Below, in pieces: positions 1-64,000 of a stretch of 64,000 nt of DNA. Under the pieces are notes generated by a model that was given only the letters and a program-made list of their open reading frames with translations, was not told where the DNA came from and did no database searches. The stretch comes from Akkermansia muciniphila. GTDB taxonomy: Bacteria > Verrucomicrobiota > Verrucomicrobiia > Limisphaerales > UBA9464. The translations under genes and the position numbers were made by a program. The stretch spans positions 11,717 to 75,716 of the forward strand of contig CAMCYJ010000007.1 of the NCBI GenBank assembly GCA_945883815.1, written 5' to 3'. Position 1 is the first letter of the stretch. Each line of letters opens with the position of its first letter.

Positions 1-2
1 GC

Positions 3-596
3 ATGCTCTGGGTCGGCTGGTACGGCTTCAATGCGGGTTCCGCACTCGGCGCCGACGCCATCGCCTCCAACGCCTTCACCACCACCACCTTGGCCGCCGC
101 CACCGCCGGTTTCGTCTGGCCCATGATCGAGTGGATCACCCGCGGCAAGCCCAGCGTCCTCGGATTCTGCTCGGGCATCGTCGCTGGTCTGGTTGTTGTC
201 ACTCCGGCCTGCGGCTTCGTCACCCCGACCTCCGCGGTCATCATCGGCGTCCTGGCCGGCATCGTGCCCTACCTGGCCTGCTCCTACCTCAAGAAGTTGA
301 TCGGTTATGATGATGCTCTGGACACCTTCGGCGTGCACGGCGTCGGCGGCACCTTGGGAGCCATACTCACCGGCATCATGGCTGACGAAAAGGCCAACTC
401 GGTGGTTGGAGGCCTGAAGGAAGGTCTGCTCGGTGCCCAGCTCAAGGCGGTCCTCCTGACCATCGTTTGGAGCGTCGTGGCCACGGCCATCATCGCCTAC
501 ATTGTGAAGGCGGTCGTCGGACTCCGCCCGACCGAGGAAGTCGAAGTCAACGGGCTCGACCTCGCCGAACACGGCGAAGAGGGCTATCACGGCTGA
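3..596 (+). CDS. amtB: Ammonium transporter (Amt family), C-terminal part; gene starts before the window
   Basis: LWVGWYGFNAGS, SGIVAGLVVVTPACGFV, DDALDTFGVHGVGG and C-terminal GLDLAEHGEEGY are typical Amt motifs. Confidence 0.95.
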   Translation: MLWVGWYGFNAGSALGADAIASNAFTTTTLAAATAGFVWPMIEWITRGKPSVLGFCSGIVAGLVVVTPACGFVTPTSAVIIGVLAGIVPYLACSYLKKLIGYDDALDTFGVHGVGGTLGAILTGIMADEKANSVVGGLKEGLLGAQLKAVLLTIVWSVVATAIIAYIVKAVVGLRPTEEVEVNGLDLAEHGEEGYHG

Positions 597-623
597 TCCT
601 TCGGGCAACCCGATTATCCTCTC

Positions 624-654
624 AGGCCGCACCGGGAAATCGGTGCGGCCTTTT
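624..654 (+). terminator. Rho-independent terminator after amt
   Basis: AGGCCGCACCG-GGAAAT-CGGTGCGGCCT stem-loop followed by TTT. Confidence 0.8.
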
Positions 655-708
655 GCTGTTCCGACCGCGGATGGACCCACGGAATCTGCAGGACTCCTAC
701 CACTAGGG

Positions 709-1557
709 TCAGGCGCCTCCTACTTCGATCACCAAGGCCGTGGTATTGTCCCGACCACTGGCCGCCACGGATGCTTCGACCAAGCGCTGCCCCAGTCTTT
801 CCTGCGTTCCAGCCACACCGGCTGACCCGAGCAGGTCCAGGAGATGCGCATCATACAAGCCGTCGACCAAACCGTCGGAGCAAATCAGGAATCGATCCCC
901 CGCAGAATAGGCTATAGAGCCAATCTGAGGATCCACGAACTGATTACCGCCACCCAATGCCTTCTGAAGCACATTCCTTCTCGGGTGGGTTCTGGCCTCG
1001 CGCTCGTTGATCTTCCCCTGCCGGTGCAGCCAGCCCACGTGGGTGTCGTCTTCAGTGAGTTGGCGGATGCCTCCGGCGGCAGGCAGGTGGTAGATCCGAC
1101 TGTCGCCGACATGGGCAAAGTGCAGAAGTCCCGGGGCAAACCAACACAAGCTCAGGGTCGTCTCCATGCCATGGCACTCCTCATAGCTTCGCCCCAGGTA
1201 GACCAAGGCCTTGTGAATTTCCCGAAAGAGCGCCTGCAAAAGCACCCCGGCTGAATCGGCCTCTGAATGCCCCGATGCCGTGCGGAACCCCTTCGGCAGA
1301 ATCTGGGGAACCTTTTCAACGGCGATCCGACTGGCAAATTCCCCCGCTTGCGCGCCCCCCATCCCATCGCTGACGGCAAAGACGAAATCGGCCGTCTGGA
1401 GCGTCGATTGTCCTTCCTTGCCCAAACGTTCCAGCTCTTGCCGGTTGAACCGCAACCCCACGAAGGAATCCTCGTTATTCGCACGAACCTTCCCTCGGTC
1501 GGAACAACCGGACCAATGCAGGCGGAAGTGGGCGATATCGCGGGCCATGGCATTCAT
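709..1557 (-). CDS. PP2C/PPM-family Ser/Thr protein phosphatase
   Basis: R..NEDS, VSDGMGG, HVGDSRIY, LICSDGL and GRDNTT metal-binding motifs. Confidence 0.93.
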   Translation of the reverse strand: MNAMARDIAHFRLHWSGCSDRGKVRANNEDSFVGLRFNRQELERLGKEGQSTLQTADFVFAVSDGMGGAQAGEFASRIAVEKVPQILPKGFRTASGHSEADSAGVLLQALFREIHKALVYLGRSYEECHGMETTLSLCWFAPGLLHFAHVGDSRIYHLPAAGGIRQLTEDDTHVGWLHRQGKINEREARTHPRRNVLQKALGGGNQFVDPQIGSIAYSAGDRFLICSDGLVDGLYDAHLLDLLGSAGVAGTQERLGQRLVEASVAASGRDNTTALVIEVGGA

Positions 1558-1587
1558 TGATGAGACCTCAGGGGATGGTGATGCCGA

Positions 1588-1962
1588 TCAGTTCAGCAAG
1601 GTCGCAAATTCGAAATCAATGATGCAAAATCGACCGTCGGATCTCCGGTAGGTGACATTGCGAATATCCTGGTCGTCGTGCCGGACGCCATAGGTCTCCA
1701 GTTCAGCAAAAAGGCTTCGAAGCCGCTCAGCATCCAAGTGTTCGACCCGTTGCCCACAATTGGTCGTGACGATCTGAGGAAGGGTCGAGGTTTCAGCGAT
1801 CAGTCGAGGCACGAAGGGGCACCCTCGCGCTTCCAGGAATTTCAGCACTTTCACCTCGGTTTCGAATCGCATGGCGGCATCGGGCCCATGATAGGTCTTG
1901 ATCACCCGCCCATCAAAGCTTAGGTGGACCGTGGACCGCAGTGTGTCTTTGACCTTCAGCAT
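1588..1962 (-). CDS. Minimal protein-kinase-like protein (124 aa; RIO/Bud32/Kdo-like core)
   Basis: VIK (beta3 Lys), RFETE (alphaC Glu), HDDQDIRN (HxDxxxxN catalytic loop) and IIDFE (DFG-like); 30 bp upstream of the PP2C gene on the same strand. Confidence 0.8.
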   Translation of the reverse strand: MLKVKDTLRSTVHLSFDGRVIKTYHGPDAAMRFETEVKVLKFLEARGCPFVPRLIAETSTLPQIVTTNCGQRVEHLDAERLRSLFAELETYGVRHDDQDIRNVTYRRSDGRFCIIDFEFATLLN

Positions 1963-2232
1963 GAGCGTTGAAGAACTCTAGCCGGCCAACGCTCATCCAG
2001 CCAGCGAGGAAGCCGAAGACGAATCCATCCACGCACCCAACAGTGCCCCCTCCTGTTCTGAATTCTTCAACAACCGGGCCGATGGATTGGTTGTTTTTAT
2101 TCACCCAGACCAACAACAAACATCCGTCTATCGGTCTTCGCGCAAAATTTGTAGGCGAGCACGCTCGCTGAGTTTATTGTTTTCTGCAGAAACGTCCCAT
2201 TTCCCCAGGCGGGAAGTGCAGTGAACGAATCA

Positions 2233-2248
2233 TGGCACCTGCCCTGCT
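2233..2248 (+). promoter_or_regulatory. Putative sigma-54 (-24/-12) promoter of glnII
   Basis: TGGCAC-CTGCC-CTGCT matches TGGCAC-N5-TTGCW with correct GG/GC spacing, about 55 bp upstream of the glnII ATG. Confidence 0.65.
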
Positions 2249-2301
2249 TCATGAATTCGCTGCATCGGGACGATTCGTTGCAGTCACTACCATTTACATC
2301 C

Positions 2302-3330
2302 ATGGCTAAATACAAATTGGAATACATCTGGCTCGATGGTTACCAGCCAGTCCCCAACCTCCGCGGCAAAACCCAGATCAAAGAGTTCGAAAGCTTTCCG
2401 AAGCTGGCAGAATTGCCCCTCTGGAACTTCGACGGCAGTTCCACCCGTCAGGCCGAGGGACGTAGCTCCGACTGTGTTCTCAAGCCGGTGGCCGTTTATC
2501 CCGACAGCACCCGCAAGAACGGGGCATTGGTGATGTGCGAAGTGATGATGCCCGATGGCGTGACCCCTCACCCCTCGAACACCCGCGCGACGATCCTCGA
2601 TGACCCCGGCGCCTGGTTCGGCTTCGAGCAAGAATACTTCCTGTACCGGGATGGACGCCCGTTGGGTTTCCCGGCCGGTGCCGACAATTTCCCGTTCCCC
2701 CAGGGCGAGTACTACACCGGCGTTGGCTACAAGGCCGTCGGTGACGTCGCACGCGAAATCGTCGAGGAGCACCTCGAACAGTGCCTCGATGCCGGTATCA
2801 ACCACGAGGGCATCAACGCCGAAGTGGCCAAGGGCCAGTGGGAGTTCCAGATCTTTGGCAAGGGCTCCAAGACCGCAGCTGATCAGGTCTGGATCGCCCG
2901 TTACATGCTCATGCGCCTGTGTGAGAAGTACGGCGTCGACGTGAACTGGCACTGCAAGCCCCTGGGCAAGGACGTGGATTGGAACGGTTCGGGCATGCAC
3001 TCGAACTTCTCCACCACCTACATGCGCGAGACGGGCGGCCAAGCTTACTTCGAGGCCCTCATGGCTGCGTTCGACAAGTACAAGAACGAGCACATCGCCG
3101 TTTACGGCCCCGACAACCACCTGCGCCTGACCGGTTTGCACGAGACCCAGTCCATCGATAAGTTCAGCTACGGCGTGGCCAACCGCGGCGCCTCGATCCG
3201 CGTCCCTCACAGCTTCGTCAACAACGGCTACAAGGGCTACGTCGAAGACCGTCGTCCGAACTCCCAGGGCGACCCGTACGCGATCGCCAGCCGCATCCTC
3301 CAGACGATCGCCACGGTCCCCACTCCGTGA
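2302..3330 (+). CDS. glnII: Glutamine synthetase type II (eukaryote-like GSII)
   Basis: MAKYKLEYIWLDG start (ATG 2302), WNFDGSST, GINAEVAKGQWEFQI, WNGSGMHSNFS, RLTGLHET, NRGASIRVP and EDRRP; 342 aa, the GSII size class. Confidence 0.93.
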   Translation: MAKYKLEYIWLDGYQPVPNLRGKTQIKEFESFPKLAELPLWNFDGSSTRQAEGRSSDCVLKPVAVYPDSTRKNGALVMCEVMMPDGVTPHPSNTRATILDDPGAWFGFEQEYFLYRDGRPLGFPAGADNFPFPQGEYYTGVGYKAVGDVAREIVEEHLEQCLDAGINHEGINAEVAKGQWEFQIFGKGSKTAADQVWIARYMLMRLCEKYGVDVNWHCKPLGKDVDWNGSGMHSNFSTTYMRETGGQAYFEALMAAFDKYKNEHIAVYGPDNHLRLTGLHETQSIDKFSYGVANRGASIRVPHSFVNNGYKGYVEDRRPNSQGDPYAIASRILQTIATVPTP

Positions 3331-3372
3331 TGGACCGAGGCGTCTGAGCGCGCCGCCTGAAATGACTCTGAC

Positions 3373-3399
3373 AAACCCGGGCGATTGCCCGGGTTTTTT
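3373..3399 (+). terminator. Rho-independent terminator after glnII
   Basis: AAACCCGGGC-GATT-GCCCGGGTTT followed by a T-run. Confidence 0.85.
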
Positions 3400-3559
3400 C
3401 TTTCTCGGAAGCGGCGCTGAAAACCGCCAATAAAAAACACCCAATGCGTCAGAATCACGCAGCCCACGCAGAGGTATTCTGCGAAAGTCGCCAAAAGACC
3501 AATGAAACGACTGTTTTGGGTGGATGGCACCTCCTGAGCTTAAAATGGGACAAATGGCG

Positions 3560-3587
3560 TTGACACCCTAGGTTGACTGCCTAGAGT
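3560..3587 (+). promoter_or_regulatory. Putative sigma-70 promoter of the prepilin-type gene
   Basis: TTGACA-N16-TAGAGT about 40 bp upstream of ATG 3627. Confidence 0.55.
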
Positions 3588-3626
3588 CGCCGCCACCTTA
3601 AGCCTTTAACTTCACACTACAATCCT

Positions 3627-4388
3627 ATGAATCGTCTCCGCAAACAACGTCTCGGCGCCTTCACGCTGATCGAGTTGCTCGTCGTTATCGCCATCATCGC
3701 GATTCTGGCCGGCATGCTCTTGCCTGCTCTGGCCAAGGCAAAGTCCCGCGCCAACCGCATCTCCTGCGTTAACAACCTCAAGAACATCGGTCTGGCCTTC
3801 CGCACCTTCGCGGTGGACTTCGGTGGTGCTTATCCCTGGCAGGTCAGTCCCGATCAGGGGGGTGTCGCGCTCGTCAACGCCTCCGTGGCCGGCACCGTAG
3901 CCACCGCCATCTCGAACAACGTCACCGCCGCCTTCGCGGCCGTGTCGAACGAGTTGAGCACCCCGAAGATCGTCTGGTGCCCGTCCGACGGCAGCCGCTT
4001 CACCGCCTCCAACACCTGGGTGGGCGTGCAGCGCTTGGCCTTCGCCAACAACCAAAAGGTTCCGAGCTACTTCCTCGGCACCACCGCCACTGAAGAGCAG
4101 CCCCAGAGCATCTTGGGCGGCGACCGCAATATCACCAACGGATTGACCGAGGCAGCACTGGCTGGTAAGCACGTCATCTTCGCGACCCCCGACGCCAATG
4201 GGGCTATCGCCGTCGCGACCCTGAACAAGATCGGCTACACCAGCTCGATCCACCAGAACGCCGGCAACATCCTCTTGGGCGACGGCTCCGTGCAGCAGGT
4301 TTCCTCGGGCCGCGTCCGCGATCAGATCCGCGACGCCGCCGCCAACTCCGGCGCGCAGAACTTCATCTTCCCGGCTGCTGGCAACTAA
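3627..4388 (+). CDS. Prepilin-type N-terminal cleavage/methylation domain protein with H-X9-DG motif
   Basis: GA|[24 protein letters not shown] class III signal; C-terminal [12 protein letters not shown]. Confidence 0.9.
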
Positions 4389-4428
4389 GTTGTCTACATC
4401 GGATTTAGCCCTTCTGGGCTGAACACAC

Positions 4429-4457
4429 AAAAGGCACCCCGACAGGGGTGCCTTTTT
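4429..4457 (+). terminator. Rho-independent terminator after the prepilin-type gene
   Basis: AAAAGGCACCCC-GACA-GGGGTGCCTTTTT. Confidence 0.85.
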
Positions 4458-4740
4458 GTTTTACCGATGTGGTTTTCCCCAAAGTACTTTTCCCGCTCGA
4501 GTTTTCTCGATCGGGCTCTCGGGCCAGTGCCCGAGGACATTCTGGAAGCTAAGAGATCATCGCAATCGAATCGCCCAGCAATGTCTCAGCGAGAAATTGA
4601 CCGCTTGTGAGAGCGGTCGAAAGACAGGCAAACGAGCGCTTGCGAAGCTCACTTTGCGACATACCCGGTCGGCATGAGTCCACACCATTACCGCCTCAGT
4701 TGTTCGTCTGAGCCAACGATTTCTGTTGGATCGGCACAAC

Positions 4741-5700
4741 CTAGGACCCCGCCAGATCGTTCAGGATCTCATCGAGCCTCCGTCTAGGGCGAAACCCCGT
4801 AAGACGCTCCAGCAACTTCAAGCTGGGCCTGCGGTGACGCATGTCCTCAAAACCCGGACCGAAAACGGTCTCATAGGCAACCAACTCCACCTGAGATGCC
4901 GAACGCATCACCCGGATCACCTGCTCTGCCAGTTCCCGGATCTCCACCGGTTGATCGTTGCCCACGTTCACCACCTGACCCACAGCCTCCGGGGAATGCA
5001 TCAAACGAATGACCGCTTCAACGGAATCGGCAACATGGCAGAAACATCGGGACTGACGGCCGTCGCCGTAGACCTGCACCGGTCGACCCGCTCGGGCCGC
5101 GTCCACAAAGCGCGGAATGACCATGCCGTAGGCTCCGGTTTGTCGTGGACCCACGGTGTTGAAGAAACGCACAACGCGCACCGGCAGCCCACGCTCGCGA
5201 TGATAGGCCATCGCCAAAAACTCATCCATCAACTTGGAGCAGGCATAACTCCAGCGCCCCAAAGTCGATGGCCCGATGAGCAGGTCGTCGGTTTCCGAAA
5301 ACTCCGGCTGGGAACTCTTTCCGTAGACCTCCGAAGTCGAGGCCAGCAAGACAGGCGTCCGGCTCTTGGAAGCCGCTGCCAGCACGACCTCAGTTTCTCC
5401 CAAATTGGTTTCGATCGTTTGAATGGGCGACCGCATCACCTGTTCCACGCCTACGACCGCCGCAAGATGAACCACCATCGCGGCATCGGCCACGAGTGAT
5501 TCCAAGTCTTGGCATTCCGACACCTTACAGGCGCGGAAACTGAACCGGGGATTCCTCTCGGCCGACGTCAGATTGGAACGGGAACCCGTGGACAAATCAT
5601 CCACGACGATCACCTGCTCTCCCGCCTCCAGCAGACGGTCGGTCAAGTGCGATCCGATGAAGCCCGCGCCACCGGTCACCACGATGGGTTTACCATGCAC
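4741..5700 (-). CDS. NAD-dependent nucleotide-sugar epimerase/dehydratase (extended SDR, UDP-glucuronate decarboxylase/GalE-like); start uncertain (GTG 5700 or 5739)
   Basis: VTGGAGFIG, STSEVYG, YACSK (YxxxK), RFFNTVGPRQ and VYGDGRQSRCF. Confidence 0.9.
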   Translation of the reverse strand: MHGKPIVVTGGAGFIGSHLTDRLLEAGEQVIVVDDLSTGSRSNLTSAERNPRFSFRACKVSECQDLESLVADAAMVVHLAAVVGVEQVMRSPIQTIETNLGETEVVLAAASKSRTPVLLASTSEVYGKSSQPEFSETDDLLIGPSTLGRWSYACSKLMDEFLAMAYHRERGLPVRVVRFFNTVGPRQTGAYGMVIPRFVDAARAGRPVQVYGDGRQSRCFCHVADSVEAVIRLMHSPEAVGQVVNVGNDQPVEIRELAEQVIRVMRSASQVELVAYETVFGPGFEDMRHRRPSLKLLERLTGFRPRRRLDEILNDLAGS

Positions 5701-5779
5701 CCCGCCAGCTTGCCGGGAAGCCGGATGGAAATGAAGCACTCAGACAAACCCGCAATGCGAACATGACGGGACAATCCCG

Positions 5780-5808
5780 TTGACACCCCGAAACCCGATT
5801 CCTAGCGT
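5780..5808 (+). promoter_or_regulatory. Putative sigma-70 promoter of the Pro/Ala-rich protein-trxA operon
   Basis: TTGACA-N17-TAGCGT just upstream of ATG 5824. Confidence 0.55.
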
Positions 5809-5823
5809 TTGGAAGTAAATCCT

Positions 5824-6243
5824 ATGTCCGAAACCACGCCTCCGGTCAACCCGCCCGCCGCTGCCGAACCCCAAAATCCGGCCGAGGCGTCCGCCCAGAA
5901 GAAGCAGACGGTTCGCATCAGCCTGCCACCGAAGCCCGCTGGCGGCCCGTCGATCCGTGTGCCTGTCGCTGCGGCTCCGGCTCCCGCCCCGGTGTCTGCC
6001 CCCGCTTCGCCGGCTGTGCCCGCTCCCGCTGCAGCCGTTGCTGCTGCTCCTGCGGCGTCCCACTCGGCTGCTCCGGCTGCCAAACCCGCCGCGCCTGCGG
6101 CCCCGGCTGCGAAGCCCGCAGCCCCGGTCAGCCGCCCGGCTGCCAAACCCGCCAGCATCAGTGGCCTCGACATGGGATTGGCCTTCGCCGCGATGGTCCT
6201 CGGCATTGCCGCCGTCGCCGTGCAATTCTTCGTTGCGAACTGA
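5824..6243 (+). CDS. Pro/Ala-rich hypothetical protein with a single C-terminal transmembrane helix
   Basis: Low-complexity PAAK/APA repeats, C-terminal GLAFAAMVLGIAAVAVQFFV; genome-like codon usage; 26 bp upstream of trxA. Confidence 0.75.
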   Translation: MSETTPPVNPPAAAEPQNPAEASAQKKQTVRISLPPKPAGGPSIRVPVAAAPAPAPVSAPASPAVPAPAAAVAAAPAASHSAAPAAKPAAPAAPAAKPAAPVSRPAAKPASISGLDMGLAFAAMVLGIAAVAVQFFVAN

Positions 6244-6269
6244 GTTCCTTAGGCTTTCTTCATCTCCTT

Positions 6270-6605
6270 ATGGCTGCTGCCAACATCATCACTGCGACCA
6301 CCGAGAACTTCCCCACCGAGATCATTGGGTCCGGACAACCCGTGCTGGTGGATTTTTGGGCCGAGTGGTGTGGCCCTTGCAAGATGCTCGGTCCGGTTCT
6401 CGACGAGCTGGCCACCGAATACGCCGGCAAGGCCAAGATCGCCAAGGTCAACATCGACGACTATCAGGACTTGGCCGGTCAGTTCGGCATCCGCTCCATC
6501 CCCACCCTGTTGCTCTTCAAGGGCGGTCAGGTGGTCGAACAGTCCGTGGGCCTTAAGTCCAAGAAGGATCTCAAGGCCAGCCTCGACCGAGCCATCGCCG
6601 GTTGA
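6270..6605 (+). CDS. trxA: Thioredoxin
   Basis: VLVDFWAEWCGPCK active site, cis-Pro loop SIPT, 111 aa. Confidence 0.96.
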   Translation: MAAANIITATTENFPTEIIGSGQPVLVDFWAEWCGPCKMLGPVLDELATEYAGKAKIAKVNIDDYQDLAGQFGIRSIPTLLLFKGGQVVEQSVGLKSKKDLKASLDRAIAG

Positions 6606-6631
6606 TCTGTCTCCAATCCCAACGTTTTTGC

Positions 6632-6663
6632 AAAAACCGCCCGGCAAACCCGGGCGGTTTTTT
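6632..6663. terminator. Bidirectional-type terminator between trxA and panC
   Basis: AAAAACCGCCCGG-CAAAC-CCGGGCGGTTTTTT. Confidence 0.85.
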
Positions 6664-6738
6664 CTTGGGTTACCCCCGGCCGCATATTTCTGGGAACGGG
6701 GGACGACAACCCTGATGCCATGCTAGGATCTGCGCCAA

Positions 6739-7605
6739 TCAGATCGGACCATTGTCAATGAGGCGTGTCTTGCCGACGAAGACCGCCAAAACGATGCGAT
6801 ACCCTCGGCGGACCGAGTCCACGGGCCGCAAGGTGTCCGGATCAACGAAGGCGACGTAGTCGAGGCGCGCGGCCGGACACTCGGCCACCAAGGATTCCAC
6901 TCCCTGGCGGAGCCGGGCTGATGGAATCCCCTGCGCACATCGCCGGACCTCCTGGCGGACCCATTGCTGGGAACGCCACAAGACCGCGGCTTGCGCTCGC
7001 TCCTCGGGTTGCAGGTAGCGGTTGCGCGAACTCATCGCCAGCCCGTCCGATTCCCGCGTGGTCGGTGCCACCACGATCCGGATCGGGAACTGGAGGTCTT
7101 TCACCATGCGCCGAATCACGGCCGCCTGCTGCCAGTCCTTGGCCCCAAAGACCGAAACCTCGGGCAAGACGCAGTTGAAGAGCTTGGCCACCACGGTGGT
7201 CACGCCCCGGAAATGGGTGGGACGCGAATCCCCCTCCAGACCCTGCGTCAACCCCTCCTCCACGACATAGGTGGAGTAATTCCCGTCGTCGCGCCCCGCA
7301 TACATGTCGCTGTCTTTCGGTGCAAAGATCACGTCTACCCCGGCCTCACGGCACAACTTGGAATCCCGGGCGAAGTCTCTGGGGTACTTGGCCAAATCTT
7401 CCGTCGGTGCGAACTGGGTGGGGTTCACATAAATGCTCACCACCACCAACCCATCGGGCCCGACCCGCCGCCGCGCCTCATGCACCAGACTCAAGTGACC
7501 AGCATGCAGATAACCCATGGTCGGCACAAAACCGACTCGGAGGCCTCGGCTCCGCCACTGCAGCGCCTGACGCTGCATGGCCTTGGGCGATCGGATGATT
7601 CGCAT
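6739..7605 (-). CDS. panC: Pantoate--beta-alanine ligase
   Basis: GFVPTMGYLHAGH, SIYVNPTQF, RPTHFRGV, FGAKDWQQ, DGLAMSSRN and TRLIDN. Confidence 0.96.
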   Translation of the reverse strand: MRIIRSPKAMQRQALQWRSRGLRVGFVPTMGYLHAGHLSLVHEARRRVGPDGLVVVSIYVNPTQFAPTEDLAKYPRDFARDSKLCREAGVDVIFAPKDSDMYAGRDDGNYSTYVVEEGLTQGLEGDSRPTHFRGVTTVVAKLFNCVLPEVSVFGAKDWQQAAVIRRMVKDLQFPIRIVVAPTTRESDGLAMSSRNRYLQPEERAQAAVLWRSQQWVRQEVRRCAQGIPSARLRQGVESLVAECPAARLDYVAFVDPDTLRPVDSVRRGYRIVLAVFVGKTRLIDNGPI

Positions 7606-7754
7606 GCCGAAAGCCTGCGCGCGACTGGGCGAAGTTCAAGCCCTCGGCGATCCAGGTCGGCGATCCAAGTCCTGGGCGCCTCCACGCTGTCCGGATTCCC
7701 GACCTTCTCGAACTCTTGTCGCGGCAGGACATCGGCCTATGATCCACCTCCGAC

Positions 7755-8570
7755 ATGACTCTGGAGTTCCTCAAGATGAGCGGGGCCGGCAACGACTTCA
7801 TCCTGCTCGACAACCGCAATGCCCGCATCGTGCTGACTCCGGAGCAGGTGGCCAAATTGTGCCACCGGCAGTTCGGCATCGGGGCCGACGGTTTGATGCT
7901 CCTGGTGCCCAGCCTCACCGGCAAGGCCGACTGGGCCTGGCGCTTCTACAACTCCGACGGATCCGATGCGGCCATGTGCGGCAACGGTGCCCGCTGCTTC
8001 GCGCGGTACATCCAACGCACCACGGGTTGGACCAAGCCCACGGTGACCTTCGAGACCGCCGCCGGTGTGATCACCGCCGAGTTCCAGGGAGAGCGGGTGA
8101 CCATCAACCTCACGGCTCCGCACGACTTCCGCTTGTCGGAAAAAGTCACGACGCAAGCCGGAGTCTTGGAGGTGAGTTCCATCAACACCGGCGTGCCGCA
8201 TGCCGTGGTCTTCGTGGAAGACGCCGACAAAGCCATGGTGCAGCCCTTGGGTTCGGAACTGCGCTGGCACGACCATTTTAAACCGCGGGGAACGAACGTG
8301 AATTTCGCACAAGTCCAAGGCCCCAACCAACTCCGCGTGCGAACCTATGAGCGCGGCGTCGAAGGAGAGACTCTGGCCTGCGGCACGGGTGTGACGGCCA
8401 GCGCTCTGGTCGCCTCCCGATTGCACGGCTTCACCTCACCGATCCGCATCCAAGTCCAAAGCGGTGACGAGTTGAGCGTTTCCTTCCAATCCGACGGCCA
8501 GGGAGGGTTCAGCGACGTCCGACTGGGCGGACCCGCCTCCTTCGTCTTCGAGGGACGGATCTTGATCTGA
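7755..8570 (+). CDS. dapF: Diaminopimelate epimerase
   Basis: FLKMSGAGNDF, GIGADG, MCGNGARC, NTGVPHAV and ERGVEGETLACGTG. Confidence 0.96.
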   Translation: MTLEFLKMSGAGNDFILLDNRNARIVLTPEQVAKLCHRQFGIGADGLMLLVPSLTGKADWAWRFYNSDGSDAAMCGNGARCFARYIQRTTGWTKPTVTFETAAGVITAEFQGERVTINLTAPHDFRLSEKVTTQAGVLEVSSINTGVPHAVVFVEDADKAMVQPLGSELRWHDHFKPRGTNVNFAQVQGPNQLRVRTYERGVEGETLACGTGVTASALVASRLHGFTSPIRIQVQSGDELSVSFQSDGQGGFSDVRLGGPASFVFEGRILI

Positions 8571-8639
8571 TCCATCGGGCACCACCCCGGAATCGGCTAA
8601 TGACACCCATGGCCGCACCCATGGCCGCGCCAGTGGAAT

Positions 8640-8682
8640 GACACCCGGGTCGGCAATTACCCGAGTCCGGGTGTTGTTTTTT
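8640..8682 (+). terminator. Possible terminator after dapF
   Basis: Imperfect stem GACACCCGG...CCGGGTGTT followed by GTTTTTT. Confidence 0.5.
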
Positions 8683-8712
8683 CCCAATTCGCAGTAGGGT
8701 CCCAACACCCGC

Positions 8713-11700
8713 ATGAGCCTTCCGAAGAAATCCACGGCCGCACCCGCGCTGGTGGTGGGCATTTTCTTGTTCATCGTCGGGATCGCCGCGACGGCCTGGT
8801 GGTTCCACCGAGCCTCCAACGACGACTCCGAGTTCGCCGCCCACATGAATGCCGGCCGTGGCTACTACGCCGCGGGCGATGCGCGACGGGCCATCGAGGC
8901 CTTCCAAGTGGCCCTGTCGATGAACCCGTCCAATCCGGACGTTCACCTGAATCTGGCCAACGCCTTCCTCCTGGCGAGCCAACCTTCCCAAGCTCTGGTC
9001 CATGCCCGCGAGGCCCTGCAAGTCGAGCCCGGGCGCGGCGCGGCCCATTACCTGGCCGGCTGCGCGCATCTCCGCATGGGTGCCTTTTCCAACGCGGTCC
9101 AGTCTCTGACCGAGGCCAAGCAAGCCGACCGCACTCTCAATACCGTTAGTTTCCAACTGGGGCTTGCCTATGCGGGGTGGGGACGATTCCCCGATGCTGC
9201 CGAGCAGTTCGTCGAGGTGATCGAATTCGACAAGGATCACCCCTCGGCCCACTACCAACTCAGCCAAGCCTACCTGCGGCAGGGCGCCCGAGAACAGGCG
9301 GCGGCGGAGCTGGCTGAGCACCAGCGGGTCGCGGCCGGAAAGTCGCAGGCTGCTGACAACCCGACACTCTTCGAGAAATGCAAGTACACCGAGATCCTGG
9401 CCCCGTTCGCCCTCGAGCAGCCCGAATCCGACCCGGTCTCCGTCCGATTTGTGGAAGACACCGCCCGTGCTTTGGGCCCGGAAGCGGGGCGACTCAAAGG
9501 ACCGTTCGGCCTGTTTGACCTGAACCGTCGGGGTTGGAACGATGTTTTGCTGACCGATGATCAAGGGAGCTTGCGACTGCTCTGGAACTCCAACGCCACC
9601 TTCACGGCCAGGTCCGAGCCGTTGACCTCTGCGATTGGAACGATTCAGGAGATCGTCGTCGGAGACTTGAACAACGACCGCTACGACGACGCAATCCTCG
9701 TGGGATCCGAAGGGTCCCAATTGCTCAAGTTCGCCACCAATGGGTTCATCACCGATGGATCGGCTTTGGGCGGGATCCGGGCCCTGAAGGGAACGGATGC
9801 CACCCTGGGAGACATCGACATCACAGGCAAACTGGCGCTGCTGGCAGTCACCTCGGAAGGCCGTCTGCGGGCCTTCACCAATTACGGCACAGCCATCTTC
9901 CGCGAACGCAAGCCAAGCCCGGGCGATGGCTTTGATGTGACCGGAGTGACTTCGGTGACCATCGAAGATTGGAACAACGATGACCTCCCGGATGTGCTGC
10001 TCACACGCCGAGGAGAACGGCCCTGGATTTTGTCCAACCAACGTCGGGACGGCCTGTCGGCCGGGGCCCAGCCCACGGATTGGCCGGTGGCCCGATGCCT
10101 GGCCGTCGGTGATTTCAACAACGACCTCCGGGCCGACGTGGCGTTGGTGACCGAAGCCGCAGTGGCCCTGTATTTCGGCGGACTCCGTGAACCCGTGCGC
10201 CTCCCGGCCAAGAAGAACGGGATCCAAAAGATTCGCGCCCTCGACTACGACAACGATGGATGGCTGGACCTCATCACCTGGGGCTCCGATGGGCTCCGTG
10301 TCTGGCGCAACCGCGGCCGCCGGGGTTTTCACGAAATGACCGAGTCGCTGGGATTGAAGAGTCTGGCGGGCTCCACCGTGCGCCACGCCGCCTTCGCCGA
10401 TTTTGACCAGGACGGCGACATGGACTGCATCCTCGAGACTCAAGGGGGCGGAGTTCGGTTCTTCCGCAACGATGGGGCCAACGCCAACGGCCTGGTGAAG
10501 TTCCGGCCCATCGGAAACCGATCGAATTTCAGCGGCATCGGCCTTCGCATCGAACTCAACGCCGGCAATTGGCGAGCCCTGCGCAGCATCCAGCGCAAGC
10601 CCGTCGAGATTGGCGTGGGACGCCACAAGGACATCGAGACGGTCATCGCCCGCTGGGCCGACACGCAACCCTTGTTCGGGGTGAGCGCCCACCCGAAGCA
10701 GGTGGTCGACCTCATCGAACCCAAGAACCCCACTGGCTCCTGCCCTTATCTTTATGCCTGGGATGGCACCCGGTTCCGCTTCCTGACCGACATCCTCAGC
10801 TCCGCGCCCGTCGGACTGCCCTCGCGCCCCGGCCACAACATCGTGGCCGACCCGAGGGAATGGGTGGCCCTGGGCGGGACGACAGAGTTCGTTCCCAAGG
10901 AGGGTCGCTACACCGTGCAACTCACCGAAGAACTGCGCGAAATCCTCTACCTCGATGAAGCCAAGCTCGGATGGGTCGATATCGAGGCGAACGCCGAAGC
11001 CCACTCGACCAGCAAGCTGGTGCCCGGACCACCGTTCCCGCGTCACGAATTGCGGATTCTTTCGGGCCGCATCCCTCTCCGCGCCGCCCAAGCAGACAAC
11101 GGCGCCGACCTGACCGCCACTCTGGACCGTGAAGACGGCCAGCGATTCTCGCCGCGCCTGCGCGCTCCTCAACTGCGGGGACTGGCCGACAGCACCTCGG
11201 TGCTGCTCGATTTCGGTCCCTTGGCAGACCAAACCGAGTTAACCCTGGCCCTGAGCGGTTGGCTGCGTTTTGGCGGCGGCATGGCCAACATCGCGGGCAG
11301 TCACGATCCAGAGTTGCCCTTCCCCTTCCCCCAACTCGAAGCGGAGACCGCCCCCAACCAATGGCAATCGCTCCAGAAGGTGGTCGTGGGCGTACCCGCT
11401 GGACGCACCAAAACCATCCTCGTGCCCTTGGGAGGCCACTTGCCGCCGGGCACCCGACGGCTCCGGCTGACCTACGCGTTTGAGCTGCACTGGGACCGCA
11501 TCGCCCTGTTCCAGAACAACCGGCCGGCCGATGTGGGCACACTGCGCCCGACTTCTACGGACCTCCATTGGCATGGCTACGGAGAGTTTGCCGCCACAGG
11601 CCCCTCGGACCCGCTCACCCCCTTGCATGAGAATGTCCGTCAGCGTCCTCCGTGGCGGGTCACCCCCAGCGGTTGGGCCACCCGATACGGCTCGGTCGGT

Positions 11701-12045
11701 GGACTCGTCGCGGCTGAAGACAACGGCTTGGTGACGGTGGCCGCCGGCGATGAACTGACCCTGTCTTTCGACGCGGAAGCCCTGCCGAAGATTCCGTCCG
11801 GGCACCAGCGGCGCTTCTTCCTCTGGACCGTCGGCTGGAACAAAGACGCCGACTACCACGTTGCCGCCGGAGACCGCATCGAGCCCCTGCCCTGGCATGG
11901 CATGGACGACGCCCGTTACAACCGGGAAACCCGCCCGTCCTTCCCCAGCGATACGCTGCACCAGCGCTTCAACACCCGATGGGTGGGCCCGTTGAACTAC
12001 GAGCGAGTGGAGGCCCGGCGAGCAGAAAATAAAACAGGCCGATGA
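8713..12045 (+). CDS. Membrane-anchored TPR + FG-GAP/VCBS repeat + ASPIC/UnbV (CRTAC1-like) protein
   Basis: N-terminal TM helix, TPR helices, repeated GDLNNDRYDD/DYDNDGWLD/DFDQDGDMD Ca-binding loops, NRSNFSGIGLRIEL and GSCPYLYAWDG. Confidence 0.85.
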   Translation: MSLPKKSTAAPALVVGIFLFIVGIAATAWWFHRASNDDSEFAAHMNAGRGYYAAGDARRAIEAFQVALSMNPSNPDVHLNLANAFLLASQPSQALVHAREALQVEPGRGAAHYLAGCAHLRMGAFSNAVQSLTEAKQADRTLNTVSFQLGLAYAGWGRFPDAAEQFVEVIEFDKDHPSAHYQLSQAYLRQGAREQAAAELAEHQRVAAGKSQAADNPTLFEKCKYTEILAPFALEQPESDPVSVRFVEDTARALGPEAGRLKGPFGLFDLNRRGWNDVLLTDDQGSLRLLWNSNATFTARSEPLTSAIGTIQEIVVGDLNNDRYDDAILVGSEGSQLLKFATNGFITDGSALGGIRALKGTDATLGDIDITGKLALLAVTSEGRLRAFTNYGTAIFRERKPSPGDGFDVTGVTSVTIEDWNNDDLPDVLLTRRGERPWILSNQRRDGLSAGAQPTDWPVARCLAVGDFNNDLRADVALVTEAAVALYFGGLREPVRLPAKKNGIQKIRALDYDNDGWLDLITWGSDGLRVWRNRGRRGFHEMTESLGLKSLAGSTVRHAAFADFDQDGDMDCILETQGGGVRFFRNDGANANGLVKFRPIGNRSNFSGIGLRIELNAGNWRALRSIQRKPVEIGVGRHKDIETVIARWADTQPLFGVSAHPKQVVDLIEPKNPTGSCPYLYAWDGTRFRFLTDILSSAPVGLPSRPGHNIVADPREWVALGGTTEFVPKEGRYTVQLTEELREILYLDEAKLGWVDIEANAEAHSTSKLVPGPPFPRHELRILSGRIPLRAAQADNGADLTATLDREDGQRFSPRLRAPQLRGLADSTSVLLDFGPLADQTELTLALSGWLRFGGGMANIAGSHDPELPFPFPQLEAETAPNQWQSLQKVVVGVPAGRTKTILVPLGGHLPPGTRRLRLTYAFELHWDRIALFQNNRPADVGTLRPTSTDLHWHGYGEFAATGPSDPLTPLHENVRQRPPWRVTPSGWATRYGSVGGLVAAEDNGLVTVAAGDELTLSFDAEALPKIPSGHQRRFFLWTVGWNKDADYHVAAGDRIEPLPWHGMDDARYNRETRPSFPSDTLHQRFNTRWVGPLNYERVEARRAENKTGR

Positions 12046-12181
12046 CCCCGGAAGGGCCTCGGCCTGTTGAAAACGGACTGCTGAAATCGAACGGTGTACG
12101 GATGAAGTCCGGGCAGGAATTCGGCTCAACGGTCTCGAGCCTTGATTGAAACGGCTCGGCGGATGGGCACCTCGGCGGATT

Positions 12182-12529
12182 TCAGGATTCGACCGCGCTC
12201 AGCTCCACGGGTTCGACCCGCACACCCTGCTTCTTCAGCCACTGGACTCCAGCGGTAATCTCGGAGGCGGCCCCTTCGACCTCCAGGCAGACGATGCCCA
12301 CGACATCCGTCACGCTTGCTTGTCGGATGCTGGTCACCAACTTGAACTGGTGGCCCAGCTTCCAAATCACCGGCGCCTTGATGCGCTGAGGCGGGTAGGT
12401 CAGCCAGAAACGGGCGGAGGTCTTGTCGGAGTCTGAACTCTTTCGCAACGGCTTGGCTGCCTTGGAGGCCTTGGGAGCGCTCTTGGGAGGCAGTTTGGCT
12501 TGGGTAGGCTTGGAAGTTTTGGTGGACAT
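12182..12529 (-). CDS. NIL-domain protein with Lys/Ser-rich N-terminal extension
   Basis: RFWLTYPPQRIKAPVIWKLGHQFKLVTSIRQASV...LEVEG...GVQWLKKQGVRVEP pattern typical of NIL domains. Confidence 0.8.
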   Translation of the reverse strand: MSTKTSKPTQAKLPPKSAPKASKAAKPLRKSSDSDKTSARFWLTYPPQRIKAPVIWKLGHQFKLVTSIRQASVTDVVGIVCLEVEGAASEITAGVQWLKKQGVRVEPVELSAVES

Positions 12530-12564
12530 GGTGCCGTTGGAAAAGTTGGGACAACCCGAGAGGA

Positions 12565-12840
12565 TCAACCCCCGGCGATGGCCGGAATGATGCTGATCTC
12601 ATCGCCGTCCTTGATGACGGTGGCCTGATTGTCGAGGAAGCGGATGTCCTCTTCATTCAGATAAATGTTAACAAAACGTCGAACCTCTCCCTTTTCGTCA
12701 ATGAGTCGATCGGCAATGCCGGGGAACTGGTTCTGCAACTCGGCGATCGCACCAGCGATGGTGCCGGGGCTCACCTCAACCAATTCAACGTCGTGGGTGA
12801 GCTTGCGCAGCGGTGTAGGAATGCGGACTTGGACGGCCAT
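12565..12840 (-). CDS. MoaD/ThiS-family ubiquitin-like sulfur carrier protein
   Basis: MAVQVRIPTPLR...FVNIYLNEEDIRFL...IIPAIAGG with C-terminal Gly-Gly; 91 aa. Confidence 0.92.
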   Translation of the reverse strand: MAVQVRIPTPLRKLTHDVELVEVSPGTIAGAIAELQNQFPGIADRLIDEKGEVRRFVNIYLNEEDIRFLDNQATVIKDGDEISIIPAIAGG

Positions 12841-12964
12841 AAGATCGGTTTCTAAAGTTCCAGAGAATCCGGGAATCCTGCCCGAAGGCAAGAACGCTGT
12901 CATCGCCGCCATCGCCGTCAAAGGTGCCCTCGGCCGACGTCGATGACTCGACGGTTGGGCGTTG

Positions 12965-14242
12965 TCAGGCAGCAATTGCCGCCGCAGGCCTCGGAGCACC
13001 ATACGGAAGCTCGTCGGGAATCGGAGTGAAGCGGGAGAATGCCTCGAACATCCGGGAGAAATCCTTGTTCACATCACCCGACAAGCAGTCGGTGAGGTCA
13101 TTGGCCAAATCCGGAAATTGGTCGGTGATGGTCTTGAAGCTGACGTTCGGGTCGTAGAATGCGTACACCAGCTTGCGCATGTTCTCGATACTCTGTCGGG
13201 TGACCCGACCGTATTCGGTAAAACGCTCCGGGGACACATCGCCCGCTTGCAGAGCGGCATGGATGGCATCCGCCGCGGCCACGCCCGTCTTGAGGGCGAT
13301 CATCATCCCGCTGGAAAAAACGGGGTCCAGGAACCCCACGGCATCGCCCACCAGCACCAGCCCGCGGTCCGCACAGTATTCGGAACGGAACGTGTACTCG
13401 GCCGTGAGCCAGTACTGATCACAAACCTTACCGGTGGATAGGTGATCTTGGATCCACTGGTTCTGCCCGATCTCCCGTTGGAAAATCGCTTCGGGGTCCT
13501 TGAGGCCCCCACGGGTCAGGTACTTGCCATCGGCGACCACACCCACGCTCACCCGATTATTGTGCTGGGGAATATACCAGAACCAACCCTTGTCCGGAAT
13601 GAAAGCCACAGTAGTGCCGCCCTCATCGATGCCGGTGTCCCGCTTGGCTCCCTCGTAATAGGTCCAGACGGCCACCTTGTTGAGCTTGGGATCGCCGCGT
13701 CGCCAAGCGTTGCGCGTGGCGGCGATGGCCTCGCGCCCCGTTGCGTCCACGGTGACCGGGCAGCGCACTTCCACCTCACCATGCTCGCGGGACTTCACTT
13801 GGACGCCATAGTAGGTGCCCACCCCGTCTTGGAGCAGCTCGGTGACTTCCGACTCTTCCCAGACGGTGACGCCGTGCTCTCGGGCATTATCGAGCATCAT
13901 CTGGTCGAACTCGCTGCGCAGCACCTGCCACGACTGCGCCACCGTTTCGCGATCATACCGGTTGAAGAAATAGAACGGTTGCGAAGCCCGGCCCGAGGGG
14001 GACACAAACTGGACGGAATACTTCTTCATGAAGCCCGACTGGCGAAGCTTGGGGATCATCCCGATCCGCTCCAACGGCGGGTAGGTGAAGGGGATCATCG
14101 ACTCGCCAATGTGGTAGCGGGGAAACTTCTCCCGCTCGATCACCAAAACCCTGCGACCGAGCATGGCCAGAGCGGTAGCTGTGGAGCAACCGGCGGGTCC
14201 CGCTCCAATGATCACCGAATCGTAGTTTTCCAGCTTTTTCAT
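12965..14242 (-). CDS. FAD-dependent oxidoreductase of the flavin-dependent halogenase family
   Basis: GAGPAG FAD motif, FPRYHIGES, conserved Lys region GFMKKYSVQF, WFWYIP (WxWxIP) and GDAVGFLDPVFSSG. Confidence 0.85.
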   Translation of the reverse strand: MKKLENYDSVIIGAGPAGCSTATALAMLGRRVLVIEREKFPRYHIGESMIPFTYPPLERIGMIPKLRQSGFMKKYSVQFVSPSGRASQPFYFFNRYDRETVAQSWQVLRSEFDQMMLDNAREHGVTVWEESEVTELLQDGVGTYYGVQVKSREHGEVEVRCPVTVDATGREAIAATRNAWRRGDPKLNKVAVWTYYEGAKRDTGIDEGGTTVAFIPDKGWFWYIPQHNNRVSVGVVADGKYLTRGGLKDPEAIFQREIGQNQWIQDHLSTGKVCDQYWLTAEYTFRSEYCADRGLVLVGDAVGFLDPVFSSGMMIALKTGVAAADAIHAALQAGDVSPERFTEYGRVTRQSIENMRKLVYAFYDPNVSFKTITDQFPDLANDLTDCLSGDVNKDFSRMFEAFSRFTPIPDELPYGAPRPAAAIAA

Positions 14243-14403
14243 ACGTAGACGTATTATCTCTTCCTGGGAGAGGTACTCCAGTCCGCGGGACTTGCAAGTG
14301 GCAGATTGGAGAAAGTCGCCACTCCGAGGGTGAGGCTGCCCTGAAAATGGCAGCGCCGCCGTGGAACACGGCGGCGCAGCGATCAAAAAACCCTAGAAAA
14401 CCG

Positions 14404-15348
14404 TTATTGCTTAGGAACCTCAGACTTTTTCTTCTGTTCGGCGGCTTCCTTCTGGAGACGCTCGGCATCGGTGGACTTGATGACCTCGATCTGGGCGCCC
14501 TTCTTCAAGTCGTCGGCACTCGGCACCTTAATGATGTCGCTGGTGACGCTGCTGGGGAGCGGCGGCGCGACCTGCGGCTTCACCGACAGCAAGTCCACTT
14601 CGAAGATGAGCGTGGAATGCGGCGGAATCTTCGGCGGAGAACCGTTCTGTCCGTAGGCCAGCTCCGAAGGAATGACAAACTGATACTTCGAGCCCACCGG
14701 CATGAGCTGGAGACCCTCGGTCCACCCCTTGATGACTCGGCTCAGGCCAAAGCTGGCCGGCTGCCCGCGGGAATAGGAGCTATCGAACTCGGTACCATCG
14801 ACCAGCGTGCCGCGGTAATGGACCTCCACGACATCATCGCTCTTGGCTTTGGTGCCCGCAGCCGCCTTAAGCACCTTGTACTGGAGACCACTGGCCGTGA
14901 CCTGAACCCCTTCCTTGGCCTTATTGGCGGCCAAGAAAGCCTCACCCGCCACCTTGGCTTTTTCGCCGTCTTCCTTGCGCTTTTCCTCGGTCTTCTTGCG
15001 GATCTCGGTGCTGTAGTTCCGTAGGATGACATTGGCCTCACCGTCGGTGATCACCGTCGGCTTGCCGCGGAGAGCCTCCGAGAACGCCTTGATGACGATC
15101 TCGGCATCGTGCTCGTAGCTGCCGCGCGACAACTGGCGTTTAATGTCTCCGGCCAACAGCACACCCATGGCATAGCTGTGCTTTTCCAGGTCGGTGCTGA
15201 ATTTGCCGGCACCGGGATCAACCGGAGCGTTGGTGGAGGGGGCAGCGCCGGGTAAAGGCGCGGGTGGGGACACCTTGACGGCGTTGTTCTGCCCCATCAC
15301 AGAACCGGCCAGAACGCCGGACAACAGGAAGATCGGAAGTGTTTTCAT
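14404..15348 (-). CDS. FKBP-type peptidyl-prolyl cis-trans isomerase (FkpA/Mip-like, with signal peptide)
   Basis: SYAMGV N-domain, SGLQYKVL, VHYRGTLVDGTEFDSS, VIKGWTEGLQLM and LIFEVDLL. Confidence 0.95.
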   Translation of the reverse strand: MKTLPIFLLSGVLAGSVMGQNNAVKVSPPAPLPGAAPSTNAPVDPGAGKFSTDLEKHSYAMGVLLAGDIKRQLSRGSYEHDAEIVIKAFSEALRGKPTVITDGEANVILRNYSTEIRKKTEEKRKEDGEKAKVAGEAFLAANKAKEGVQVTASGLQYKVLKAAAGTKAKSDDVVEVHYRGTLVDGTEFDSSYSRGQPASFGLSRVIKGWTEGLQLMPVGSKYQFVIPSELAYGQNGSPPKIPPHSTLIFEVDLLSVKPQVAPPLPSSVTSDIIKVPSADDLKKGAQIEVIKSTDAERLQKEAAEQKKKSEVPKQ

Positions 15349-15847
15349 GGTCAGCCTGCATGCTCCACCCCGTGCTCAACGACTACTTTGGGGCGGTTGT
15401 GCGACGTCGATTTACCAACCCGTTCCCTCGAAGTCGAGCAAAGGCCGCAGCGGTGGGTCCTCATGGACGGCTCACCGAGCGAGTGAAAAGGCGGACCAAG
15501 GGCTTGAGACTTGAAAGCCCGTTTCGCGGTCACTCGGTCGCTGGAATTCATTCACACCCAACGGAGCAACCTGGGGCAGCGGGAGCGGGCCGCAGCGAGC
15601 ATTGAAGGCAAACACCCAATACCCCCTCGCGCACAGCGCGGAACCCCATCCTCCTGCGCCTTCCAGCGAGCTCCGGACGGTGCCTTGTAGGCCCGCAGGA
15701 GCCGGACGCCGGATCAGAAGACCCGGCCTACAGGAGGGCGCGAGCACTGGAGCCCGTGCCGGTTTGCCTTGGCCGCTGCATCGACGAAGCTCAGCGTTAC
15801 CACTGATGACAGTCCGCAGGCCCATCCAAAACGGTCCGGGAATAACA

Positions 15848-18800
15848 ATGGGGCGTCATGATCATCCGGGTCCGGCGACGTGGCTTTGTTGGCCAACCTT
15901 ACTGTGCCTGTTGGCAGGCTGGCTGCCGACTCTGTCCGCTCCGGTTGAGGTCGTTCCGGGCAAGGACCGCACCTTCCGGGCTGGAGTCACCTACCTGGTT
16001 GGAGGACCGGTCCGCTTGGAGGGTTCCGTGCGCTTTGAGGCGGGCTGCGTGTTGAAATTCCTGCCAGGACGTTTGGCAGCGTTGGAGTTGGGGAAAGAAG
16101 CCCGAGTTTCATGGCTGGCAACCCCCGAGGCGCCCATCGTATTCACGGCCTCCGATGATGATTCGGTGGGAGAACCTGTGCCGGGCTCGAAGGGAAAACC
16201 CTCCTCGGGCCCCTATGCGGACGTGGCACTATTGGTGAATGGTGCACACTTGGAGTCCGGACAGTCCCGCTGGAATGACTTCCGCATCTCCCATGCCCGG
16301 GTGGCCCTGCGATGGAACAAGACAACCACCGCGCTGTGGCATTTTCAGGTGCAGCACTGCGAGGTCGGCATCGAATCGACCGACAGCACCCTGGCTCTCC
16401 GCAACGGCCTCTTCCATCGGGTGAAAGCCCCCTTCAGCGACCTCAGGTCGAGCCGGGTGAACGGCCAGCAACTCACCATCGCCCGCGCCGAAGTCCTGAA
16501 CCGCAAACCCGTGGACTCCACCCTCGAACTGCTGCGCTGCATGATCGGGGAGGTGGCCGATTCCCGGGGCTACACCCATGCATCACTCGATGGAAACCCC
16601 AATTCCGTCATCCCCGACACGGTCACCGATGCCTTTGTCGAGGCTGCCGGCTCGCTGTACCTACCCCTGGGCAGCCGTCGAATCCGACCTGGGTTTGGCC
16701 ACGACCTGCTGGACCCAGAATTGGCTGCGGCGCTTCCGACCATGACGGTCCTCCCCCCCGAACTGTTGCCGCCTCAGGTCACCCAGGCGCTCTACCTGAA
16801 ACCCCGCGCCATCCGAAACCAAGCACTACCGGAAGCCGGGGGCATCAACCCGATCAAGCTGGGCTTCCACCATTGGCCCATCGACTACTGGGTCGAAGGC
16901 ACCACCGTGAGCAATAGCACGGTGACACTGTCTGCGGCCACGGTCCTTCGCGAAGCTCCCGGCCGAGGATTCCGCTGGATCGGGTCGGGCGCTCTGAAGC
17001 GCGAGACGGAGGTACAAGCATCGACGGCCGCTCCAAAAAAACGCCCAGTCCCCAGTCGTGGCGATCGTGACAGCGACGGGCGCAGCGATCTGGAGGAATA
17101 CTTCGATGGCACCGATCCGGAAGATCCCTTCTCTACCCTACCTCGCGTCCTGGCCTCCTTCGGATTTGACACCGATCGATTCGAGTCCGGGGATGGATTG
17201 CTCCCCCTGCCCGGATCCTCCGCCTCGCGCGAACCCTCCTTCGACCGCAGCGCGGCGGGATTCCATCGGACCGGGCAGGTGCTGCGTTATCCGCTGATTT
17301 GGACTCGCGATGGAGTCACTCGTACCAATCTCCAACCGAACCACGGATCGATCGCCCTCGACTACTCGCCGGACTGGTTCCATGGCGCGACCAACGACGC
17401 CCCGGGTGCCGACTGCGTCCTGATGGAAGCTCCGGGGTGGCGGGTGGTCATCGATGCCGAGGGGCGGCGATGGGGCGTCAACCGGGTTTCCGAAAACTTC
17501 CAGCAAACCCTCTGGTCGCCGCTGCCCCGATCGGCCATTCAATCCAACCCCTTCCCAGGACGAACCAACTGGACCCTGCGCTTCTCGTTCAACGCAGACA
17601 CCTTCGATCACCTCCCCCGAGAATCCCACTCACGTCCGCCCAGCCAGCGCGATGACCGCAACACCTTCAGCTTGGGCAATGCCATCGACGGCCAGTCCCC
17701 GGCGCTGGGCCGATTGGATCGGGTCCTAGTCCGCAACCACCTGGTGCCCGGAACCCTCGGCCACCCCGGCCTAGCCAACGGAATCGTCCGAAGCGATCGT
17801 CGCCCACTGGAGGCCGACGACACCGAACGGATTTCCGGAGAGTCTCTAGCCTCGGGCATCCGACTCACCTTCCCACGCGACTGGGAAGGCGACGGCGATC
17901 AGGGCGGCTTTTATCCGATCGGGCGGAGGTCCTGGGGCCCCAATCCCACCATCTGGGAAATCATCGATCGCGACGCCCGAACCTCGATCTTCACCGACAC
18001 GACCGCACGACCGGGGCAGACCTATGGTTACCGAGTGCTGCGCAATAGCCGGCCATCGCTGGAACTCTGCGTGGCGCATGACACCCCGCCCCCATCCGAC
18101 CGAGGCCGGGCCCTCTTGCTGGTGGATGAGACCCTCGTCGAATCCCTCACCGCCAGCTTGGCCCGATACCGAGCCGACCTGATCGCCGACGGCTGGGAAG
18201 TCGTCCAGCACCGGGTGCCGCGCCACGTGGACGCCGACCCACAGGACTTTGATTGCCGTCGTTATGACGCCGAAGCCCTTCCGAAGAACCGGGCCAATTT
18301 GCTGGCCATCAAAGCGCTCATCCGCCGCGAGTATCAGGCCCATCCCGGCCGCACCCAGGTCGCTGTGCTCATTGGTCATCCCACCATTCCCCAAAGCGGC
18401 TGGGCCGCGGAAGATGGCCATGTGAATTGTGAGGATCCGGCGGGCATCCACCTGGGAGCCTGGCCGGCCGACCTCTTCTACGGCGACCTCACCGGAACCT
18501 GGACCGACACCCAATCCTTCAAGACCGGTTGCCCGGATTGCCCGCGCAGCCAATGCGTCTATTGCATTCTGGGCAACGAGGCGGGCGATGGCCGCTGGGA
18601 TCAGAACGATCTCCCCCGGGAACCCGACGGCAGCCCCGGGCGCATCGAGGTGCCGCTGGGACGCATCGACTTCGCCCGGCTCTCCCACTTCGACAGCCGA
18701 TTTGCCGATCTCAAGGGGAACCCCAAAAGCGCTCTCGCGGTCGAGGTCGCACTGCTGGACCGCTACTTCGACAAGGTCTGGCGTTATCGACGCGGCCTGC

Positions 18801-19618
18801 TCCCATTCCAAGACTCAGCCATCGGATACGCGAATGTCCTGGGCGCTCTGGTGGATCGGAATCTGGTGCACATCGCGCCTCGCTTGGGCCAGTCGGAACC
18901 CCTGCAGCCGGTGGCCTGGAATACCGACCTATTCCAGGACGGACCGTCCGTCCGCTGGGGTTTCCAGACCGACTACTCGCACTTCGGGGTCCTGGGGATG
19001 ACTGGGGCGGCCAAGCCCGGCCACAGCCACTTCGCCAAGAATGTCGCCTGGAAACGGCCGGGAGATATCCCACGAGTCGCCTTCCTCTTCGCCTTCGGCT
19101 CCTTCCTCGGCCAGTGGTACAGCGGCTACGGCGAAGACTTCCTGCGGACCTGCCTCGCCGCCGAGAACTCGGTGCTGCTGGCCGGCTCCGCCTACGCCTT
19201 CGCGCCTTGGATCACCGACCGGGTTCACGCCGGGGCACCGGTCCACGCCCTGCTCACCGATTCGGCCGATCGCAATGCCTCGGTCAATGCCCGATTGACC
19301 TACTTGCTGGGGGACCCCTGCCTGCTGGAACACCCGCTCCAAGCCCCATCGGCGTTCAATTTCAAAACCCAGGCCGGCGTCACCGAACTCACCTGGACCG
19401 CCTCGCCCGAGGCCACCGGCGGATACCGAATCGATTCGGCCCCCGCCAACGACTCCGCCACGTGGACACAAGTCCAAGAACTGCCACCGGAGACCACGCG
19501 CCTCCGCCTGGAGTCCGGTGCCGGCGGCAAAACCTTCCGCCTTCGGGGGCTGGGCAGCGTGACCAACGGGTCCGGCAGGTATCGGCAATGGACCGCCCCC
19601 AGCTATGTTCAGCCCTGA
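15848..19618 (+). CDS. Large secreted mosaic protein (beta-helix-like N-terminus, Ca-binding DxDxDG repeat, LamG-like, FN3-like, peptidase C25-like, FN3-like); start uncertain (ORF open from 15602)
   Basis: Signal-like TLLCLLAGWLPTLSA; DRDSDGRSDLEEYFDGTDP; WPADLFYGDL, EVPLGRIDF and LLGDP resemble C25-fold proteins. Confidence 0.7.
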   Translation: MGRHDHPGPATWLCWPTLLCLLAGWLPTLSAPVEVVPGKDRTFRAGVTYLVGGPVRLEGSVRFEAGCVLKFLPGRLAALELGKEARVSWLATPEAPIVFTASDDDSVGEPVPGSKGKPSSGPYADVALLVNGAHLESGQSRWNDFRISHARVALRWNKTTTALWHFQVQHCEVGIESTDSTLALRNGLFHRVKAPFSDLRSSRVNGQQLTIARAEVLNRKPVDSTLELLRCMIGEVADSRGYTHASLDGNPNSVIPDTVTDAFVEAAGSLYLPLGSRRIRPGFGHDLLDPELAAALPTMTVLPPELLPPQVTQALYLKPRAIRNQALPEAGGINPIKLGFHHWPIDYWVEGTTVSNSTVTLSAATVLREAPGRGFRWIGSGALKRETEVQASTAAPKKRPVPSRGDRDSDGRSDLEEYFDGTDPEDPFSTLPRVLASFGFDTDRFESGDGLLPLPGSSASREPSFDRSAAGFHRTGQVLRYPLIWTRDGVTRTNLQPNHGSIALDYSPDWFHGATNDAPGADCVLMEAPGWRVVIDAEGRRWGVNRVSENFQQTLWSPLPRSAIQSNPFPGRTNWTLRFSFNADTFDHLPRESHSRPPSQRDDRNTFSLGNAIDGQSPALGRLDRVLVRNHLVPGTLGHPGLANGIVRSDRRPLEADDTERISGESLASGIRLTFPRDWEGDGDQGGFYPIGRRSWGPNPTIWEIIDRDARTSIFTDTTARPGQTYGYRVLRNSRPSLELCVAHDTPPPSDRGRALLLVDETLVESLTASLARYRADLIADGWEVVQHRVPRHVDADPQDFDCRRYDAEALPKNRANLLAIKALIRREYQAHPGRTQVAVLIGHPTIPQSGWAAEDGHVNCEDPAGIHLGAWPADLFYGDLTGTWTDTQSFKTGCPDCPRSQCVYCILGNEAGDGRWDQNDLPREPDGSPGRIEVPLGRIDFARLSHFDSRFADLKGNPKSALAVEVALLDRYFDKVWRYRRGLLPFQDSAIGYANVLGALVDRNLVHIAPRLGQSEPLQPVAWNTDLFQDGPSVRWGFQTDYSHFGVLGMTGAAKPGHSHFAKNVAWKRPGDIPRVAFLFAFGSFLGQWYSGYGEDFLRTCLAAENSVLLAGSAYAFAPWITDRVHAGAPVHALLTDSADRNASVNARLTYLLGDPCLLEHPLQAPSAFNFKTQAGVTELTWTASPEATGGYRIDSAPANDSATWTQVQELPPETTRLRLESGAGGKTFRLRGLGSVTNGSGRYRQWTAPSYVQP

Positions 19619-19729
19619 TACGGTCTCGGCCGCGAATTCCGGAGCCCGCGTTTCGGACTGGATAACGGTCTTGAGGAGTTGGCCCTGTACCTGCTTAGTT
19701 CGCTGTATCTACACTTTGCTTTGGACACC

Positions 19730-22288
19730 ATGAAACTGATTTATATCGGGTGGATGCTCGGAATGGCTTTGGGGTGGCCCCGGTTGGTTGCCCAGACGCC
19801 AGACATCGTGTCCCTGACTTGGACCAACGGACGGCCGTCACTGGAGTTTCGCCTGGTCCCCTCGGTCTCCGATTACCGAGTTCGCGGCACCGGCACGCTC
19901 GGGACGCCGGGCAGCACCGTGGCCGGAAAACAGTCGGGCACCTTCTGGACCGCCGAGGCGGCCGCAGACGGTGATTCCCGCTTCTATCGCCTGGAATCCG
20001 TGCCTCTGGCCGCCGAGACAGTCCGCGCCAGCACGCTGCTCAACCGCATCGCCTATGGCCCGACACCCGACGATCTCGATCGCTTGGCCACCCTTGGCAC
20101 CGACGCCTACATCGAAGAACAACTGGCGCCGGAGAAGATACTCGAAAACCTGGATGAGCCCACCGCAACCGGTCCCGTCTGGCGAAAAATCACCGTCACG
20201 GGAACCGGCTCCTCCTCCAAACTCTACGTTTATCTCAGCGGTGCGGGCGACGCCTACCTTGATGACTTCCGACTGATCGCTGGGGCCTCGGACACAGGCA
20301 CCGCCCCGAACCTGATCAGCAACGGCAACTTCGAACAACCGCTGGCGGCCGCCAACTGGACCACGACCACAAATACCGCCAACTCGGCCCGCACCACGGA
20401 CTTCGTGCAAGGGGGCAATGCCTCCTTCCATCTGGTCCAAGCGGCGGCCGGAAGCACCGGCACCGACGCGGTGGTTCAAACCATTCCAACAGCCCTCAAT
20501 GCCTCGACGACCTACACGCTGAGTTTCTGGTACCTGACCCAATCCTCAAGCCTGCAACTAACCGTGCGGCTGAGCGGCAGCGGCATCACCATCACCGTTC
20601 CCCTGCAAGGCGATGCCGAATCACCGGTTCCCTACTACGCCCGGCTTCAGGACGGCAGGGCCACCATCGGCGACTTGAGGGCCTGGCATGTTCTTCATGC
20701 CGTGCAGTCTCGACGCCAACTGGCCCAAATTTTCCAGCAATTCCTGGAGAACCACTTTGTCACGGAATACTCCAAGGGGCTGACCTACTTCGATGAACGG
20801 GCCGGCTTGCCCAACGCTTGGTCGGGCCCGGAATCCACCCGTCAGGAGTTCAAGGAAAACCTCCGCTGGCGGAAGGCCTTCATGGCCCCCCAGTGCACCT
20901 TCCACGACCTCCTGAAGATCAGCGCCGAAAGTCCGGCCATGATCATCTACCTCGACACTGTCCTCTCCCGTGGTGACTACGACAGCGCCACCAAGACCAA
21001 TCGCATCGCCAACGAGAATTATGCCCGCGAACTGTGTGAACTTTTCGCCTTCGGCGTGGACAACGGCTACGACCAAGGCGACCTCGAACAAATCTCGAGG
21101 GCCTGGACCGGATGGACCGTCGAACTCTTGTCCACCAATCAGGCGGCCAATCCGTTCGCACCCCGGACCACGGTGATGATCAACTCCGGGCTCACCAACG
21201 CCACAGAACGCAACAACGTCACCAACCTCGCCGGGCTCTGGTCCTTCCGCTACCGGACGGACCGCCACGATACCCGGGTCAAGTGGGTCTTCTACGAACG
21301 GGACACCAAAGGAAACATCCTCACCAACTCGCCCAAGACCGTGCCTGCCCGTTTCGGGCCTCCATGGGCCGGCCGAACTTATGGTCTGAAGCTCAACAAC
21401 GGTTCCACCACCAACGGCATCCAGGACGGTTATCAGATCCTGCGTCACATGGCTGACCAACCTTTTACCCAAGAATACCTTTCGGTGAAGCTCTGCCGAC
21501 TGCTGGTGCACGACAATTTCCACCACGGCTACGACTTCACCGATTCGGATACCTCGCCAGAAGAATCCCTGGTCCACGATTGCATGCTGGCTTGGGAGAA
21601 TCCCCAGAACGGCGGACCCAAAGGCCAGATGCGAGAGGTGCTGCGAGTCATCCTGAAGAGCGAGCTCTTCCGCAACCCGAACACCGCGGCGGCCAAGGTG
21701 AAGACACCGCTGGAGTTCGCTGCCTCCACCCTGCGGGCGTTCCGGGCCGTGAAGCCTGACGGAACCACCACCGCCACGGCAGATGCAGCCAACCTGGTCG
21801 CCTCGGGCGGTCTGCTCGACCGGGCAGGTCGCATGCGCCTCTTCGACCGGGCTGACCCCGACGGGTACGCCGAAGATGCCGGTAGTTGGATCAGCGCAGG
21901 CACCCTCGGTGAGCGGTTGCGCTATGTGCAGTCGTTGGCCTTGGCCGGTGCGGGTCTGGCGAGCGGAACCGGCGTCCGCAGTTCACCCGATTCATCGGGG
22001 TCAAGTCGGATAGATCCTTCCGCGCTGCTGACCCTTCGGCTGACCAACGGGGCCAACCGGTCGGCCGAGGCGGTCACCGATGAGTTGCTGCGCCTTCTCT
22101 TCCCCTCGGAAGGGGCTGGCAACCTCAGCCAATACCAGGCACTGGCCATCCAGTTTCTCAATACAGCAGACAATGGCACCACCGCCTCCGACTTTTCGAG
22201 ACTGGTCCCGGGAACCAAGGAGTATGACGGCCGAGTCCGAGGCCTGGTCGCCCTGCTGCTGAGCACACCCCGCTTTCAGGAACAATGA
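19730..22288 (+). CDS. DUF1800-family protein with inserted CBM4/9-like domain
   Basis: LLNRIAYGP, FLENHFVT, SAESPAMIIYLD, NENYARELCELF, KVKTPLEF and C-terminal LLLSTPRFQEQ. Confidence 0.88.
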   Translation: MKLIYIGWMLGMALGWPRLVAQTPDIVSLTWTNGRPSLEFRLVPSVSDYRVRGTGTLGTPGSTVAGKQSGTFWTAEAAADGDSRFYRLESVPLAAETVRASTLLNRIAYGPTPDDLDRLATLGTDAYIEEQLAPEKILENLDEPTATGPVWRKITVTGTGSSSKLYVYLSGAGDAYLDDFRLIAGASDTGTAPNLISNGNFEQPLAAANWTTTTNTANSARTTDFVQGGNASFHLVQAAAGSTGTDAVVQTIPTALNASTTYTLSFWYLTQSSSLQLTVRLSGSGITITVPLQGDAESPVPYYARLQDGRATIGDLRAWHVLHAVQSRRQLAQIFQQFLENHFVTEYSKGLTYFDERAGLPNAWSGPESTRQEFKENLRWRKAFMAPQCTFHDLLKISAESPAMIIYLDTVLSRGDYDSATKTNRIANENYARELCELFAFGVDNGYDQGDLEQISRAWTGWTVELLSTNQAANPFAPRTTVMINSGLTNATERNNVTNLAGLWSFRYRTDRHDTRVKWVFYERDTKGNILTNSPKTVPARFGPPWAGRTYGLKLNNGSTTNGIQDGYQILRHMADQPFTQEYLSVKLCRLLVHDNFHHGYDFTDSDTSPEESLVHDCMLAWENPQNGGPKGQMREVLRVILKSELFRNPNTAAAKVKTPLEFAASTLRAFRAVKPDGTTTATADAANLVASGGLLDRAGRMRLFDRADPDGYAEDAGSWISAGTLGERLRYVQSLALAGAGLASGTGVRSSPDSSGSSRIDPSALLTLRLTNGANRSAEAVTDELLRLLFPSEGAGNLSQYQALAIQFLNTADNGTTASDFSRLVPGTKEYDGRVRGLVALLLSTPRFQEQ

Positions 22289-22332
22289 GGTCCGGCAACC
22301 CACCGCAGACACCGAGGCTACAAAACAGCGCC

Positions 22333-23949
22333 ATGAACACGCCCCACATCCTCACCCGCCGAAACTTCTTCAGCACCGCCAGCGGCCTGGCGGCCACGGC
22401 CGCCCTCAGTTCGCTGACCGACGTGCCGCTCTTCGTCCAGAAGGCGCTCGCGGAAGGCGGCCTCGGGCAACCCGATGCCAACGGGCGCGTCAAGAAACTG
22501 CTCTTCATCTTCCTGCGCGGGGCCAATGACGGCCTCAACAACGTCATCCCCCACGGCGACGACGCCTACGGCCCCAAGATCCGCGACAACATCGCCATCC
22601 CGGTCGATCCCACACAAAGCTGGAACGTTCAAGGCAAGGCGCTGTTTCCTGAGGCGGGCACTACCGGGGCCACGTTTGCCTATCCTTACTCCCTGCCGCT
22701 GGGCAATGGGTTTGCCGGCCTGCATCCGGCGCTCAAGTTCCTGACGCCGGTTTACAACGCGGGAGAATTGGCCCTCATCCACCGGGTGGCCTACCCGCAG
22801 CAATCGCGCTCGCATTTCGACTCCCAGGCCTACTGGGAGACCGGGGCTCCGCGGGCCAACATGGTGAAGGACGGCCTGCTCTACCGAGCGATGGTCGAGT
22901 CGGGGCGTCCGGGCAAGAACTCGCTGACCGGCGTCTCCTTCCAGAATTCGCTGCCGCTCCTCCTGCGCGGATCCCGCGCGGCGATGACGAATTTGTCCGA
23001 TCCGACCCGCTACGATTTGCTGGGTGTACCCAACACCCTGGAGGGCAATCTCAAGGCGGGCCGAGCGTTGGATGCAGCCACCAAATCGGCATTCCCCGGC
23101 AAGGTCAATCGGGACCTCCTCCAGCAGCAGTACGAGAACATGCGGCGCACGTTGGAGATTTTCGCCGGCATGGATTTCAGCGAGACCGGCAACACCTTCG
23201 TCGACGGCGATAAAACCGACGGGAACAAACCGTATTATCTGTTCCCGACCACCAACGCCAAGAACGGAGCGGGACCGTCCGGGAACACCAATCCCGGCTA
23301 TGTGGTTCCCACTTCCGCCTACGGCTACTTCAACCAACTCAAGTCGGCGGCATTGGTCCTCAACAAGACCGATGCCCTCGTGGCCGGTACCCAAATCGAC
23401 GGCTGGGACACCCACAGCAACCAAGGCGGGGTCACCGGCGCCCACGCAAGCTTGTTGCAGCGTGTCGGCTGGTCAATCTACGCGCTCCGGCAGTATTTCC
23501 GCCGGTATGCCGACCAGTGCCGCTGGGACGATCTGGTCATCGTGACCTTGTCGGAGTTCGGTCGCACCACCATCGAGAATTCCGACAACGGCACCGACCA
23601 CGCCGAGGCCAGCGTCATGTACGTCGCTGGTGGCGGCATCAAGGGGTTGCGCACCGACGCCACCGGCAAGGTGACCCACAGTGGTGTTTTCAACTGCGGC
23701 CCATCGGATCCGGTGGCTTGGCAAACGGGCATGAATGGCTCGATGTTCCAGAGCACCGGCCGCTACTTGCAGCGCGCGACCGATTTCCGCTCGGTGATGG
23801 GCAAGGTCATCCGCGATCATCTCGGGGCCAGCCAGGAGCAACTCAACCGCATCATTCCCGGCTACGCCGACCCGAACCAAAGCCTCAAGTCCGGCGGCAT
23901 CCAGTCTCAGGACAAGGTTCGCATCACCGGCGAGCCCGACTTGATTTGA
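22333..23949 (+). CDS. DUF1501-family protein (Tat signal)
   Basis: TRRNFFS twin-arginine signal, FIFLRGANDGLN, SRSHFDSQ, GWDTHSNQ, SEFGRT and GTDH. Confidence 0.9.
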   Translation: MNTPHILTRRNFFSTASGLAATAALSSLTDVPLFVQKALAEGGLGQPDANGRVKKLLFIFLRGANDGLNNVIPHGDDAYGPKIRDNIAIPVDPTQSWNVQGKALFPEAGTTGATFAYPYSLPLGNGFAGLHPALKFLTPVYNAGELALIHRVAYPQQSRSHFDSQAYWETGAPRANMVKDGLLYRAMVESGRPGKNSLTGVSFQNSLPLLLRGSRAAMTNLSDPTRYDLLGVPNTLEGNLKAGRALDAATKSAFPGKVNRDLLQQQYENMRRTLEIFAGMDFSETGNTFVDGDKTDGNKPYYLFPTTNAKNGAGPSGNTNPGYVVPTSAYGYFNQLKSAALVLNKTDALVAGTQIDGWDTHSNQGGVTGAHASLLQRVGWSIYALRQYFRRYADQCRWDDLVIVTLSEFGRTTIENSDNGTDHAEASVMYVAGGGIKGLRTDATGKVTHSGVFNCGPSDPVAWQTGMNGSMFQSTGRYLQRATDFRSVMGKVIRDHLGASQEQLNRIIPGYADPNQSLKSGGIQSQDKVRITGEPDLI

Positions 23950-24060
23950 GCGACGTGAAGTCTTCAACGAGATCAGAGCCGGGAAAAACAAGCCAAGCAG
24001 AGAGGAAGAAAAGGCCTCGCCCGGCTTGAAATCCTCAGGCCTTCGGCCGACAACTCACCC

Positions 24061-25497
24061 GTGACTTCGATCAAGTTCGGTACCTCCGGATGGCGTGGGC
24101 TCATCGCCCGGGACTTCACCTTCGAGAACGTGCGGTTCGCTGCGCAAGGCATCGCCGACTATCTGCTCGAGGAACTCAAGGCGGCCGGAGACACCGCTGC
24201 CTCCCAAAAACTCGAAGTCATCATCGGTCACGACACCCGGTTCCTGGGCCGGGAATTTTCACTGGCCGTGGCCGAAGTGCTGGCCGCCAACGGGCTGGTC
24301 CCTCTGCTCTGCAAGCGGGACGCGCCGACACCGGTCATCGCCCACGCGATTCGGGTGCGTAAGGCCTTGGGCGGCATCAACATGACCGCCAGCCACAACC
24401 CGGCCGAATACCAGGGCCTCAAGTTCAGCGTCTCCAACGGTGCCGCCGCCCCTCCCGAAGTCACCCGCCGCATCGAAGGACACATCCGCCACCGTCAGGA
24501 ATCGGGCTGGACCTTCCAGGCCGGATTGGTCGGCTCGTTCCGCTGCAAAGAGATCGATCCAGCCCCGGCTTACCTCAAGCAACTGCGCAAACTCATCCAG
24601 TTTGATGTCATCAAGAAGGCCAAGCTCAAGGTCGCCGTCGAGTTGATGTACGGCACCGGTCGCGGCTACCTCGACACGCTGCTCGAAGAAGACGGTGGGG
24701 CCAAGGTCCTGCGGTTCCACGACACGTTGAATCCCAGCTTTGGCGGACATCATCCGGAACCCAATGCCGAGGGCATGGAACCAGCCCGCGCGGCGATTCT
24801 GGCCGGCAAGGCGACCCTGGGTCTGGGCCTCGACGGGGATGCCGACCGTTTCGGCATCGTAGACCGCGACGGCACCTGGCTCACCCCCAACCAAATCCTC
24901 GCCCTGGTCCTCTATCACCTGAAGAAGAACCGTGGCTGGACCGGCGCGGTGGTGCGCACAGTTCCGACCAGCCATCAGGTCGATGCGGTGGCCGAACTGC
25001 TGGGAGTGCCCGTTCACGAGACCCCCGTGGGCTTCAAATACATTGGGGCCCTGATGGAATCGGAACCCATCATCGTGGGCGGTGAAGAGTCCGGCGGTCT
25101 CAGCGTGAAGGGTCACGTGCCCGAGAAGGACGGCATCCTGGCGTGCCTGCTCATGGCCGAACTCGTGGCCACCGAGAAGAAGCCCCTGATGAAGATCTTG
25201 GCTGATCTGGAGAAAAAGACCGGCGAGTTCCACACCACGCGCATCAACGTGGCCATTCCGCCCGACAAGAAAGAGGCGCTGCTCCAGCGACTGGCTGCAG
25301 GTCTCGACAAGGTCGGCACGGCCAAGGTGCAGCAATTCATCACCACCGACGGCTTCAAGTTCTTGTTGCCGAACCGCGAATGGGTCGCCTTTCGCGCCAG
25401 CGGCACCGAGCCTTTGATTCGCTGCTACATCGAAGCCAAGTCGGCCGCCCAGCTCAAGAAGCTCGAGAAGGCTTGCCGCGCTCTGCTGCTGGCCTGA
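24061..25497 (+). CDS. Phosphoglucomutase/phosphomannomutase family protein
   Basis: FGTSGWRG, TASHNP phospho-Ser loop, DGDADR metal loop, GEESG sugar loop and RASGTEP. Confidence 0.95.
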   Translation: MTSIKFGTSGWRGLIARDFTFENVRFAAQGIADYLLEELKAAGDTAASQKLEVIIGHDTRFLGREFSLAVAEVLAANGLVPLLCKRDAPTPVIAHAIRVRKALGGINMTASHNPAEYQGLKFSVSNGAAAPPEVTRRIEGHIRHRQESGWTFQAGLVGSFRCKEIDPAPAYLKQLRKLIQFDVIKKAKLKVAVELMYGTGRGYLDTLLEEDGGAKVLRFHDTLNPSFGGHHPEPNAEGMEPARAAILAGKATLGLGLDGDADRFGIVDRDGTWLTPNQILALVLYHLKKNRGWTGAVVRTVPTSHQVDAVAELLGVPVHETPVGFKYIGALMESEPIIVGGEESGGLSVKGHVPEKDGILACLLMAELVATEKKPLMKILADLEKKTGEFHTTRINVAIPPDKKEALLQRLAAGLDKVGTAKVQQFITTDGFKFLLPNREWVAFRASGTEPLIRCYIEAKSAAQLKKLEKACRALLLA

Positions 25498-25558
25498 GTG
25501 CCAAAAGGCTTTGCTCGCGCTTCTAAAGCCGGGTGCAAGAGCTCCTGCTCCCAATCGC

Positions 25559-27064
25559 TCAAGCCAACACGGCTTGAACTACCTCGCCGTGGACATCGGT
25601 CAGACGGCGTTCGAGTCCATTGTGGTAGTAGGTGAGTCGCTCGTGATCGAGTCCGAGCAAGTGCAGGATTGTGGCGTGGAAGTCGTGCACGGTGACCACG
25701 TTCTCGATGGATTTGTAACCGAACTCATCGGTGGCCCCATGGCTGAAGCCCTTTTTCACACCGGCTCCCGCCATCCAGCAGGTAAACCCAGCCGGGTTGT
25801 GGTCGCGTCCTTTGGCCCCCTTCTGAAAGGTGGGCATGCGCCCGAATTCGGTGCACCACACCACCAGCGTGTCTTCCAATAGACCGCGCTGGCGCAAGTC
25901 GATGAGCAGACCGGCCGTCGGCTTGTCGAGGACGGGTCCGTGCAGACTGTATTGGCTGGCGATGTCCTTGTGGCCATCCCAGTTGCTCACCCCTTCGCCG
26001 CCGGTCTGGTAGGCCCCATTGAAGAGCTGAACGAATCGAACCCCCTTTTCGATCAACCGGCGGGCGAGGATGCAATTGCGGGCATAGGCTGTGCGAGTGT
26101 CCTTGATCTTGGTGCCGCCCTCGTCGGCACCATACAAGCGAAGGATGTGTTCGGGCTCGCTCGACAAGTTGGCCACCTCCGGGACGGTGAGCTGCATGCG
26201 GGCGGCCAATTCGTAGCTGGCAATTCGCGCGGCCAGTTCGGTGTCGCCGGGAAACCGCTCGGCGTGGCGTTCATTGAGGCGCTGGAGAAAACTCCGCGTG
26301 GCGCTGTCACTGGAGGCGGCCACGCCACCGGGGCGCGCCAGATTGCGGATCGGGTTTGTGGCGTTGAACTCGGTGCCCTGGAAAGCCGCCGGCAAAAAGC
26401 CGGGAGCCCAATTGTTGACGCTGTTCTGAGGCTTCCCACGCGAATCCGGAATGGCCACATAGGCGGGCAGGCTCTGATCGTCGCTGCCCAGCGCATAGGT
26501 CATCCAGGCGCCCATGCTGGGAAATCCATCCAGCGTGTAGCCGGTGGACATGTAATTCTCGCCGGGGCCGTGCGTGTTGGTCTTCCCCTGCATGGAGTGG
26601 ATGAAGCACATCTCATCAACCAGATCGCCCAAGTGCGGCAGGAGGTCGGAGATCATCTTGCCGCTCTGGCCGCGCGGACGGAACTCCCACGGGCTCTTGT
26701 TCAGCGCACCCTGCTCGCCCTGGAAGGTGATGAGCTTCTCGGTGCCGGGCATGGGCTGGCCGTGTCGGCGGATCAACTCCGGCTTGTAGTCGAAGGTGTC
26801 GAGCTGGCTGCAGGCCCCACTGCAGAAAATCACCAGCACGTTCTTGGCACGCGGGGGGAAGTGGGATTGGCGCGCCCCGTAAGGATGGCCGGGTTCGATC
26901 AGGGGCCGAAGCGGCTCCCGGCGGTCTGCATTCTCAGCGAGCAACCCCTGGCGACCCAGCAAATGGGTCAAGGCAATGGAACCGAGGCCGAGGCCGGTGT
27001 CGCCGAGGAAGCGCCGCCGATTGAGCAGCGGGCTTTGAAAGGCAGGAGGGATCGGGGCGCTCAT
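25559..27064 (-). CDS. DUF1501-family protein (Tat signal)
   Basis: [41 protein letters not shown] and GRDHNP; start overlaps the upstream stop (ATGA). Confidence 0.92.
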
Positions 27065-29580
27065 GGAATGAAGAGGAACTCGTTGGCGTTGAGGACACCG
27101 CGGCACAAGGCCTGCAATCCCTCGGTACGGACAAAGGCCATCGCCTCGTTCGCCTCGGCAGGCTGCGGAGTCCGGTTGAAGGCCAACTGCCACGCCACCC
27201 GGACCTGGGACTCCGGTTGATCGCCCGCCTCACGCCGAAGGCGGTCGGCAAAAGTCCGGGACTGGTCGAGGATGAATCGACTGTTGAACAGGTTGAGCGC
27301 CTGCAACGGCGTGGTGGAGACGCTGCGCCGGGGCATCACCAGACTGCCATCCGGACAGTCGAACGCACCAAAGATGCCGTCCTGCTCCATACGAACCTTG
27401 AAGGCATACACCATGCGGCGCGTGTCAGCTGGCCCGAACGCTTCCTTGGGGTGGTAGTGATAGACGTTCTCCCGATCCACCTCATGGAGGTAGAAACTGG
27501 GACCTCCGCGGGCGCGGTCCAGATTGCCGCTGACGGCCAGAATACTGTCACGGATCCCCTCGGCCTCGATGCGCCGCGGCGGGAAGCGCCACAGCAATCG
27601 GCTGCCCGCATCCACCGCGAGGGCTTGTGGGCGAGGCAGGCCGGATTGCCGCCAGGTGGCCGAGGACAAGATGCGCCGCTGCAAGTGCTTCAGGCTCCAC
27701 CCATGCTCGATCAGGTCGCTGGCCAACCAATCCAGCAACTCCGGATGCGAGGGCTTGGAGCCGTTCTTGCCGAAATCGTTGGGTGTGTTGACCAACCCCA
27801 CTCCGAACTGATGCTGCCAAACGCGATTGACAATCACCCGGGCGGTCAGCGGGTTGTCCGATCGGGCGATCCAGTCTGCCAAAGCGAGACGACGGTCCCG
27901 CTCGGGGGCGTTGGTGGACAACACCAGGGGTTGGAACAAGGCCAGTGTTCCCGGAGACACGGTTTCCCGTTTCAGGAGCGGATCGCCACGATGCAACCGA
28001 TGGGTTGGCCCCGGTTGCGAGAACGTTCCGGAATACACGGTCGGCGACTTCGCCAGCTCGCCCTTCTGCTTGCGGGCCGATTCGAGTTCTGCCAGCCAAC
28101 GCCGTCCTTGGGCAGCCTCGGAATCGGCGATGCCATCGAAGCGGTACTCCGGTCCGGCAGGCTTCGTGGATTCGCCGGCGAATGGCGTGCGATCCTCGGA
28201 GGAGGCCACCGTCTTCCAGGCACCGGGCTCGGTTGCCAGTTCGATGCGGTACTGGGTCGTCAGTCGATCCTTGAAATTCCCCTCGCGGTCACGCCCCCAG
28301 ACCACACGGTCGATTCGAACGACCTTGGGGAACTCCAATTGCACCCAGCCCTTGCCCGCCTCGCTGGCAATCCACGACCGGGCATTGCCGGGACGCCCAT
28401 CATTCAAGTGCTCCAGCTTGTGGATCTCATACCCGGCCAGACTCCCCGAGGCCGTGGCTTTGGTTCCTGCCGAGGCCAGAGCCACATTGAGATTGCCCGA
28501 CCCAGCCTCGAGCTCATCGATGCACGGTTCGCCACCGCTGGAGGCCAGGATGGTGAAGCGAAGGAATCGCGCTTCGGTTTCCGCAAAGCGGTCTTCATTC
28601 CGGACAGAATTCACGGCCGGGCGAGGGACTTTGCGGGCCGTCGAAGAAGAAGGCACCGCCTTCGGAATGAACACGTCGAGGCGTTTTTCCAAATCGCGGA
28701 TGCGGTCTTCGATCTGCGCCAAGCTCGCGGCCTGTTCCGGTGATGAGGGCAACGGGCGTTCGCCGTGTTGGACGCCAGAGAAGATCGCCGCCATCGAGTA
28801 GTACTCGGTGTGGGTGATGGGATCGAACTTGTGGGTATGGCAGCGCGCACAACCCAAGGTGAGCCCCAGGAAGGAAGTTCCGGTGGTGCCCAGCATGTCG
28901 TCGATCTCGTCGGCCCGTTGCTGAGCGGTCAGCGTGATGTCCGGGCTCTTCACGATGTCCACCGGCCCGCCGACCAGGAACCCCGTGGCCACGTCCACGC
29001 CCAGCGCGTCCCCGGCAATTTGCTCGCGGATGAAGCGGTCGTAGGGCTTGTCGGTGTTGAAGGCGTCAATGACGTAATCGCGGAAGCGCCACGCACTCAA
29101 GCGCTCCCGGTTGGTCTCGAACCCGTTGCTTTCCGCGAAGCGGATGACATCGAGCCAATGCCGTCCCCAGCGTTCTCCGTAGCGGGGATCCTCCAGCACG
29201 CGATCCAACCAGCGCTCCCAGGCTCGGGGCTGCAGGTCGGCCAGGAACGCCGACACCTCTTCCGGAGTCGGCGGCACCCCGAGCATCACCAAGTACAACC
29301 GCCGGATGAGGGTTCCTCGATCGGCCTCGGACGACGGCGTCAACCCGCTCTCGGAGAGGCGGGCTTGAATGAAGGCATCCACCGGATTGGCAGCACCGGC
29401 AGAGATTTTGGCGGCGGGAATCGCCGGTCGGACCACCGGCTGGAAGGCCCAGTGCGAGTCCGCCGACGGCACTTCGGCCGCGCTCAATGCCAGGGACCAC
29501 AGCGAGGCGATCCCCAGCCAGCTCCGGAGTTTTCTTCCTGCTTCACCCACCGGGGTTTTGGATGCCTTCGATGGATTCAT
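27061..29580 (-). CDS. DUF1549/DUF1553 (PSCyt2/PSD1) protein with inserted F5/8 type C-like domain
   Basis: [55 protein letters not shown] and TTPLQAL. Confidence 0.92.
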
Positions 29581-29587
29581 ACGTTTT

Positions 29588-31750
29588 CTACTCCTTGGTC
29601 TCCGCGGAAACCGCTCGGATGGTCGCGATGCGCCCTTTGGCCATGCGCTTGAGAGTGAGCTTCAGGTCCCCCTTTTCGGCCGCCGCCAGGCGTTCAAAGT
29701 CGGTCACTGTGAACACCGGCTGGTCTTGGACATGGGTGATCAACTCGTAGGGCTTCACACCGGCAACACTGGCACGCCCGCCGGGCTCGATTCGCGAGAC
29801 CACCACCCCCGGTTCGTCGGCCTTGCGCTGGATGTAGCGGCGCACGTCGTAAGTGAGGTTGCGCACCGTGATTCCCAGGCTCTCGGATTTGAACCGTGCA
29901 GCCGACTCGTAATGCGTCGGTCCCGGAACCACCTCGAACTCATGGCTGAGCAGTTTGCCCTCCTCGACAAAGTCGGCTGTGAAACGGGTTCCGAAGCCCA
30001 GATCGGTCAGGGCCCGGGTCAACGGTGTTTCGACCGGCGGCCACGGCGTAAAAATCCGCTCGAAGAATTGATCGCGGATCTCATCCAAGCGCTCCCACGG
30101 GAACCCCTGGGCTCGCGCGAAATCTTCCTCCAGTTGGATCTCGATGGGCACCGGCTGCGATGCGGCCCGCAAGCGCAGCATCACCATGCCTGCCTTGATG
30201 CCCGCCTTGGCCGCAGGTGATTCGGGATGGATGTAGGTGATGAGTCCGCCGGTCTGGCCGTCGCGCGTCTGGTCGGACACCTGGTTGGCACGAGCCAACT
30301 CACGGGTCAGCGGCTGCAGTTCAACTCCGAGCCAAGCCAGTCTATTTTCTTCGGCTTCCGACACCGGCACGTTGGCCGGATCGGCCGTCTCGGGCAGGCG
30401 CCGAACGGCCTCCGCCAACTGGCGCGCGGTCGTCAACTGACGGCGGCCTGCGAAGGGATCGCGGACGCCACCGAGCAGTTCTCGACGGGTCACCGGCAGC
30501 GCGTAGAGAGCGCGATCCATCGTAAAGAGGAAGGTGTCCTTCACCTCCGGGTCGGGCAGCTCAGGAAACGGCTCCATCCGGGCACCCACCCGGACACCGG
30601 CAATCCGGGACTCATGGAAGTAGGACGAGCGAGTTTCGCCCCGCAAATCCACCTCGGCCCGCAACAGCAGTTGCCCCATGCGGTCGGCCGGATGCGTGGT
30701 ATCGATCCGCAACGCATCGCCCAGGGGTTGCTCGGGCTCCATCACTAGGACCCCGAAATCCCGCAGCGAGGCTATGAACTTGGCAGGGACCGGCGGCTTG
30801 CCCTCGCGCTGGATGGACGCACGCTCCAACCGCGCAGTGATACCGCTCTTGAGCGCCGCCAACACCGCCACACGCCCTCCGGGCAGGAGTACGCCCAACT
30901 CATTGCGCTCGGTGGCCGATTCGTCCGATTCCTCATCGCCGCGATTGCGCCCTCGCATCGGGTTTTGGCCCGGGGTCACCTTGGGACTACGAAAACTCAA
31001 GCGGACGCGCACCAGAGCCTGCGCGGTCAAAGCCTCCAACTCCTTCAACTGGGCGGCAAAGGCGGTAGCGTCGATCATCTTCCAAGCGAGCGGATTGCCG
31101 CGCCACCGATTGTCGGCGTCGAGCCGGTGGTTCATCACCAGTCCCAACGGATGCCCCCGGGCGCTCAGTGCCACTCCCTGATGCTCCAACACCCTCAGCG
31201 CCTTGCCGGACTCGGTCTCGAGGTACTGCCCACCCCACGGAAGCGCCACGCGGACCATTTGTCCGTCTTGGCGGTAATAGCTGACCAAAGCAGCCGGTGC
31301 CTCGGTGGCCTTGGCCGGGAATTCGATGGGCTGGGCTCCGGTGATCGGCTGGTCGAGGGTCAGGACAAAGGCCCATTGATCCACGCCGTAAGCGGTGATG
31401 CGGGCAGTGGATCGATGAGCTCCCTGCCGAACAACGATGGTCTTGATGAATCGCGGATGCACACAGGGATCCATCGCCACCACGGTCGTGGGACCCACCA
31501 GAAAACCCGTGGTTTCCAGAGGACGCTCCTCGGCCACCAAGTCGGCCAAGCTGTTGGACCGAGGCCCGGTGGAACGGGGGTCCTGATCGAGAATACCGTG
31601 CGGGGCATCACCCCGGTCGAACTGCAGGGTGAATTCCACCTGCAGTAAACCCGGCGAAACCACGGCGATCCAGCGGGCAGGATCTTTGCTCGACGGGGCC
31701 GCTGCCAGAGGCAGGGCTAACGCCATTAGGAGCAACAGGAGTCGTGTCAT
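29588..31750 (-). CDS. Secreted protein with two C-terminal PDZ domains (HtrA/DegP-like architecture, no protease motifs)
   Basis: Signal peptide; LAWLGVELQPLT...SPAAKAGIKAG and SLGITVRNLT...GGRASVAGVKPYELI PDZ signatures. Confidence 0.75.
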   Translation of the reverse strand: MTRLLLLLMALALPLAAAPSSKDPARWIAVVSPGLLQVEFTLQFDRGDAPHGILDQDPRSTGPRSNSLADLVAEERPLETTGFLVGPTTVVAMDPCVHPRFIKTIVVRQGAHRSTARITAYGVDQWAFVLTLDQPITGAQPIEFPAKATEAPAALVSYYRQDGQMVRVALPWGGQYLETESGKALRVLEHQGVALSARGHPLGLVMNHRLDADNRWRGNPLAWKMIDATAFAAQLKELEALTAQALVRVRLSFRSPKVTPGQNPMRGRNRGDEESDESATERNELGVLLPGGRVAVLAALKSGITARLERASIQREGKPPVPAKFIASLRDFGVLVMEPEQPLGDALRIDTTHPADRMGQLLLRAEVDLRGETRSSYFHESRIAGVRVGARMEPFPELPDPEVKDTFLFTMDRALYALPVTRRELLGGVRDPFAGRRQLTTARQLAEAVRRLPETADPANVPVSEAEENRLAWLGVELQPLTRELARANQVSDQTRDGQTGGLITYIHPESPAAKAGIKAGMVMLRLRAASQPVPIEIQLEEDFARAQGFPWERLDEIRDQFFERIFTPWPPVETPLTRALTDLGFGTRFTADFVEEGKLLSHEFEVVPGPTHYESAARFKSESLGITVRNLTYDVRRYIQRKADEPGVVVSRIEPGGRASVAGVKPYELITHVQDQPVFTVTDFERLAAAEKGDLKLTLKRMAKGRIATIRAVSAETKE

Positions 31751-31854
31751 GTGGCATTAAATTATGCCACATTTCCCCAACCTCCAACGCCCAACTTTGC
31801 TTCTCGCACGGATCGATACGAGAAGGCGCCCACAGGCCTTCCACACGGCCTGCG

Positions 31855-33093
31855 CTACCAACTCAACGCCTGCAAGCGACGGGAAACCTCCTCGGCATTG
31901 GACCGGCTATTGAAGGCGCTGACGCGGAACCATCCCTCGCCATTGCTGCCGAAACCGCTTCCCGGAGTGATCACCACATTGGCTTCGTTGAGAATGCGAT
32001 CGAAGGCCTGCCAACTGGTGTGACCCTTGGGCGCATCCACCCAGATGTACGGCGCATTGACGCCACCGAACACGCGATGACCGGCCGCCTGGGCTCCGGC
32101 GACGAGGATCTTGGCGTTGCCCATGTAATGTTCAACCAGAGCGGCCACCTGGGCCTTGCCTTCCGGCGAGTACAAGGCTTCGGCCGCGCGCTGCACGAGG
32201 TACGACACACCATTGAACTTGGTGGTCATGCGCCGAGACCACAGCGGGTGCAAGGGCTTGAACTCGCCCGAGGCCGTCGAGGCCAGAAGCGTCTTGGGGA
32301 CCACCGTGAAGGCGCATCGAACGCCGGTGAATCCGCCGTTCTTGGAGAAGCTGCGGAACTCGATGGCGCATTCGCGGGCTCCCGGGATCTCGTAAATGGA
32401 ATGCGGGATCGTCGGGTCGCTGATGTAGGCCTCATAGGCCGCGTCGAAGAGAATGATCGAGCGGTTGGCCAGCGCGTACTTCACCCAGGCTTCCAACTGA
32501 GCCCGCGAGGCCGTGGCCCCGGTGGGGTTGTTCGGCGAGCACAAGTAAATGACGTCCACGCGCTCCTTCGGCGGCTCCGGGATGAACCCGTTCTGGGCGG
32601 TGCACGGCAAGTAGGTGATGCCCGCGTAGGCACCCGAGGCATCGGCCTCGCCCGTGTGGCCGGCCATGACGTTGGTGTCCACATAGACCGGGTACACCGG
32701 ATCGGTGATGGCCATGCGGTTGGAGGATCCCATGATGTCGAGAATCGCCCCGCAATCGCACTTGGAACCATCGCTCACGAAGATCTCGTCATCGGCCACC
32801 TCAAGCCCGCGAGCCCGGAAATCATTCTGGGCGATGGCCGCCCGCAGCCACTCGTAGCCCTGCTCGGGGCCGTAGCCCTTGAAGGTGCTCCGCACGGCCA
32901 TTTCGTCGACGGCCTTGTGCAGCGCTGCCACCACGGCCGCAGGCAACGGCTCGGTGACGTCGCCAATGCCGCACCGGATCAACCGCGCGGCCGCCGCCGG
33001 GTTGGCGTCATTGAACGCCTTCACGCGCCGTCCGATTTCCGGAAACAGATAACCCGCCTTGAGCTTGAGATAATTGTCGTTGAGCGAAGCCAT
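31855..33093 (-). CDS. dapL: LL-diaminopimelate aminotransferase
   Basis: [53 protein letters not shown] and PGSGFG. Confidence 0.96.
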
Positions 33094-33431
33094 GGTGATA
33101 AGCCGGGCCAAGCCCGGAAAGACGCGGACATTAGAGAATGCCCGCGGCCGGGTGCAAGGATTCGGCGGCCGGAAGGCTGGGCACCGCGGGAGCCGGAACC
33201 CATGGCCCGTTCAACACCAAGACTGAGCAGCTCAGGAGACGAAAGCTGTCCGAAGACGATCCTGCAGGTATGGCTTCAGGATGGAATTGCAGACTCGGGA
33301 TCGGATGAGCCGGATGACCGTTCTACGACTCATCGTATTTTGGTAAACACCATTTTACGATTTATCGTATTTTGGTCATCTCGAAAACAGGGGGTGCAAC
33401 GACCACGGCCCTTCCCCGCCGTGCCCGACCA

Positions 33432-34724
33432 TCATCGCCACTCGGTGCCGCCAGGGAACTCGTAGCGGGCAAGGGTCTCGGCGTGCATCTCGGTGCTGTA
33501 GCCCGCTTTCTCTGGGGCCAGGTAGCGGCCAGCGCGGATGCGGCAGGGATCGGTGAAGTGCTCGTGCAAGTGGTCCACGAACTCGCACACCCGTCCATCC
33601 CAGCTGCCGCTGACCGAGGTAAAATCGATCATGCTCATGTGCTGAACAAACTCGCACAACCCGACGCCACCGGCATGCGGGCACACCGGCACGCCGAACT
33701 TCGCAGCCAGGAGCAGCACCGCGAGATTCTCGTTCACGCCACCCAGACGGCAGGAATCGATTTGGCAGAACGAGATGGCTCGGGCCTGCAACAACTGCTT
33801 GAAGAGGATCCGGTTCATCCCGTGCTCGCCGGTGGCGACACCGATGCCCAACGGCTCCATGGCCCGCGCAATGGCGGCATGGCCGAGGACGTCGTCCGGC
33901 GAAGTCGGTTCCTCGATCCACCAGGGCTTGAACGGGGCCAGTGACTGCATCCACTCGATGGCTTGCGGCACGTCCCAGACCTGATTGGCATCCACCATCA
34001 GCTTGCGATCCCAACCGATCTCCTCGCGGATGATGCCCAGGCGGCGGATGTCGTCCTGCAAATCGCGACCCACCTTCACCTTGATGTGGTTCCACCCCTC
34101 GGCTACCGCCTCGCGGCACAGGCGGCGGATCTTGTCATCGGGGTAGCCCAGCCATCCGGCGCTGGTGGTGTAGGCCGGGTAGCCCTCGCGCTCCAGACGG
34201 GCGATGCGCTCGGCCTTGCCCGGTTCGGCGCGGCGCAACAACTCGAGGGCCTCCTGCGGCGTCAGGGCGTCGGTCAGGTAGCGGAAATCCACACTGGCCA
34301 CGAATTGCTCGGGCGTGAACTCGCTCACCAGTTTCCAGACCGGCTTGCCAGCATGACGGGCGTACAAATCCCAAAGGGCGTTGACGATCGCCGCCAGCGC
34401 CAGGTGGATGACGCCCTTGTCGGGGCCGATCCAGCGCAGTTGCGAGTCGCCAGTCAAACGCCGCCAAACCGCACCGGGCGCCGCGCGGAACTCTTCGAGC
34501 GTGAGCCCCACCACGAGATGTTCATGGGCCATGACCGCGGCGCAAACCACGTCATTACCGCGGCCGATGGTGAAGGTGGACCCGTAGCCCTTCCATTCGG
34601 TGTCCGTGTGCAAGATCACATAGGCCGAGGAATAATCCGGATCCGGATTCATCGCATCCGATCCGTCCAAGCCTTTGGACGTTGGAAAGCGAATATCGCG
34701 AACTTCAAGTCGGGTGATGCGCAT
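33432..34724 (-). CDS. L-fuconate dehydratase (enolase superfamily, ENOSF1/FucD-like)
   Basis: [55 protein letters not shown] and VDHLHEHF. Confidence 0.93.
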
Positions 34725-34887
34725 GAGTCCCGGAATCATGACCCGATGCCCGGCCGACGCCAAGAACCCAGACGGCGCCCCGGATCCATGCGTCTAAAAT
34801 GGCTCGGAAACGATTCAACCCATGCAGGCAGCCGAATCCCCGGGTTCCAATCGGATTTACGGCAACACCCTTCTTACGCGCCGCCAC

Positions 34888-35352
34888 TCAGTGTGTACCA
34901 CCGCCCGGGCGGGTGTTTTTCTTCCAGGGCATGTCGGGGAACTTTTCGGGCAGCTTGAAGGCCTGGGCCTTGGGTTGGGCCATGCGGAGTTCGGAGTCTT
35001 CTTCCTCGGCTGGCTTCGTTCCAGGAGCAGCCATGTTGCCCTTCCAGGAGGAAATGCGGGCCTGAAGTCCGTGCTTTTCGGCGGTCTGCTTGTCGCCGGA
35101 CTTCATGTAGAAGAGCGAGAGGTTGGTGTGCACCAATTGCTCGTTGGGTTTGAGCTTCTCGGCGCGATGCCCCTCGGAGATGGCCGTGGGGTAGTCGCCC
35201 AACCGGTAATGGCACATGGCCAAGCCCAGACGTGCATCGAAGTGGTCGGAATCTTCCGCCAAGATCCCCTGGAATTTCGAAATGGCGACCGCGTACTCGC
35301 CGGTCGAGTAGTCGAACATGGCATCATCAAACTGGTCTTGGTGGCTGGACAT
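34888..35352 (-). CDS. Small TPR-repeat protein
   Basis: FDDAMFDYSTGEYAVAI...ARLGLAMCHYRLGDY...VHTNLSLFY TPR pattern. Confidence 0.8.
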   Translation of the reverse strand: MSSHQDQFDDAMFDYSTGEYAVAISKFQGILAEDSDHFDARLGLAMCHYRLGDYPTAISEGHRAEKLKPNEQLVHTNLSLFYMKSGDKQTAEKHGLQARISSWKGNMAAPGTKPAEEEDSELRMAQPKAQAFKLPEKFPDMPWKKNTRPGGGTH

Positions 35353-35451
35353 AGAGTCGTTCGCCCTCACTGGTAGCCTCCCGAAGCATTCACCACAACT
35401 GCGGACCCGACCTTGCCCGACGCGACCGGCCACCCCAGTCTTCGCTCGCGC

Positions 35452-36228
35452 ATGAGCCACGGTGCCTCCCTCCGACTGCTGTCGACCGACTTCGACGGCA
35501 CCATCCACGACGACTTCGGTGATCCGAAGATCCCCTATGCACTTCAGGAGCGCATCGCCGCTTTCCAAGCCCGCGGTGGTCACTGGGTCATCAACACGGG
35601 GCGCGACATGTCCAGCCTGATGGAAACCCTGGGCCGCGCCCGAGTATCAATCCAGCCCGACTACCTGATCCTCGTCGAGCGGGAGATCTTCGAGCGAAAA
35701 CACGACCGATTCCTCCCGGTGGAGCCATGGAACAGTCGTTGCACCCAAGACCACGCACGCCTGTTCGAGTCGGCGGCGGCCGAGCTCGAACAGCAAATCC
35801 AATCGCTGTCGGCACGCCATGAGGCGACCTTCTATGCCGACCCCTTCTCGCCCTTGTGCGCCATCGCCAAGTCGAACCTTCAAATGGACGAGATCCACGC
35901 CGAGTTGGACACCTTCTGCGAACGCCACCCCAATATGGTCGCCGTTCGCAACGACATCTACGTGCGCATGAGCCACCGGGGCTACAGCAAGGGCACCGCC
36001 CTTTCGGAGCTAGGCCGTATTCTAGGCGTCGGGCCCGAAGCACGGGTGGCCGCCGGCGATCATCTCAATGACCTGTCCATGCTGCGCCGCGAACACGCCC
36101 ACCATTTGATCTCGCCCTCCAATGCACTGGCTGCGGTGCAAATGCAGGTCCGGGCAGAAGGCGGATGGATCGCGAGCAAGACCGCCGGCAACGGAACCCT
36201 GGAAGGCCTGCTCCGCCTCGGGCTCTGA
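35452..36228 (+). CDS. HAD-superfamily hydrolase (subfamily IIB-like)
   Basis: STDFDGT motif I, NTGR, SKGTAL and GDHLNDLSM motif IV. Confidence 0.9.
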   Translation: MSHGASLRLLSTDFDGTIHDDFGDPKIPYALQERIAAFQARGGHWVINTGRDMSSLMETLGRARVSIQPDYLILVEREIFERKHDRFLPVEPWNSRCTQDHARLFESAAAELEQQIQSLSARHEATFYADPFSPLCAIAKSNLQMDEIHAELDTFCERHPNMVAVRNDIYVRMSHRGYSKGTALSELGRILGVGPEARVAAGDHLNDLSMLRREHAHHLISPSNALAAVQMQVRAEGGWIASKTAGNGTLEGLLRLGL

Positions 36229-36253
36229 ACTCGGTTCGATTCCCTCCAGTCCC

Positions 36254-39200
36254 GTGTCGACCTTGCAACTGACCGAAGCCTTTTTCGCCAAGGCCGCCGG
36301 CTGGGAAGTCATGAAACACGCCCGGGCTTTGCTCGCCTCGGGCAAGGTGCTGTCCTCGAACTGGACCCCGCCGCTGCTGAAAGGCGTGGTCATGTCCGAT
36401 GCCAACTCGCTGCGAGCCGGACTGGTCATCCAGCACGAACTGGACATCGAGAACATTTGCCCGTGCCGGCAATCGCGAGAATGGGGAACGTTGTGCGCCC
36501 ATTCGGTGGCCGTCGGACTGCACCACTTGAAGCCGGCCATACCTGCAACCACCGGCTCCGAACCGGCCCCGATGGGACCGAGGCTGAGCTCGTCGGCGAC
36601 GGCTTCAGGGAGCCCGTCCAACACCAGTCGATCGCCCGGCCCCGGATCCAAGCCCCCGCTTTCCAACAAAGACCCCGTCCGACTGCGCCGATCCGGGACC
36701 GGCAAACCACTGGAGATCCAAGTCATCTTCCCGCCCAACCTTGCCGACGCGATGGCCCGCGACCGGGTGATGGTGATGTTCGAGGGAGTCACCGCCAACA
36801 GCCGGGCCCCGCTGAACGCCCTCATTCAGTCGGGACCGTTTCGATTGTCCGAAGCCGACACGCGACTGCTCGATGCGGCCGAGCTGGCCGCCGGCGGGGA
36901 TACTCCGGGCATGATCCAGCTCAGCGGAGCCGCCCTCGTGCCGCTGTTGCGGGCCATGTCCGGTCACGCCCAGCTCACCCTCGGACGCAAGACCGAGCTG
37001 ACGGTCTTGCGAGAGCCCGCACCTCTGCCCCTCCGCGCACAACTCGAAGGCAATGGCGAAATCAGCCTGAGCCTGAAGAGTCCGGCCCGAGGGGCGGCGC
37101 TGCTCAGCGGCCCCGATGAAACCTGGCTGCTCACCGGCCAGACACTCCAGCCCTTGGGCCTGTCCCCCGCCCTGCGGGGTGTGCTGCAGTCCCCCCAACG
37201 GGTACCTCGATCGGATGTCCCCCGCTTTCTCTCCCAAGACTGGCCCAAACTCTCCGGAACTCCGGGCCTTGAGGCGGATTTCAGCCCGGAAGACTTCGTG
37301 CTCGAACCGGCCCCACCGAAGTTCCTACTCCAGTTGACCGGTGGGCTGGCCATGCTGACGGCCGTGCTGCAATGCCGCTACGGCGCGCGCATCATGACCG
37401 TGGGCGTCACCGCGCGCGATGAGGCCGCCTGGATGCCCGACCCTGCCCACGTGCGACGCTACACGGCCCGGGACCTATCCGCCGAGCACACGGCCTTCAT
37501 GCGCCTCCGGCAGGCCGGCTTCTCGGGCCCCGATTCCCAAGGGCGCTGGCAGCTCAACGGTCAGGAACGCGTGCTGGCCTATTTTTCGCGCCTTCACCCG
37601 CGACTGGAACGCGAGTGGGAGGTATCGCTGGAGGAACGTCTGGAGACGAGCACCCGCAAGAACTTGGTGCGCGTGGAACCCCGGTTCCAAATCACCCCCT
37701 CGGGCGAGCGTTGGTTCGACCTCGAGGTCTCTTACGTGGCTGAAGACGGCGAGCGCTTCAGTGCCGCCGACATCCAGCGATTGGTGCTCGGCGGGGGCCA
37801 GGGCAAATCCCGCTCCGGAAAGACCATCCTCATCGACACCGGCGCGGTGGAAGAGTTGCAGGAAGTGCTGCTCGACTGCTCGCCCGACCAACGAGACGGA
37901 CGCTACCGGATGGGATCCGCTCAAGCCGGATTCCTCGACGCATCGCTGCGGGAACAGGGGCACGCGGTCCAAGCACCCGCGGCCTGGCGAGATCGGGTCG
38001 CCCAACAAACCGGCACGGCAACTCAAACTTGTCCACCGCTCGGGGCGCTCGAGTCGGTCTTGCGCCCGTACCAGAAACACGGCGTGGCGTGGATTCGCTT
38101 TCTGCGTGACCACGGCTTCGGAGGCATTTTGGCCGATGAAATGGGTCTGGGTAAAACCCTTCAGGTGCTGGCCCATTGCGCCTCACTCAATGCGGCGGCG
38201 GGAGCACAACCCCTTCCCCCCACGCTAATCGTTTGCCCGACTTCATTGGTCACCAACTGGGCCGCCGAGGCCGCGCGCTTTGCCCCAAAGCTTCGGGTGC
38301 TGGTGCTGTCCGGGCCGCAACGCCACAAGCTCTTTGCGCAAATCCCCGCTCACGATCTGGTGATCACCAGCTACGCGCTGCTGCGGCGCGACATCGAGCA
38401 GCACCGGGCTCACGTCTTCGATACGGCGGTGCTCGACGAGGCGCAGCACATCAAGAACCGCAGCACCCAAAACGCCAAGGCCGTGAAGGCTATCCCGGCA
38501 GAACACCGACTGGTGCTGACCGGCACTCCGCTGGAAAACTCGGTCCTCGATCTCTGGAGCCTCTTCGACTTCCTCATGCCCAGCTACCTGGGCAGCTCTG
38601 ACGATTTCCGCGACCGGTACGAGATCCCCATCACTAAGGAACGCGACAAGGGTGCGATGGCCCGTCTCGGCAAGCGCATCCGGCCCTTCCTGCTGCGCCG
38701 TCTCAAAAAAGACGTGCTGCAAGAACTGCCCGCAAAGCTGGAGCACGTCTCCTACTGCGACCTCACGCCGGCCCAGTCCAAGGTGTATGCGCAGGTCTTG
38801 GCGGCGACCCGCAAGCAAGTCGACACGGCCGTCGAGGCCAACGGGCTAGCCAAGAGCCGCATGGTGATCCTCACAGCGCTGCTGCGCCTGCGGCAGATTT
38901 GCTGCGACCTGCGCCTGCTGGATACCGAAGGAGCCAACGGGGCACCCGCCGAAACCGAAGCAGCGCCGGACGACTCCGGCAAACTGCAACTCTTCGGTGA
39001 ACTGCTCGACCAGAGCCTCGACGGCGGGCACCGCTTGCTCGTGTTCAGCCAGTTCACGCGGATGCTCGGACTGTTGAAAGACGAGCTGAAGCGCCGCGAG
39101 GTCGAGTTTTGCTATCTGGACGGTTCAACCCAAGACCGCGCCGGCGAAGTCGCAAAATTCCAGTCTCCGTCGGGCCCTCCGGTGTTCCTGATTTCGCTCA

Positions 39201-39481
39201 AGGCGGGCGGCGTGGGCCTCAATCTCACGCAAGCCGACACCGTGGTGCACTTCGATCCGTGGTGGAATCCGGCCGTCGAAGATCAGGCCACCGACCGGGC
39301 TCACCGCTTCGGTCAATCCCGCGTGGTGAGCAGCTACAAGCTCATCACCCGCGGCACGGTCGAAGAGAAGATTGTCAGCCTGCAGCAGCGCAAGCGGGAG
39401 ATCATCGCCTCCACGCTCACCGGTGAAGAGGCCTTCGCCGAGACCCTCAGTTGGGACGAGATCCGCGAGTTGCTCGACTGA
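36254..39481 (+). CDS. SWIM zinc finger + SNF2-family helicase/ATPase; start uncertain
   Basis: CPC...CAH SWIM motif, LRPYQ, DEMGLGKT, DEAQHIKN, TGTPLEN, SLKAGGVGLNLT and QATDRAHRFGQ. Confidence 0.93.
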   Translation: MSTLQLTEAFFAKAAGWEVMKHARALLASGKVLSSNWTPPLLKGVVMSDANSLRAGLVIQHELDIENICPCRQSREWGTLCAHSVAVGLHHLKPAIPATTGSEPAPMGPRLSSSATASGSPSNTSRSPGPGSKPPLSNKDPVRLRRSGTGKPLEIQVIFPPNLADAMARDRVMVMFEGVTANSRAPLNALIQSGPFRLSEADTRLLDAAELAAGGDTPGMIQLSGAALVPLLRAMSGHAQLTLGRKTELTVLREPAPLPLRAQLEGNGEISLSLKSPARGAALLSGPDETWLLTGQTLQPLGLSPALRGVLQSPQRVPRSDVPRFLSQDWPKLSGTPGLEADFSPEDFVLEPAPPKFLLQLTGGLAMLTAVLQCRYGARIMTVGVTARDEAAWMPDPAHVRRYTARDLSAEHTAFMRLRQAGFSGPDSQGRWQLNGQERVLAYFSRLHPRLEREWEVSLEERLETSTRKNLVRVEPRFQITPSGERWFDLEVSYVAEDGERFSAADIQRLVLGGGQGKSRSGKTILIDTGAVEELQEVLLDCSPDQRDGRYRMGSAQAGFLDASLREQGHAVQAPAAWRDRVAQQTGTATQTCPPLGALESVLRPYQKHGVAWIRFLRDHGFGGILADEMGLGKTLQVLAHCASLNAAAGAQPLPPTLIVCPTSLVTNWAAEAARFAPKLRVLVLSGPQRHKLFAQIPAHDLVITSYALLRRDIEQHRAHVFDTAVLDEAQHIKNRSTQNAKAVKAIPAEHRLVLTGTPLENSVLDLWSLFDFLMPSYLGSSDDFRDRYEIPITKERDKGAMARLGKRIRPFLLRRLKKDVLQELPAKLEHVSYCDLTPAQSKVYAQVLAATRKQVDTAVEANGLAKSRMVILTALLRLRQICCDLRLLDTEGANGAPAETEAAPDDSGKLQLFGELLDQSLDGGHRLLVFSQFTRMLGLLKDELKRREVEFCYLDGSTQDRAGEVAKFQSPSGPPVFLISLKAGGVGLNLTQADTVVHFDPWWNPAVEDQATDRAHRFGQSRVVSSYKLITRGTVEEKIVSLQQRKREIIASTLTGEEAFAETLSWDEIRELLD

Positions 39482-39519
39482 TCAGCCCGCAGGCTTTCCA
39501 AGACGGGCTTCCAACCGGT

Positions 39520-39897
39520 TCAGAATGCGGCCCGGCGGCGACGCAACTGCCAGGAACCATAGGCCAAAAGCCAGGGAAACGACCAACCCAAGGCATAAGC
39601 CCAGCCCAGGTAGAGGGCCATGCGCTGCGACCGTCCTTCCAACAGAGCTCGGGAGTCTTCCGTCGTCGGCATGTAACCAGACTCTCGAACGGAGTCGGCC
39701 CATCGCGCCGCCCTGAAATGCACCAGACCATTGAACAAGGCCCAGCCCACCAAGGCGATCAGCAGGAGCACCCTGCTCCACGGGAAACGCCGGGGCCGAA
39801 AGAACCGGAACCCCAACAGGACCGGAGGCAGGATCAGGAATCCCATCAAACTCAGTGCGTACAACCACCCATTCACTGGAGGCAAATACTCGGGCAT
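39520..39897 (-). CDS. Hypothetical small multi-pass membrane protein
   Basis: Three hydrophobic segments in an otherwise unoccupied gap; no recognisable family. Confidence 0.5.
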
Positions 39898-39944
39898 GGG
39901 ATTTGGGGATGACCAGCGGCAATATGAACCGTAGGTTTCACTCC

Positions 39945-40748
39945 ATGGATCCCCGTCCGACACTCATCCCCGGAGAGTCGCGTCGCGCTCCGGCGTTCAC
40001 GCTCATCGAACTGCTGGTCGTCATCGCCATCATCGCCATCCTCGCGGGCATGCTGTTGCCAGCGCTGGCCAAGGCGAAACTCAAGGCCAAGGAGGTCAAT
40101 TGCCTGTCGCATTTCCGGCAATGGGCCATCGCCTCCAACCTCTACGCCGCAGATGACGCCCGCGGTCGATTGCCCATGCTCGGTGACATCGGCAACAACC
40201 CGTGGGACGTGGCCGATGCGATGATCCCGGCGGTGCAGAACTACGGGCTCACGGTGCCGATGTTCTTCTGCCCGGTCCGTCCTGGCGAACTGACTGAGGC
40301 GCAGATGTGGCTCCAGCGGCAGCACAAGCGCACCCTCGCCAGCAACGAGGACCTCCGCTTCTACTACAACCGGCGCTGGACCTTTGGCTTCGCCATCATG
40401 CAACACAGTTGGTGGGTACCTCGTTCCGGACAACCGGGATACAAGGTCATGCCCTCCACCACTCGGGTGAACACCAATTCGATGGTCGAGGGATGGCCTA
40501 CCCGGCTCGAAGATCCCGGCGCATCGACCAGCCCGATCATCACCGACACGCTCTACAAGGACGGCTTCGAGACCAACCTCCAGAAGGCCTGGGGCGGACA
40601 TCCGACCGCCAAGGCCGACTCGGGCTTCCAAATCCAGGGCGGCCGGGCGGCCTCCATCAGCCGCGCCTTCGCCGACGGCCACGCCGACCTGACCCGCGCC
40701 AGCGCCATCGTCTGGCGTCACTACGGCAACTGGACGAGTTTTTACTGA
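39945..40748 (+). CDS. Prepilin-type N-terminal cleavage/methylation domain protein
   Basis: PA|[24 protein letters not shown]; C-terminal RAFADGHA. Confidence 0.88.
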
Positions 40749-41063
40749 GATCCAGTTCGATCTGAACTGAACTGAATTTGAGACAGCAGCGCCGTTGAGA
40801 ACCTTTAACCCGGCCACCCACGGCAACGGCTGGCATTCCGGCAGGAGGGATCGGTTTCAAGGGCATCGCAACCCTCGAAATAGTTTCCGAGTTCACGACA
40901 CTCCAACCCGGGCTAGGCCAGCAAGCAATCGCCTCGACCTTATCGGCCAACGAAAAGGCCTTGACGAATCCGCGACCGCGTTTGCAGCGTGAGCGTTGAT
41001 TGCGGGTGGATTTTGTGGTCCCCCCTCAGACGCTCTCGGCATTTCGATCGGAGATCAGGCACC

Positions 41064-41936
41064 ATGACACCGCTAGCCCAACCATCGCTCGCCAAACCCA
41101 CCCGCAGCCCCTTCTCCGCGCCACGGCTGCAAGTTCAGCGCCTCCGCGACGGCTTCACGCTCATCGAACTGCTGGTGGTCATCGCCATCATCGCCATCTT
41201 GGCGGGCATGCTTCTGCCGGCGCTGGCCAAGGCCAAGGCCAAGGGCAACGGCATCATGTGCCTGAACAACACCAAGCAGTTGATGATGTCTTGGAAGCTC
41301 TACGTGGATGACCAGAACGGGAAGATTCCGCCGGCCTACTCGAGCAACCCCAACTTCAACTCCTGGGCCTACGGCAATCTCGACTGGAATACCGCCAACC
41401 GGGATAACTGGGACGTCACCAACACCCTCGCCAAGGGGTCGATCTGGCGGTACACGGGCGGCACCCAGAAGATCTACAAATGCCCTGCCGACACCTTCCT
41501 GACGCTGGGTGCCAACGGCAGACCCCGCCTCCGCAGCAACTCCATCAACTCTTGGGTCGGCATGCATGACGGACAACCCACCTGGTTTGGCAACAGCCCG
41601 CCGTGGCGCATGTTCCTGAAGGACTCCGACTTCGTGCAACCCTCCGACACCTGGGTCTTTGTCGATGAGCATCCCGACAGCATCAACGACGGGTTCTTCT
41701 GCACCGACATGAAGCCCGCCCCGAATCTGGCTCAGGCGGTCATGCCTGACCTGCCAGCGAGCTACCACAACGGGGCCTGCGGTTTCGCCTTCGCCGACGG
41801 TCACTCCGAAATCAAGCGCTGGCTCGACAAGCGAACGATCGTCCCGGTCAAGCGCGCCGCCTTCAGCCCCGGCAACCAAGCCAACAACCGCGACGTGGAG
41901 TGGCTCTGGAGCAAGACCACCCAGCGGCTGCAGTGA
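41064..41936 (+). CDS. Prepilin-type N-terminal cleavage/methylation domain protein with H-X9-DG motif
   Basis: DG|[40 protein letters not shown] and YHNGACGFAFADGH. Confidence 0.92.
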   Translation: MTPLAQPSLAKPTRSPFSAPRLQVQRLRDGFTLIELLVVIAIIAILAGMLLPALAKAKAKGNGIMCLNNTKQLMMSWKLYVDDQNGKIPPAYSSNPNFNSWAYGNLDWNTANRDNWDVTNTLAKGSIWRYTGGTQKIYKCPADTFLTLGANGRPRLRSNSINSWVGMHDGQPTWFGNSPPWRMFLKDSDFVQPSDTWVFVDEHPDSINDGFFCTDMKPAPNLAQAVMPDLPASYHNGACGFAFADGHSEIKRWLDKRTIVPVKRAAFSPGNQANNRDVEWLWSKTTQRLQ

Positions 41937-42063
41937 TTCTGGGAGTTCTGATCGCTGCCTGCGCCATCAGTCGCTCAGTTGCAGGCACAAGACGGTCTTG
42001 CCAATTCAAACACCGAAAAAAACTTAATTGACAAAGTGAGCGGGATCACAAGAGCATCGAAAA

Positions 42064-43221
42064 ATGCTCAGGTATAGAATCCCATGGACGGCTACATTGT
42101 TCATATGGATAGCCTGTGCGGTCACCGGTCAGAACGAATCTTCGAGCCCAAAGATTCACGGTCGATATCAATATACTGTCTATCATGGCAGAGACAATCC
42201 AATCTTTTCGAAAGAATTGGACTTTACAATCCAAATAAGGGGCTGCCGGTGGAGCATCCAAACGCGTGAAATCGACGCAACCCACTATGCAGGAATTGAC
42301 ACAGGCCTCATTACATTTCAGTGTGACGGACAATCGATCTACGTAATACTCGAGAGAAAAGCTGTCGATATAACATCCTCTGACTCTTTCCCAGTGCGTC
42401 GCCCAAATGGAGATGTCACGATCTATCCGGAAGCCTATCCCTCCCCTAGAGAGCCCGCCCTGCAACACATTTGGTTAGGATATGCAGCAAACTGCTTAAT
42501 GTCTGCACCTTCAGGAACCTGCCGATCTCCGTTTGCTGAGGAATTGGATATTTTTTCAGATCAAAGGTTGCTCAATCATTACGAAATTGACCAGCTCAAA
42601 GCAACCGGCTCCAAGACAATCGCAATAACTGACTCTGGGAAAACCGCAACTCGAGACAGTGACGGAAATATTCAGATTGACCGCCTTGCCGAGCCATACG
42701 GAAAAGGATACCTAACAGCAAGGGGCATATGGGACCCGACTACCATATTGGGGCATACCTGCTCAAACTTCCAGTTCACCGGATACTCACCCAATCCAAG
42801 TGGAAAATTGGCAACAGATTTGATCAGAAGTTTTGTTGCGGTATGTACAATTACAAATGTGACAGAGGAATCATTCCCTGACATTCCACTGCTAATAGAA
42901 TCAGGAATGTATTCGGTCGAAGATCGCCGCCATGAAAATCTTGGGAAGGCTATTGTTCGGTATATAACAACAAATGGGATTCCGAATATTACAAATTTAA
43001 ACTTAAAGAGTTTAGTTGCAAGCACGCCCGCGATTTCTCTTGCACAAGAATCAGTCTTTCGACAAACGGGCAAAATTGTTTCTCAACCAACAAAGGGAAT
43101 CTACAAAACGCTTGCGATAATATTGATGTTTTTACCTTTGACATTTCTAATCCTTTATCGACTCGTAAGAAACAAATCCTTCACTGGATGTCCGGCAACA
43201 CAGTCTGCGGCCAAGACATGA
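42064..43221 (+). CDS. Low-GC hypothetical exported protein with C-terminal TM helix
   Basis: 385-aa ORF in AT-rich sequence; N-terminal signal-like segment; C-terminal TLAIILMFLPLTFLILY. Confidence 0.8.
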   Translation: MLRYRIPWTATLFIWIACAVTGQNESSSPKIHGRYQYTVYHGRDNPIFSKELDFTIQIRGCRWSIQTREIDATHYAGIDTGLITFQCDGQSIYVILERKAVDITSSDSFPVRRPNGDVTIYPEAYPSPREPALQHIWLGYAANCLMSAPSGTCRSPFAEELDIFSDQRLLNHYEIDQLKATGSKTIAITDSGKTATRDSDGNIQIDRLAEPYGKGYLTARGIWDPTTILGHTCSNFQFTGYSPNPSGKLATDLIRSFVAVCTITNVTEESFPDIPLLIESGMYSVEDRRHENLGKAIVRYITTNGIPNITNLNLKSLVASTPAISLAQESVFRQTGKIVSQPTKGIYKTLAIILMFLPLTFLILYRLVRNKSFTGCPATQSAAKT

Positions 43222-43655
43222 CTCGGCGCATGGGTTGTGCTCTTCCCGGCCCGCCCTAGCCAACGCACGACCACCCTACCAACCTCAACCTATCGGAGAG
43301 GCTATGGACGGTTGGCGGCCTCAAAACGGACTCCATCGGCCCCTTGGACTCGGGGAGATGCGGCGCGTCTGGCCAAGCAGGTTCAGTGAACTTGGTTCGC
43401 CGCGAGGAATTCGTCACCGCACTGCGGCAGGGCCTCCTCTGGTATTCCACTGCACCGCAGGAACACAGCCCGGAGGCGGGGTGCCGGCAGGTCGGTCTCG
43501 GAGCTCCCGGACGATCTTGACCGTGTGCGCTTACGATTTGCCCGTAGGCTATTCACTGAACCCAATTCGGAAACCGTTCCCCGAACGCATCAGCTTCACT
43601 TCGACCGTCGGGAACTCGGTTTGTATCCCGGGCGACAATCGGCCACAGTGCCGGC

Positions 43656-44669
43656 ATGAGTTCAGCGGGGTTTCCAGCCCTTCGGGCCCGGCGGTTGCGA
43701 CGCGGTGCGGCCATCCGTGAGATGGTGCAGGAGGTGCGGCTTCATCCGTCGGACTTCATCGCGCCCTTGTTCGTCCAAGAGGGCACCGCTGCGCCGACAC
43801 CTATCGCATCCATGCCCGGGGTCTTCCGGCTCAATCTCAACGGCCTGGTCCGCGAGGCGCGGGAACTCTTCGAACTGGGCATTCGAGGCGTAGCCCTTTT
43901 TCCCGTCACACCCAGCGAGCTCAAGACTCCGGACGGACGCGAGGCGCTGAATCCCGAATGCCTGGTGCTGCGCGCCGTGCGGGCGATCAAGGCGGCGGTG
44001 CCCGAGTTGGTTCTCTTCACCGACATCGCCCTCGATCCGTACACCAGCCACGGCCATGACGGCCTGCTAACCGCCGATGGCCACGATGTGGACAACGACG
44101 CCACCGTCACCGTGCTGGGCGAAATGGCCGCCTTGCATGCGGCGGCGGGCACCGATTTCGTGGCCCCCAGCGACATGATGGACGGCCGGGTGCGGGCTAT
44201 TCGCCACGCGCTGGATTCGGCAGGGCACGGAAACACCGGCATCCTGGCCTACAGCGCCAAGTTCGCCTCGGCCTATTACGGGCCGTTCCGCGAAGCCGTC
44301 GGCAGTGCCCAGGCCGCGGGCACCCGGTCGCTCGACAAGCGCACCTATCAACTCAACCCAGCCAATCCGCGGGAGGCCCTGAAAGATGCTCTGCTGGACG
44401 AGCAGGAGGGGGCCGACGCGCTAATGGTCAAGCCGGCGGGTCCCTACCTCGACATCCTCGCCGAATTGCGGCGGCAAACACGGTTGCCCTTGGCGGCGTA
44501 TCAGGTGAGCGGCGAATACGCACAAATTCATGCCGCGGCCCGCGCTGGTTGGCTCGACCTCGTGGCCACTCGCAACGAAAGCCTGTTGGCCATCAAGCGC
44601 GCCGGCGCCGACTGGATCCTCACCTACTTCGCTCGCGACATGGCGACTGTGCTTCGCCTTGGGGGCTGA
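43656..44669 (+). CDS. hemB: Porphobilinogen synthase (Asp-rich, Zn-independent type)
   Basis: TDIALDPYTSHGHDG, APSDMMDGRV, YSAKFASAYYGPFR, MVKP and YQVSGEY. Confidence 0.96.
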   Translation: MSSAGFPALRARRLRRGAAIREMVQEVRLHPSDFIAPLFVQEGTAAPTPIASMPGVFRLNLNGLVREARELFELGIRGVALFPVTPSELKTPDGREALNPECLVLRAVRAIKAAVPELVLFTDIALDPYTSHGHDGLLTADGHDVDNDATVTVLGEMAALHAAAGTDFVAPSDMMDGRVRAIRHALDSAGHGNTGILAYSAKFASAYYGPFREAVGSAQAAGTRSLDKRTYQLNPANPREALKDALLDEQEGADALMVKPAGPYLDILAELRRQTRLPLAAYQVSGEYAQIHAAARAGWLDLVATRNESLLAIKRAGADWILTYFARDMATVLRLGG

Positions 44670-44788
44670 TCGACGCGCCTGACCGGAAACTGAAAATGGT
44701 TTGATCAACGAATCCGAACCCCAATTCATGGATTGCCAATAACCCATCCCGAGAGGCAGATAGGGCGAATCACCGCTGATATCCTTTT

Positions 44789-45775
44789 ATGAACCCGGCC
44801 GATCCCACCCCCCTTCCTCCCGCGGTTCGTTGGATCGACCCGATTTGGCCGCTGGAATCCGCCTTCGCCACGACGCGCCGGATTCTCTTCAAACCCTTCG
44901 ACTTCGGTAAATGGCTGCTTCTGGGGTTCATGGCGTGGATCTACCAGTTGCGAGATTTGGGAATTACTCCGTTCCAAGGGCAAAAGGTTAAAACCGACTT
45001 CCCGCGAAACTGGGAAAGCCCGCACACCATCCTCGAAAACCTGGAGGCACTGATCCGAGAATCGCTGGAACCGCTCTCCCAGAAACTGTTTTGGTTGGTG
45101 CCTCTCGTGGGCTTCATCGCCTTGGTGTCCATGACACTTTGGGTGGTCCTCACGTGGCTGAGCAGTCGCGGCAGCTTCCTCTTCCTGAACGGGGTGGCCA
45201 CAAATCAGACGGAGATCGCAGGTCCGTGGAACGAATTCGTCCGTGAGGGCAACAGCTTGTTCCGGTTCCGTTTGATTCTGAGTCTGGGGGGCTTCGTGTT
45301 GACCCTCTCACTGTTGGTGGGAGCAGTCCTCTTGCAGATGTTGTCTTTCGGACCCAATGCCGCATCGCCTTGGCTCACCTTCGGACTGCTGCTCACTCCA
45401 ACCCTGCTCTGCGCCCTAGGACTTTGGCTCATTGGTTCACTGACCGAGGATTTCGTGGTGCCTATCCAGTACCTGCGTCGATGCGGATGCCGCACCGCGT
45501 GGGGCCTCCTGCTGGGCCAGATGAGCCGATTTCCCACCGCATTCCTGCTCTACGTGCTGATCCAGATCCCGTTGTCGCTCGTTACCGCTCTAGTCGTGCT
45601 TGTCTTCGCGGTGATCACCTGCTGCGGGTGCTGCCTTCTGTTCGTGCCGTATCTCAGCACCGTGATCCTTTTGCCAGTCTCCGTGCTGCACCGGGCCTAC
45701 CCGCTGCACTTTCTAGCCCAACTGGGCCCTGAATGGAATGCCTTCGGATCAACCGATTCCCAGGCCGGAAGATAA
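44789..45775 (+). CDS. Hypothetical multi-pass membrane protein
   Basis: Several long hydrophobic segments; ILFKPFDFGKWLLLGF and TCCGCCL motifs. Confidence 0.8.
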   Translation: MNPADPTPLPPAVRWIDPIWPLESAFATTRRILFKPFDFGKWLLLGFMAWIYQLRDLGITPFQGQKVKTDFPRNWESPHTILENLEALIRESLEPLSQKLFWLVPLVGFIALVSMTLWVVLTWLSSRGSFLFLNGVATNQTEIAGPWNEFVREGNSLFRFRLILSLGGFVLTLSLLVGAVLLQMLSFGPNAASPWLTFGLLLTPTLLCALGLWLIGSLTEDFVVPIQYLRRCGCRTAWGLLLGQMSRFPTAFLLYVLIQIPLSLVTALVVLVFAVITCCGCCLLFVPYLSTVILLPVSVLHRAYPLHFLAQLGPEWNAFGSTDSQAGR

Positions 45776-45824
45776 GCTGCGCCGCCTCGACCGGTGCAGG
45801 CAGTGACGCGGGGCGACGGTGTCC

Positions 45825-48800
45825 TCACCGGCCGTCAGCGCGAGCCTGAAGGGGCGCGCCGGTCTCGAGGCGCAGGTCGGCCCAATAGCCGAATTCCCAG
45901 GACCAGTCGGTGGCGGCGTTCTCGAGGCGAATAACCACGCGGCGGCCGGCGTACGGCGTGAGATCGAGGGAGACATCCTTCCAGCGCGGAGCCTCGTGGT
46001 TCACCGCTTGGCGATGGATCACCTCGCCCTCGACCACCACCCGAAGCTCCCAATCGCCTTGGTCATGGGCGGCCACGGCGAATTTCAGAGCTGTCTTACC
46101 CTCCCGCGGCAAGTTGATCGCCCGTACCAAGGCAGCCGGACGTCGAGCGTCGATGGGATGGGTCATGAGCACATTGCGCCGACCCACCGCTTCGGGGTAC
46201 TTGGCGGGCGCGCCTTCAAACTCCGGACAATCCACCTGCCAACCCGGGGCCCAGAGTGCCAGTGATTCGCCATCGGTTGCCACGGCCGGGCCCTTGTTGT
46301 TGGCATCGGGGAGAACTGCGGCGGTTTCACCGATGAGTTCCTTGCGGCGCTGGGGCGTCAGGGGCTTGCCATCTTGAGGGGGCGCGAGGATGTACCAAAT
46401 GAGGTTGCGGAAATCGGCGTCGGGCATCTCGTCGAGCCCTTCAGGCATGGCCGAATTTGGGGTCACGCGCAACGCCTTCACGTTGGATCGATCGATCACC
46501 ACTTCACTCGAACCGGCCATGAGCAGTTTCACCCGGTTGGCGGTGTTCTCGACCATCCGCCCGCTGTGGGTCTGGCCATCGACGGTCTCGACTTCGACAT
46601 TCTCGTAACCCTGACCGATGATTTCGTTGGGGTTGATGACATTGTGCAGGAGCGCATCGAGTGAACTGCGGCCAACCCCCGTCAAATCGGGCCCGACGGC
46701 CGCGCCCTCTCCGTGGAGTTGATGACAGACCAGACACGTCTTGGCGGCGAGCTCATGCCCCGCCTTCAAGTCCACAGGCCCATCGATCACCACCTTCCGC
46801 TTGGCGGCGATGCGTTGCAGGATCTCCGGGCCGGAAGCCTGGAACCGCCCGAACAGACGACCCGCCTTCTCGCGTTCATCCGGATTCTGCGAACCCAACA
46901 ACGAGCGCACTGTCGTGGCCGGAATGTCGGCCTTGGCGATGTCGCCCCGGTCGAGGGCGTTGTAGAGGGCCCACTTCCAGGCGCCCCGAGTGGTGGAGAA
47001 CTGGGCGGCAGCCGTGCGCACCGCCGGGGTCATGGCCTTCCAGTGAGCGAGCAATTGGCGGGCGGTCTCGTCGTTGCCCGTCTCAGTCAATACGCGGACG
47101 GCGGCCACGCGGAGCGCGTCGGAAGCATCGGATCCGGCCAAGGCCAGCAGCGCTCGCCGACCGTCTTCGCCGCGCTGATTGCGAAGCCCTTGGATGGCCT
47201 CCAGACGCTCGGACTCCGGGAGGGCGGTGTCGCTCACGCGCGCCAACTGTGCTCGCAGCGCGCCGACATCGCCCCACAAGGCGCCCAGCTGACGGGCCTT
47301 GCCCACAGTGGCGAGGTTCGAACTGGAGAGGAGTTTCTGGAGCAGTGCCTCGGTGGGTTGAGTGGGGGCCAAGGCCTTGCCGCGCTGGCCATCAATCAGG
47401 CCATCCAGCAAGTACGGGATGAGCGGAGAGGCCGAGTCGAGCGACGCCACGATCTCCAGCGTCTTGTCCACGAGCCAATCCTTCCGGGCGTCGCAGAAGC
47501 GGCGGACCATCTTGTAGGCCAGCTTGCCGGACAGGGGCAGGTAGCGTTCCCCCTTCTCCTGGAACCAGGCGGCCGTGATGTTGGGGTCGTAGAGCAAGTT
47601 GGGCTCGATGGCCATCCACAGCAGGAAGGGCAAGTCGCGGTCGGTGGACGCCTTAGCGGTCCCGAGAAGTCTCTCGGTCACCGAGGTCACCGCCGGGCCC
47701 AGGACGGCGATGTCGTGGCCCGGGGGCGTATTGACCGTCAGCGAGCCGCCCGAAAACTGACGCAAGGCCGTGGCCACCGCGGCGAGCACCGTTGGGTTTT
47801 CATCGGTGGCCAACAATTCGAGACGTTTGTGGACTCGCTCGGTGATGCGGTTGTTCTCACCGGTGAATCGAGCCGCCCACATGCGCAGTGACGGCACGGA
47901 CGCATCGGCCGCCTCGTCGAGGACGGCATCATCGGCCAAGCCTGCGCTGAACAAGGTCCAGAGGGCGGCCAAGCGGGCGTCTTCGGAGCCCTGCGATTTC
48001 ATCCGTTGGAACAGCACGGATTTCTGAGAGGCGATGTCCGGGCGTTCGGCAAGTATTCGCTGGGCCATGCGACGTTGCCAGACGTTGGAGTGGCCCAAGG
48101 TTTGGACGAGTTCGGGGGTGCTCCGCTCGGCCAATGCCAATCCCGCGGGCCGCGCCGGCACGGGCCGACCGGGTTGGTCTCCGGCCCAGACAATGCGCCA
48201 GATGCGACCGCGCTCGCGATCCACGCCTTCCGGGTCGGCACCCGCGTTCTGGTAGCAGGGATACTTGTCGTACCAGTCCATCACCCACACCGCGCCGTCG
48301 GGACCGGTTTGCATGCTCACCGGCATGAACCACCCGTCGTTGGCGCGCAGGAAATCGCCATTGGATGAGGCGAGGAAGGTGCTGCCCTGGGGCGTCAGGC
48401 GATCGCGATGAATGGCGTTGTCATGGATGTTTCCCTGGAGGGCCATGCCGCGGAACTCCGCCGGGTATTGATCGCCCAGGTAAATGTTCACACCCGCATA
48501 AGCCGCCATGTGGTGCTTGTGGTCGACGATGCTGGGCAGCAAGTCGTAGGCGTAGGGATAGGGCGGTTGACCTGCCTGGCGCTGATAGAGGCCTCCCGGG
48601 GCGAGGTGGAAGAAATGATCGATGACGCAGGCGCTGACGAAGGCGTTGCCCCGGGCATCGAAGTCCACGCCCCACGGATTGGACGTGCCCTCGGCGAAGA
48701 TCTCCATGCGCCGGGTCTTCGGCTGGAATCGCGCCACCCCCGCCGTCAGCAACACGGGTTCTCCAGGCTTGGACGGATCCACGGCCTGGGTCCGGGTGAA

Positions 48801-49442
48801 CACCCCGTGGGTCATGTACATCTGGCCGTCGGGACCCCAGGTGAAGCCATTGAGGAGTTCGTGACGGTCTTCGAGACCAAAGCCGGTCTGGACAATGGTT
48901 TGCTTGTCGGCAACGAGATCTCCGTCGGTGTCCTCGAGGAAATACAAATTCGGCGCAGCCCCCAGATACACGCCGCCATTGGCCACCAGAATACCCGTGG
49001 CCAGAGTGAACCCGTCAGCGAATACCTTCACCGAGTCGGCCCGGCCGTCGCCGTCGGTGTCTTCGAGCACCTTGATGCGGTCGCGCCCCTTCTCTCCCGG
49101 CTTGGTGCCCAGCGGATACTCGTAGAGTTCCACCACCCAAAGGCGTCCTCGATCGTCCCAGGTCATGGCCACGGGATTGACCACTTCGGGCTCCGAGGCG
49201 AAGAGCCTCGCTTCAAAGCCCGGCAACAGCGTGAAGCGTTTGCGGGCTTCTTCGGGGCTGTAGGCGGGGTTGTCGGCCGGCTTGTGCTGACCCGCCAACT
49301 GCCGTCCCGACGGCGCGTTGGTGTACACTGGAAACCCAAACTTCGGATGCCGGGGCACTTCGGCCAGGAGGACCGAGGGGGTGACGGCTGAAAGTCCTGC
49401 GGCAAGGAGTGCGGCGAGGGACAGGCTCGATCGAAAGGTCAT
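45825..49442 (-). CDS. PVC-type heme-binding CxxCH protein (beta-propeller dehydrogenase-like + HEAT repeats + cytochrome c + C-terminal jelly-roll)
   Basis: FASEPEVVNPVAMTWDDRGRLW, EDTDGDGRAD, GPDGAVWVMDW, CLVCH, VGPDLTG and SAMPEGL. Confidence 0.9.
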   Translation of the reverse strand: MTFRSSLSLAALLAAGLSAVTPSVLLAEVPRHPKFGFPVYTNAPSGRQLAGQHKPADNPAYSPEEARKRFTLLPGFEARLFASEPEVVNPVAMTWDDRGRLWVVELYEYPLGTKPGEKGRDRIKVLEDTDGDGRADSVKVFADGFTLATGILVANGGVYLGAAPNLYFLEDTDGDLVADKQTIVQTGFGLEDRHELLNGFTWGPDGQMYMTHGVFTRTQAVDPSKPGEPVLLTAGVARFQPKTRRMEIFAEGTSNPWGVDFDARGNAFVSACVIDHFFHLAPGGLYQRQAGQPPYPYAYDLLPSIVDHKHHMAAYAGVNIYLGDQYPAEFRGMALQGNIHDNAIHRDRLTPQGSTFLASSNGDFLRANDGWFMPVSMQTGPDGAVWVMDWYDKYPCYQNAGADPEGVDRERGRIWRIVWAGDQPGRPVPARPAGLALAERSTPELVQTLGHSNVWQRRMAQRILAERPDIASQKSVLFQRMKSQGSEDARLAALWTLFSAGLADDAVLDEAADASVPSLRMWAARFTGENNRITERVHKRLELLATDENPTVLAAVATALRQFSGGSLTVNTPPGHDIAVLGPAVTSVTERLLGTAKASTDRDLPFLLWMAIEPNLLYDPNITAAWFQEKGERYLPLSGKLAYKMVRRFCDARKDWLVDKTLEIVASLDSASPLIPYLLDGLIDGQRGKALAPTQPTEALLQKLLSSSNLATVGKARQLGALWGDVGALRAQLARVSDTALPESERLEAIQGLRNQRGEDGRRALLALAGSDASDALRVAAVRVLTETGNDETARQLLAHWKAMTPAVRTAAAQFSTTRGAWKWALYNALDRGDIAKADIPATTVRSLLGSQNPDEREKAGRLFGRFQASGPEILQRIAAKRKVVIDGPVDLKAGHELAAKTCLVCHQLHGEGAAVGPDLTGVGRSSLDALLHNVINPNEIIGQGYENVEVETVDGQTHSGRMVENTANRVKLLMAGSSEVVIDRSNVKALRVTPNSAMPEGLDEMPDADFRNLIWYILAPPQDGKPLTPQRRKELIGETAAVLPDANNKGPAVATDGESLALWAPGWQVDCPEFEGAPAKYPEAVGRRNVLMTHPIDARRPAALVRAINLPREGKTALKFAVAAHDQGDWELRVVVEGEVIHRQAVNHEAPRWKDVSLDLTPYAGRRVVIRLENAATDWSWEFGYWADLRLETGAPLQARADGR

Positions 49443-49592
49443 GGCATCGGTGGCTGGAGGCTTTGGAAAGATCGGAATGCGGAATGTTGAAAAGGCAAGG
49501 TCCACCGGACCTAAACCCGGCGGCCGATACCACGGAACCCGTTGGAACGGTGTGTGAAGCAACCCGCCGGTTCCTCGCGGGCCACTGCGACT

Positions 49593-50468
49593 TCAGGAGG
49601 CGAAGATCTGATCCATCTCGGTGGAGAGCTTCTTGAGGCCCTCCGGGGAGCCAGCACCGCCCTGTTCAGCAATGCCCCACCCTTGATAACCAATCTCATC
49701 GATGGCCTTCATCACCGCGGGCCAGTTGTTGTCGCCCTTGAGGAACTCGGCATCGAAGCCAGCCCACTTGCCCTGCTTGTCGGCCTTGGCCCGGCTGTAT
49801 TCCTTGATGTGCAGCGTGGCGATGCGCTTGCCCAGGATGCGAACCCACTGCTCGGGCCATCCGTAATGGATCAGGTTCCCCACATCGAGGTGCCAGCCCA
49901 CCATCGGGCTCTTGAATTCATCGACATAGCGGGCGGCCTCGAGCGGGCTCAGCAGGAAATTGTTCCAGACGTTCTCGATGGCGATCTTCACGCCCAACTC
50001 CTCGGCCAGCGGCACCACCTTGCGGATCTCGGCCTGAGAGCGGGTGTAGGCGTCGGCGTAGCTAATGGAGGCATTGACCACCGCCGGCACGAGCAACACG
50101 GCCGGCGCCCCGTAGGCCTTGGCATCGCGCAGCGACAGCTTGAGCCCCTCAACACCGACCTCGCGGACAGCCGGATTGGGGTCGGACAGCGGCTTGGCCC
50201 AGTGCGTGTGGCAGCACACGGAACCCGCCTTGAGACCGGTGGACTTCAGGGCGGCGTTCATCTCGGCATTGTCCATGCCGCCCATCGGCTCCACCCCGTC
50301 ATAACCCGCCGCCTTGACCGCCTCCATTTTCTGCATCACCGAACCGGGGACGCCCACGGTGCCCCACATGATCCCCTTGAGGATCTTGCGCTTGGGGGCG
50401 GTCTGCGCGATGGCGGGCAACGAAGCTCCGAGGAGGGCGGCGGTCTGAAGAAAGTGACGGCGATTCAT
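49593..50468 (-). CDS. Tat-exported sugar phosphate isomerase/epimerase (xylose isomerase-like TIM barrel)
   Basis: MNRRHFL Tat signal, IAIENVWNNF, HLDVGN, LHIKEY and AEQGG. Confidence 0.9.
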   Translation of the reverse strand: MNRRHFLQTAALLGASLPAIAQTAPKRKILKGIMWGTVGVPGSVMQKMEAVKAAGYDGVEPMGGMDNAEMNAALKSTGLKAGSVCCHTHWAKPLSDPNPAVREVGVEGLKLSLRDAKAYGAPAVLLVPAVVNASISYADAYTRSQAEIRKVVPLAEELGVKIAIENVWNNFLLSPLEAARYVDEFKSPMVGWHLDVGNLIHYGWPEQWVRILGKRIATLHIKEYSRAKADKQGKWAGFDAEFLKGDNNWPAVMKAIDEIGYQGWGIAEQGGAGSPEGLKKLSTEMDQIFAS

Positions 50469-50534
50469 GGCTATGGAGAAATCGGGAGTTGGGGAAACAG
50501 ATCCGCAACAAACGCAGCGGAGACCGACGAGAAA

Positions 50535-50572
50535 AAGACCAACTGGGCCCGATGAAAAGCCCAGTTGGTCTT
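50535..50572 (-). terminator. 14-bp stem-loop between the Gfo/Idh/MocA and isomerase genes (terminator/attenuator-like on the minus strand)
   Basis: AAGACCAACTGGGC-N10-GCCCAGTTGGTCTT, followed by TTTC on the minus strand. Confidence 0.65.
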
Positions 50573-50582
50573 CGATGAGAGG

Positions 50583-51884
50583 TTAGGACAACTTGGTCTT
50601 GCCCGGAACCGGCAGCGGCTCGATCGGGAGCTTCATGTCCCAAGACATGTTGTCCGGAACGAGCTGAATCTTTGAATTGAGGGCCTGCTCCCAGGTGACC
50701 TCCTGGCCGGTGTAAGCCGAAAGGCGGCCCATGATGCCAGCCAACGTGCTGTTGACCATGCGGTCGCCGTCGTTGTGGAACTCGCCGGCGCGAATGGCCT
50801 TGTAGAGGTGCTGATGTTCGACCACGTACATGTCGGGATTTTCACCGCGATAACGCCAGCCGTTTGATCCGTCGGCGTTCTTGAAGTAGGCGTTGGACCA
50901 GCCGTTCCAGCCCTTGCCCTTGCCACCGAGCACGTAGTCGCTGTTGTCGCTGTAGCAGTTGGCGATCTGACGCTGGGCGATGACGCCGCGGGCGCCGTTG
51001 GCCCACTCGTAGGTGGCCGTCATGTGGTCAAAAATGTTGCCCTCGTAGTTCGGGTGCACCCGACCGCCGTTGGCCACGACCTTGGCCGGCGGCTTGTCGC
51101 CGAAGGCCCACATCATCTTGTCCACCGTGTGGATGCACTGCTCGACGAAGCCGTCACCAGCCAGCCAGGTGAAGTTCATCCAGTTGCGCATTTGCCACTC
51201 GAGGTCGCCCACGCCGTCCTTGCGTTGCGAGGGAGCCTGCATCGGCTTCACCGGGCCGGTCAGATAGGTGCCGTACATCGCCAGCACCTCGCCGATCTCA
51301 CCCTCGTTGATGCGCTTGAAGAACTCGCGCCGCGGCAACGAATAACGCCAGCAGTAACCGGCCACGATGTTGAGCTTGGCTTCCTTGGACATCCGGACCG
51401 ACTCCATCACGTGACGGATGCCGGCGCTGTCGGTGGCCATGGGCTTCTCGCAGAAGATGTGCTTCTTCTTCTCGACCGCGTAGCGGAGGTGGGTCGGACG
51501 GAATCCCGGGGGCGAGGCCAAGAGCACCACGTCAACACCGGCGTCGATCACCTTCTGGTAGGCATCCAGACCGACGAAGCGCTTGGAGGGCTCCACCTGC
51601 ACGCGGCCGGGGAACTGCTTGTCCAAGCTGGAGTGGCTCTGCTTGAGCTGATCTTCAAAGGCGTCGCCCATGGCCACAAGAATCAGGTTCTTGTCGGCCT
51701 CCAGCGCATTGCCGGCGGCACCGGTTCCTCGACCACCGCAGCCCACGAGGCCGATGCGGATGGTGTCGGTGTTGGCGGCGAAGGCTCGGTCTCGCATCAG
51801 CAGGGCCGGTGCGGCAAACGTCAGGGCAGCGGCGGTGGAGCTGGACTTGAGAAAGTCCCGGCGGTTCTCGAGAGGTGAATTCAT
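50583..51884 (-). CDS. Tat-exported Gfo/Idh/MocA-family oxidoreductase
   Basis: NRRDFLK Tat signal, GLVGCGGRGTGA, HIFCEKP and GDGFVEQCIH. Confidence 0.93.
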   Translation of the reverse strand: MNSPLENRRDFLKSSSTAAALTFAAPALLMRDRAFAANTDTIRIGLVGCGGRGTGAAGNALEADKNLILVAMGDAFEDQLKQSHSSLDKQFPGRVQVEPSKRFVGLDAYQKVIDAGVDVVLLASPPGFRPTHLRYAVEKKKHIFCEKPMATDSAGIRHVMESVRMSKEAKLNIVAGYCWRYSLPRREFFKRINEGEIGEVLAMYGTYLTGPVKPMQAPSQRKDGVGDLEWQMRNWMNFTWLAGDGFVEQCIHTVDKMMWAFGDKPPAKVVANGGRVHPNYEGNIFDHMTATYEWANGARGVIAQRQIANCYSDNSDYVLGGKGKGWNGWSNAYFKNADGSNGWRYRGENPDMYVVEHQHLYKAIRAGEFHNDGDRMVNSTLAGIMGRLSAYTGQEVTWEQALNSKIQLVPDNMSWDMKLPIEPLPVPGKTKLS

Positions 51885-52099
51885 GGCTGGGAAATGACGA
51901 CGCTCTTGGTCCGAAATTCAGCCCTCCCCGTCAAGCTCGGTGCCCGAAAACACGCAGAAAAATCACTCACCTCTCCGCGAAGAACCATGTGCGGCGACGC
52001 TCAAAATCAAAACACCATCCAACCTCGGGCCCAAAACTCTTTCGAAAAGACTGCTTGCCGATGCGTCTCTCCCCGATACCTTGCGCATCCGCTTTTGGC

Positions 52100-52174
52100 G
52101 GGTCGGTAGCTCAGCGGTAGAGCAGCGGCCTTTTAAGCCGTTGGTCCAGGGTTCAAATCCCTGCCGACCCACCA
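52100..52174 (+). tRNA. tRNA-Lys (anticodon TTT)
   Basis: Cloverleaf with acceptor GGGTCGG/CCGACCC, anticodon loop CTTTTAA, T-loop TTCAAAT and encoded CCA. Confidence 0.97.
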
Positions 52175-52245
52175 TCCGTTTTGGCGTAAAATTATAGCGT
52201 GACAATCATGGCGATAGTCTGCGAAAGACTCGCCGCTCTTTTTTA

Positions 52246-52320
52246 GACCCCATCGTCTAGCGGTTAGGACACCGCCCTTTCACGGCAGTAACCGGGGTTC
52301 GATTCCCCGTGGGGTCGCCA
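52246..52320 (+). tRNA. tRNA-Glu (anticodon TTC)
   Basis: Cloverleaf with acceptor GACCCCA/TGGGGTC, anticodon loop CTTTCAC, T-loop TTCGATT and encoded CCA. Confidence 0.97.
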
Positions 52321-52323
52321 TTT

Positions 52324-52360
52324 AAAACCCTCGGAAACACAACGTTTCCGGGGGTTTTTT
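52324..52360. terminator. Terminator after the tRNA pair
   Basis: AAAACCCTCGGAAAC-ACAAC-GTTTCCGGGGGTTTTTT. Confidence 0.85.
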
Positions 52361-52428
52361 ATTTTTCAGCCGCCACATCCGACCCATTCCTACCCGTTCC
52401 GACCTCAACCACATCAATCCAAGCCCAG

Positions 52429-53934
52429 TCAGGCCAGGATTCGCCGGATGATCTCGGGCTCGACCACGCCGGTCAGTTTCTGGTCGAGGCCACCGTAGAA
52501 GTAAGTGAGTCGCTGGGGATCCAGACCCATGAGGTGCAAGATCGTGGCGTGCAAGTCGCGGATGTGATGGCGATCCACAGCGGCCTCGTGGCCCAGTTCG
52601 TCTGTCTCGCCATAGCTGGTGCCGCCACGGACCCCACCACCCGCCAGCCAGTACGTGAAGCCCTTGGGGTTGTGGTCGCGGCCACCGTTGCCGCCCTGTG
52701 AGACCGCTTGGCGACCAAACTCGCCGCCCCAAACGATGAGCGTCGAATCGAGCAGTCCCCGCTGTTCGAGATCGGCCAAGAGGGCGGCGATGGGGCGATC
52801 GATCTCCGGCCCGTGAATGCGGAGGTTCTCCTCGACGCCATTGTGGGCATCCCAGTTCTGCTGCTGGTGACCACCTCCGTGATAAATCTGGATGAAGCGA
52901 ACACCCCGCTCGACCAAGCGCCGGGCGATGAGGCATTGGCGGCCGAAGGGCGCGGGCCCCAAGGCCAGCGGGTGATCATCCGGGCGCGACTGGTTCACGC
53001 CATAGCTCTCCAACGTAGCGGCCGATTCCTGCGACAGGTCGAGGGCGTCCGGGGCGCTGCGCTGGAGTTGGAAGGCCAACTCGTAGCTCGCGATCCGGGC
53101 CTGCAATTCGCTGAAACCCGGACGCGAGGCCAAATGCCCGGCGTTGAGCTCATTGAGCGTGGAAATGGTGTCGCGCTGGATTTGCGCCGGTGACCCGTCG
53201 GCCGGATCGAGGTTCAGGATGGGATTGCCCGAGGCCCGGAAGACCGTGCCCTGGTAAGCCGCGGGCATGAATCCGCTGGACCAATTGGCCGAACCGCTAA
53301 TGGGCCCTCCGCGCGGATCGAGCATGACCACGTAGCCCGGGAGGTTCGCGTTGGCCGAACCCAAACCATAGGACATCCAAGAACCCATCGACGGCCACCC
53401 TTGCAAAACACGGCCGCTGTTCATCTGGATCATGGCCGAACCGTGGGCGAAGGAGTCGGCATACAGCGACTTGATCACCGCCAGTTTGTCCATGTGGGCC
53501 GAGAGATGCGGCAACACGTCGCTGCACCACAAACCCGACTGGCCGTACTGACGGAAAGTCCGTTTGGAGCCGAGCAGGGTTCCGGGCTTCACGTCGCGGC
53601 GACGCTGTTCGAGCGACGCAGTCTGCCCGTGGCGACGGTTCAACTCCGGCTTGTAGTCGAAGAGGTCCATTTGCGAGGGCCCTCCGTACATGAACAGAAA
53701 AATGCAGGCCTTGGCCTTCGTTGGAAGGTGGGGTGGTTTCACGCGCATCGGATCCGACGACACGCTGGCGGCCACGTCGGGGCGCGCGAAGAAACCATCG
53801 GCCTCGAGCATTCCGGACAATGCCAAGCTGGTGAAACCCGCACCGAACTGGGCCAGGAAATCACGCCGGGATCCGGCGCACAGGGGAGAACTTGCGCGGG
53901 AGGCGCTGGAAGACGCGGAAGATTCAGTCGACAT
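52429..53934 (-). CDS. DUF1501-family protein (Tat signal)
   Basis: SRRDFLA, FMYGGPSQMDLFDYKP, ARRLVERGVRFIQ, GEFGR and GRDHNP. Confidence 0.93.
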   Translation of the reverse strand: MSTESSASSSASRASSPLCAGSRRDFLAQFGAGFTSLALSGMLEADGFFARPDVAASVSSDPMRVKPPHLPTKAKACIFLFMYGGPSQMDLFDYKPELNRRHGQTASLEQRRRDVKPGTLLGSKRTFRQYGQSGLWCSDVLPHLSAHMDKLAVIKSLYADSFAHGSAMIQMNSGRVLQGWPSMGSWMSYGLGSANANLPGYVVMLDPRGGPISGSANWSSGFMPAAYQGTVFRASGNPILNLDPADGSPAQIQRDTISTLNELNAGHLASRPGFSELQARIASYELAFQLQRSAPDALDLSQESAATLESYGVNQSRPDDHPLALGPAPFGRQCLIARRLVERGVRFIQIYHGGGHQQQNWDAHNGVEENLRIHGPEIDRPIAALLADLEQRGLLDSTLIVWGGEFGRQAVSQGGNGGRDHNPKGFTYWLAGGGVRGGTSYGETDELGHEAAVDRHHIRDLHATILHLMGLDPQRLTYFYGGLDQKLTGVVEPEIIRRILA

Positions 53935-56698
53935 AGGCCACTTCGTTGAGGTTGAGCATGAGCAGACAAGCGCTCTCGAAAGCCCGGTGACGGGCCCAAT
54001 TGGGCGGGCGCTCCGCCCACAACGGTCGAGGCGCACCACCCGATGGGGTCCACCGAAATTGATCCAAACTCACACCGGATCCCCAAGCTCGAACACCCAA
54101 ATGCCCCGAGGTCGAGAAACCCGTGGCCGCAGTGGCCTGCAACGCGGGAGCCGCATCGTCTCCCAAATAGACCCTCATGCGCCCGGCTTCGAGACGAACC
54201 CGAACCTTCAAGCGATCTCCCCGCAAAGCGACCCCATCGCGGGAAGCCAGCGACACCACCCCGGCGCCCGTCAACTGACGCAGCACCAATCGACTTTCTC
54301 GGGGCTCGAAGACCAACTCATGCCCGGTCTCGCCGGTGCCGCCAGATCCGACCGAAGCGCGCAAGAGCAGACCCACCTGGGAGCAGCCCACCTGGGGCAC
54401 GATTTCCACTGTCAGTTCGCCGTCGCTCACCGGGGCCCCACTCCAAAAAGCAAACGGACCGCGCCCTGGTTCCAATGCCCGATTGCCCTCGTATTCGCGC
54501 GGCCACAGACCTTTATGGCATTCCCAATCGGACCCGGGTGGCACCAGGAATCGATCTGGCGGAAGCGCATTGAAATAAGGCACCGACAACGTGTCAGGCA
54601 CGTCCGGTCGGAAGGTCAACCGGTGGCGCAGGCCTTCCCAAACCGATTCCTGACGCCGCTCATATTGGGACATCCGGGCCAATTCTTCCGGCAAGGGTTT
54701 ACGGCCGGTGGCCCGAGTCCAGGCGTGTTGCAAGAGCGTCTCCAAGGACGCACCGGATCCGGCTTCGGTGCGAATGCGATGGGCCAGTTCAACGGCCTGC
54801 TCTTGCACGAAGGCGTCATTCAGCAACATCAAGGCCTGCGGGGCCACCGTGGTGATGGGACGTTCCGAGAGGGGGGAGGTGGCGTTGCTGTAATCGAAGG
54901 CCTCAAACATCGGCACCATGGAAGTTCGCCGGATGTAGGCATAGACACTGCGCCGGGCCCGCTCACCGGTTCCGGACACCTGCCAGTCGGTGCCAGGTCG
55001 GGAGCCTCCCGCCAGCACCTCGCCGCTGAGCGCCGGGAAAAAACCCCGCCCACCGGCCTCCAAATTCAAGGCGCCCGAGATCGCCAGCAGGCTGTCGCGC
55101 AACGCCTCGGCATCCAGGCGACGGAGATTCTGACGCCACAAGAGGTCATTGGCTGGATCCGCCTTGAGGGCCTCTGGATTTTGCACCGACGACGATTGCA
55201 TCCAGGTGGCCGAGGTGAGGATGAGCCGGTGGAGAGCCTTGATCGACCCACCCTGGCGGATGAATTCGCTGGCCAGCCAGTCCAGCAGTTCCGGGTGAGT
55301 CGGAAGGCTTCCCACGCGCCCGAAATCAGTGGTGGTTCGGACCAACCCTCGACCGAAATGGTGATGCCAAACCCGGTTCACCAGCACCCGGGAGGTCAAT
55401 GGGTTGGCAGGGCTGGCGATCCACTCCGCCAAGGACTGCCGACGACCCGCCGTGGGCAAACCCTCTTTCCCGACCGGCGCATCGCCCCCTCCGGCTGCCC
55501 GCAGGAATCCGGGAGCCACTTCAGCACCCGGAGACCGGGGATTGCCTCGGGCCAATACTTGCACCGCCGGCGTCGGGCCACTGCGCTCACGGGCCGCCAG
55601 AGCCCATTCGAAGGGAGGCCCGGCCTTCTGGATTGCATCCATGCGTCGGGTGAGGTCTTTGCGAACCACCTCGTTGGTTGTCGCCGTGCGTTGCGTCTCC
55701 AACTCCTGCCTCTGGCGTTCCTGCGAGGCTTTCCAGGTCGCAATTTCAGCCGGTGAGGCCAAGGGCGCGAAGGACGGCGAGTCGAGTCCCGGGCCACCGT
55801 TGACGGCCGCATGCAATGGCCGGAAAATGGCGAGCATCGAATAGTAATCCCGCTGCGGAATGGGATCGAACTTGTGGTCGTGACAACGGGCACAGGCGAC
55901 GGTCATTCCCAGGAAGGCCGCCCCGGTGGTTCCCACGATGTCATCGAGCTCGTCGTACTCGGCCTGGAGTTTGTCGTCCGGCTCATCGTCGTGGACACCC
56001 ATGCGCAGGAAGCCGGTGGCCACCACCGCGTCCTTCCAGGCATTGCCCGCCCGACCATCTTTTTCCAACAGCGTCGCGGCCAATTCATCGCCGGCGATTT
56101 GCTCGCGGATGAACTGGTCGTAGGGCTTGTCCTGATTGAAGGCGCGGATCACGTAGTCTCGGTAGCGCCATGCTTCGCGTTTTTCTCCGTCCCGCTCGTA
56201 GCCATTGCTCTGGGCAAACCGGACGACATCCAACCAGTGGCGCCCCCACCGCTCGCCATAGCGCGGACTGGCCAACAACGCCTCGACCCGCCGAGACCAA
56301 GCCTCCGGAGACGGATCGCGTTCGAAGGCTGCGATCTCCTCGGGGGTCGGTGGCAACCCCACCAGATCGATATGGAGCCGCCGCAGGAGTTCCCGAGGGC
56401 TGGCCTGCGGACTCAGGCCGATTTTTTTCTCGGCAAGCTGCTGACGGACAAAAGCATCAATGGGGTTGGCGCTCGCTGGCTGGATTCCTCGAGGGATGCC
56501 CGGTGAGGTGATGGGACGGAAGGCCCACCAGTCCTGTGCGGCCCCGACCGTTTCGGCGGCCAGCGAAACGCAAAGGCCCAAAACCAGACAGAGACCCACC
56601 GGAATCCACGCGGACACGAGTGCCCTGCGGCTCCCCAAGCCAAGCTCTCGCCCTTCAAGAGGCGTGCAGCGTGGCGTCGCTGGATTGGGAGAAGTCAT
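53924..56698 (-). CDS. DUF1549/DUF1553 protein with ConA/DUF1080-like insertion near the C-terminus
   Basis: [55 protein letters not shown] and C-terminal LNLNEVAYVD. Confidence 0.92.
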   Translation of the reverse strand: MTSPNPATPRCTPLEGRELGLGSRRALVSAWIPVGLCLVLGLCVSLAAETVGAAQDWWAFRPITSPGIPRGIQPASANPIDAFVRQQLAEKKIGLSPQASPRELLRRLHIDLVGLPPTPEEIAAFERDPSPEAWSRRVEALLASPRYGERWGRHWLDVVRFAQSNGYERDGEKREAWRYRDYVIRAFNQDKPYDQFIREQIAGDELAATLLEKDGRAGNAWKDAVVATGFLRMGVHDDEPDDKLQAEYDELDDIVGTTGAAFLGMTVACARCHDHKFDPIPQRDYYSMLAIFRPLHAAVNGGPGLDSPSFAPLASPAEIATWKASQERQRQELETQRTATTNEVVRKDLTRRMDAIQKAGPPFEWALAARERSGPTPAVQVLARGNPRSPGAEVAPGFLRAAGGGDAPVGKEGLPTAGRRQSLAEWIASPANPLTSRVLVNRVWHHHFGRGLVRTTTDFGRVGSLPTHPELLDWLASEFIRQGGSIKALHRLILTSATWMQSSSVQNPEALKADPANDLLWRQNLRRLDAEALRDSLLAISGALNLEAGGRGFFPALSGEVLAGGSRPGTDWQVSGTGERARRSVYAYIRRTSMVPMFEAFDYSNATSPLSERPITTVAPQALMLLNDAFVQEQAVELAHRIRTEAGSGASLETLLQHAWTRATGRKPLPEELARMSQYERRQESVWEGLRHRLTFRPDVPDTLSVPYFNALPPDRFLVPPGSDWECHKGLWPREYEGNRALEPGRGPFAFWSGAPVSDGELTVEIVPQVGCSQVGLLLRASVGSGGTGETGHELVFEPRESRLVLRQLTGAGVVSLASRDGVALRGDRLKVRVRLEAGRMRVYLGDDAAPALQATAATGFSTSGHLGVRAWGSGVSLDQFRWTPSGGAPRPLWAERPPNWARHRAFESACLLMLNLNEVAYVD

Positions 56699-56818
56699 TG
56701 CACAACGGTTCCGCCTTGTCTCGACCGCGTCAAGGATGCCGCCACAGCACAAGGCCGACGGATTGCTTGCCCGGTTGGCGTCGCCCTCCAGCCCCGAGGC
56801 TCTGCCTGCTGTCCCGGT

Positions 56819-59800
56819 TCAGACTTCTCGAGCCGTTTGTCCCGCTCGGCGGTGCGCCATGAAGTACAGCACCGGCACGGCCATGCGACTGATCAGGAGC
56901 GAGGCGACCTCACCCGCCATCAAGGAGATGGCTAATCCTTGGAAGATGGGGTCGGCCAGAATCACGGCCGCTCCAACGATCACCGCAGTTGCCGTCAAGA
57001 CCATGGGCCGGAAACGGACCGCGCCCGCCTCGATGACCGCACGGTCGAGGGGCATGCCCTCCCGGAGGCCCTGTTCGATGAAATCGACCAAGATGATCGA
57101 ATTACGGACCACGATCCCCGCCCCTGCCATGAAGCCGATCATGGAGGTTGCCGTGAAAAACGCTCCCATCGCGCCATGGGCCGGCAGGATTCCGACCAAG
57201 GAGAACGGGATGGCCATCATCACCAGGAGCGGCGTCAGGAACGACCGGAACCAACCCACCATGAGCACGTAAATGAGCACCAGCACGGCGGCGAAGGCGA
57301 TGCCTAGGTCGCGGAAAACTTCCAGGGTGATGTGCCATTCGCCGTCCCATTTCATGGAGGGTTCCGCATCCGAGATGGGCATGGAAGCGTTGTGGATGCG
57401 GGGCTTCCCTGGCAGTGCCTCCAGCTTCCGGTTCATCTGGGCGATGGCGTAGACGGGGCTCTCGATGACTCCGGCCACGTCGCCGATCACATAGGTCACG
57501 GGCAAGAGATTCTTCCGGTGGCGACTCTTATCGACGAGGCCGGTCTCGATGCGCACCAATTCGCGGAGGGGCACCAAGGACGGTCCCGACTGAGCACCTC
57601 CCGGTTCGGGCAAGGCATTGGCATCGCCACTGCGGACTCGCAAGGCCAACAGTTCCTCCGGCCGCACCCGGGCCGAGCGCGGCAACTGGAGCACCAGGTT
57701 CACATCCTCCTTCTCGCGGGGCACATGCAACAAGTCCACCGAATCGCCCCCGACGGCGATGCGGAGAGTTTGGGAGATGGTCTCGGCGCTGATACCGACA
57801 AGCGCGGCTTTTTCTTTGTCGATGACGAAACGGCGCTTGGGTTGGTCGGCCTCCACATACCAGTCCACATCGACGACGCCGGGTGTCGACTGGAAGATGG
57901 AACGGACCTGCTCTGCCAGCGCCGCTCGAGCCGCATCGTCGGGGCCGTAGATTTCGGCGACCAACGTCTGGAGAACCGGAGGCCCCGGCGGCACCTCGGC
58001 GATGGCCACACGGGCCCCAAATCGCTGTGCGACCTGGGCCACTGCGGGTCGGATCCGCTTGGCGATGTCATGGCTCTGGGCCTTTCGGGCATGCTTGCCC
58101 ACCAGGTTGACCTGGATGTCAGCGACAGAAGGCCCCCGCCGCAAAAAATAATGCCGCACCAACCCATTGAAATTGAACGGGGAGGCCAACCCCACGTAGA
58201 TCTGGTAATCGGTCACCTCGGGCTCATCTCGCACGGCCGCTGCGATCTCACGGGCCGCCTGGGCTGTGCGCTCCAGCGAACTGCCTTCGGGCATGTTGAG
58301 GATGATCTGGAACTCCGATTTGTTGTCGAAGGGCAGCATCTTCACGGTCACCCAACCTCCAACGACCGTGGCCATGGCTCCCAGGAGCAGAGCCGTGATG
58401 ATACCCAGGAAGGTCCATTGCCAGAGGGGGTGATGGAGCAACGGGTCCATCACTTTGCGGTAGAGCCGCGTCAAAGCGTCCTCAGAGGCGCCGGAGGCAC
58501 CGTGATCTCCACCGGCGTGCAAGGCGGCGAGGCGGGCTTCGCCGCGGAACCATCGCAACATCCGAATGCTGGCCCAGGGCGTGACGATGAAGGCGATGAG
58601 GAGCGACCAGAACATCGCCGCGCTGGCTCCAACGGGGATCGGTCGCATGTAGGGCCCCATCAGACCGCCCACGAAGCCCATGGGCAGCACGGCGGCGATC
58701 ACCGCGAAAGTGGCGAGAATGGTGGGATTGCCCACCTCGCTGACCGCCTCGACCGCAATATCCTTCCACGCCCGGCCGTGGTTTCGAGGCAGGTGAAAAT
58801 GCCGGACGATGTTTTCCACCACCACGATCGCGTCATCGACCAGGATACCGATGCTGAAGATCAGCGCGAAGAGCGTGATCCGGTTCAGCGTGAATCCGTA
58901 CAGGTAGAAAACCAGCAGCGTCAGGGCCAAGGTTGCCGGAATGGCCACGGCCACGATTCCCGATTCACGCCAACCCAGGGTCAACCAGATCAGCAACGAC
59001 ACGCTGACCACCGCGATACCCATGTGGAGCAAGAGCTCGTTGGATTTCTCGGCGGCCGTCTCGCCGTAGTGACGAGTGACCGAAACCGTCACGTCCGCCG
59101 GTATTACGGTGCCCTTCAGCGACTCGACCTTCTGCAGGACATTTTCGGCCACCGAAACCGCGTTGGCCCCCGGACGCTTGCCGATGGCCAGCGTGACGGC
59201 GGGTTCTTCGCGGCTCGCGCCAGCCGGGTTGGAGGCGGCTCCCCAGCCATGGAACACGTAGTTGGAGGGCTCCTCCGGGCCATCCAACACCTCAGCCACC
59301 TCCCGCAAATAAATCGGTCGTCCCCCCAACGCACCCACCACCACGTTGCGGACATCCTCGGCGGTCTGGAGGAATGCGCCGGTCTCGATCACCATCGCCT
59401 GATTCATCGTGGTCAGCTCACCGCTGCGGAACTGGCGATTGGCCTGCTGCAACATCGGGATGATGCCCACCGGGCTGAGCCCGCGGGAGGCCAGGCGCGC
59501 GGGATCCAAGAGCACTCGCAATTCCCGACGGGCCCCGCCGATGACCGTCGTCTCGGCGACCTGCGGCACTTGCTTCACCGCATCATCCACCTGGGCCACC
59601 AGGCGACGCAGGGTCAGGTGATCGTATCGCCCGCTGTGAAAGGTCAGCGCCAGGATGGGAACGTCGTCGATGGACCGGGGCTTGATCAGCGGGAAAGCCA
59701 CCCCATGCGGCATCCGGTCCCGGTTGGCGCGGAGTTTTTCAGACACCTTCACCAGGCTGGCATCGGGATCGGATCCCACCTGGAATCGGACGATGGTCAG

Positions 59801-60109
59801 GGCCTCGCCCTCGCGGGATTGCGAGTAGAGGTACTCCACGCCGGGCACCTCCCAGAGCAGTTTTTCCATGGGGCGTGTGGCCCGCTCCTCGACCTCCAGC
59901 GCCGAAGACCCCGGCATCGCCACCATCACATCCAGCATCGGCACCTGGATTTGTGGTTCCTCTTCGCGCGGCAGCATCAGTACCGCGAAGGCCCCGAGCA
60001 GCACCGAGGCAACCACGATGAGCGGGGTAAGCTTGGAGTCGATGAAGGCGTGAGCGATCCTACCCGCCAATCCATGGACTGAAGAGCTGTTGGGGGGAGT
60101 TTGACTCAC
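56819..60109 (-). CDS. RND efflux permease (AcrB/AcrD/AcrF family)
   Basis: [33 protein letters not shown] and RFRPMVLT. Confidence 0.95.
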
Positions 60110-61167
60110 GGGATCACCTCCAGCGGCTGCCCCTCACGTACCCGATCTGGCTCCAGCACCACCACCTTCTCTCCCACATCGAGGCCGGAAATCACCTCCA
60201 CATCCGCCGCCAGACGCTTTCCGGTGCGGACAAGTCTCAGTTGGGCCCGGCCCGCGACTGCGACAACCACGTATTCCAACTGTCCCTTCGAGAAAACCGC
60301 GGTGGATGGAACATGAGGCACGGTGGCTTGGCCTGTCGGCACCGCCACCCGACCGAACTGGCCGGCCCGCAATCCTGGCACAACCGGCAAGTCCAAGGTT
60401 ACCCGATAGGTCCGACTGACCGCCTCGGCCACTGGAGCCATTTCCACCACCACGCCTTCGATCGAATCCTTTCGGGAGGCGATGCGCACGGGCAACCGGG
60501 CGCCGGATAAAATCTCGTCGATCAGGGCTTCCGGAACATCCGCCTCGAAGCGCAGGTGCGTCGGATCCTCGATTTCCACCAAAGGCCTCCCCGGAGTGGC
60601 CAAGTCGCCGACATCCACCGCCTTGCGGGTGATGACCCCGTCAAAGGGAGCCACAACCCGGGCGTGGCCCAGAATGGTCTCCATCTCGGACACCGCGGCC
60701 AGGGCCATGCGGTGCCGGGACTGGACCGCCTCCAGTTCGGAGGGCGTGGCCGCACCGTCCTTGAGCAGCCTGCCCACCCGTTCAAGATCCCGCACCAGTT
60801 GATCCAAGACAGCTTTCGCGGAATCGAGACGGGCCTGAGTCTCACGGGCATCCAACGTGGCCAGAAGCTGCCCCTGACGGACCGTTTGACCCGGCGCCAC
60901 GCCGAGCGACTCGATCCGGCCGGCGACCTTGGCCTCCACGGTCGCATGCAACCGGGTCCGGACGGTGCCCACCACCTCCTCGGTGGCGGTGAAGCCATGG
61001 CTCTCCACGGCGACCAGTCGCACCTTGGCCACCGCTGCAGCTGAGGGAGCTCCAGTGCCGGACGAGGCGGATCGCGGGTCCGGGCCACAACCCGCCAGCA
61101 GGCAAAGAAGGCTCAAGGACACCACGCCAGCCCCGATCTTGGGGCCGTTTTGAGAAAACGGGTTCAT
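60106..61167 (-). CDS. RND efflux periplasmic adaptor (MFP) subunit, probable lipoprotein
   Basis: LLAGC lipobox, AKVAGRIE...V..GQ.V..GQLL and APFDGVI. Confidence 0.93.
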
Positions 61168-61182
61168 GGGAAACTCAGACCG

Positions 61183-61644
61183 TCAACGGATGGACTGCTG
61201 GATGAAGCTCTTCAGTCGGGTGGCGGACATGGCCCCCGAGGTCCGGGCGACCTCCGTGCCGCGGTGGAAGAGCACGAAGGTGGGGATGGATTGAATGCGG
61301 TGCTCGGAGGCCACCTCGGGCAGCGCCTCGGTATCGACCTTCACGATCAGGGCCTCGCCGTCCATCAGGCCCGCCAGCCGCTCGATCTCCGGGGCCACGC
61401 TCCGGCAGGGGCCGCACCACGGGGCCCAGAAATCCACGAACACCGGGCACGGCACCTCGGCCACCAAGGCCCGGAAGCTTTGGGGATCGGCCACCTCGAC
61501 CACGGCGGCGGGTCTTGGCAACTCCTCCTTGCAACGACCGCAGCGGACGACCGCATCCCACTGGCGATAGACCTGCCGATTGGCCTGGGAACAGGACGGG
61601 CAGGAAAGGATCAGACCTCGGCTGTCAGCTGTCAGATGAGCCAT
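61183..61644 (-). CDS. trxC: Thioredoxin 2 (TrxC type) with N-terminal zinc finger
   Basis: CPSC...CGRC zinc motif followed by VDFWAPWCGPC. Confidence 0.92.
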   Translation of the reverse strand: MAHLTADSRGLILSCPSCSQANRQVYRQWDAVVRCGRCKEELPRPAAVVEVADPQSFRALVAEVPCPVFVDFWAPWCGPCRSVAPEIERLAGLMDGEALIVKVDTEALPEVASEHRIQSIPTFVLFHRGTEVARTSGAMSATRLKSFIQQSIR

Positions 61645-61647
61645 GAT

Positions 61648-61869
61648 TCAACGTCCCTGATCCGAGGGGGCGCAGCAACTGCCAGACCCGATCCCGAACC
61701 GCTTGAGCACGATCCCAGCCGGGCAGAACCCGGTGAAGGCCGACTGGATGAGGTTGACGCCGACAAAGCCGGTCAGAAACAGCCAATGGGGGTTCACAAA
61801 GTGGGCCAGGACCAAGCTGATCAGGATCATCGATCCAGCCAGCACACGGATCAGTTTCTCGGTTGTCAT
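61648..61869 (-). CDS. DUF2892 (YgaP-like) small membrane protein
   Basis: EKLIRVLAG...GFVGVNLIQSAFTGFCP. Confidence 0.9.
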   Translation of the reverse strand: MTTEKLIRVLAGSMILISLVLAHFVNPHWLFLTGFVGVNLIQSAFTGFCPAGIVLKRFGIGSGSCCAPSDQGR

Positions 61870-61914
61870 TGGGTCGGGATTGAGATCGTCAGATGTCGCT
61901 TAATTGTTTTATGA

Positions 61915-61942
61915 GTCTATAATCATTCTTTGATACGTCAAT
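61915..61942 (-). promoter_or_regulatory. Putative sigma-70 promoter of the DUF2892-trxC-RND operon with a spacer palindrome
   Basis: Minus strand TTGACG-N16-TAGACT; ATCA-N5-TGAT lies within the spacer. Confidence 0.5.
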
Positions 61943-62158
61943 ACTGTTCTACTCCTCGAACCATGTCCGTCGGACGGGCTCGGTCGCCCGCTGATGGACC
62001 ATCCCGCAAATCGTTTCACATCCCAGCGGGGCCTCGGTGGCGCATCGGGGGTTTTGCGTTATCCTAACGTAGGATTAACGCGGGCTTGACGCATCCTCGG
62101 CTGAAGTTGATCCCGTGGTTCCGGAGATCCGGAGCCCGCAGACAAACGGATCCTTTTT

Positions 62159-62722
62159 ATGCAACTTCCCATGCTTCGACGCTTCATCGGGCTGATGGCC
62201 CTGCTGGCCAGCCTCTGCGCCGGGTCGGGCCTCCGGGCCCAACCGGTCTCTCCGCAATCGCTGTCCGAGGACGGCGCGACCTTCCAGCGCATCGGCGCGA
62301 AGACCTTCCGCTGGATGTCCATCCTCAAGGTCTATGACGCCTCCCTGCATCTCGGGGCCGGGGAGCCGCCCGAGCGGGTGTTCGCCGACATCCCCATGCG
62401 CCTGCACCTGGTCTACCACCGCGGCTTCACCGCGGCCGAGATCGTCCAGGGAGGCGACACCCTCCTGGCCCGCAATGTCGACGCCGCCACCCTGACCTCG
62501 TTGCGCGACCGGCTCGATCGGTTCAATGCAACCTACCGGAACGTCAAACCCGGCGACAGCTACACGCTCACCTACGTCCCCAGGGCGGGCACCACGCTCC
62601 GACTCAACGGCTCCGCGCTGATCACCGTCCCGGGACACGATTTCGCCGCCGCCTATTTCCGCATCTGGCTGGGCGACAAGCCCATCAACGACTCCCTCCG
62701 CGACGCCCTCCTTGGGCGTTGA
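62159..62722 (+). CDS. Chalcone isomerase-like family protein (exported)
   Basis: Signal peptide; GAKTFRWMSILKVYDASL, VKPGDSYTLTY and FAAAYFRIWLGDKP. Confidence 0.88.
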   Translation: MQLPMLRRFIGLMALLASLCAGSGLRAQPVSPQSLSEDGATFQRIGAKTFRWMSILKVYDASLHLGAGEPPERVFADIPMRLHLVYHRGFTAAEIVQGGDTLLARNVDAATLTSLRDRLDRFNATYRNVKPGDSYTLTYVPRAGTTLRLNGSALITVPGHDFAAAYFRIWLGDKPINDSLRDALLGR

Positions 62723-62723
62723 A

Positions 62724-62778
62724 CCTGCCCCACACCGCCTGCCCCACACCGCCTGCCCCCTGCCGCCCCCCTGCCGCC
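62724..62778. repeat. C-rich tandem repeats: (CCTGCCCCACACCG)x2 plus partial, then CCCTGCCGCC x2
   Basis: Read directly from the intergenic sequence. Confidence 0.8.
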
Positions 62779-62805
62779 GAAGACCGAACTCCGACCCCGC
62801 CTCCC

Positions 62806-63231
62806 ATGATCCGATTCCTGCGCCTGTTGTTCTTCCTGATCCTCGCCACCATGACCTGGGGCACCCTCCGGGCCAGCCTTGCCGAGGCGCTGTTCAGCAT
62901 CCCGCCGGAGGTCTACCGGAACCCCTGGTTCCAGGTGACGCTGCTCGATGCCTACTTCGCGTTCGTCACGGTCTTCGTCTGGGTGGCCTGGAAGGAGCGC
63001 CGCCTCAGCGCCCGCATCCTCTGGGGCGTGGCGATCGCCCTGTGGGGCAATTTCGCCATGGCCGCCTACCTCCTCCGGGAGTTGTTCCTCGTGCCCGCCG
63101 ACGGCGACCTCGCGCAGGTCTTCGGAACGCGCCGCGACGCGGGACTCCGCCTGCCGTCCGCCTTCGTGGTGGTCGGCGTGGGCGTGTACCTGCTGGGCGC
63201 GAAACAGGTACTCTTCCCGACTGCCCCGTGA
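62806..63231 (+). CDS. DUF1475-family membrane protein
   Basis: NPWFQVTLLDAYFAFVTVFVWVAWKE and LWGNFAMAAY. Confidence 0.85.
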   Translation: MIRFLRLLFFLILATMTWGTLRASLAEALFSIPPEVYRNPWFQVTLLDAYFAFVTVFVWVAWKERRLSARILWGVAIALWGNFAMAAYLLRELFLVPADGDLAQVFGTRRDAGLRLPSAFVVVGVGVYLLGAKQVLFPTAP

Positions 63232-63770
63232 ATACCCCCGGACCGGATCCCGCCGCCACGGCCGTACGCCCCGGCTTCTGGCGTCGACGCCTTGTCGATC
63301 CCCTGGTCGCCCTGCTGACCCAGGGCGTCACGCCCGACCGGCTCGCCGCCACCCTTGCGGTGGGCTCGGTCTGCTCCCTGTTTCCGTTCCTGGGCGCAAC
63401 CTCCGCGCTGAACCTCGGTGTAGGCCTTTGGCTGCGGATGACCCAGCCGGTGCTCCAAGGCTTGAACCAACTGCTGGGACCGGTGCAGGTGGCCATGATC
63501 CTCGTATATGTGCGCATCGGGGAACGGATCTGGCGAGCACCCGAGGCGGACCGCTTCAGCCTCGGGGAAATGATGCGGGCCTTCGGTGAGCTTCCGTTCA
63601 CCGGGTTTCTGCAGCGCTTCGGGCAGGCAGGCGTACACGCCTTCACCGCCTGGGCCCTGACCGCCCCGTTGCTCATGGCCGCGATCTACCTGCCCCTTAG
63701 GCCGGTGTTCCGCCGTTGGGCGACCTCCGGAACCTCCGACCGGGACCGATCGACAAAACCAACGCCATGA
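63228..63770 (+). CDS. DUF2062-family membrane protein
   Basis: LLTQGVTPDRLAATLAVG...FPFLGAT; GTG start overlaps the upstream stop (GTGA). Confidence 0.8.
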   Translation: MNTPGPDPAATAVRPGFWRRRLVDPLVALLTQGVTPDRLAATLAVGSVCSLFPFLGATSALNLGVGLWLRMTQPVLQGLNQLLGPVQVAMILVYVRIGERIWRAPEADRFSLGEMMRAFGELPFTGFLQRFGQAGVHAFTAWALTAPLLMAAIYLPLRPVFRRWATSGTSDRDRSTKPTP

Positions 63771-64000
63771 CAGACACCGTCTTCCAACCGCTCCTGGCGC
63801 TGGCTGGCCTGGCCCTCCTCTTCGCCGGCGCGTTTCGAGTCTGCCGCCGGCTCGACAACTACGGCTTCGTGGATGTCGTCTGGTCCTACGCCTTCGGGCT
63901 GTTGGCCGGGTTCTATGCGATGGTAGGCCGGGGCTGGCCGTTTCGGCGCATGATCCTCGCGGTCCTGGTGGGGATCTGGAGTCTCCGGCTGGGATCTCAT
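63767..64000 (+). CDS. DUF1295-family (steroid 5-alpha-reductase-like) membrane protein, N-terminal part; runs off the window
   Basis: Hand translation MTDTVFQPLLALAGL...RRLDNYGFVDVVWS...IWSLRLG; ATG overlaps the upstream stop (ATGA). Confidence 0.82.
   Translation, partial: MTDTVFQPLLALAGLALLFAGAFRVCRRLDNYGFVDVVWSYAFGLLAGFYAMVGRGWPFRRMILAVLVGIWSLRLGSH

Follow-up and report, generated by a model that had tools for sequence, protein, structure and literature searches.

A gene for a 124-aa mini-kinase (mk) and the gene for its PP2C phosphatase partner are co-inherited with, and lie adjacent to, the gene for one subclade of type II glutamine synthetase (GSII), both in the window (the whole 64-kb stretch of DNA analyzed here) and in related genomes. 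Since mk is conserved, tied to PP2C and co-inherited with this GSII subclade, the pair is probably a phosphorylation switch for nitrogen assimilation in Verrucomicrobia. A preliminary description of the same DNA had placed the pair between amt and glnII, with a complete PP2C gene on the same strand 30 bp downstream of mk, and the layout was found to be so:

3..596, (+): 3′ end of amt, ammonium transporter (Pfam), convergent with the PP2C gene
624..651, (+): intrinsic-terminator-like hairpin and T-run after amt, separating amt from the convergent PP2C gene
709..1557, (−): PP2C/PPM Ser/Thr protein phosphatase, 282 aa (Pfam/NCBIfam, PDB sequence matches, complete metal-binding motifs)
1558..1587, (−): mk–PP2C spacer, 30 nt, from the mk stop TGA to the PP2C ATG (sequence read)
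1588..1962, (−): mini-kinase mk, 124 aa (ORF translation, Pfam, AF2 model, Foldseek, homologue alignments)
1963..2301, unstranded: divergent intergenic region between mk and glnII, 339 nt (sequence read)
2233..2248, (+): sigma-54-type promoter, TGGCAC-N5-CTGCT, 69 nt upstream of the glnII ATG
2302..3330, (+): glnII, type II glutamine synthetase, 342 aa (Pfam, PDB match, tree, co-occurrence)

The mini-kinase retains the catalytic residues of kinases in a predicted kinase fold

The preliminary description reported that mk keeps the kinase catalytic residues in the correct order, and the alignments bear this out: K22 lies in RVIK, the αC Glu (E36) in FETEVKVL, the HxDxxxxN loop reads HDDQDIRN (H95-D96-D97-Q-D-I-R101-N102) and D116-F117-E118 forms DFE. 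Among 30 diverse homologues, down to 39% identity, K22, E36, H95, D97, D116 and F117 were invariant, and N102 and E118 were kept in at least 90%. The catalytic residues were also invariant in a set of 70 sequences.

The protein ends at N124, 6 residues past E118, and lacks an activation segment with APE as well as subdomains VIII–XI (αF–αI), in agreement with the early end that the preliminary description had noted. The GxGxxG motif of Hanks-type kinases was absent from the sequence, the model and the alignment; the β1–β2 loop reads K5-D-T7-L-R9 and contains no glycine. The reported lack of a Gly-rich loop therefore applies to the glycines and not to the β1-β2-β3 hairpin itself, which is present in the AF2 model. 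A Pfam profile search gave no Pkinase match for mk. The sole Pfam family above its cut-off was APH (PF01636; 26.7 bits vs 23.2), whose match spans mk 69–122 and profile positions 143–199 of 239, covering the catalytic loop and DFE; the later APH subdomain is absent.

The AF2 model of mk (pLDDT 96.5, pTM 0.89) consists of an N-lobe (β1–3, αC, β4–5), an αE-like helix, the catalytic loop, β7–8 and then DFE, with nothing further. In this model, the N-lobe β-sheet and αC carry the Lys–Glu pair (K22, E36) of the PKL fold, and the HxDxxxxN loop and the Mg-binding DFE supply the PKL catalytic elements. Foldseek returned kinases at probability 1.0, with Ark1, Rio2, PRPK/Bud32 and CK2 as top matches and a Kae1–Bud32 fusion also among the best. 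The closest structure was Ark1 (TMq 0.73, E = 1.5e-6, 23% identity), and the smallest structural match had 171 aa. When compared with the PDB, the mk family profile matched CK2α weakly across the N-lobe and catalytic loop, and the single mk sequence found nothing but a spurious sucrose-synthase match. Together, the profile and structure checks that had been proposed for mk confirm, at the level of a predicted model, that the kinase fold is real and its catalytic signature intact.

The possibility that the ORF is a frameshifted fragment of a longer kinase was rejected: all 7,916 clusters of mk homologues at 90% identity encode 124–165 aa, and the longer relatives, comprising at least 562 in-frame mk–PP2C fusion proteins, run on into a PP2C domain and not into a kinase C-lobe. 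We know of no characterized kinase as small as mk. Public labels of the family ("Bud32," "serine/threonine protein phosphatase" or "hypothetical") are wrong or empty.

The PP2C partner is coupled to mk

Judged by its sequence, the partner is a canonical PstP/tPphA-like protein Ser/Thr phosphatase. It scored 60.3 bits against Pfam PP2C_2 (cut-off 24), placing it in the PP2C/PPM class, and carries the RxxNED, DGMGG, GDSR, CSDG and DNTT motifs; the metal-binding motifs are invariant in 88 fused homologues, and a family-specific β-hairpin insertion lies between NED and DGMGG. Its sequence matches in the PDB were PstP, tPphA and Stp1, and the PP2C domain of a fused homologue superposed on PstP, tPphA and STP with a TMt of 0.89–0.90. 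The best NCBIfam match was Stp1/IreP (NF033484), with a score of 173 bits, under the equivalog cut-off of 230.

A GAGG ribosome-binding site within the 30-nt spacer, ~11 nt before the PP2C ATG, indicates an operon junction between mk and PP2C. Sparse lake metatranscriptome contigs, for which DNA carry-over is possible, cover PP2C, mk and their junction, one of them spanning 1455–1632 and thus crossing the spacer. PP2C lies directly downstream of mk in 75 of 77 loci, and in two loci mk has no adjoining PP2C. The pairwise distances of mk and PP2C are correlated (0.82), and the model of an mk–PP2C fusion had a pTM of 0.73 with a low-confidence linker. The adjacency and the fusions support a functional coupling of mk and PP2C; the fusions also fit the earlier suggestion that the truncated kinase needs a partner.

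The pair is linked to one GSII subclade

The product of glnII contains the Gln-synt_N and Gln-synt_C domains (Pfam), and its best PDB match was the GSII structure 4bax (7e-89), followed by yeast, plant and human GS, which identifies it as a type II enzyme. The median length of the mk/glnII intergenic region was 345 nt across 70 related loci. The sigma-54 motif upstream of glnII is the single match in the whole window, with 0.11 expected by chance, and the same motif lies 68–118 nt upstream of glnII in 44 of the 70 related intergenic regions.

mk was present in 56 of 301 Verrucomicrobiota genomes. GSII was found in all 56 of these and in 6 of the 245 mk-negative genomes (Fisher p = 1.6e-54 by genome and 7e-31 by genus, both values inflated by shared ancestry). 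glnII was the immediate divergent neighbor of mk in 50 of the 56 genomes and lay apart from it in the other 6; one genome (G447) has the mk-type GSII subclade and no mk. At the phylum level, glnII was divergent next to mk in 20/20 loci, and mk, PP2C and glnII were the only conserved genes at these loci, with no Hanks kinase, tRNA-related or antibiotic-related gene among the conserved neighbors. In Planctomycetota, mk was found in 3 of 301 genomes, all three with the same GSII subclade. Two planctomycete-type loci, L085 (Aureliella) and L088, one of which belongs to these three genomes, have glnII ~100 nt upstream of a fused mk–PP2C gene on the same strand. L085 also has a Hanks kinase gene two genes downstream.

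The mk-associated GSIIs formed one clade in the tree (support 98/97), and the mk–GSII pairwise-distance correlation was 0.86. Cultured Roseimicrobium and Ruficoccus share the mk/PP2C/glnII arrangement, as does an Opitutaceae genome. The linkage to glnII expected from the preliminary description is thus upheld by co-occurrence, adjacency, shared history and the same-strand planctomycete-type loci. Gene context of this kind establishes a functional link, not a substrate relationship. Among 41 clade-diagnostic positions of GSII, none stood out as a GSII-specific Ser/Thr phospho-acceptor: some mk-associated GSIIs have Ala in place of S304, T238 is common to other GSIIs, and fused-type lineages lack the C-terminal TVPT tail.

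A proposed phosphorylation switch for GSII and its alternatives

Our preferred reading, to which we tentatively give slightly less than an even chance, is that mk and PP2C, as two subunits or as a fusion, reversibly phosphorylate and dephosphorylate, on Ser/Thr, the GSII encoded beside them as a dedicated client. In this reading we infer that mk uses ATP, works as a protein kinase and modifies GSII directly; the sign of the resulting change in GSII activity is likewise part of the inference. The two proteins would act as one unit, composed of two subunits here and of a single polypeptide in other lineages. ATP-Mg would be bound by mk between the N-lobe (K22–E36, with K5, T7 and R9 replacing the glycine loop) and the catalytic loop with DFE. 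Because mk has neither an activation segment nor substrate-binding helices, it would rely on PP2C or GSII for docking, the substrate being positioned via the tethered PP2C or by the GSII decamer itself. PP2C would reverse the mark on GSII, and the opposing reactions would set GSII activity after translation, while glnII would be transcribed from the sigma-54 promoter. Such a module would do for GSII what GlnE does for GSI, or what AceK does for isocitrate dehydrogenase. A bolder proposal, which we regard as somewhat unlikely, would make mk (subdomains I–VII, ~120 aa) a catalytically competent protein kinase smaller than any other known. In such a composite enzyme, the tethered PP2C domain or the surface of the GSII decamer would take over substrate docking from the missing C-lobe, and the bifunctional mk–PP2C would switch GSII on and off as a new post-translational control, GSII's own GlnE. 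Full-text searches of the literature found no paper on the mk family or on a GSII–PP2C–kinase link.

The main rival assigns mk a regulatory role: as a nucleotide-binding or ATPase subunit, it would switch PP2C in response to ATP/ADP or another ligand, and PP2C would strip phosphates set by an ordinary Hanks kinase on GSII or another nitrogen-metabolism protein. The models for such a role are Bud32, which regulates Kae1 (KEOPS), and the small kinase RsbT, which activates the PP2C RsbU. PRPK/Bud32 and the Kae1–Bud32 fusion are indeed among the best structural matches of mk. Like Bud32 with Kae1, mk is either fused to the enzyme it accompanies or encoded next to it, and it has none of the substrate-binding elements of protein kinases. 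The divergent members P0228 and P0230 have lost N102 and/or the Asp or Glu of DFE, which shows that the fold, and with it the fusion, can persist without catalysis in a pseudokinase-like manner, and L085 has the Hanks kinase gene mentioned above. However, Asp97, Asn102 and the DFE Asp are conserved beyond the needs of nucleotide binding, although an ATPase would need them too, and a Hanks kinase is not a conserved neighbor. We consider the regulatory role unlikely, though a serious contender.

The module might instead target GlnK (PII) or Amt, with mk phosphorylating Ser49 of PII as occurs in cyanobacteria and PP2C acting as PphA. The pair and glnK–amt converge in the window (the full amt gene, G000:C7:10840-12312, follows glnK, encoding PII, and a DASS transporter gene), and amt adjoins the pair in 45 of 59 close relatives. 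The PII T-loop of this genome reads YRGSEY, so Ser49 is present, and tPphA, a homologue of the cyanobacterial PII phosphatase, is among the closest structures of PP2C. We also counted in favor of this target that no kinase for cyanobacterial PII is known to us. Against it, neither amt nor glnK adjoined the pair in any of the 20 phylum-level loci, the fused loci or the planctomycete loci; the adjacency is limited to the window's own lineage. The mk–amt pairwise-distance correlation was 0.12–0.13, and every genome without this GSII is also without mk, whereas one would expect PII and Amt in nearly all genomes. The genome also encodes GlnD, the classical PII modifier. A PII or Amt target is improbable, and amt/PII was downgraded as a conserved partner. 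The preliminary description had tied the pair to ammonium uptake as well as to GSII; the tie to uptake was not sustained (0/20 loci, r = 0.13), and of the nitrogen genes expected nearby, glnII is enriched and amt/PII is lineage-specific. It had also proposed that the pair works in place of or alongside GlnD/GlnE. GlnE was not found in this genome and both GlnD and PII are encoded, which suggests that the module works alongside GlnD. The earlier interpretation as a whole is therefore partly supported.

A non-protein substrate is quite improbable. Such a substrate would be either a small molecule, phosphorylated in the manner of APH or choline kinase (for example, a GS inhibitor or glutamine analogue), or RNA, in the manner of ArkI. 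The APH profile matches 28 of 30 mk members, and the tRNA kinase Ark1 is the best structural match. In addition, mk combines DFE with an HxDxxxxN loop lacking the ePK-type Lys, which is typical of APH, ChoK, Rio and ArkI (PMC9095486 and general knowledge). Yet the obligate partner is a canonical protein Ser/Thr phosphatase, mk has neither the helical substrate-binding subdomains of APH/ChoK nor the HGQ triplet and subdomains IX and XI of ArkI, and no tRNA- or antibiotic-related genes are conserved nearby at the phylum-level loci.

AMPylation and de-AMPylation of GSII, analogous to GlnE adenylylation of GSI, would have mk act as SelO and PP2C as SidD, the latter being a reported PP2C-fold de-AMPylase (PMC3656104). 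This is very improbable, despite GSI being classically controlled by adenylylation and GlnE not being found in the genome, since PP2C most resembles genuine phosphoprotein phosphatases (TMt 0.9 to PstP and tPphA), mk keeps the canonical kinase catalytic Asp, and Foldseek, family-profile and Pfam searches detected no similarity of mk to SelO, the known kinase-fold AMPylase.

Significance

GSI is controlled by GlnE, and cyanobacteria have inactivating factors; to our knowledge, post-translational control of bacterial GSII is essentially uncharted. Verrucomicrobia abound in lakes and soils, and a dedicated kinase/phosphatase pair co-inherited with a GSII subclade would, if true, give their nitrogen assimilation a novel level of regulation. 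With all the kinase catalytic residues and no C-lobe, mk also probes the minimal fold for ATP binding or phosphotransfer and is a possible minimal scaffold for engineering. The hypothesis is directly testable, since this three-gene arrangement is shared by the cultured strains Roseimicrobium sp. ORNL1, R. gellanilyticum and Ruficoccus amylovorans.

Comparison with known systems

Stk1/Stp1, PrkC/PrpC and PknB/PstP likewise combine a kinase-fold gene with an adjacent gene for a PstP/Stp1-type PP2C in one operon, an arrangement in which both enzymes presumably share their substrates. Those kinases are roughly at least 270 aa long, whereas mk has 124 aa and lacks the Gly loop, activation segment, C-lobe helices, Pkinase match and sensor/PASTA domains. 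In the mk–PP2C pair, the kinase gene comes first, the two are often fused, and they appear dedicated to one metabolic gene, glnII.

ArkI/Ark1, the archaeal tRNA U47 2′-kinase (COG2112; PDB 8yv4, 8yv5 and 7vnx), resembles mk in being very small (171 aa), in having DFE for DFG and in having a dedicated eraser. ArkI carries a P-loop, uses HGQ as its catalytic triplet and includes subdomains IX and XI, which bear a tRNA-binding YKR motif (PMC9095486). In contrast, mk has HDD and no P-loop glycine, and stops 6 residues after DFE; an assignment of mk to ArkI was rejected on these grounds. The erasers also differ (KptA for ArkI, PP2C for mk), and so does the genomic context, with ArkI linked to tRNA maturation and mk to glnII.

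Bud32/PRPK and RIO are small atypical kinase folds without an activation loop and good structural matches to mk, and Bud32 is an ATPase subunit bound to its partner Kae1, to which it is fused in some archaea. However, they are 220–290 aa long and retain the C-lobe helices and P-loop. An assignment of mk to Bud32/RIO was rejected, since the NCBIfam Bud32 score was 11.4 bits against a cut-off of 199 and the neighbors of mk are PP2C and glnII, with no Kae1 or ribosome context.

GlnE, the GSI adenylyltransferase/adenylyl-removing enzyme, and AceK, the isocitrate dehydrogenase kinase/phosphatase, share the logic proposed here by analogy only: a bifunctional writer/eraser for one central metabolic enzyme, encoded beside it (aceBAK in the case of AceK). 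mk–PP2C is homologous to neither. GlnE works through nucleotidyl-transferase domains and AMP, and AceK performs both reactions at one active site, whereas mk–PP2C would split them between two separate domains.

Gene arrangement at the mk locus

The 124-aa mini-kinase (mk) and the adjacent Ser/Thr phosphatase (PP2C) are encoded between amt and glnII, the gene for type II glutamine synthetase (GSII).

Features of the mk locus
3-596 (+): amt (ammonium transporter), 3' part; the window opens inside the gene, which starts upstream on the same contig (G000:C7)
624-651: terminator-like hairpin after amt
709-1557 (-): PP2C, 282 aa, convergent with amt
1588-1962 (-): mk, 124 aa, 30 nt upstream of PP2C, convergent with amt
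339 nt: intergenic region between mk and the divergent glnII
2233-2248 (+): sigma-54-type promoter TGGCACCTGCCCTGCT (TGGCAC-N5-CTGCT), 69 nt upstream of the glnII ATG
2302-3330 (+): glnII, divergent from mk

By sequence reading, the 30-nt mk/PP2C spacer contains a GAGG ribosome-binding site. The nearest solved relatives of the glnII product are S. coelicolor GSII and eukaryotic glutamine synthetases. Just upstream of the window, genes for a DASS-family transporter, glnK (PII) and amt share one orientation (L089, same contig, 8620-12312). The sigma-54-type motif is the sole match within the 64-kb window and is found again in 44 of 70 related intergenic regions, at distances of 68-118 nt upstream of glnII, which implies that GSII would be under NtrC/sigma-54 control in these Verrucomicrobia. 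Since this promoter occupies 2233-2248, the true glnII start is ATG 2302, not the GTG 2221 (GVG...) called by the ORF finder. Further along, 3627-4388 (+) encodes a protein that combines an N-terminal methylation motif of prepilin type with a DUF1559 domain; such proteins make up large families in both Planctomycetes and Verrucomicrobia.

mk is a conserved minimal kinase-fold protein

The catalytic residues proposed in the preliminary description were all confirmed: K22 (RVIK), E36 (FETEVKVL), H95/D97/N102 (RHDDQDIRN) and D116-F117-E118, six residues before the C-terminus. K5, T7, R9, K22, R32, E36, C48, H95, D97, R101, N102, D116, F117 and E118 were invariant across 70 sequences, and K22, E36, H95, D97, D116 and F117 were still invariant in 30 standalone members with identity down to 39%. 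A word-indexed search gave 7,916 homologous clusters; among the 120 matches listed, lengths ranged from 124 to 195 aa, nearly all within 124-165, and the source-named clusters were labeled Verrucomicrobiota/Verrucomicrobiae. These homologues of like length, together with in-frame PP2C fusions, rule out a frameshifted fragment or chance frame.

An AlphaFold2 model built from the family alignment (pLDDT 96.5, pTM 0.89) contained beta1 (2-6), beta2 (10-14), beta3 (19-24), alphaC (29-45), beta4, beta5, an alphaE-like helix (78-89) and short strands flanking the catalytic loop and DFE. The Gly-rich loop described as missing indeed has no glycines, but the hairpin itself exists, because beta1 and beta2 are both modeled; the proposed C-terminal truncation was borne out, with nothing beyond subdomain VII. 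Foldseek searches of the PDB matched the model to kinases with probability 1.0, the top match being the tRNA kinase Ark1 (171 aa, TMq 0.73), followed by Rio2, PRPK/Bud32, TkArkI, lanthipeptide-synthetase kinase domains and CK2. The family profile matched CK2alpha at 2e-5 across the N-lobe and catalytic loop. On the strength of the model, the Foldseek matches and the CK2alpha match, mk is, as judged from sequence and prediction, a genuine, unclassified member of the kinase-like superfamily. The Pfam APH match exceeded the gathering threshold but was confined to the catalytic-loop and DFE segment. ArkI membership was rejected, as the defining HGQ triplet, P-loop and subdomains IX and XI (PMC9095486) are absent; the defining features of Bud32/RIO were likewise lacking, and Hanks kinases were rejected for want of a Pkinase match. 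Together, these results firmly identify mk as a conserved protein that has a minimal kinase fold and keeps its catalytic signature intact.

Two cysteines, C48 (GC48PFVP) and C69 (NC69G), are invariant or at least 90% conserved family-wide, and a third, C113, shows no variation among close relatives; judging from conservation, the three could make up a redox or metal site. Divergent standalone homologues of 145-175 aa (e.g. proteins P0141, P0143, P0149 and P0175) carry a charged, probably helical extension of 20-45 residues C-terminal to DFE, where fused forms have their linker. The window mk is the shortest version, without this extension.

mk is obligately associated with PP2C

The window PP2C has a full set of metal-binding motifs. 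PP2C lay directly downstream of mk in 75/77 cases among 80 close-relative loci. An exhaustive representative search with mk gave 270 clusters, several of about 400 aa comprising the mk domain, a linker of about 20-25 residues and a complete PP2C domain, and a targeted search found at least 562 such fusions, the source-named ones from Verrucomicrobiales, Akkermansiaceae and Planctomycetota (Pirellulaceae, Aureliella). The model of one fused homologue had pLDDT 89.8 and pTM 0.73; confidence in the linker was low. The association of mk with a protein phosphatase, gene fusion included, is firmly obligate. Sparse lake metatranscriptome contigs covered PP2C, mk and their junction, weakly suggesting co-transcription.

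At locus L002 (6433-7240), PP2C matched only in two overlapping frames (37-39% identity) and the called gene is 98 aa, so that from the sequence a PP2C may be decaying next to intact mk and glnII. An amine-oxidase-like flavoprotein gene (L129, genome G222) and a DeoC-type aldolase gene (L108, genome G081) each take the place of PP2C downstream of mk.

mk is co-inherited with one GSII subclade

Among the 80 close-relative loci, glnII was divergent from mk within 1 kb in 54/65 and amt was convergent in 45/59. Across 301 Verrucomicrobiota genomes, mk occurred in 56 and GSII in 62, including all 56 mk carriers; the remaining six, with GSII but no mk, are members of another class, and their GSIIs are only 57-62% identical to the window's. 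Several genera and families mix carriers and non-carriers, and there mk and GSII were always jointly present or jointly absent. By gene coordinates, mk and glnII were immediate divergent neighbors in 50/56 genomes; in 20 loci from 10 families, mk, PP2C and glnII were the sole recurrent neighbors, and neither amt nor PII was found near mk in any of the 20. The neighborhood survey thus upheld the link of mk-PP2C to glnII, while the suggested link to ammonium uptake fell away outside the close relatives. Pairwise-distance correlations were 0.86 for mk-GSII, 0.82 for mk-PP2C and 0.12 for mk-amt.

Of 301 Planctomycetota genomes, 25 had GSII-like genes and three had mk, and the GSIIs of these three shared the highest identity with the window's (70-74%). 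Aureliella, which is among the three, and L088, a further planctomycete-type assembly locus, each have a fused mk-PP2C preceded on its own strand by glnII, at a distance of about 100 nt. In a maximum-likelihood tree, the 85 mk-associated GSIIs all fell into a single clade (98/97 support), apart from mk-less GSIIs; one genome (G447) has a GSII inside this clade and no mk, an apparent loss. Cultured Roseimicrobium sp. ORNL1 and Ruficoccus amylovorans, and an Opitutaceae genome, share the window's arrangement of mk, PP2C and glnII. These data firmly establish co-inheritance and adjacency of mk with one GSII subclade in two phyla and two gene arrangements.

The assembly containing L088 (GCA_036704275.1) has two fused paralogues (L087 and L088), one directly downstream of glnII and the other without glnII, with alanine dehydrogenase two genes away. 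At L107 (genome G243), mk-PP2C is not beside glnII and is divergent from another nitrogen-regulation neighbor, an NtrC-type response regulator (4831-6198; receiver, sigma-54 activator and HTH_8 domains). Nine trio-bearing contigs (L008, L027, L039, L040, L059, L070, L077, L080 and L084) have titles labeled Akkermansia muciniphila, Bifidobacterium, Klebsiella, Methylomirabilota, Kapaibacterium, Acidoferrum or Limnocylindria; since the trio is typically verrucomicrobial, binning or naming errors in these MAG records are probable.

Possible function of the mk-PP2C pair

The most economical mechanism, which we put forward tentatively as somewhat short of an even chance, is a two-part kinase/phosphatase switch on GSII, in which mk and PP2C would be opposing halves and GSII the client, both activity and target being predicted. 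The main rival, doubtful though worth serious weight, is that mk is not a writer but an ATP-dependent regulatory subunit of PP2C, like Bud32 or RsbT; in its favor, mk has no substrate-binding elements, and N102 or the DFE acidic residues are lost in two divergent members.

PII or Amt as the target is unlikely. The PII T-loop (YRGSEY) has both Ser49 and Tyr51, the former resembling cyanobacterial PII, which is phosphorylated; here, GlnD is encoded too (L090, 2796-5609). The window genome also encodes GSI, and no GlnE was found above cut-off at an estimated completeness of 91%, so that of the GlnD/GlnE control that the pair was proposed to replace or accompany, only GlnD was found. The closest relatives of the PP2C by sequence and structure (PstP, tPphA, MspP and Stp1; TMt 0.89-0.90) are phosphoprotein phosphatases normally partnered by Ser/Thr kinases; a non-protein substrate for mk appears quite improbable, and AMPylation/de-AMPylation by the pair scarcely credible.

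Public annotations call the mk family "hypothetical", "Bud32" or "protein phosphatase", and full-text literature searches turned up no description of it or of a glnII-linked kinase/PP2C module. The mk-PP2C pair resembles known cognate kinase/PP2C pairs in being such a pair, but differs from them in its radically reduced kinase and its putative dedicated metabolic client.

Follow-up and report, generated by a model that had tools for sequence, protein, structure and literature searches.

Coupled gene pairs joining Tat-exported DUF1501 proteins to DUF1800 or PSCyt2–PSD1 partners in a freshwater Verrucomicrobiota genome

Introduction

Planctomycetes, Verrucomicrobia and Lentisphaerae share a 'conserved genetic module' in which PSCyt1, PSCyt2 and PSD1, domains that owe their names to Studholme et al. 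(2004), are associated with DUF1501 (Kamneva et al., 2012; PMC3542564). Both the Tat signals of this module and its additional Laminin_G_3, F5_F8_type_C and CBM domains have already been described, and sugar-targeted cytochromes have been suggested (PMC3542564; PMC5615132). The F5_F8_type_C, Big_2 and WD40 extras have also been classed as protein–protein interaction domains (He et al., 2017; PMC5615132), and the module is reported to correlate with intracellular membranes (Kamneva et al., 2012; PMC3542564). The idea of modular sugar targeting is therefore not new, having precedents in both of these studies. In a second arrangement, known from proteobacteria, DUF1800–DUF1501 operons can lie beside chitin synthase genes acquired by horizontal transfer (Goncalves et al., 2016; PMC5122149). 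A third relevant family, DUF1080, acts on 3-keto-glycosides together with a Tat-exported Gfo/Idh/MocA enzyme and a TIM-barrel lyase (bioRxiv 10.1101/2024.03.25.586180).

Here we analyse a 64,000 nt stretch (the window) of contig CAMCYJ010000007.1 from a freshwater Verrucomicrobiota genome (GCA_945883815.1). The original prediction was of one periplasmic system in three copies, each consisting of a Tat-exported DUF1501 protein and a scaffold with a swappable glycan-binding cassette. We find that the three loci are almost certainly ordinary members of two two-gene modules that are already known.

Results

All three predicted pairs are present in the window, the genes of each lying on the same strand and each pair ending in a twin-arginine DUF1501 gene, as identified with Pfam. 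The stop codon of the partner overlaps the start codon of DUF1501 in every case, and each pair is a single translationally coupled unit, as had been proposed. Signal-like N-termini and motifs indicate Sec-type export of the large partners and twin-arginine export of the DUF1501 proteins. While DUF1501 is common to all pairs, the partners belong to two families: pair 1 is DUF1800 plus DUF1501, and pairs 2 and 3 are PSCyt2–PSD1 (DUF1549–DUF1553) plus DUF1501. No NCBIfam models were found for the six proteins. Two lake metatranscriptomes yielded a handful of short contigs here, too sparse to show co-transcription; one contig pair at 55542–55831 matched with one to two mismatches.

The pair 1 partner (19730–22288, forward strand) is an exported DUF1800 protein of 852 aa (PF08811, 221.8 bits), in which a signal peptide is followed by an N-terminal Ig-like beta domain (aa 26–92) and a helical DUF1800 core. 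Its orthologues, at least ∼120 among the matches listed, are of equal length, come from Verrucomicrobiota and are 47–97% identical to it. The AlphaFold model is confident (pLDDT 88.5, pTM 0.86), and Foldseek found no fold match for it in the PDB at E ≤ 1e-3. Inside the DUF1800 region lies a CBM4/9-like beta-sandwich (aa 151–291; 20180–20602), modelled as a compact beta domain with pLDDT 84–96. Against a Pfam cut-off of 25.9, the excised segment scores 29.6 bits with CBM_4_9 and the whole protein falls just below, at 25.0. The strands that resemble the C-terminus of the family stand first in the insert. Restoring the usual order extends profile coverage from positions 2–84 to 2–127 of 136, in line with the predicted permutation, but the score hardly changes (+0.4 bit).

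The second gene of pair 1 (22285–23949, forward strand) overlaps the first by ATGA at 22285–22288 and encodes a divergent DUF1501 subtype (PF07394, 67.7 bits) with a TRRNFF Tat motif, retaining the WDxH, EFGR and GxDH motifs. The same gene order, DUF1800 then DUF1501, recurs in orthologous loci L058 and L059. Pair 1 resembles the proteobacterial operons (PMC5122149) in that a single operon encodes DUF1800 and, after it, a DUF1501 with a Tat signal, but the verrucomicrobial orthogroup adds the Ig-like domain and the CBM4/9-like sandwich to DUF1800, and pair 1 lacks the chitin synthase context. Distant homology of DUF1800 to PSD1 or PSCyt2 was considered and rejected, hhalign giving probabilities of 0.4–0.6% in three comparisons, although very remote homology could escape an alignment of such low diversity (Neff 2.6).

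In pair 2 the partner (27061–29580, reverse strand) carries a Sec-type signal, PSCyt2 (aa 66–271, 258.9 bits), a discoidin-like insert and PSD1 (aa 563–839, 298.5 bits). A CARCH motif (C244, C247, H248), followed by H250, lies at 28837–28851 on the reverse strand and is conserved in paralogues. The insert (aa 326–480; 28141–28605, reverse strand) has 2796 homologues at E < 1e-5. Excised in its native order, it matches F5_F8_type_C at 33.8 bits (cut-off 28.2), over profile positions 2–86 of 127 only; with aa 328–362, the first strands, placed last, the score rises to 42.4 bits and the coverage to positions 2–118. In hhalign comparison with a paralogue of normal order (C100), the local matches appear in swapped order. 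The predicted permuted discoidin thus finds support in both Pfam score and coverage, and the insert is probably a circularly permuted member of the F5/8 type C fold. The DUF1501 gene (25559–27064, reverse strand; 501 aa, NRRRFL Tat motif, PF07394 495 bits) starts within an ATGA overlap with the partner stop at 27061–27064.

Pair 3 is built differently. Its partner (53924–56698, reverse strand; 924 aa, PSCyt2 282 bits, PSD1 289.6 bits) comprises a signal, PSCyt2 (aa 79–295), a helical hairpin (aa 316–358), PSD1 (aa 419–689), a DUF1080-like sandwich and a terminal helix, and was modelled by AlphaFold with pLDDT 86 and pTM 0.86. The CARCH motif (C269, C272, H273) and H275 that follows it (55880–55894, reverse strand) are invariant in 105 orthologues. 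The sandwich (aa 694–885; 54044–54619, reverse strand) is modelled as a ConA-like jelly roll with pLDDT > 90. The 245 aa C-terminal segment of the window copy has no Pfam match at E < 0.01; five orthologues of ∼50% identity reach 24.6–31.2 bits with PF06439 (DUF1080; cut-off 26.8), over profile positions 12–186 of 187, and the best Foldseek match of the sandwich is the CBM66 structure 4b1m (E 4e-8, TMt 0.73). The ConA-like fold is thereby supported, and the insert is DUF1080-like by way of its orthologues and this structural match. DUF1080 is a family with enzymatic members as well as binding ones. The insert sits directly ahead of the conserved last PSD1 helix, within the PSD1 C-terminus rather than in the PSCyt2–PSD1 linker. 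That helix and the tail that ends it (...LLMLNLNEVAYVD; 53927–53998, reverse strand) are modelled as terminal helices at aa 901–921, and the tail is common to 38 of the 39 PSCyt2–PSD1 paralogues of the genome. The DUF1501 gene (52429–53934, reverse strand; 501 aa, SRRDFL Tat motif, PF07394 498 bits) begins at an ATG inside the partner gene, with an 11 nt overlap at 53924–53934. All three predicted beta-sandwich inserts are consequently real, but their insertion points are not equivalent among the pairs.

Pairs 2 and 3 share with the module of Kamneva et al. (2012) the combination of PSCyt2, PSD1 and CxxCH in one protein, a twin-arginine DUF1501 as the next gene, dozens of paralogues per genome and optional Laminin_G_3 or F5_F8_type_C/CBM units in the cytochrome-like protein. 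They differ from it in that the partners lack PSCyt1, the discoidin of pair 2 is apparently circularly permuted, and the DUF1080-type domain of pair 3 precedes the last PSD1 helix instead of occupying the linker. They are nevertheless of the same kind.

The relationship of pair 3 to 3-keto-glycoside metabolism deserves separate consideration. Its insert has the ConA-like fold of the DUF1080/PF06439 3-keto-disaccharide hydrolases (AL2/BT2 3-keto-glucoside lyase-hydratases) and of Bacillus subtilis CBM66 (4b1m), although only the orthologues reach the Pfam threshold, the window copy lying below Pfam detection; unlike the free enzymes AL2 and BT2, it is a domain within a PSD1 protein. As in the described pathway clusters, Tat-exported Gfo/Idh/MocA and TIM-barrel genes lie nearby, ∼0.5 to 2.8 kb from pair 3. 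One could therefore suppose that PSCyt2–PSD1 proteins are periplasmic cytochromes passing electrons from a Tat-exported Gfo/Idh/MocA enzyme of a 3-keto-glycoside route to the respiratory chain, with the insert bringing the sugar or 3-keto-sugar and DUF1501 as an accessory. Equal neighbours in orthologous locus L060, and the class-I-type cytochrome domain PSCyt1 in 23 of the 39 paralogues, would fit this idea, as would the occurrence of a Gfo/Idh/MocA gene within 700 bp of 4/39 units against ∼0.4–0.6 expected. The latter enrichment was tested post hoc, however, and is confined to directly adjacent genes; within 5 kb, genome-wide, there was none (5/28 against 3.5 expected). Between pair 3 and the Gfo/Idh/MocA and TIM-barrel genes stand a terminator and two tRNA genes of the opposite strand, and these neighbours are missing at four of the six orthologous loci. 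A conserved link was accordingly rejected: the genes are present in the window and at L060 and absent at L062–L064, and L061 has its Gfo gene at a distance of 6 kb. Since electron transfer of this kind would also leave the universally linked DUF1501 without a role and pair 1 uncovered, we consider it unlikely.

The motif on which any redox function would depend was noted once in each DUF1549 protein, in proteins without a separate cytochrome domain, and this is what the sequences and Pfam show: a single CARCH in each PSCyt2 protein and no PSCyt1 match. Haem c is canonically attached through CxxCH. The motif occurs in 39/39 PSCyt2 paralogues, with C, C, H and the following H conserved in at least 95%. 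Pfam gave no cytochrome family match on the partners of pairs 2 and 3, and in a PDB search with the pair 3 model all 40 Foldseek matches at E ≤ 1e-3 fell on the beta-sandwich, so that PSCyt2 showed no match to a known cytochrome fold. Because PSCyt2 is unlike any such fold, haem binding by this domain is an assumption; and because the DUF1800 partner of pair 1 has no CxxCH, a redox role cannot be general.

These features raise the alternative that CxxCHxH binds a structural metal or forms a disulfide, in which case the partner would target, anchor or chaperone a DUF1501 enzyme, as DUF1800 would in pair 1. The second invariant His, two residues past CxxCH, is foreign to the canonical haem c motif, and a similar C-terminal tail occurs on both partner types, the DUF1800 type pairing with DUF1501 without any CxxCH. 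Yet the motif itself, the Sec-type signals of the proteins and the presence of cytochrome c maturation genes in the genome (two PF01578 genes, alongside TatC) point towards haem, as does the fusion of PSCyt2 to a genuine cytochrome-like PSCyt1 in most paralogues. We regard a purely non-redox partner as rather doubtful, if less so than the electron-transfer scheme above.

DUF1501, the common element, is very widespread: the pair 2 protein matches 23,718 cluster representatives (50% identity) at E ≤ 1e-3 in a library of 1.84 billion proteins. The RR of the Tat motif is invariant in 40/40 aligned paralogues, and a set of Asp, His, Glu and Arg residues is conserved (D92, D150, H165, WD363xH365, E406, R409, R420, H422). 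A PDB search with a profile of 22 paralogues gave marginal matches, limited to the GEFGR/GRDH region, to LtaS (E 0.003) and sulfatases (E 0.05–0.6); single and profile searches found no other sequence similarity in the PDB. Among solved proteins, only members of the alkaline phosphatase/sulfatase superfamily, represented by LtaS and the S1 sulfatases, thus show any resemblance in sequence to DUF1501, which also shares with them export and a conserved Asp/His set. Identity as an S1 formylglycine sulfatase was rejected, the C/S-x-P/A-x-R signature (CxPxR or SxPxR in S1 enzymes) being missing from any conserved position. Its matches in the three window proteins lie in the N-terminal leader (two), at ORF residue 95 of pair 3 and at residue 238 of pair 1, and CxPxR occurs anywhere in the protein in only 5/42 paralogues.

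Across the host genome there are 39 PSCyt2–PSD1 genes and 42 DUF1501 genes, forming 32 adjacent same-strand pairs, 30 of them in the order partner then DUF1501; DUF1501 also directly follows the partner in 6/6 orthologous loci checked. Genomes of the host genus hold 24–62 PSD1 genes each (∼2% of the genes of the host genome). The 39 proteins have one common variable slot, between PSCyt2 and PSD1, which holds Laminin_G_3 in six and discoidin in four to five, the rest being empty or containing at least six further sequence classes. The core tree requires 17 or more changes of insert class, compared with 20–24 after shuffling and a floor of 10, and one well-supported clade unites a discoidin of normal order with two permuted ones and one Laminin_G. 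As insert types are scattered in this way, exchange of cassettes at a single linker slot is supported. (Single-linkage clustering of linker segments was uninformative, shared flanks merging nearly all of them.) The swappable cassette is therefore supported for PSCyt2–PSD1 pairs and not for one system in three copies, given that DUF1800 has neither the CxxCH motif nor detectable homology to the other partners, that the insert of pair 3 lies elsewhere, and that the DUF1080 family is partly enzymatic.

Distances among partners track those among DUF1501 proteins (Mantel r = 0.91 over 32 pairs and 0.73 for the 26 pairs of the main clade; 0/10,000 permutations reached such values). PSCyt2–PSD1 pairs duplicate and diverge as units, differing mainly in the beta-sandwich module of the partner. 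For neighbouring genes joint duplication alone suffices to give such co-divergence, which is no proof of contact. The two proteins might then form no functional complex, being co-transcribed exported proteins with separate envelope roles, for example membrane-associated ones in PVC cell plans, and the inserts would serve protein or envelope contacts instead of nutrient glycans. The protein–protein classification by He et al. (PMC5615132) and the correlation with intracellular membranes (PMC3542564) would suit such roles, and no CAZyme or sulfatase genes were found flanking the three window pairs. We nonetheless think this improbable: adjacency, order and start/stop overlap are strictly kept in dozens of paralogues and in distant orthologues, the two proteins co-diverge, and bacteria that lack such cell plans carry the module too, as in the proteobacterial DUF1800–DUF1501 operons (PMC5122149).

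Discussion

Taken as a whole, the data are on balance best explained by known two-gene modules that would encode a two-subunit, substrate-targeted periplasmic enzyme. The mechanism itself we put forward tentatively, as a possibility somewhat short of an expectation. Partner and DUF1501 would come together in the periplasm as the two subunits of one enzyme, to which DUF1501, as a metal-dependent protein with an alkaline phosphatase/sulfatase fold lacking the sulfatase signature, would contribute the catalytic site. The helical partner would target the substrate through its lectin-like or DUF1080-like module; that the inserts may bind glycans is suggested solely by the names of their families. 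In the PSCyt2 type, the conserved CxxCHxH could provide a haem c or metal centre, and in both types the partner might dock through its conserved C-terminal tail.

A more far-reaching extension, which is speculative and which we consider improbable, is that the pairs amount to a PUL-like set of periplasmic enzymes, each specific for its substrate. The exchangeable slot, at the tip of the helical hairpin or in the loop that precedes the last helix of PSD1, would accept lectins or catalytic modules; the DUF1080 type of pair 3 would plug into oxidative 3-keto-glycoside cleavage, its haem re-oxidizing the neighbouring Tat-exported Gfo/Idh/MocA dehydrogenase; and the tail common to PSD1 and DUF1800 partners would dock DUF1501.

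Four features of the pairs offer handles on function. The insertion slot is defined, and close paralogues have naturally swapped domains in it; the two subunits co-diverge strongly; the C-terminal tail is conserved; and in pair 3 the insert comes from an enzymatically characterized family and lies beside matching pathway genes. DUF1501 and PSCyt2/PSD1 are among the largest functionally uncharacterized protein families, and what these pairs do makes up a large, as yet unread share of the physiology of PVC bacteria in lake, soil and ocean habitats.

Two kinds of DUF1501 module

Three gene pairs, each encoding a large exported partner and a Tat-signal DUF1501 protein, lie in the window, and the ORF list and Pfam scan place them exactly where the original prediction did. 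In pair 1, a DUF1800 partner (19730–22288, + strand; PF08811, 221.8 bits) is followed by a divergent DUF1501 (22285–23949, +; PF07394, 67.7 bits). The partners in pairs 2 and 3 are PSCyt2–PSD1 (DUF1549–DUF1553) proteins, encoded at 27061–29580 (−; PF07583, 258.9 bits; PF07587, 298.5 bits) and 53924–56698 (−; PF07583, 282 bits; PF07587, 289.6 bits), followed by DUF1501 genes at 25559–27064 (−; PF07394, 495 bits) and 52429–53934 (−; PF07394, 498 bits), respectively. Partner and DUF1501 reading frames overlap in all three pairs, as read directly from the sequence (ATGA in pairs 1 and 2, 11 nt in pair 3); the DUF1501 N-termini carry twin-arginine motifs (TRRNFF, NRRRFL and SRRDFL in pairs 1, 2 and 3), and all three partners have hydrophobic Sec-type N-termini. 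Both PSCyt2 proteins contain a single CARCH and, in the Pfam scan, no separate PSCyt1 domain. What had been reported as seen, including the coupling of the two genes, is therefore correct.

The proposal that the pairs are three copies of one scaffold does not hold. The pair 1 partner is not a PSCyt2–PSD1 protein: it lacks CxxCH, and comparison of the DUF1800 orthogroup profile with those of PSCyt2, PSD1 and the whole pair 3 orthogroup gave a probability of <1% in each of the three cases. A phmmer search with the pair 2 DUF1501 misses that of pair 1; the iterated paralogue profile matches it weakly (90 bits), aligning only the C-terminal WDxH, EFGR and GxDH. The pair 1 DUF1501, too, is a separate subtype. 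We conclude that the window contains two related kinds of module with a DUF1501 subunit in common. Operons of DUF1800 and DUF1501 are known from proteobacteria (PMC5122149). The verrucomicrobial DUF1800 protein with a CBM-like insert forms a conserved orthogroup (about 120 same-length clusters among the matches listed), and DUF1501 follows the orthologue in two loci from relatives, L058 and L059. In L058 (1433–10258), the DUF1800–DUF1501 pair, whose DUF1800 is 52% identical, is directly downstream of a PSCyt2–PSD1 and DUF1501 pair on the same strand, so that the two module types are neighbours there too. In the window, an ORF of 1338 aa with no Pfam match (15602–19618, +) stops 111 nt before the pair 1 partner gene begins, both being on the same strand.

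Nature of the subunits

A search of the PDB with a profile of 22 DUF1501 paralogues yielded LtaS (E 0.003) and several sulfatases (E 0.05–0.6) as its sole matches, around the GEFGR...GRDH region. The sulfatase CxPxR signature is absent from DUF1501, and an invariant set of Asp, His, Glu and Arg residues is kept across the family. We read DUF1501 as a putative metal-dependent enzyme with an alkaline-phosphatase-type fold. Neither partner type has a match for its helical core among solved structures. PSCyt2 may plausibly bind haem, given the CxxCH motif, Sec-type export and the presence of two cytochrome c assembly genes in the genome; the extra invariant His after CxxCH would also fit a plain metal site.

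The only feature common to both partner types is a similar-looking C-terminus, a hydrophobic helix followed by x-F-x-x-x-COOH. The last helix of the pair 3 partner (aa 901–921) bears the tail ...LLNLNEVAYVD, and ...LLN(L/S)(N/D)E(F/T)xxx-COOH ends 38 of the 39 PSCyt2–PSD1 proteins of the genome; the DUF1800 tail, ...LLLSTPRFQEQ-COOH, is kept in its orthologues. These tails (22250–22285, 27064–27110 and 53927–53998 in pairs 1, 2 and 3) may act as a docking element for DUF1501.

Support for cassette exchange at one linker slot

The genome containing the window belongs to a freshwater member of the Verrucomicrobiota (3.96 Mb in 189 contigs, about 91% complete). Six-frame ORFs, HMM iteration and Pfam yielded 39 PSCyt2–PSD1 proteins, 42 DUF1501 proteins and a single DUF1800 protein, with 32 adjacent same-strand pairs, 30 of them in the order partner then DUF1501. 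CxxCH is kept in all 39 PSCyt2–PSD1 paralogues, its C, C and H and a second His two residues on being conserved in at least 95%, and 23 of the 39 have an N-terminal PSCyt1 CxxCH domain.

A genome-wide catalogue of inserts, one of the checks suggested with the original prediction, points to one linker slot with swaps among close paralogues. The PSCyt2–PSD1 linker ranges from 37 to 706 residues; six proteins have Laminin_G_3 in it, and four or five have F5_F8_type_C. Among the other long linkers there are at least six more sequence classes, none with a Pfam name. In the linker alignment the inserts lie between two helices, which in the AlphaFold model of pair 3, where there is no linker insert, form a bare helical hairpin (aa 316–358). 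A maximum-likelihood tree of concatenated PSCyt2 and PSD1 cores requires at least 17 changes of insert class, as compared with 20–24 in shuffles and a possible minimum of 10, and one clade with 95% support unites a discoidin of normal order, the two permuted ones and a Laminin_G protein. These results support an exchange of cassettes, at one fixed slot, among closely related paralogues.

Distances between partner cores and between DUF1501 proteins show a strong correlation (Mantel r 0.91 for 32 pairs, 0.73 for the 26 of the main clade; none of 10,000 permutations was as high). A PSCyt2–PSD1 gene and its DUF1501 gene are duplicated together and diverge together. Such co-divergence fits cognate pairing, although linkage alone would give the same result.

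The three inserts

The pair 2 and pair 1 inserts had been described as permuted, a claim that is probable in the case of the discoidin and plausible in that of the CBM4/9 module. F5_F8_type_C matches aa 375–464 of the pair 2 partner over profile positions 2–86 of 127 only. When aa 328–362 were shifted behind the remainder of the insert and Pfam was rescored, the match rose from 33.8 to 42.4 bits and extended to position 118; F5_F8_type_C_2, now covered in full, went up from 25.4 to 33.4 bits. In a paralogue on contig C100 (9941–12736), the same slot of the linker is occupied by a discoidin in normal order and, behind it, a stub that looks like the beginning of another copy; by comparison, the pair 2 insert resembles the tail of one copy and strands 1–6 of the next. 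Duplication and truncation is a classical route to circular permutation, and the C100 arrangement looks like an intermediate on such a path. One homologue of the pair 2-type partner, P0316 (64% identity over the insert), is additionally annotated with Peptidase_S9 and Hydrolase_4 in its precomputed Pfam list; it would be a PSCyt2–PSD1 protein fused to a serine hydrolase.

Within the pair 1 DUF1800, CBM_4_9 reaches 29.6 bits when the segment is excised, as compared with 25.0 bits in the full-length protein (Pfam cut-off 25.9 bits). An AlphaFold model from 90 orthologues (pLDDT 88.5, pTM 0.86) has a compact beta domain at aa 151–291, whose strands 1–3 (151–184) resemble the end of a CBM4/9 module. 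Moving the first strands to the end extended coverage from 2–84 to 2–127 of 136 with a gain of only 0.4 bit; the MAM profile gained 4.5 bits. The model also contains an unannotated Ig-like domain of seven strands at aa 26–92 (19805–20005; pLDDT about 90), which no Pfam model matches.

The last 245 residues of the pair 3 partner have no Pfam match of their own; PF06439 (DUF1080, ‘3-keto-disaccharide hydrolase’) matches orthologues (about 50% identity) there over nearly the whole profile. The AlphaFold model of this partner, from 105 orthologues (pLDDT 86, pTM 0.86), has a beta-sandwich at aa 694–885, closest in the PDB to the Bacillus subtilis CBM66 (4b1m; E 4e-8, TM 0.73), then to ConA-like glucanases and galectins. 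It precedes the last helix and is thus inserted rather than appended, the only C-terminal insert among the 39 paralogues.

The neighbourhood of pair 3

Genes for an AcrB-family RND efflux pump (1096 aa) and its membrane fusion protein (353 aa; together 56819–61167, −) immediately precede that for the pair 3 partner, about 120 nt upstream and on the same strand. Downstream are tRNA-Lys (52100–52174, +), tRNA-Glu (52246–52320, +) and a terminator hairpin with a 15-bp stem (52324–52358); metatranscriptome contigs match the tRNAs of this region (52100–52358). Tat-signal Gfo/Idh/MocA dehydrogenase (50583–51884, −; NRRDFL) and xylose-isomerase-like TIM barrel (49593–50468, −; NRRHFL) genes follow, with one for a 1245-aa DUF7133–HEAT–cytochrome c protein (45825–49562, −); the intervening tRNAs and terminator make this cluster and pair 3 separate transcription units. 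Together with the DUF1080-like insert, these proteins correspond to the enzymes of the oxidative 3-keto-glycoside route (bioRxiv 10.1101/2024.03.25.586180; PMC9007349), whose authors noted that cytochromes might re-oxidise the dehydrogenase. Among relatives' loci with a pair 3 orthologue, L060 has the same neighbours, L061 has a Gfo gene 6 kb away, and L062–L064 lack the cluster beside the orthologue. Gfo/Idh/MocA genes directly adjoin 4 of the 39 PSCyt units of the genome, against about 0.5 expected, in a post-hoc count. We regard this connection as the most interesting lead, not a finding.

Relation to described modules

Kamneva et al. (2012; PMC3542564) described DUF1501 proteins with twin-arginine motifs adjoining PSCyt1/PSCyt2/PSD1 proteins that occasionally contain Laminin_G_3 or F5_F8_type_C domains, and proposed that these are cytochromes whose electrons go to specific acceptors, either sugars or proteins. 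He et al. (2017; PMC5615132) catalogued PSCyt genes with CBMs beside conserved unknown genes in freshwater Verrucomicrobia and suggested that they take part in carbohydrate metabolism. The original prediction's redox core with exchangeable carbohydrate-recognition cassettes therefore restates a published hypothesis, and later papers in the literature searched assign these modules no function. The observation of three pairs is confirmed and its interpretation partly supported; the loci are additional members of modules already described. New are the fixed slot at the helical hairpin, with its swaps among closely related paralogues, the co-divergence of partner and DUF1501 subunits, the DUF1080-type domain inserted before a conserved terminal helix and the support for a permuted discoidin. 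These details do not reveal function, but they provide handles for experiments.
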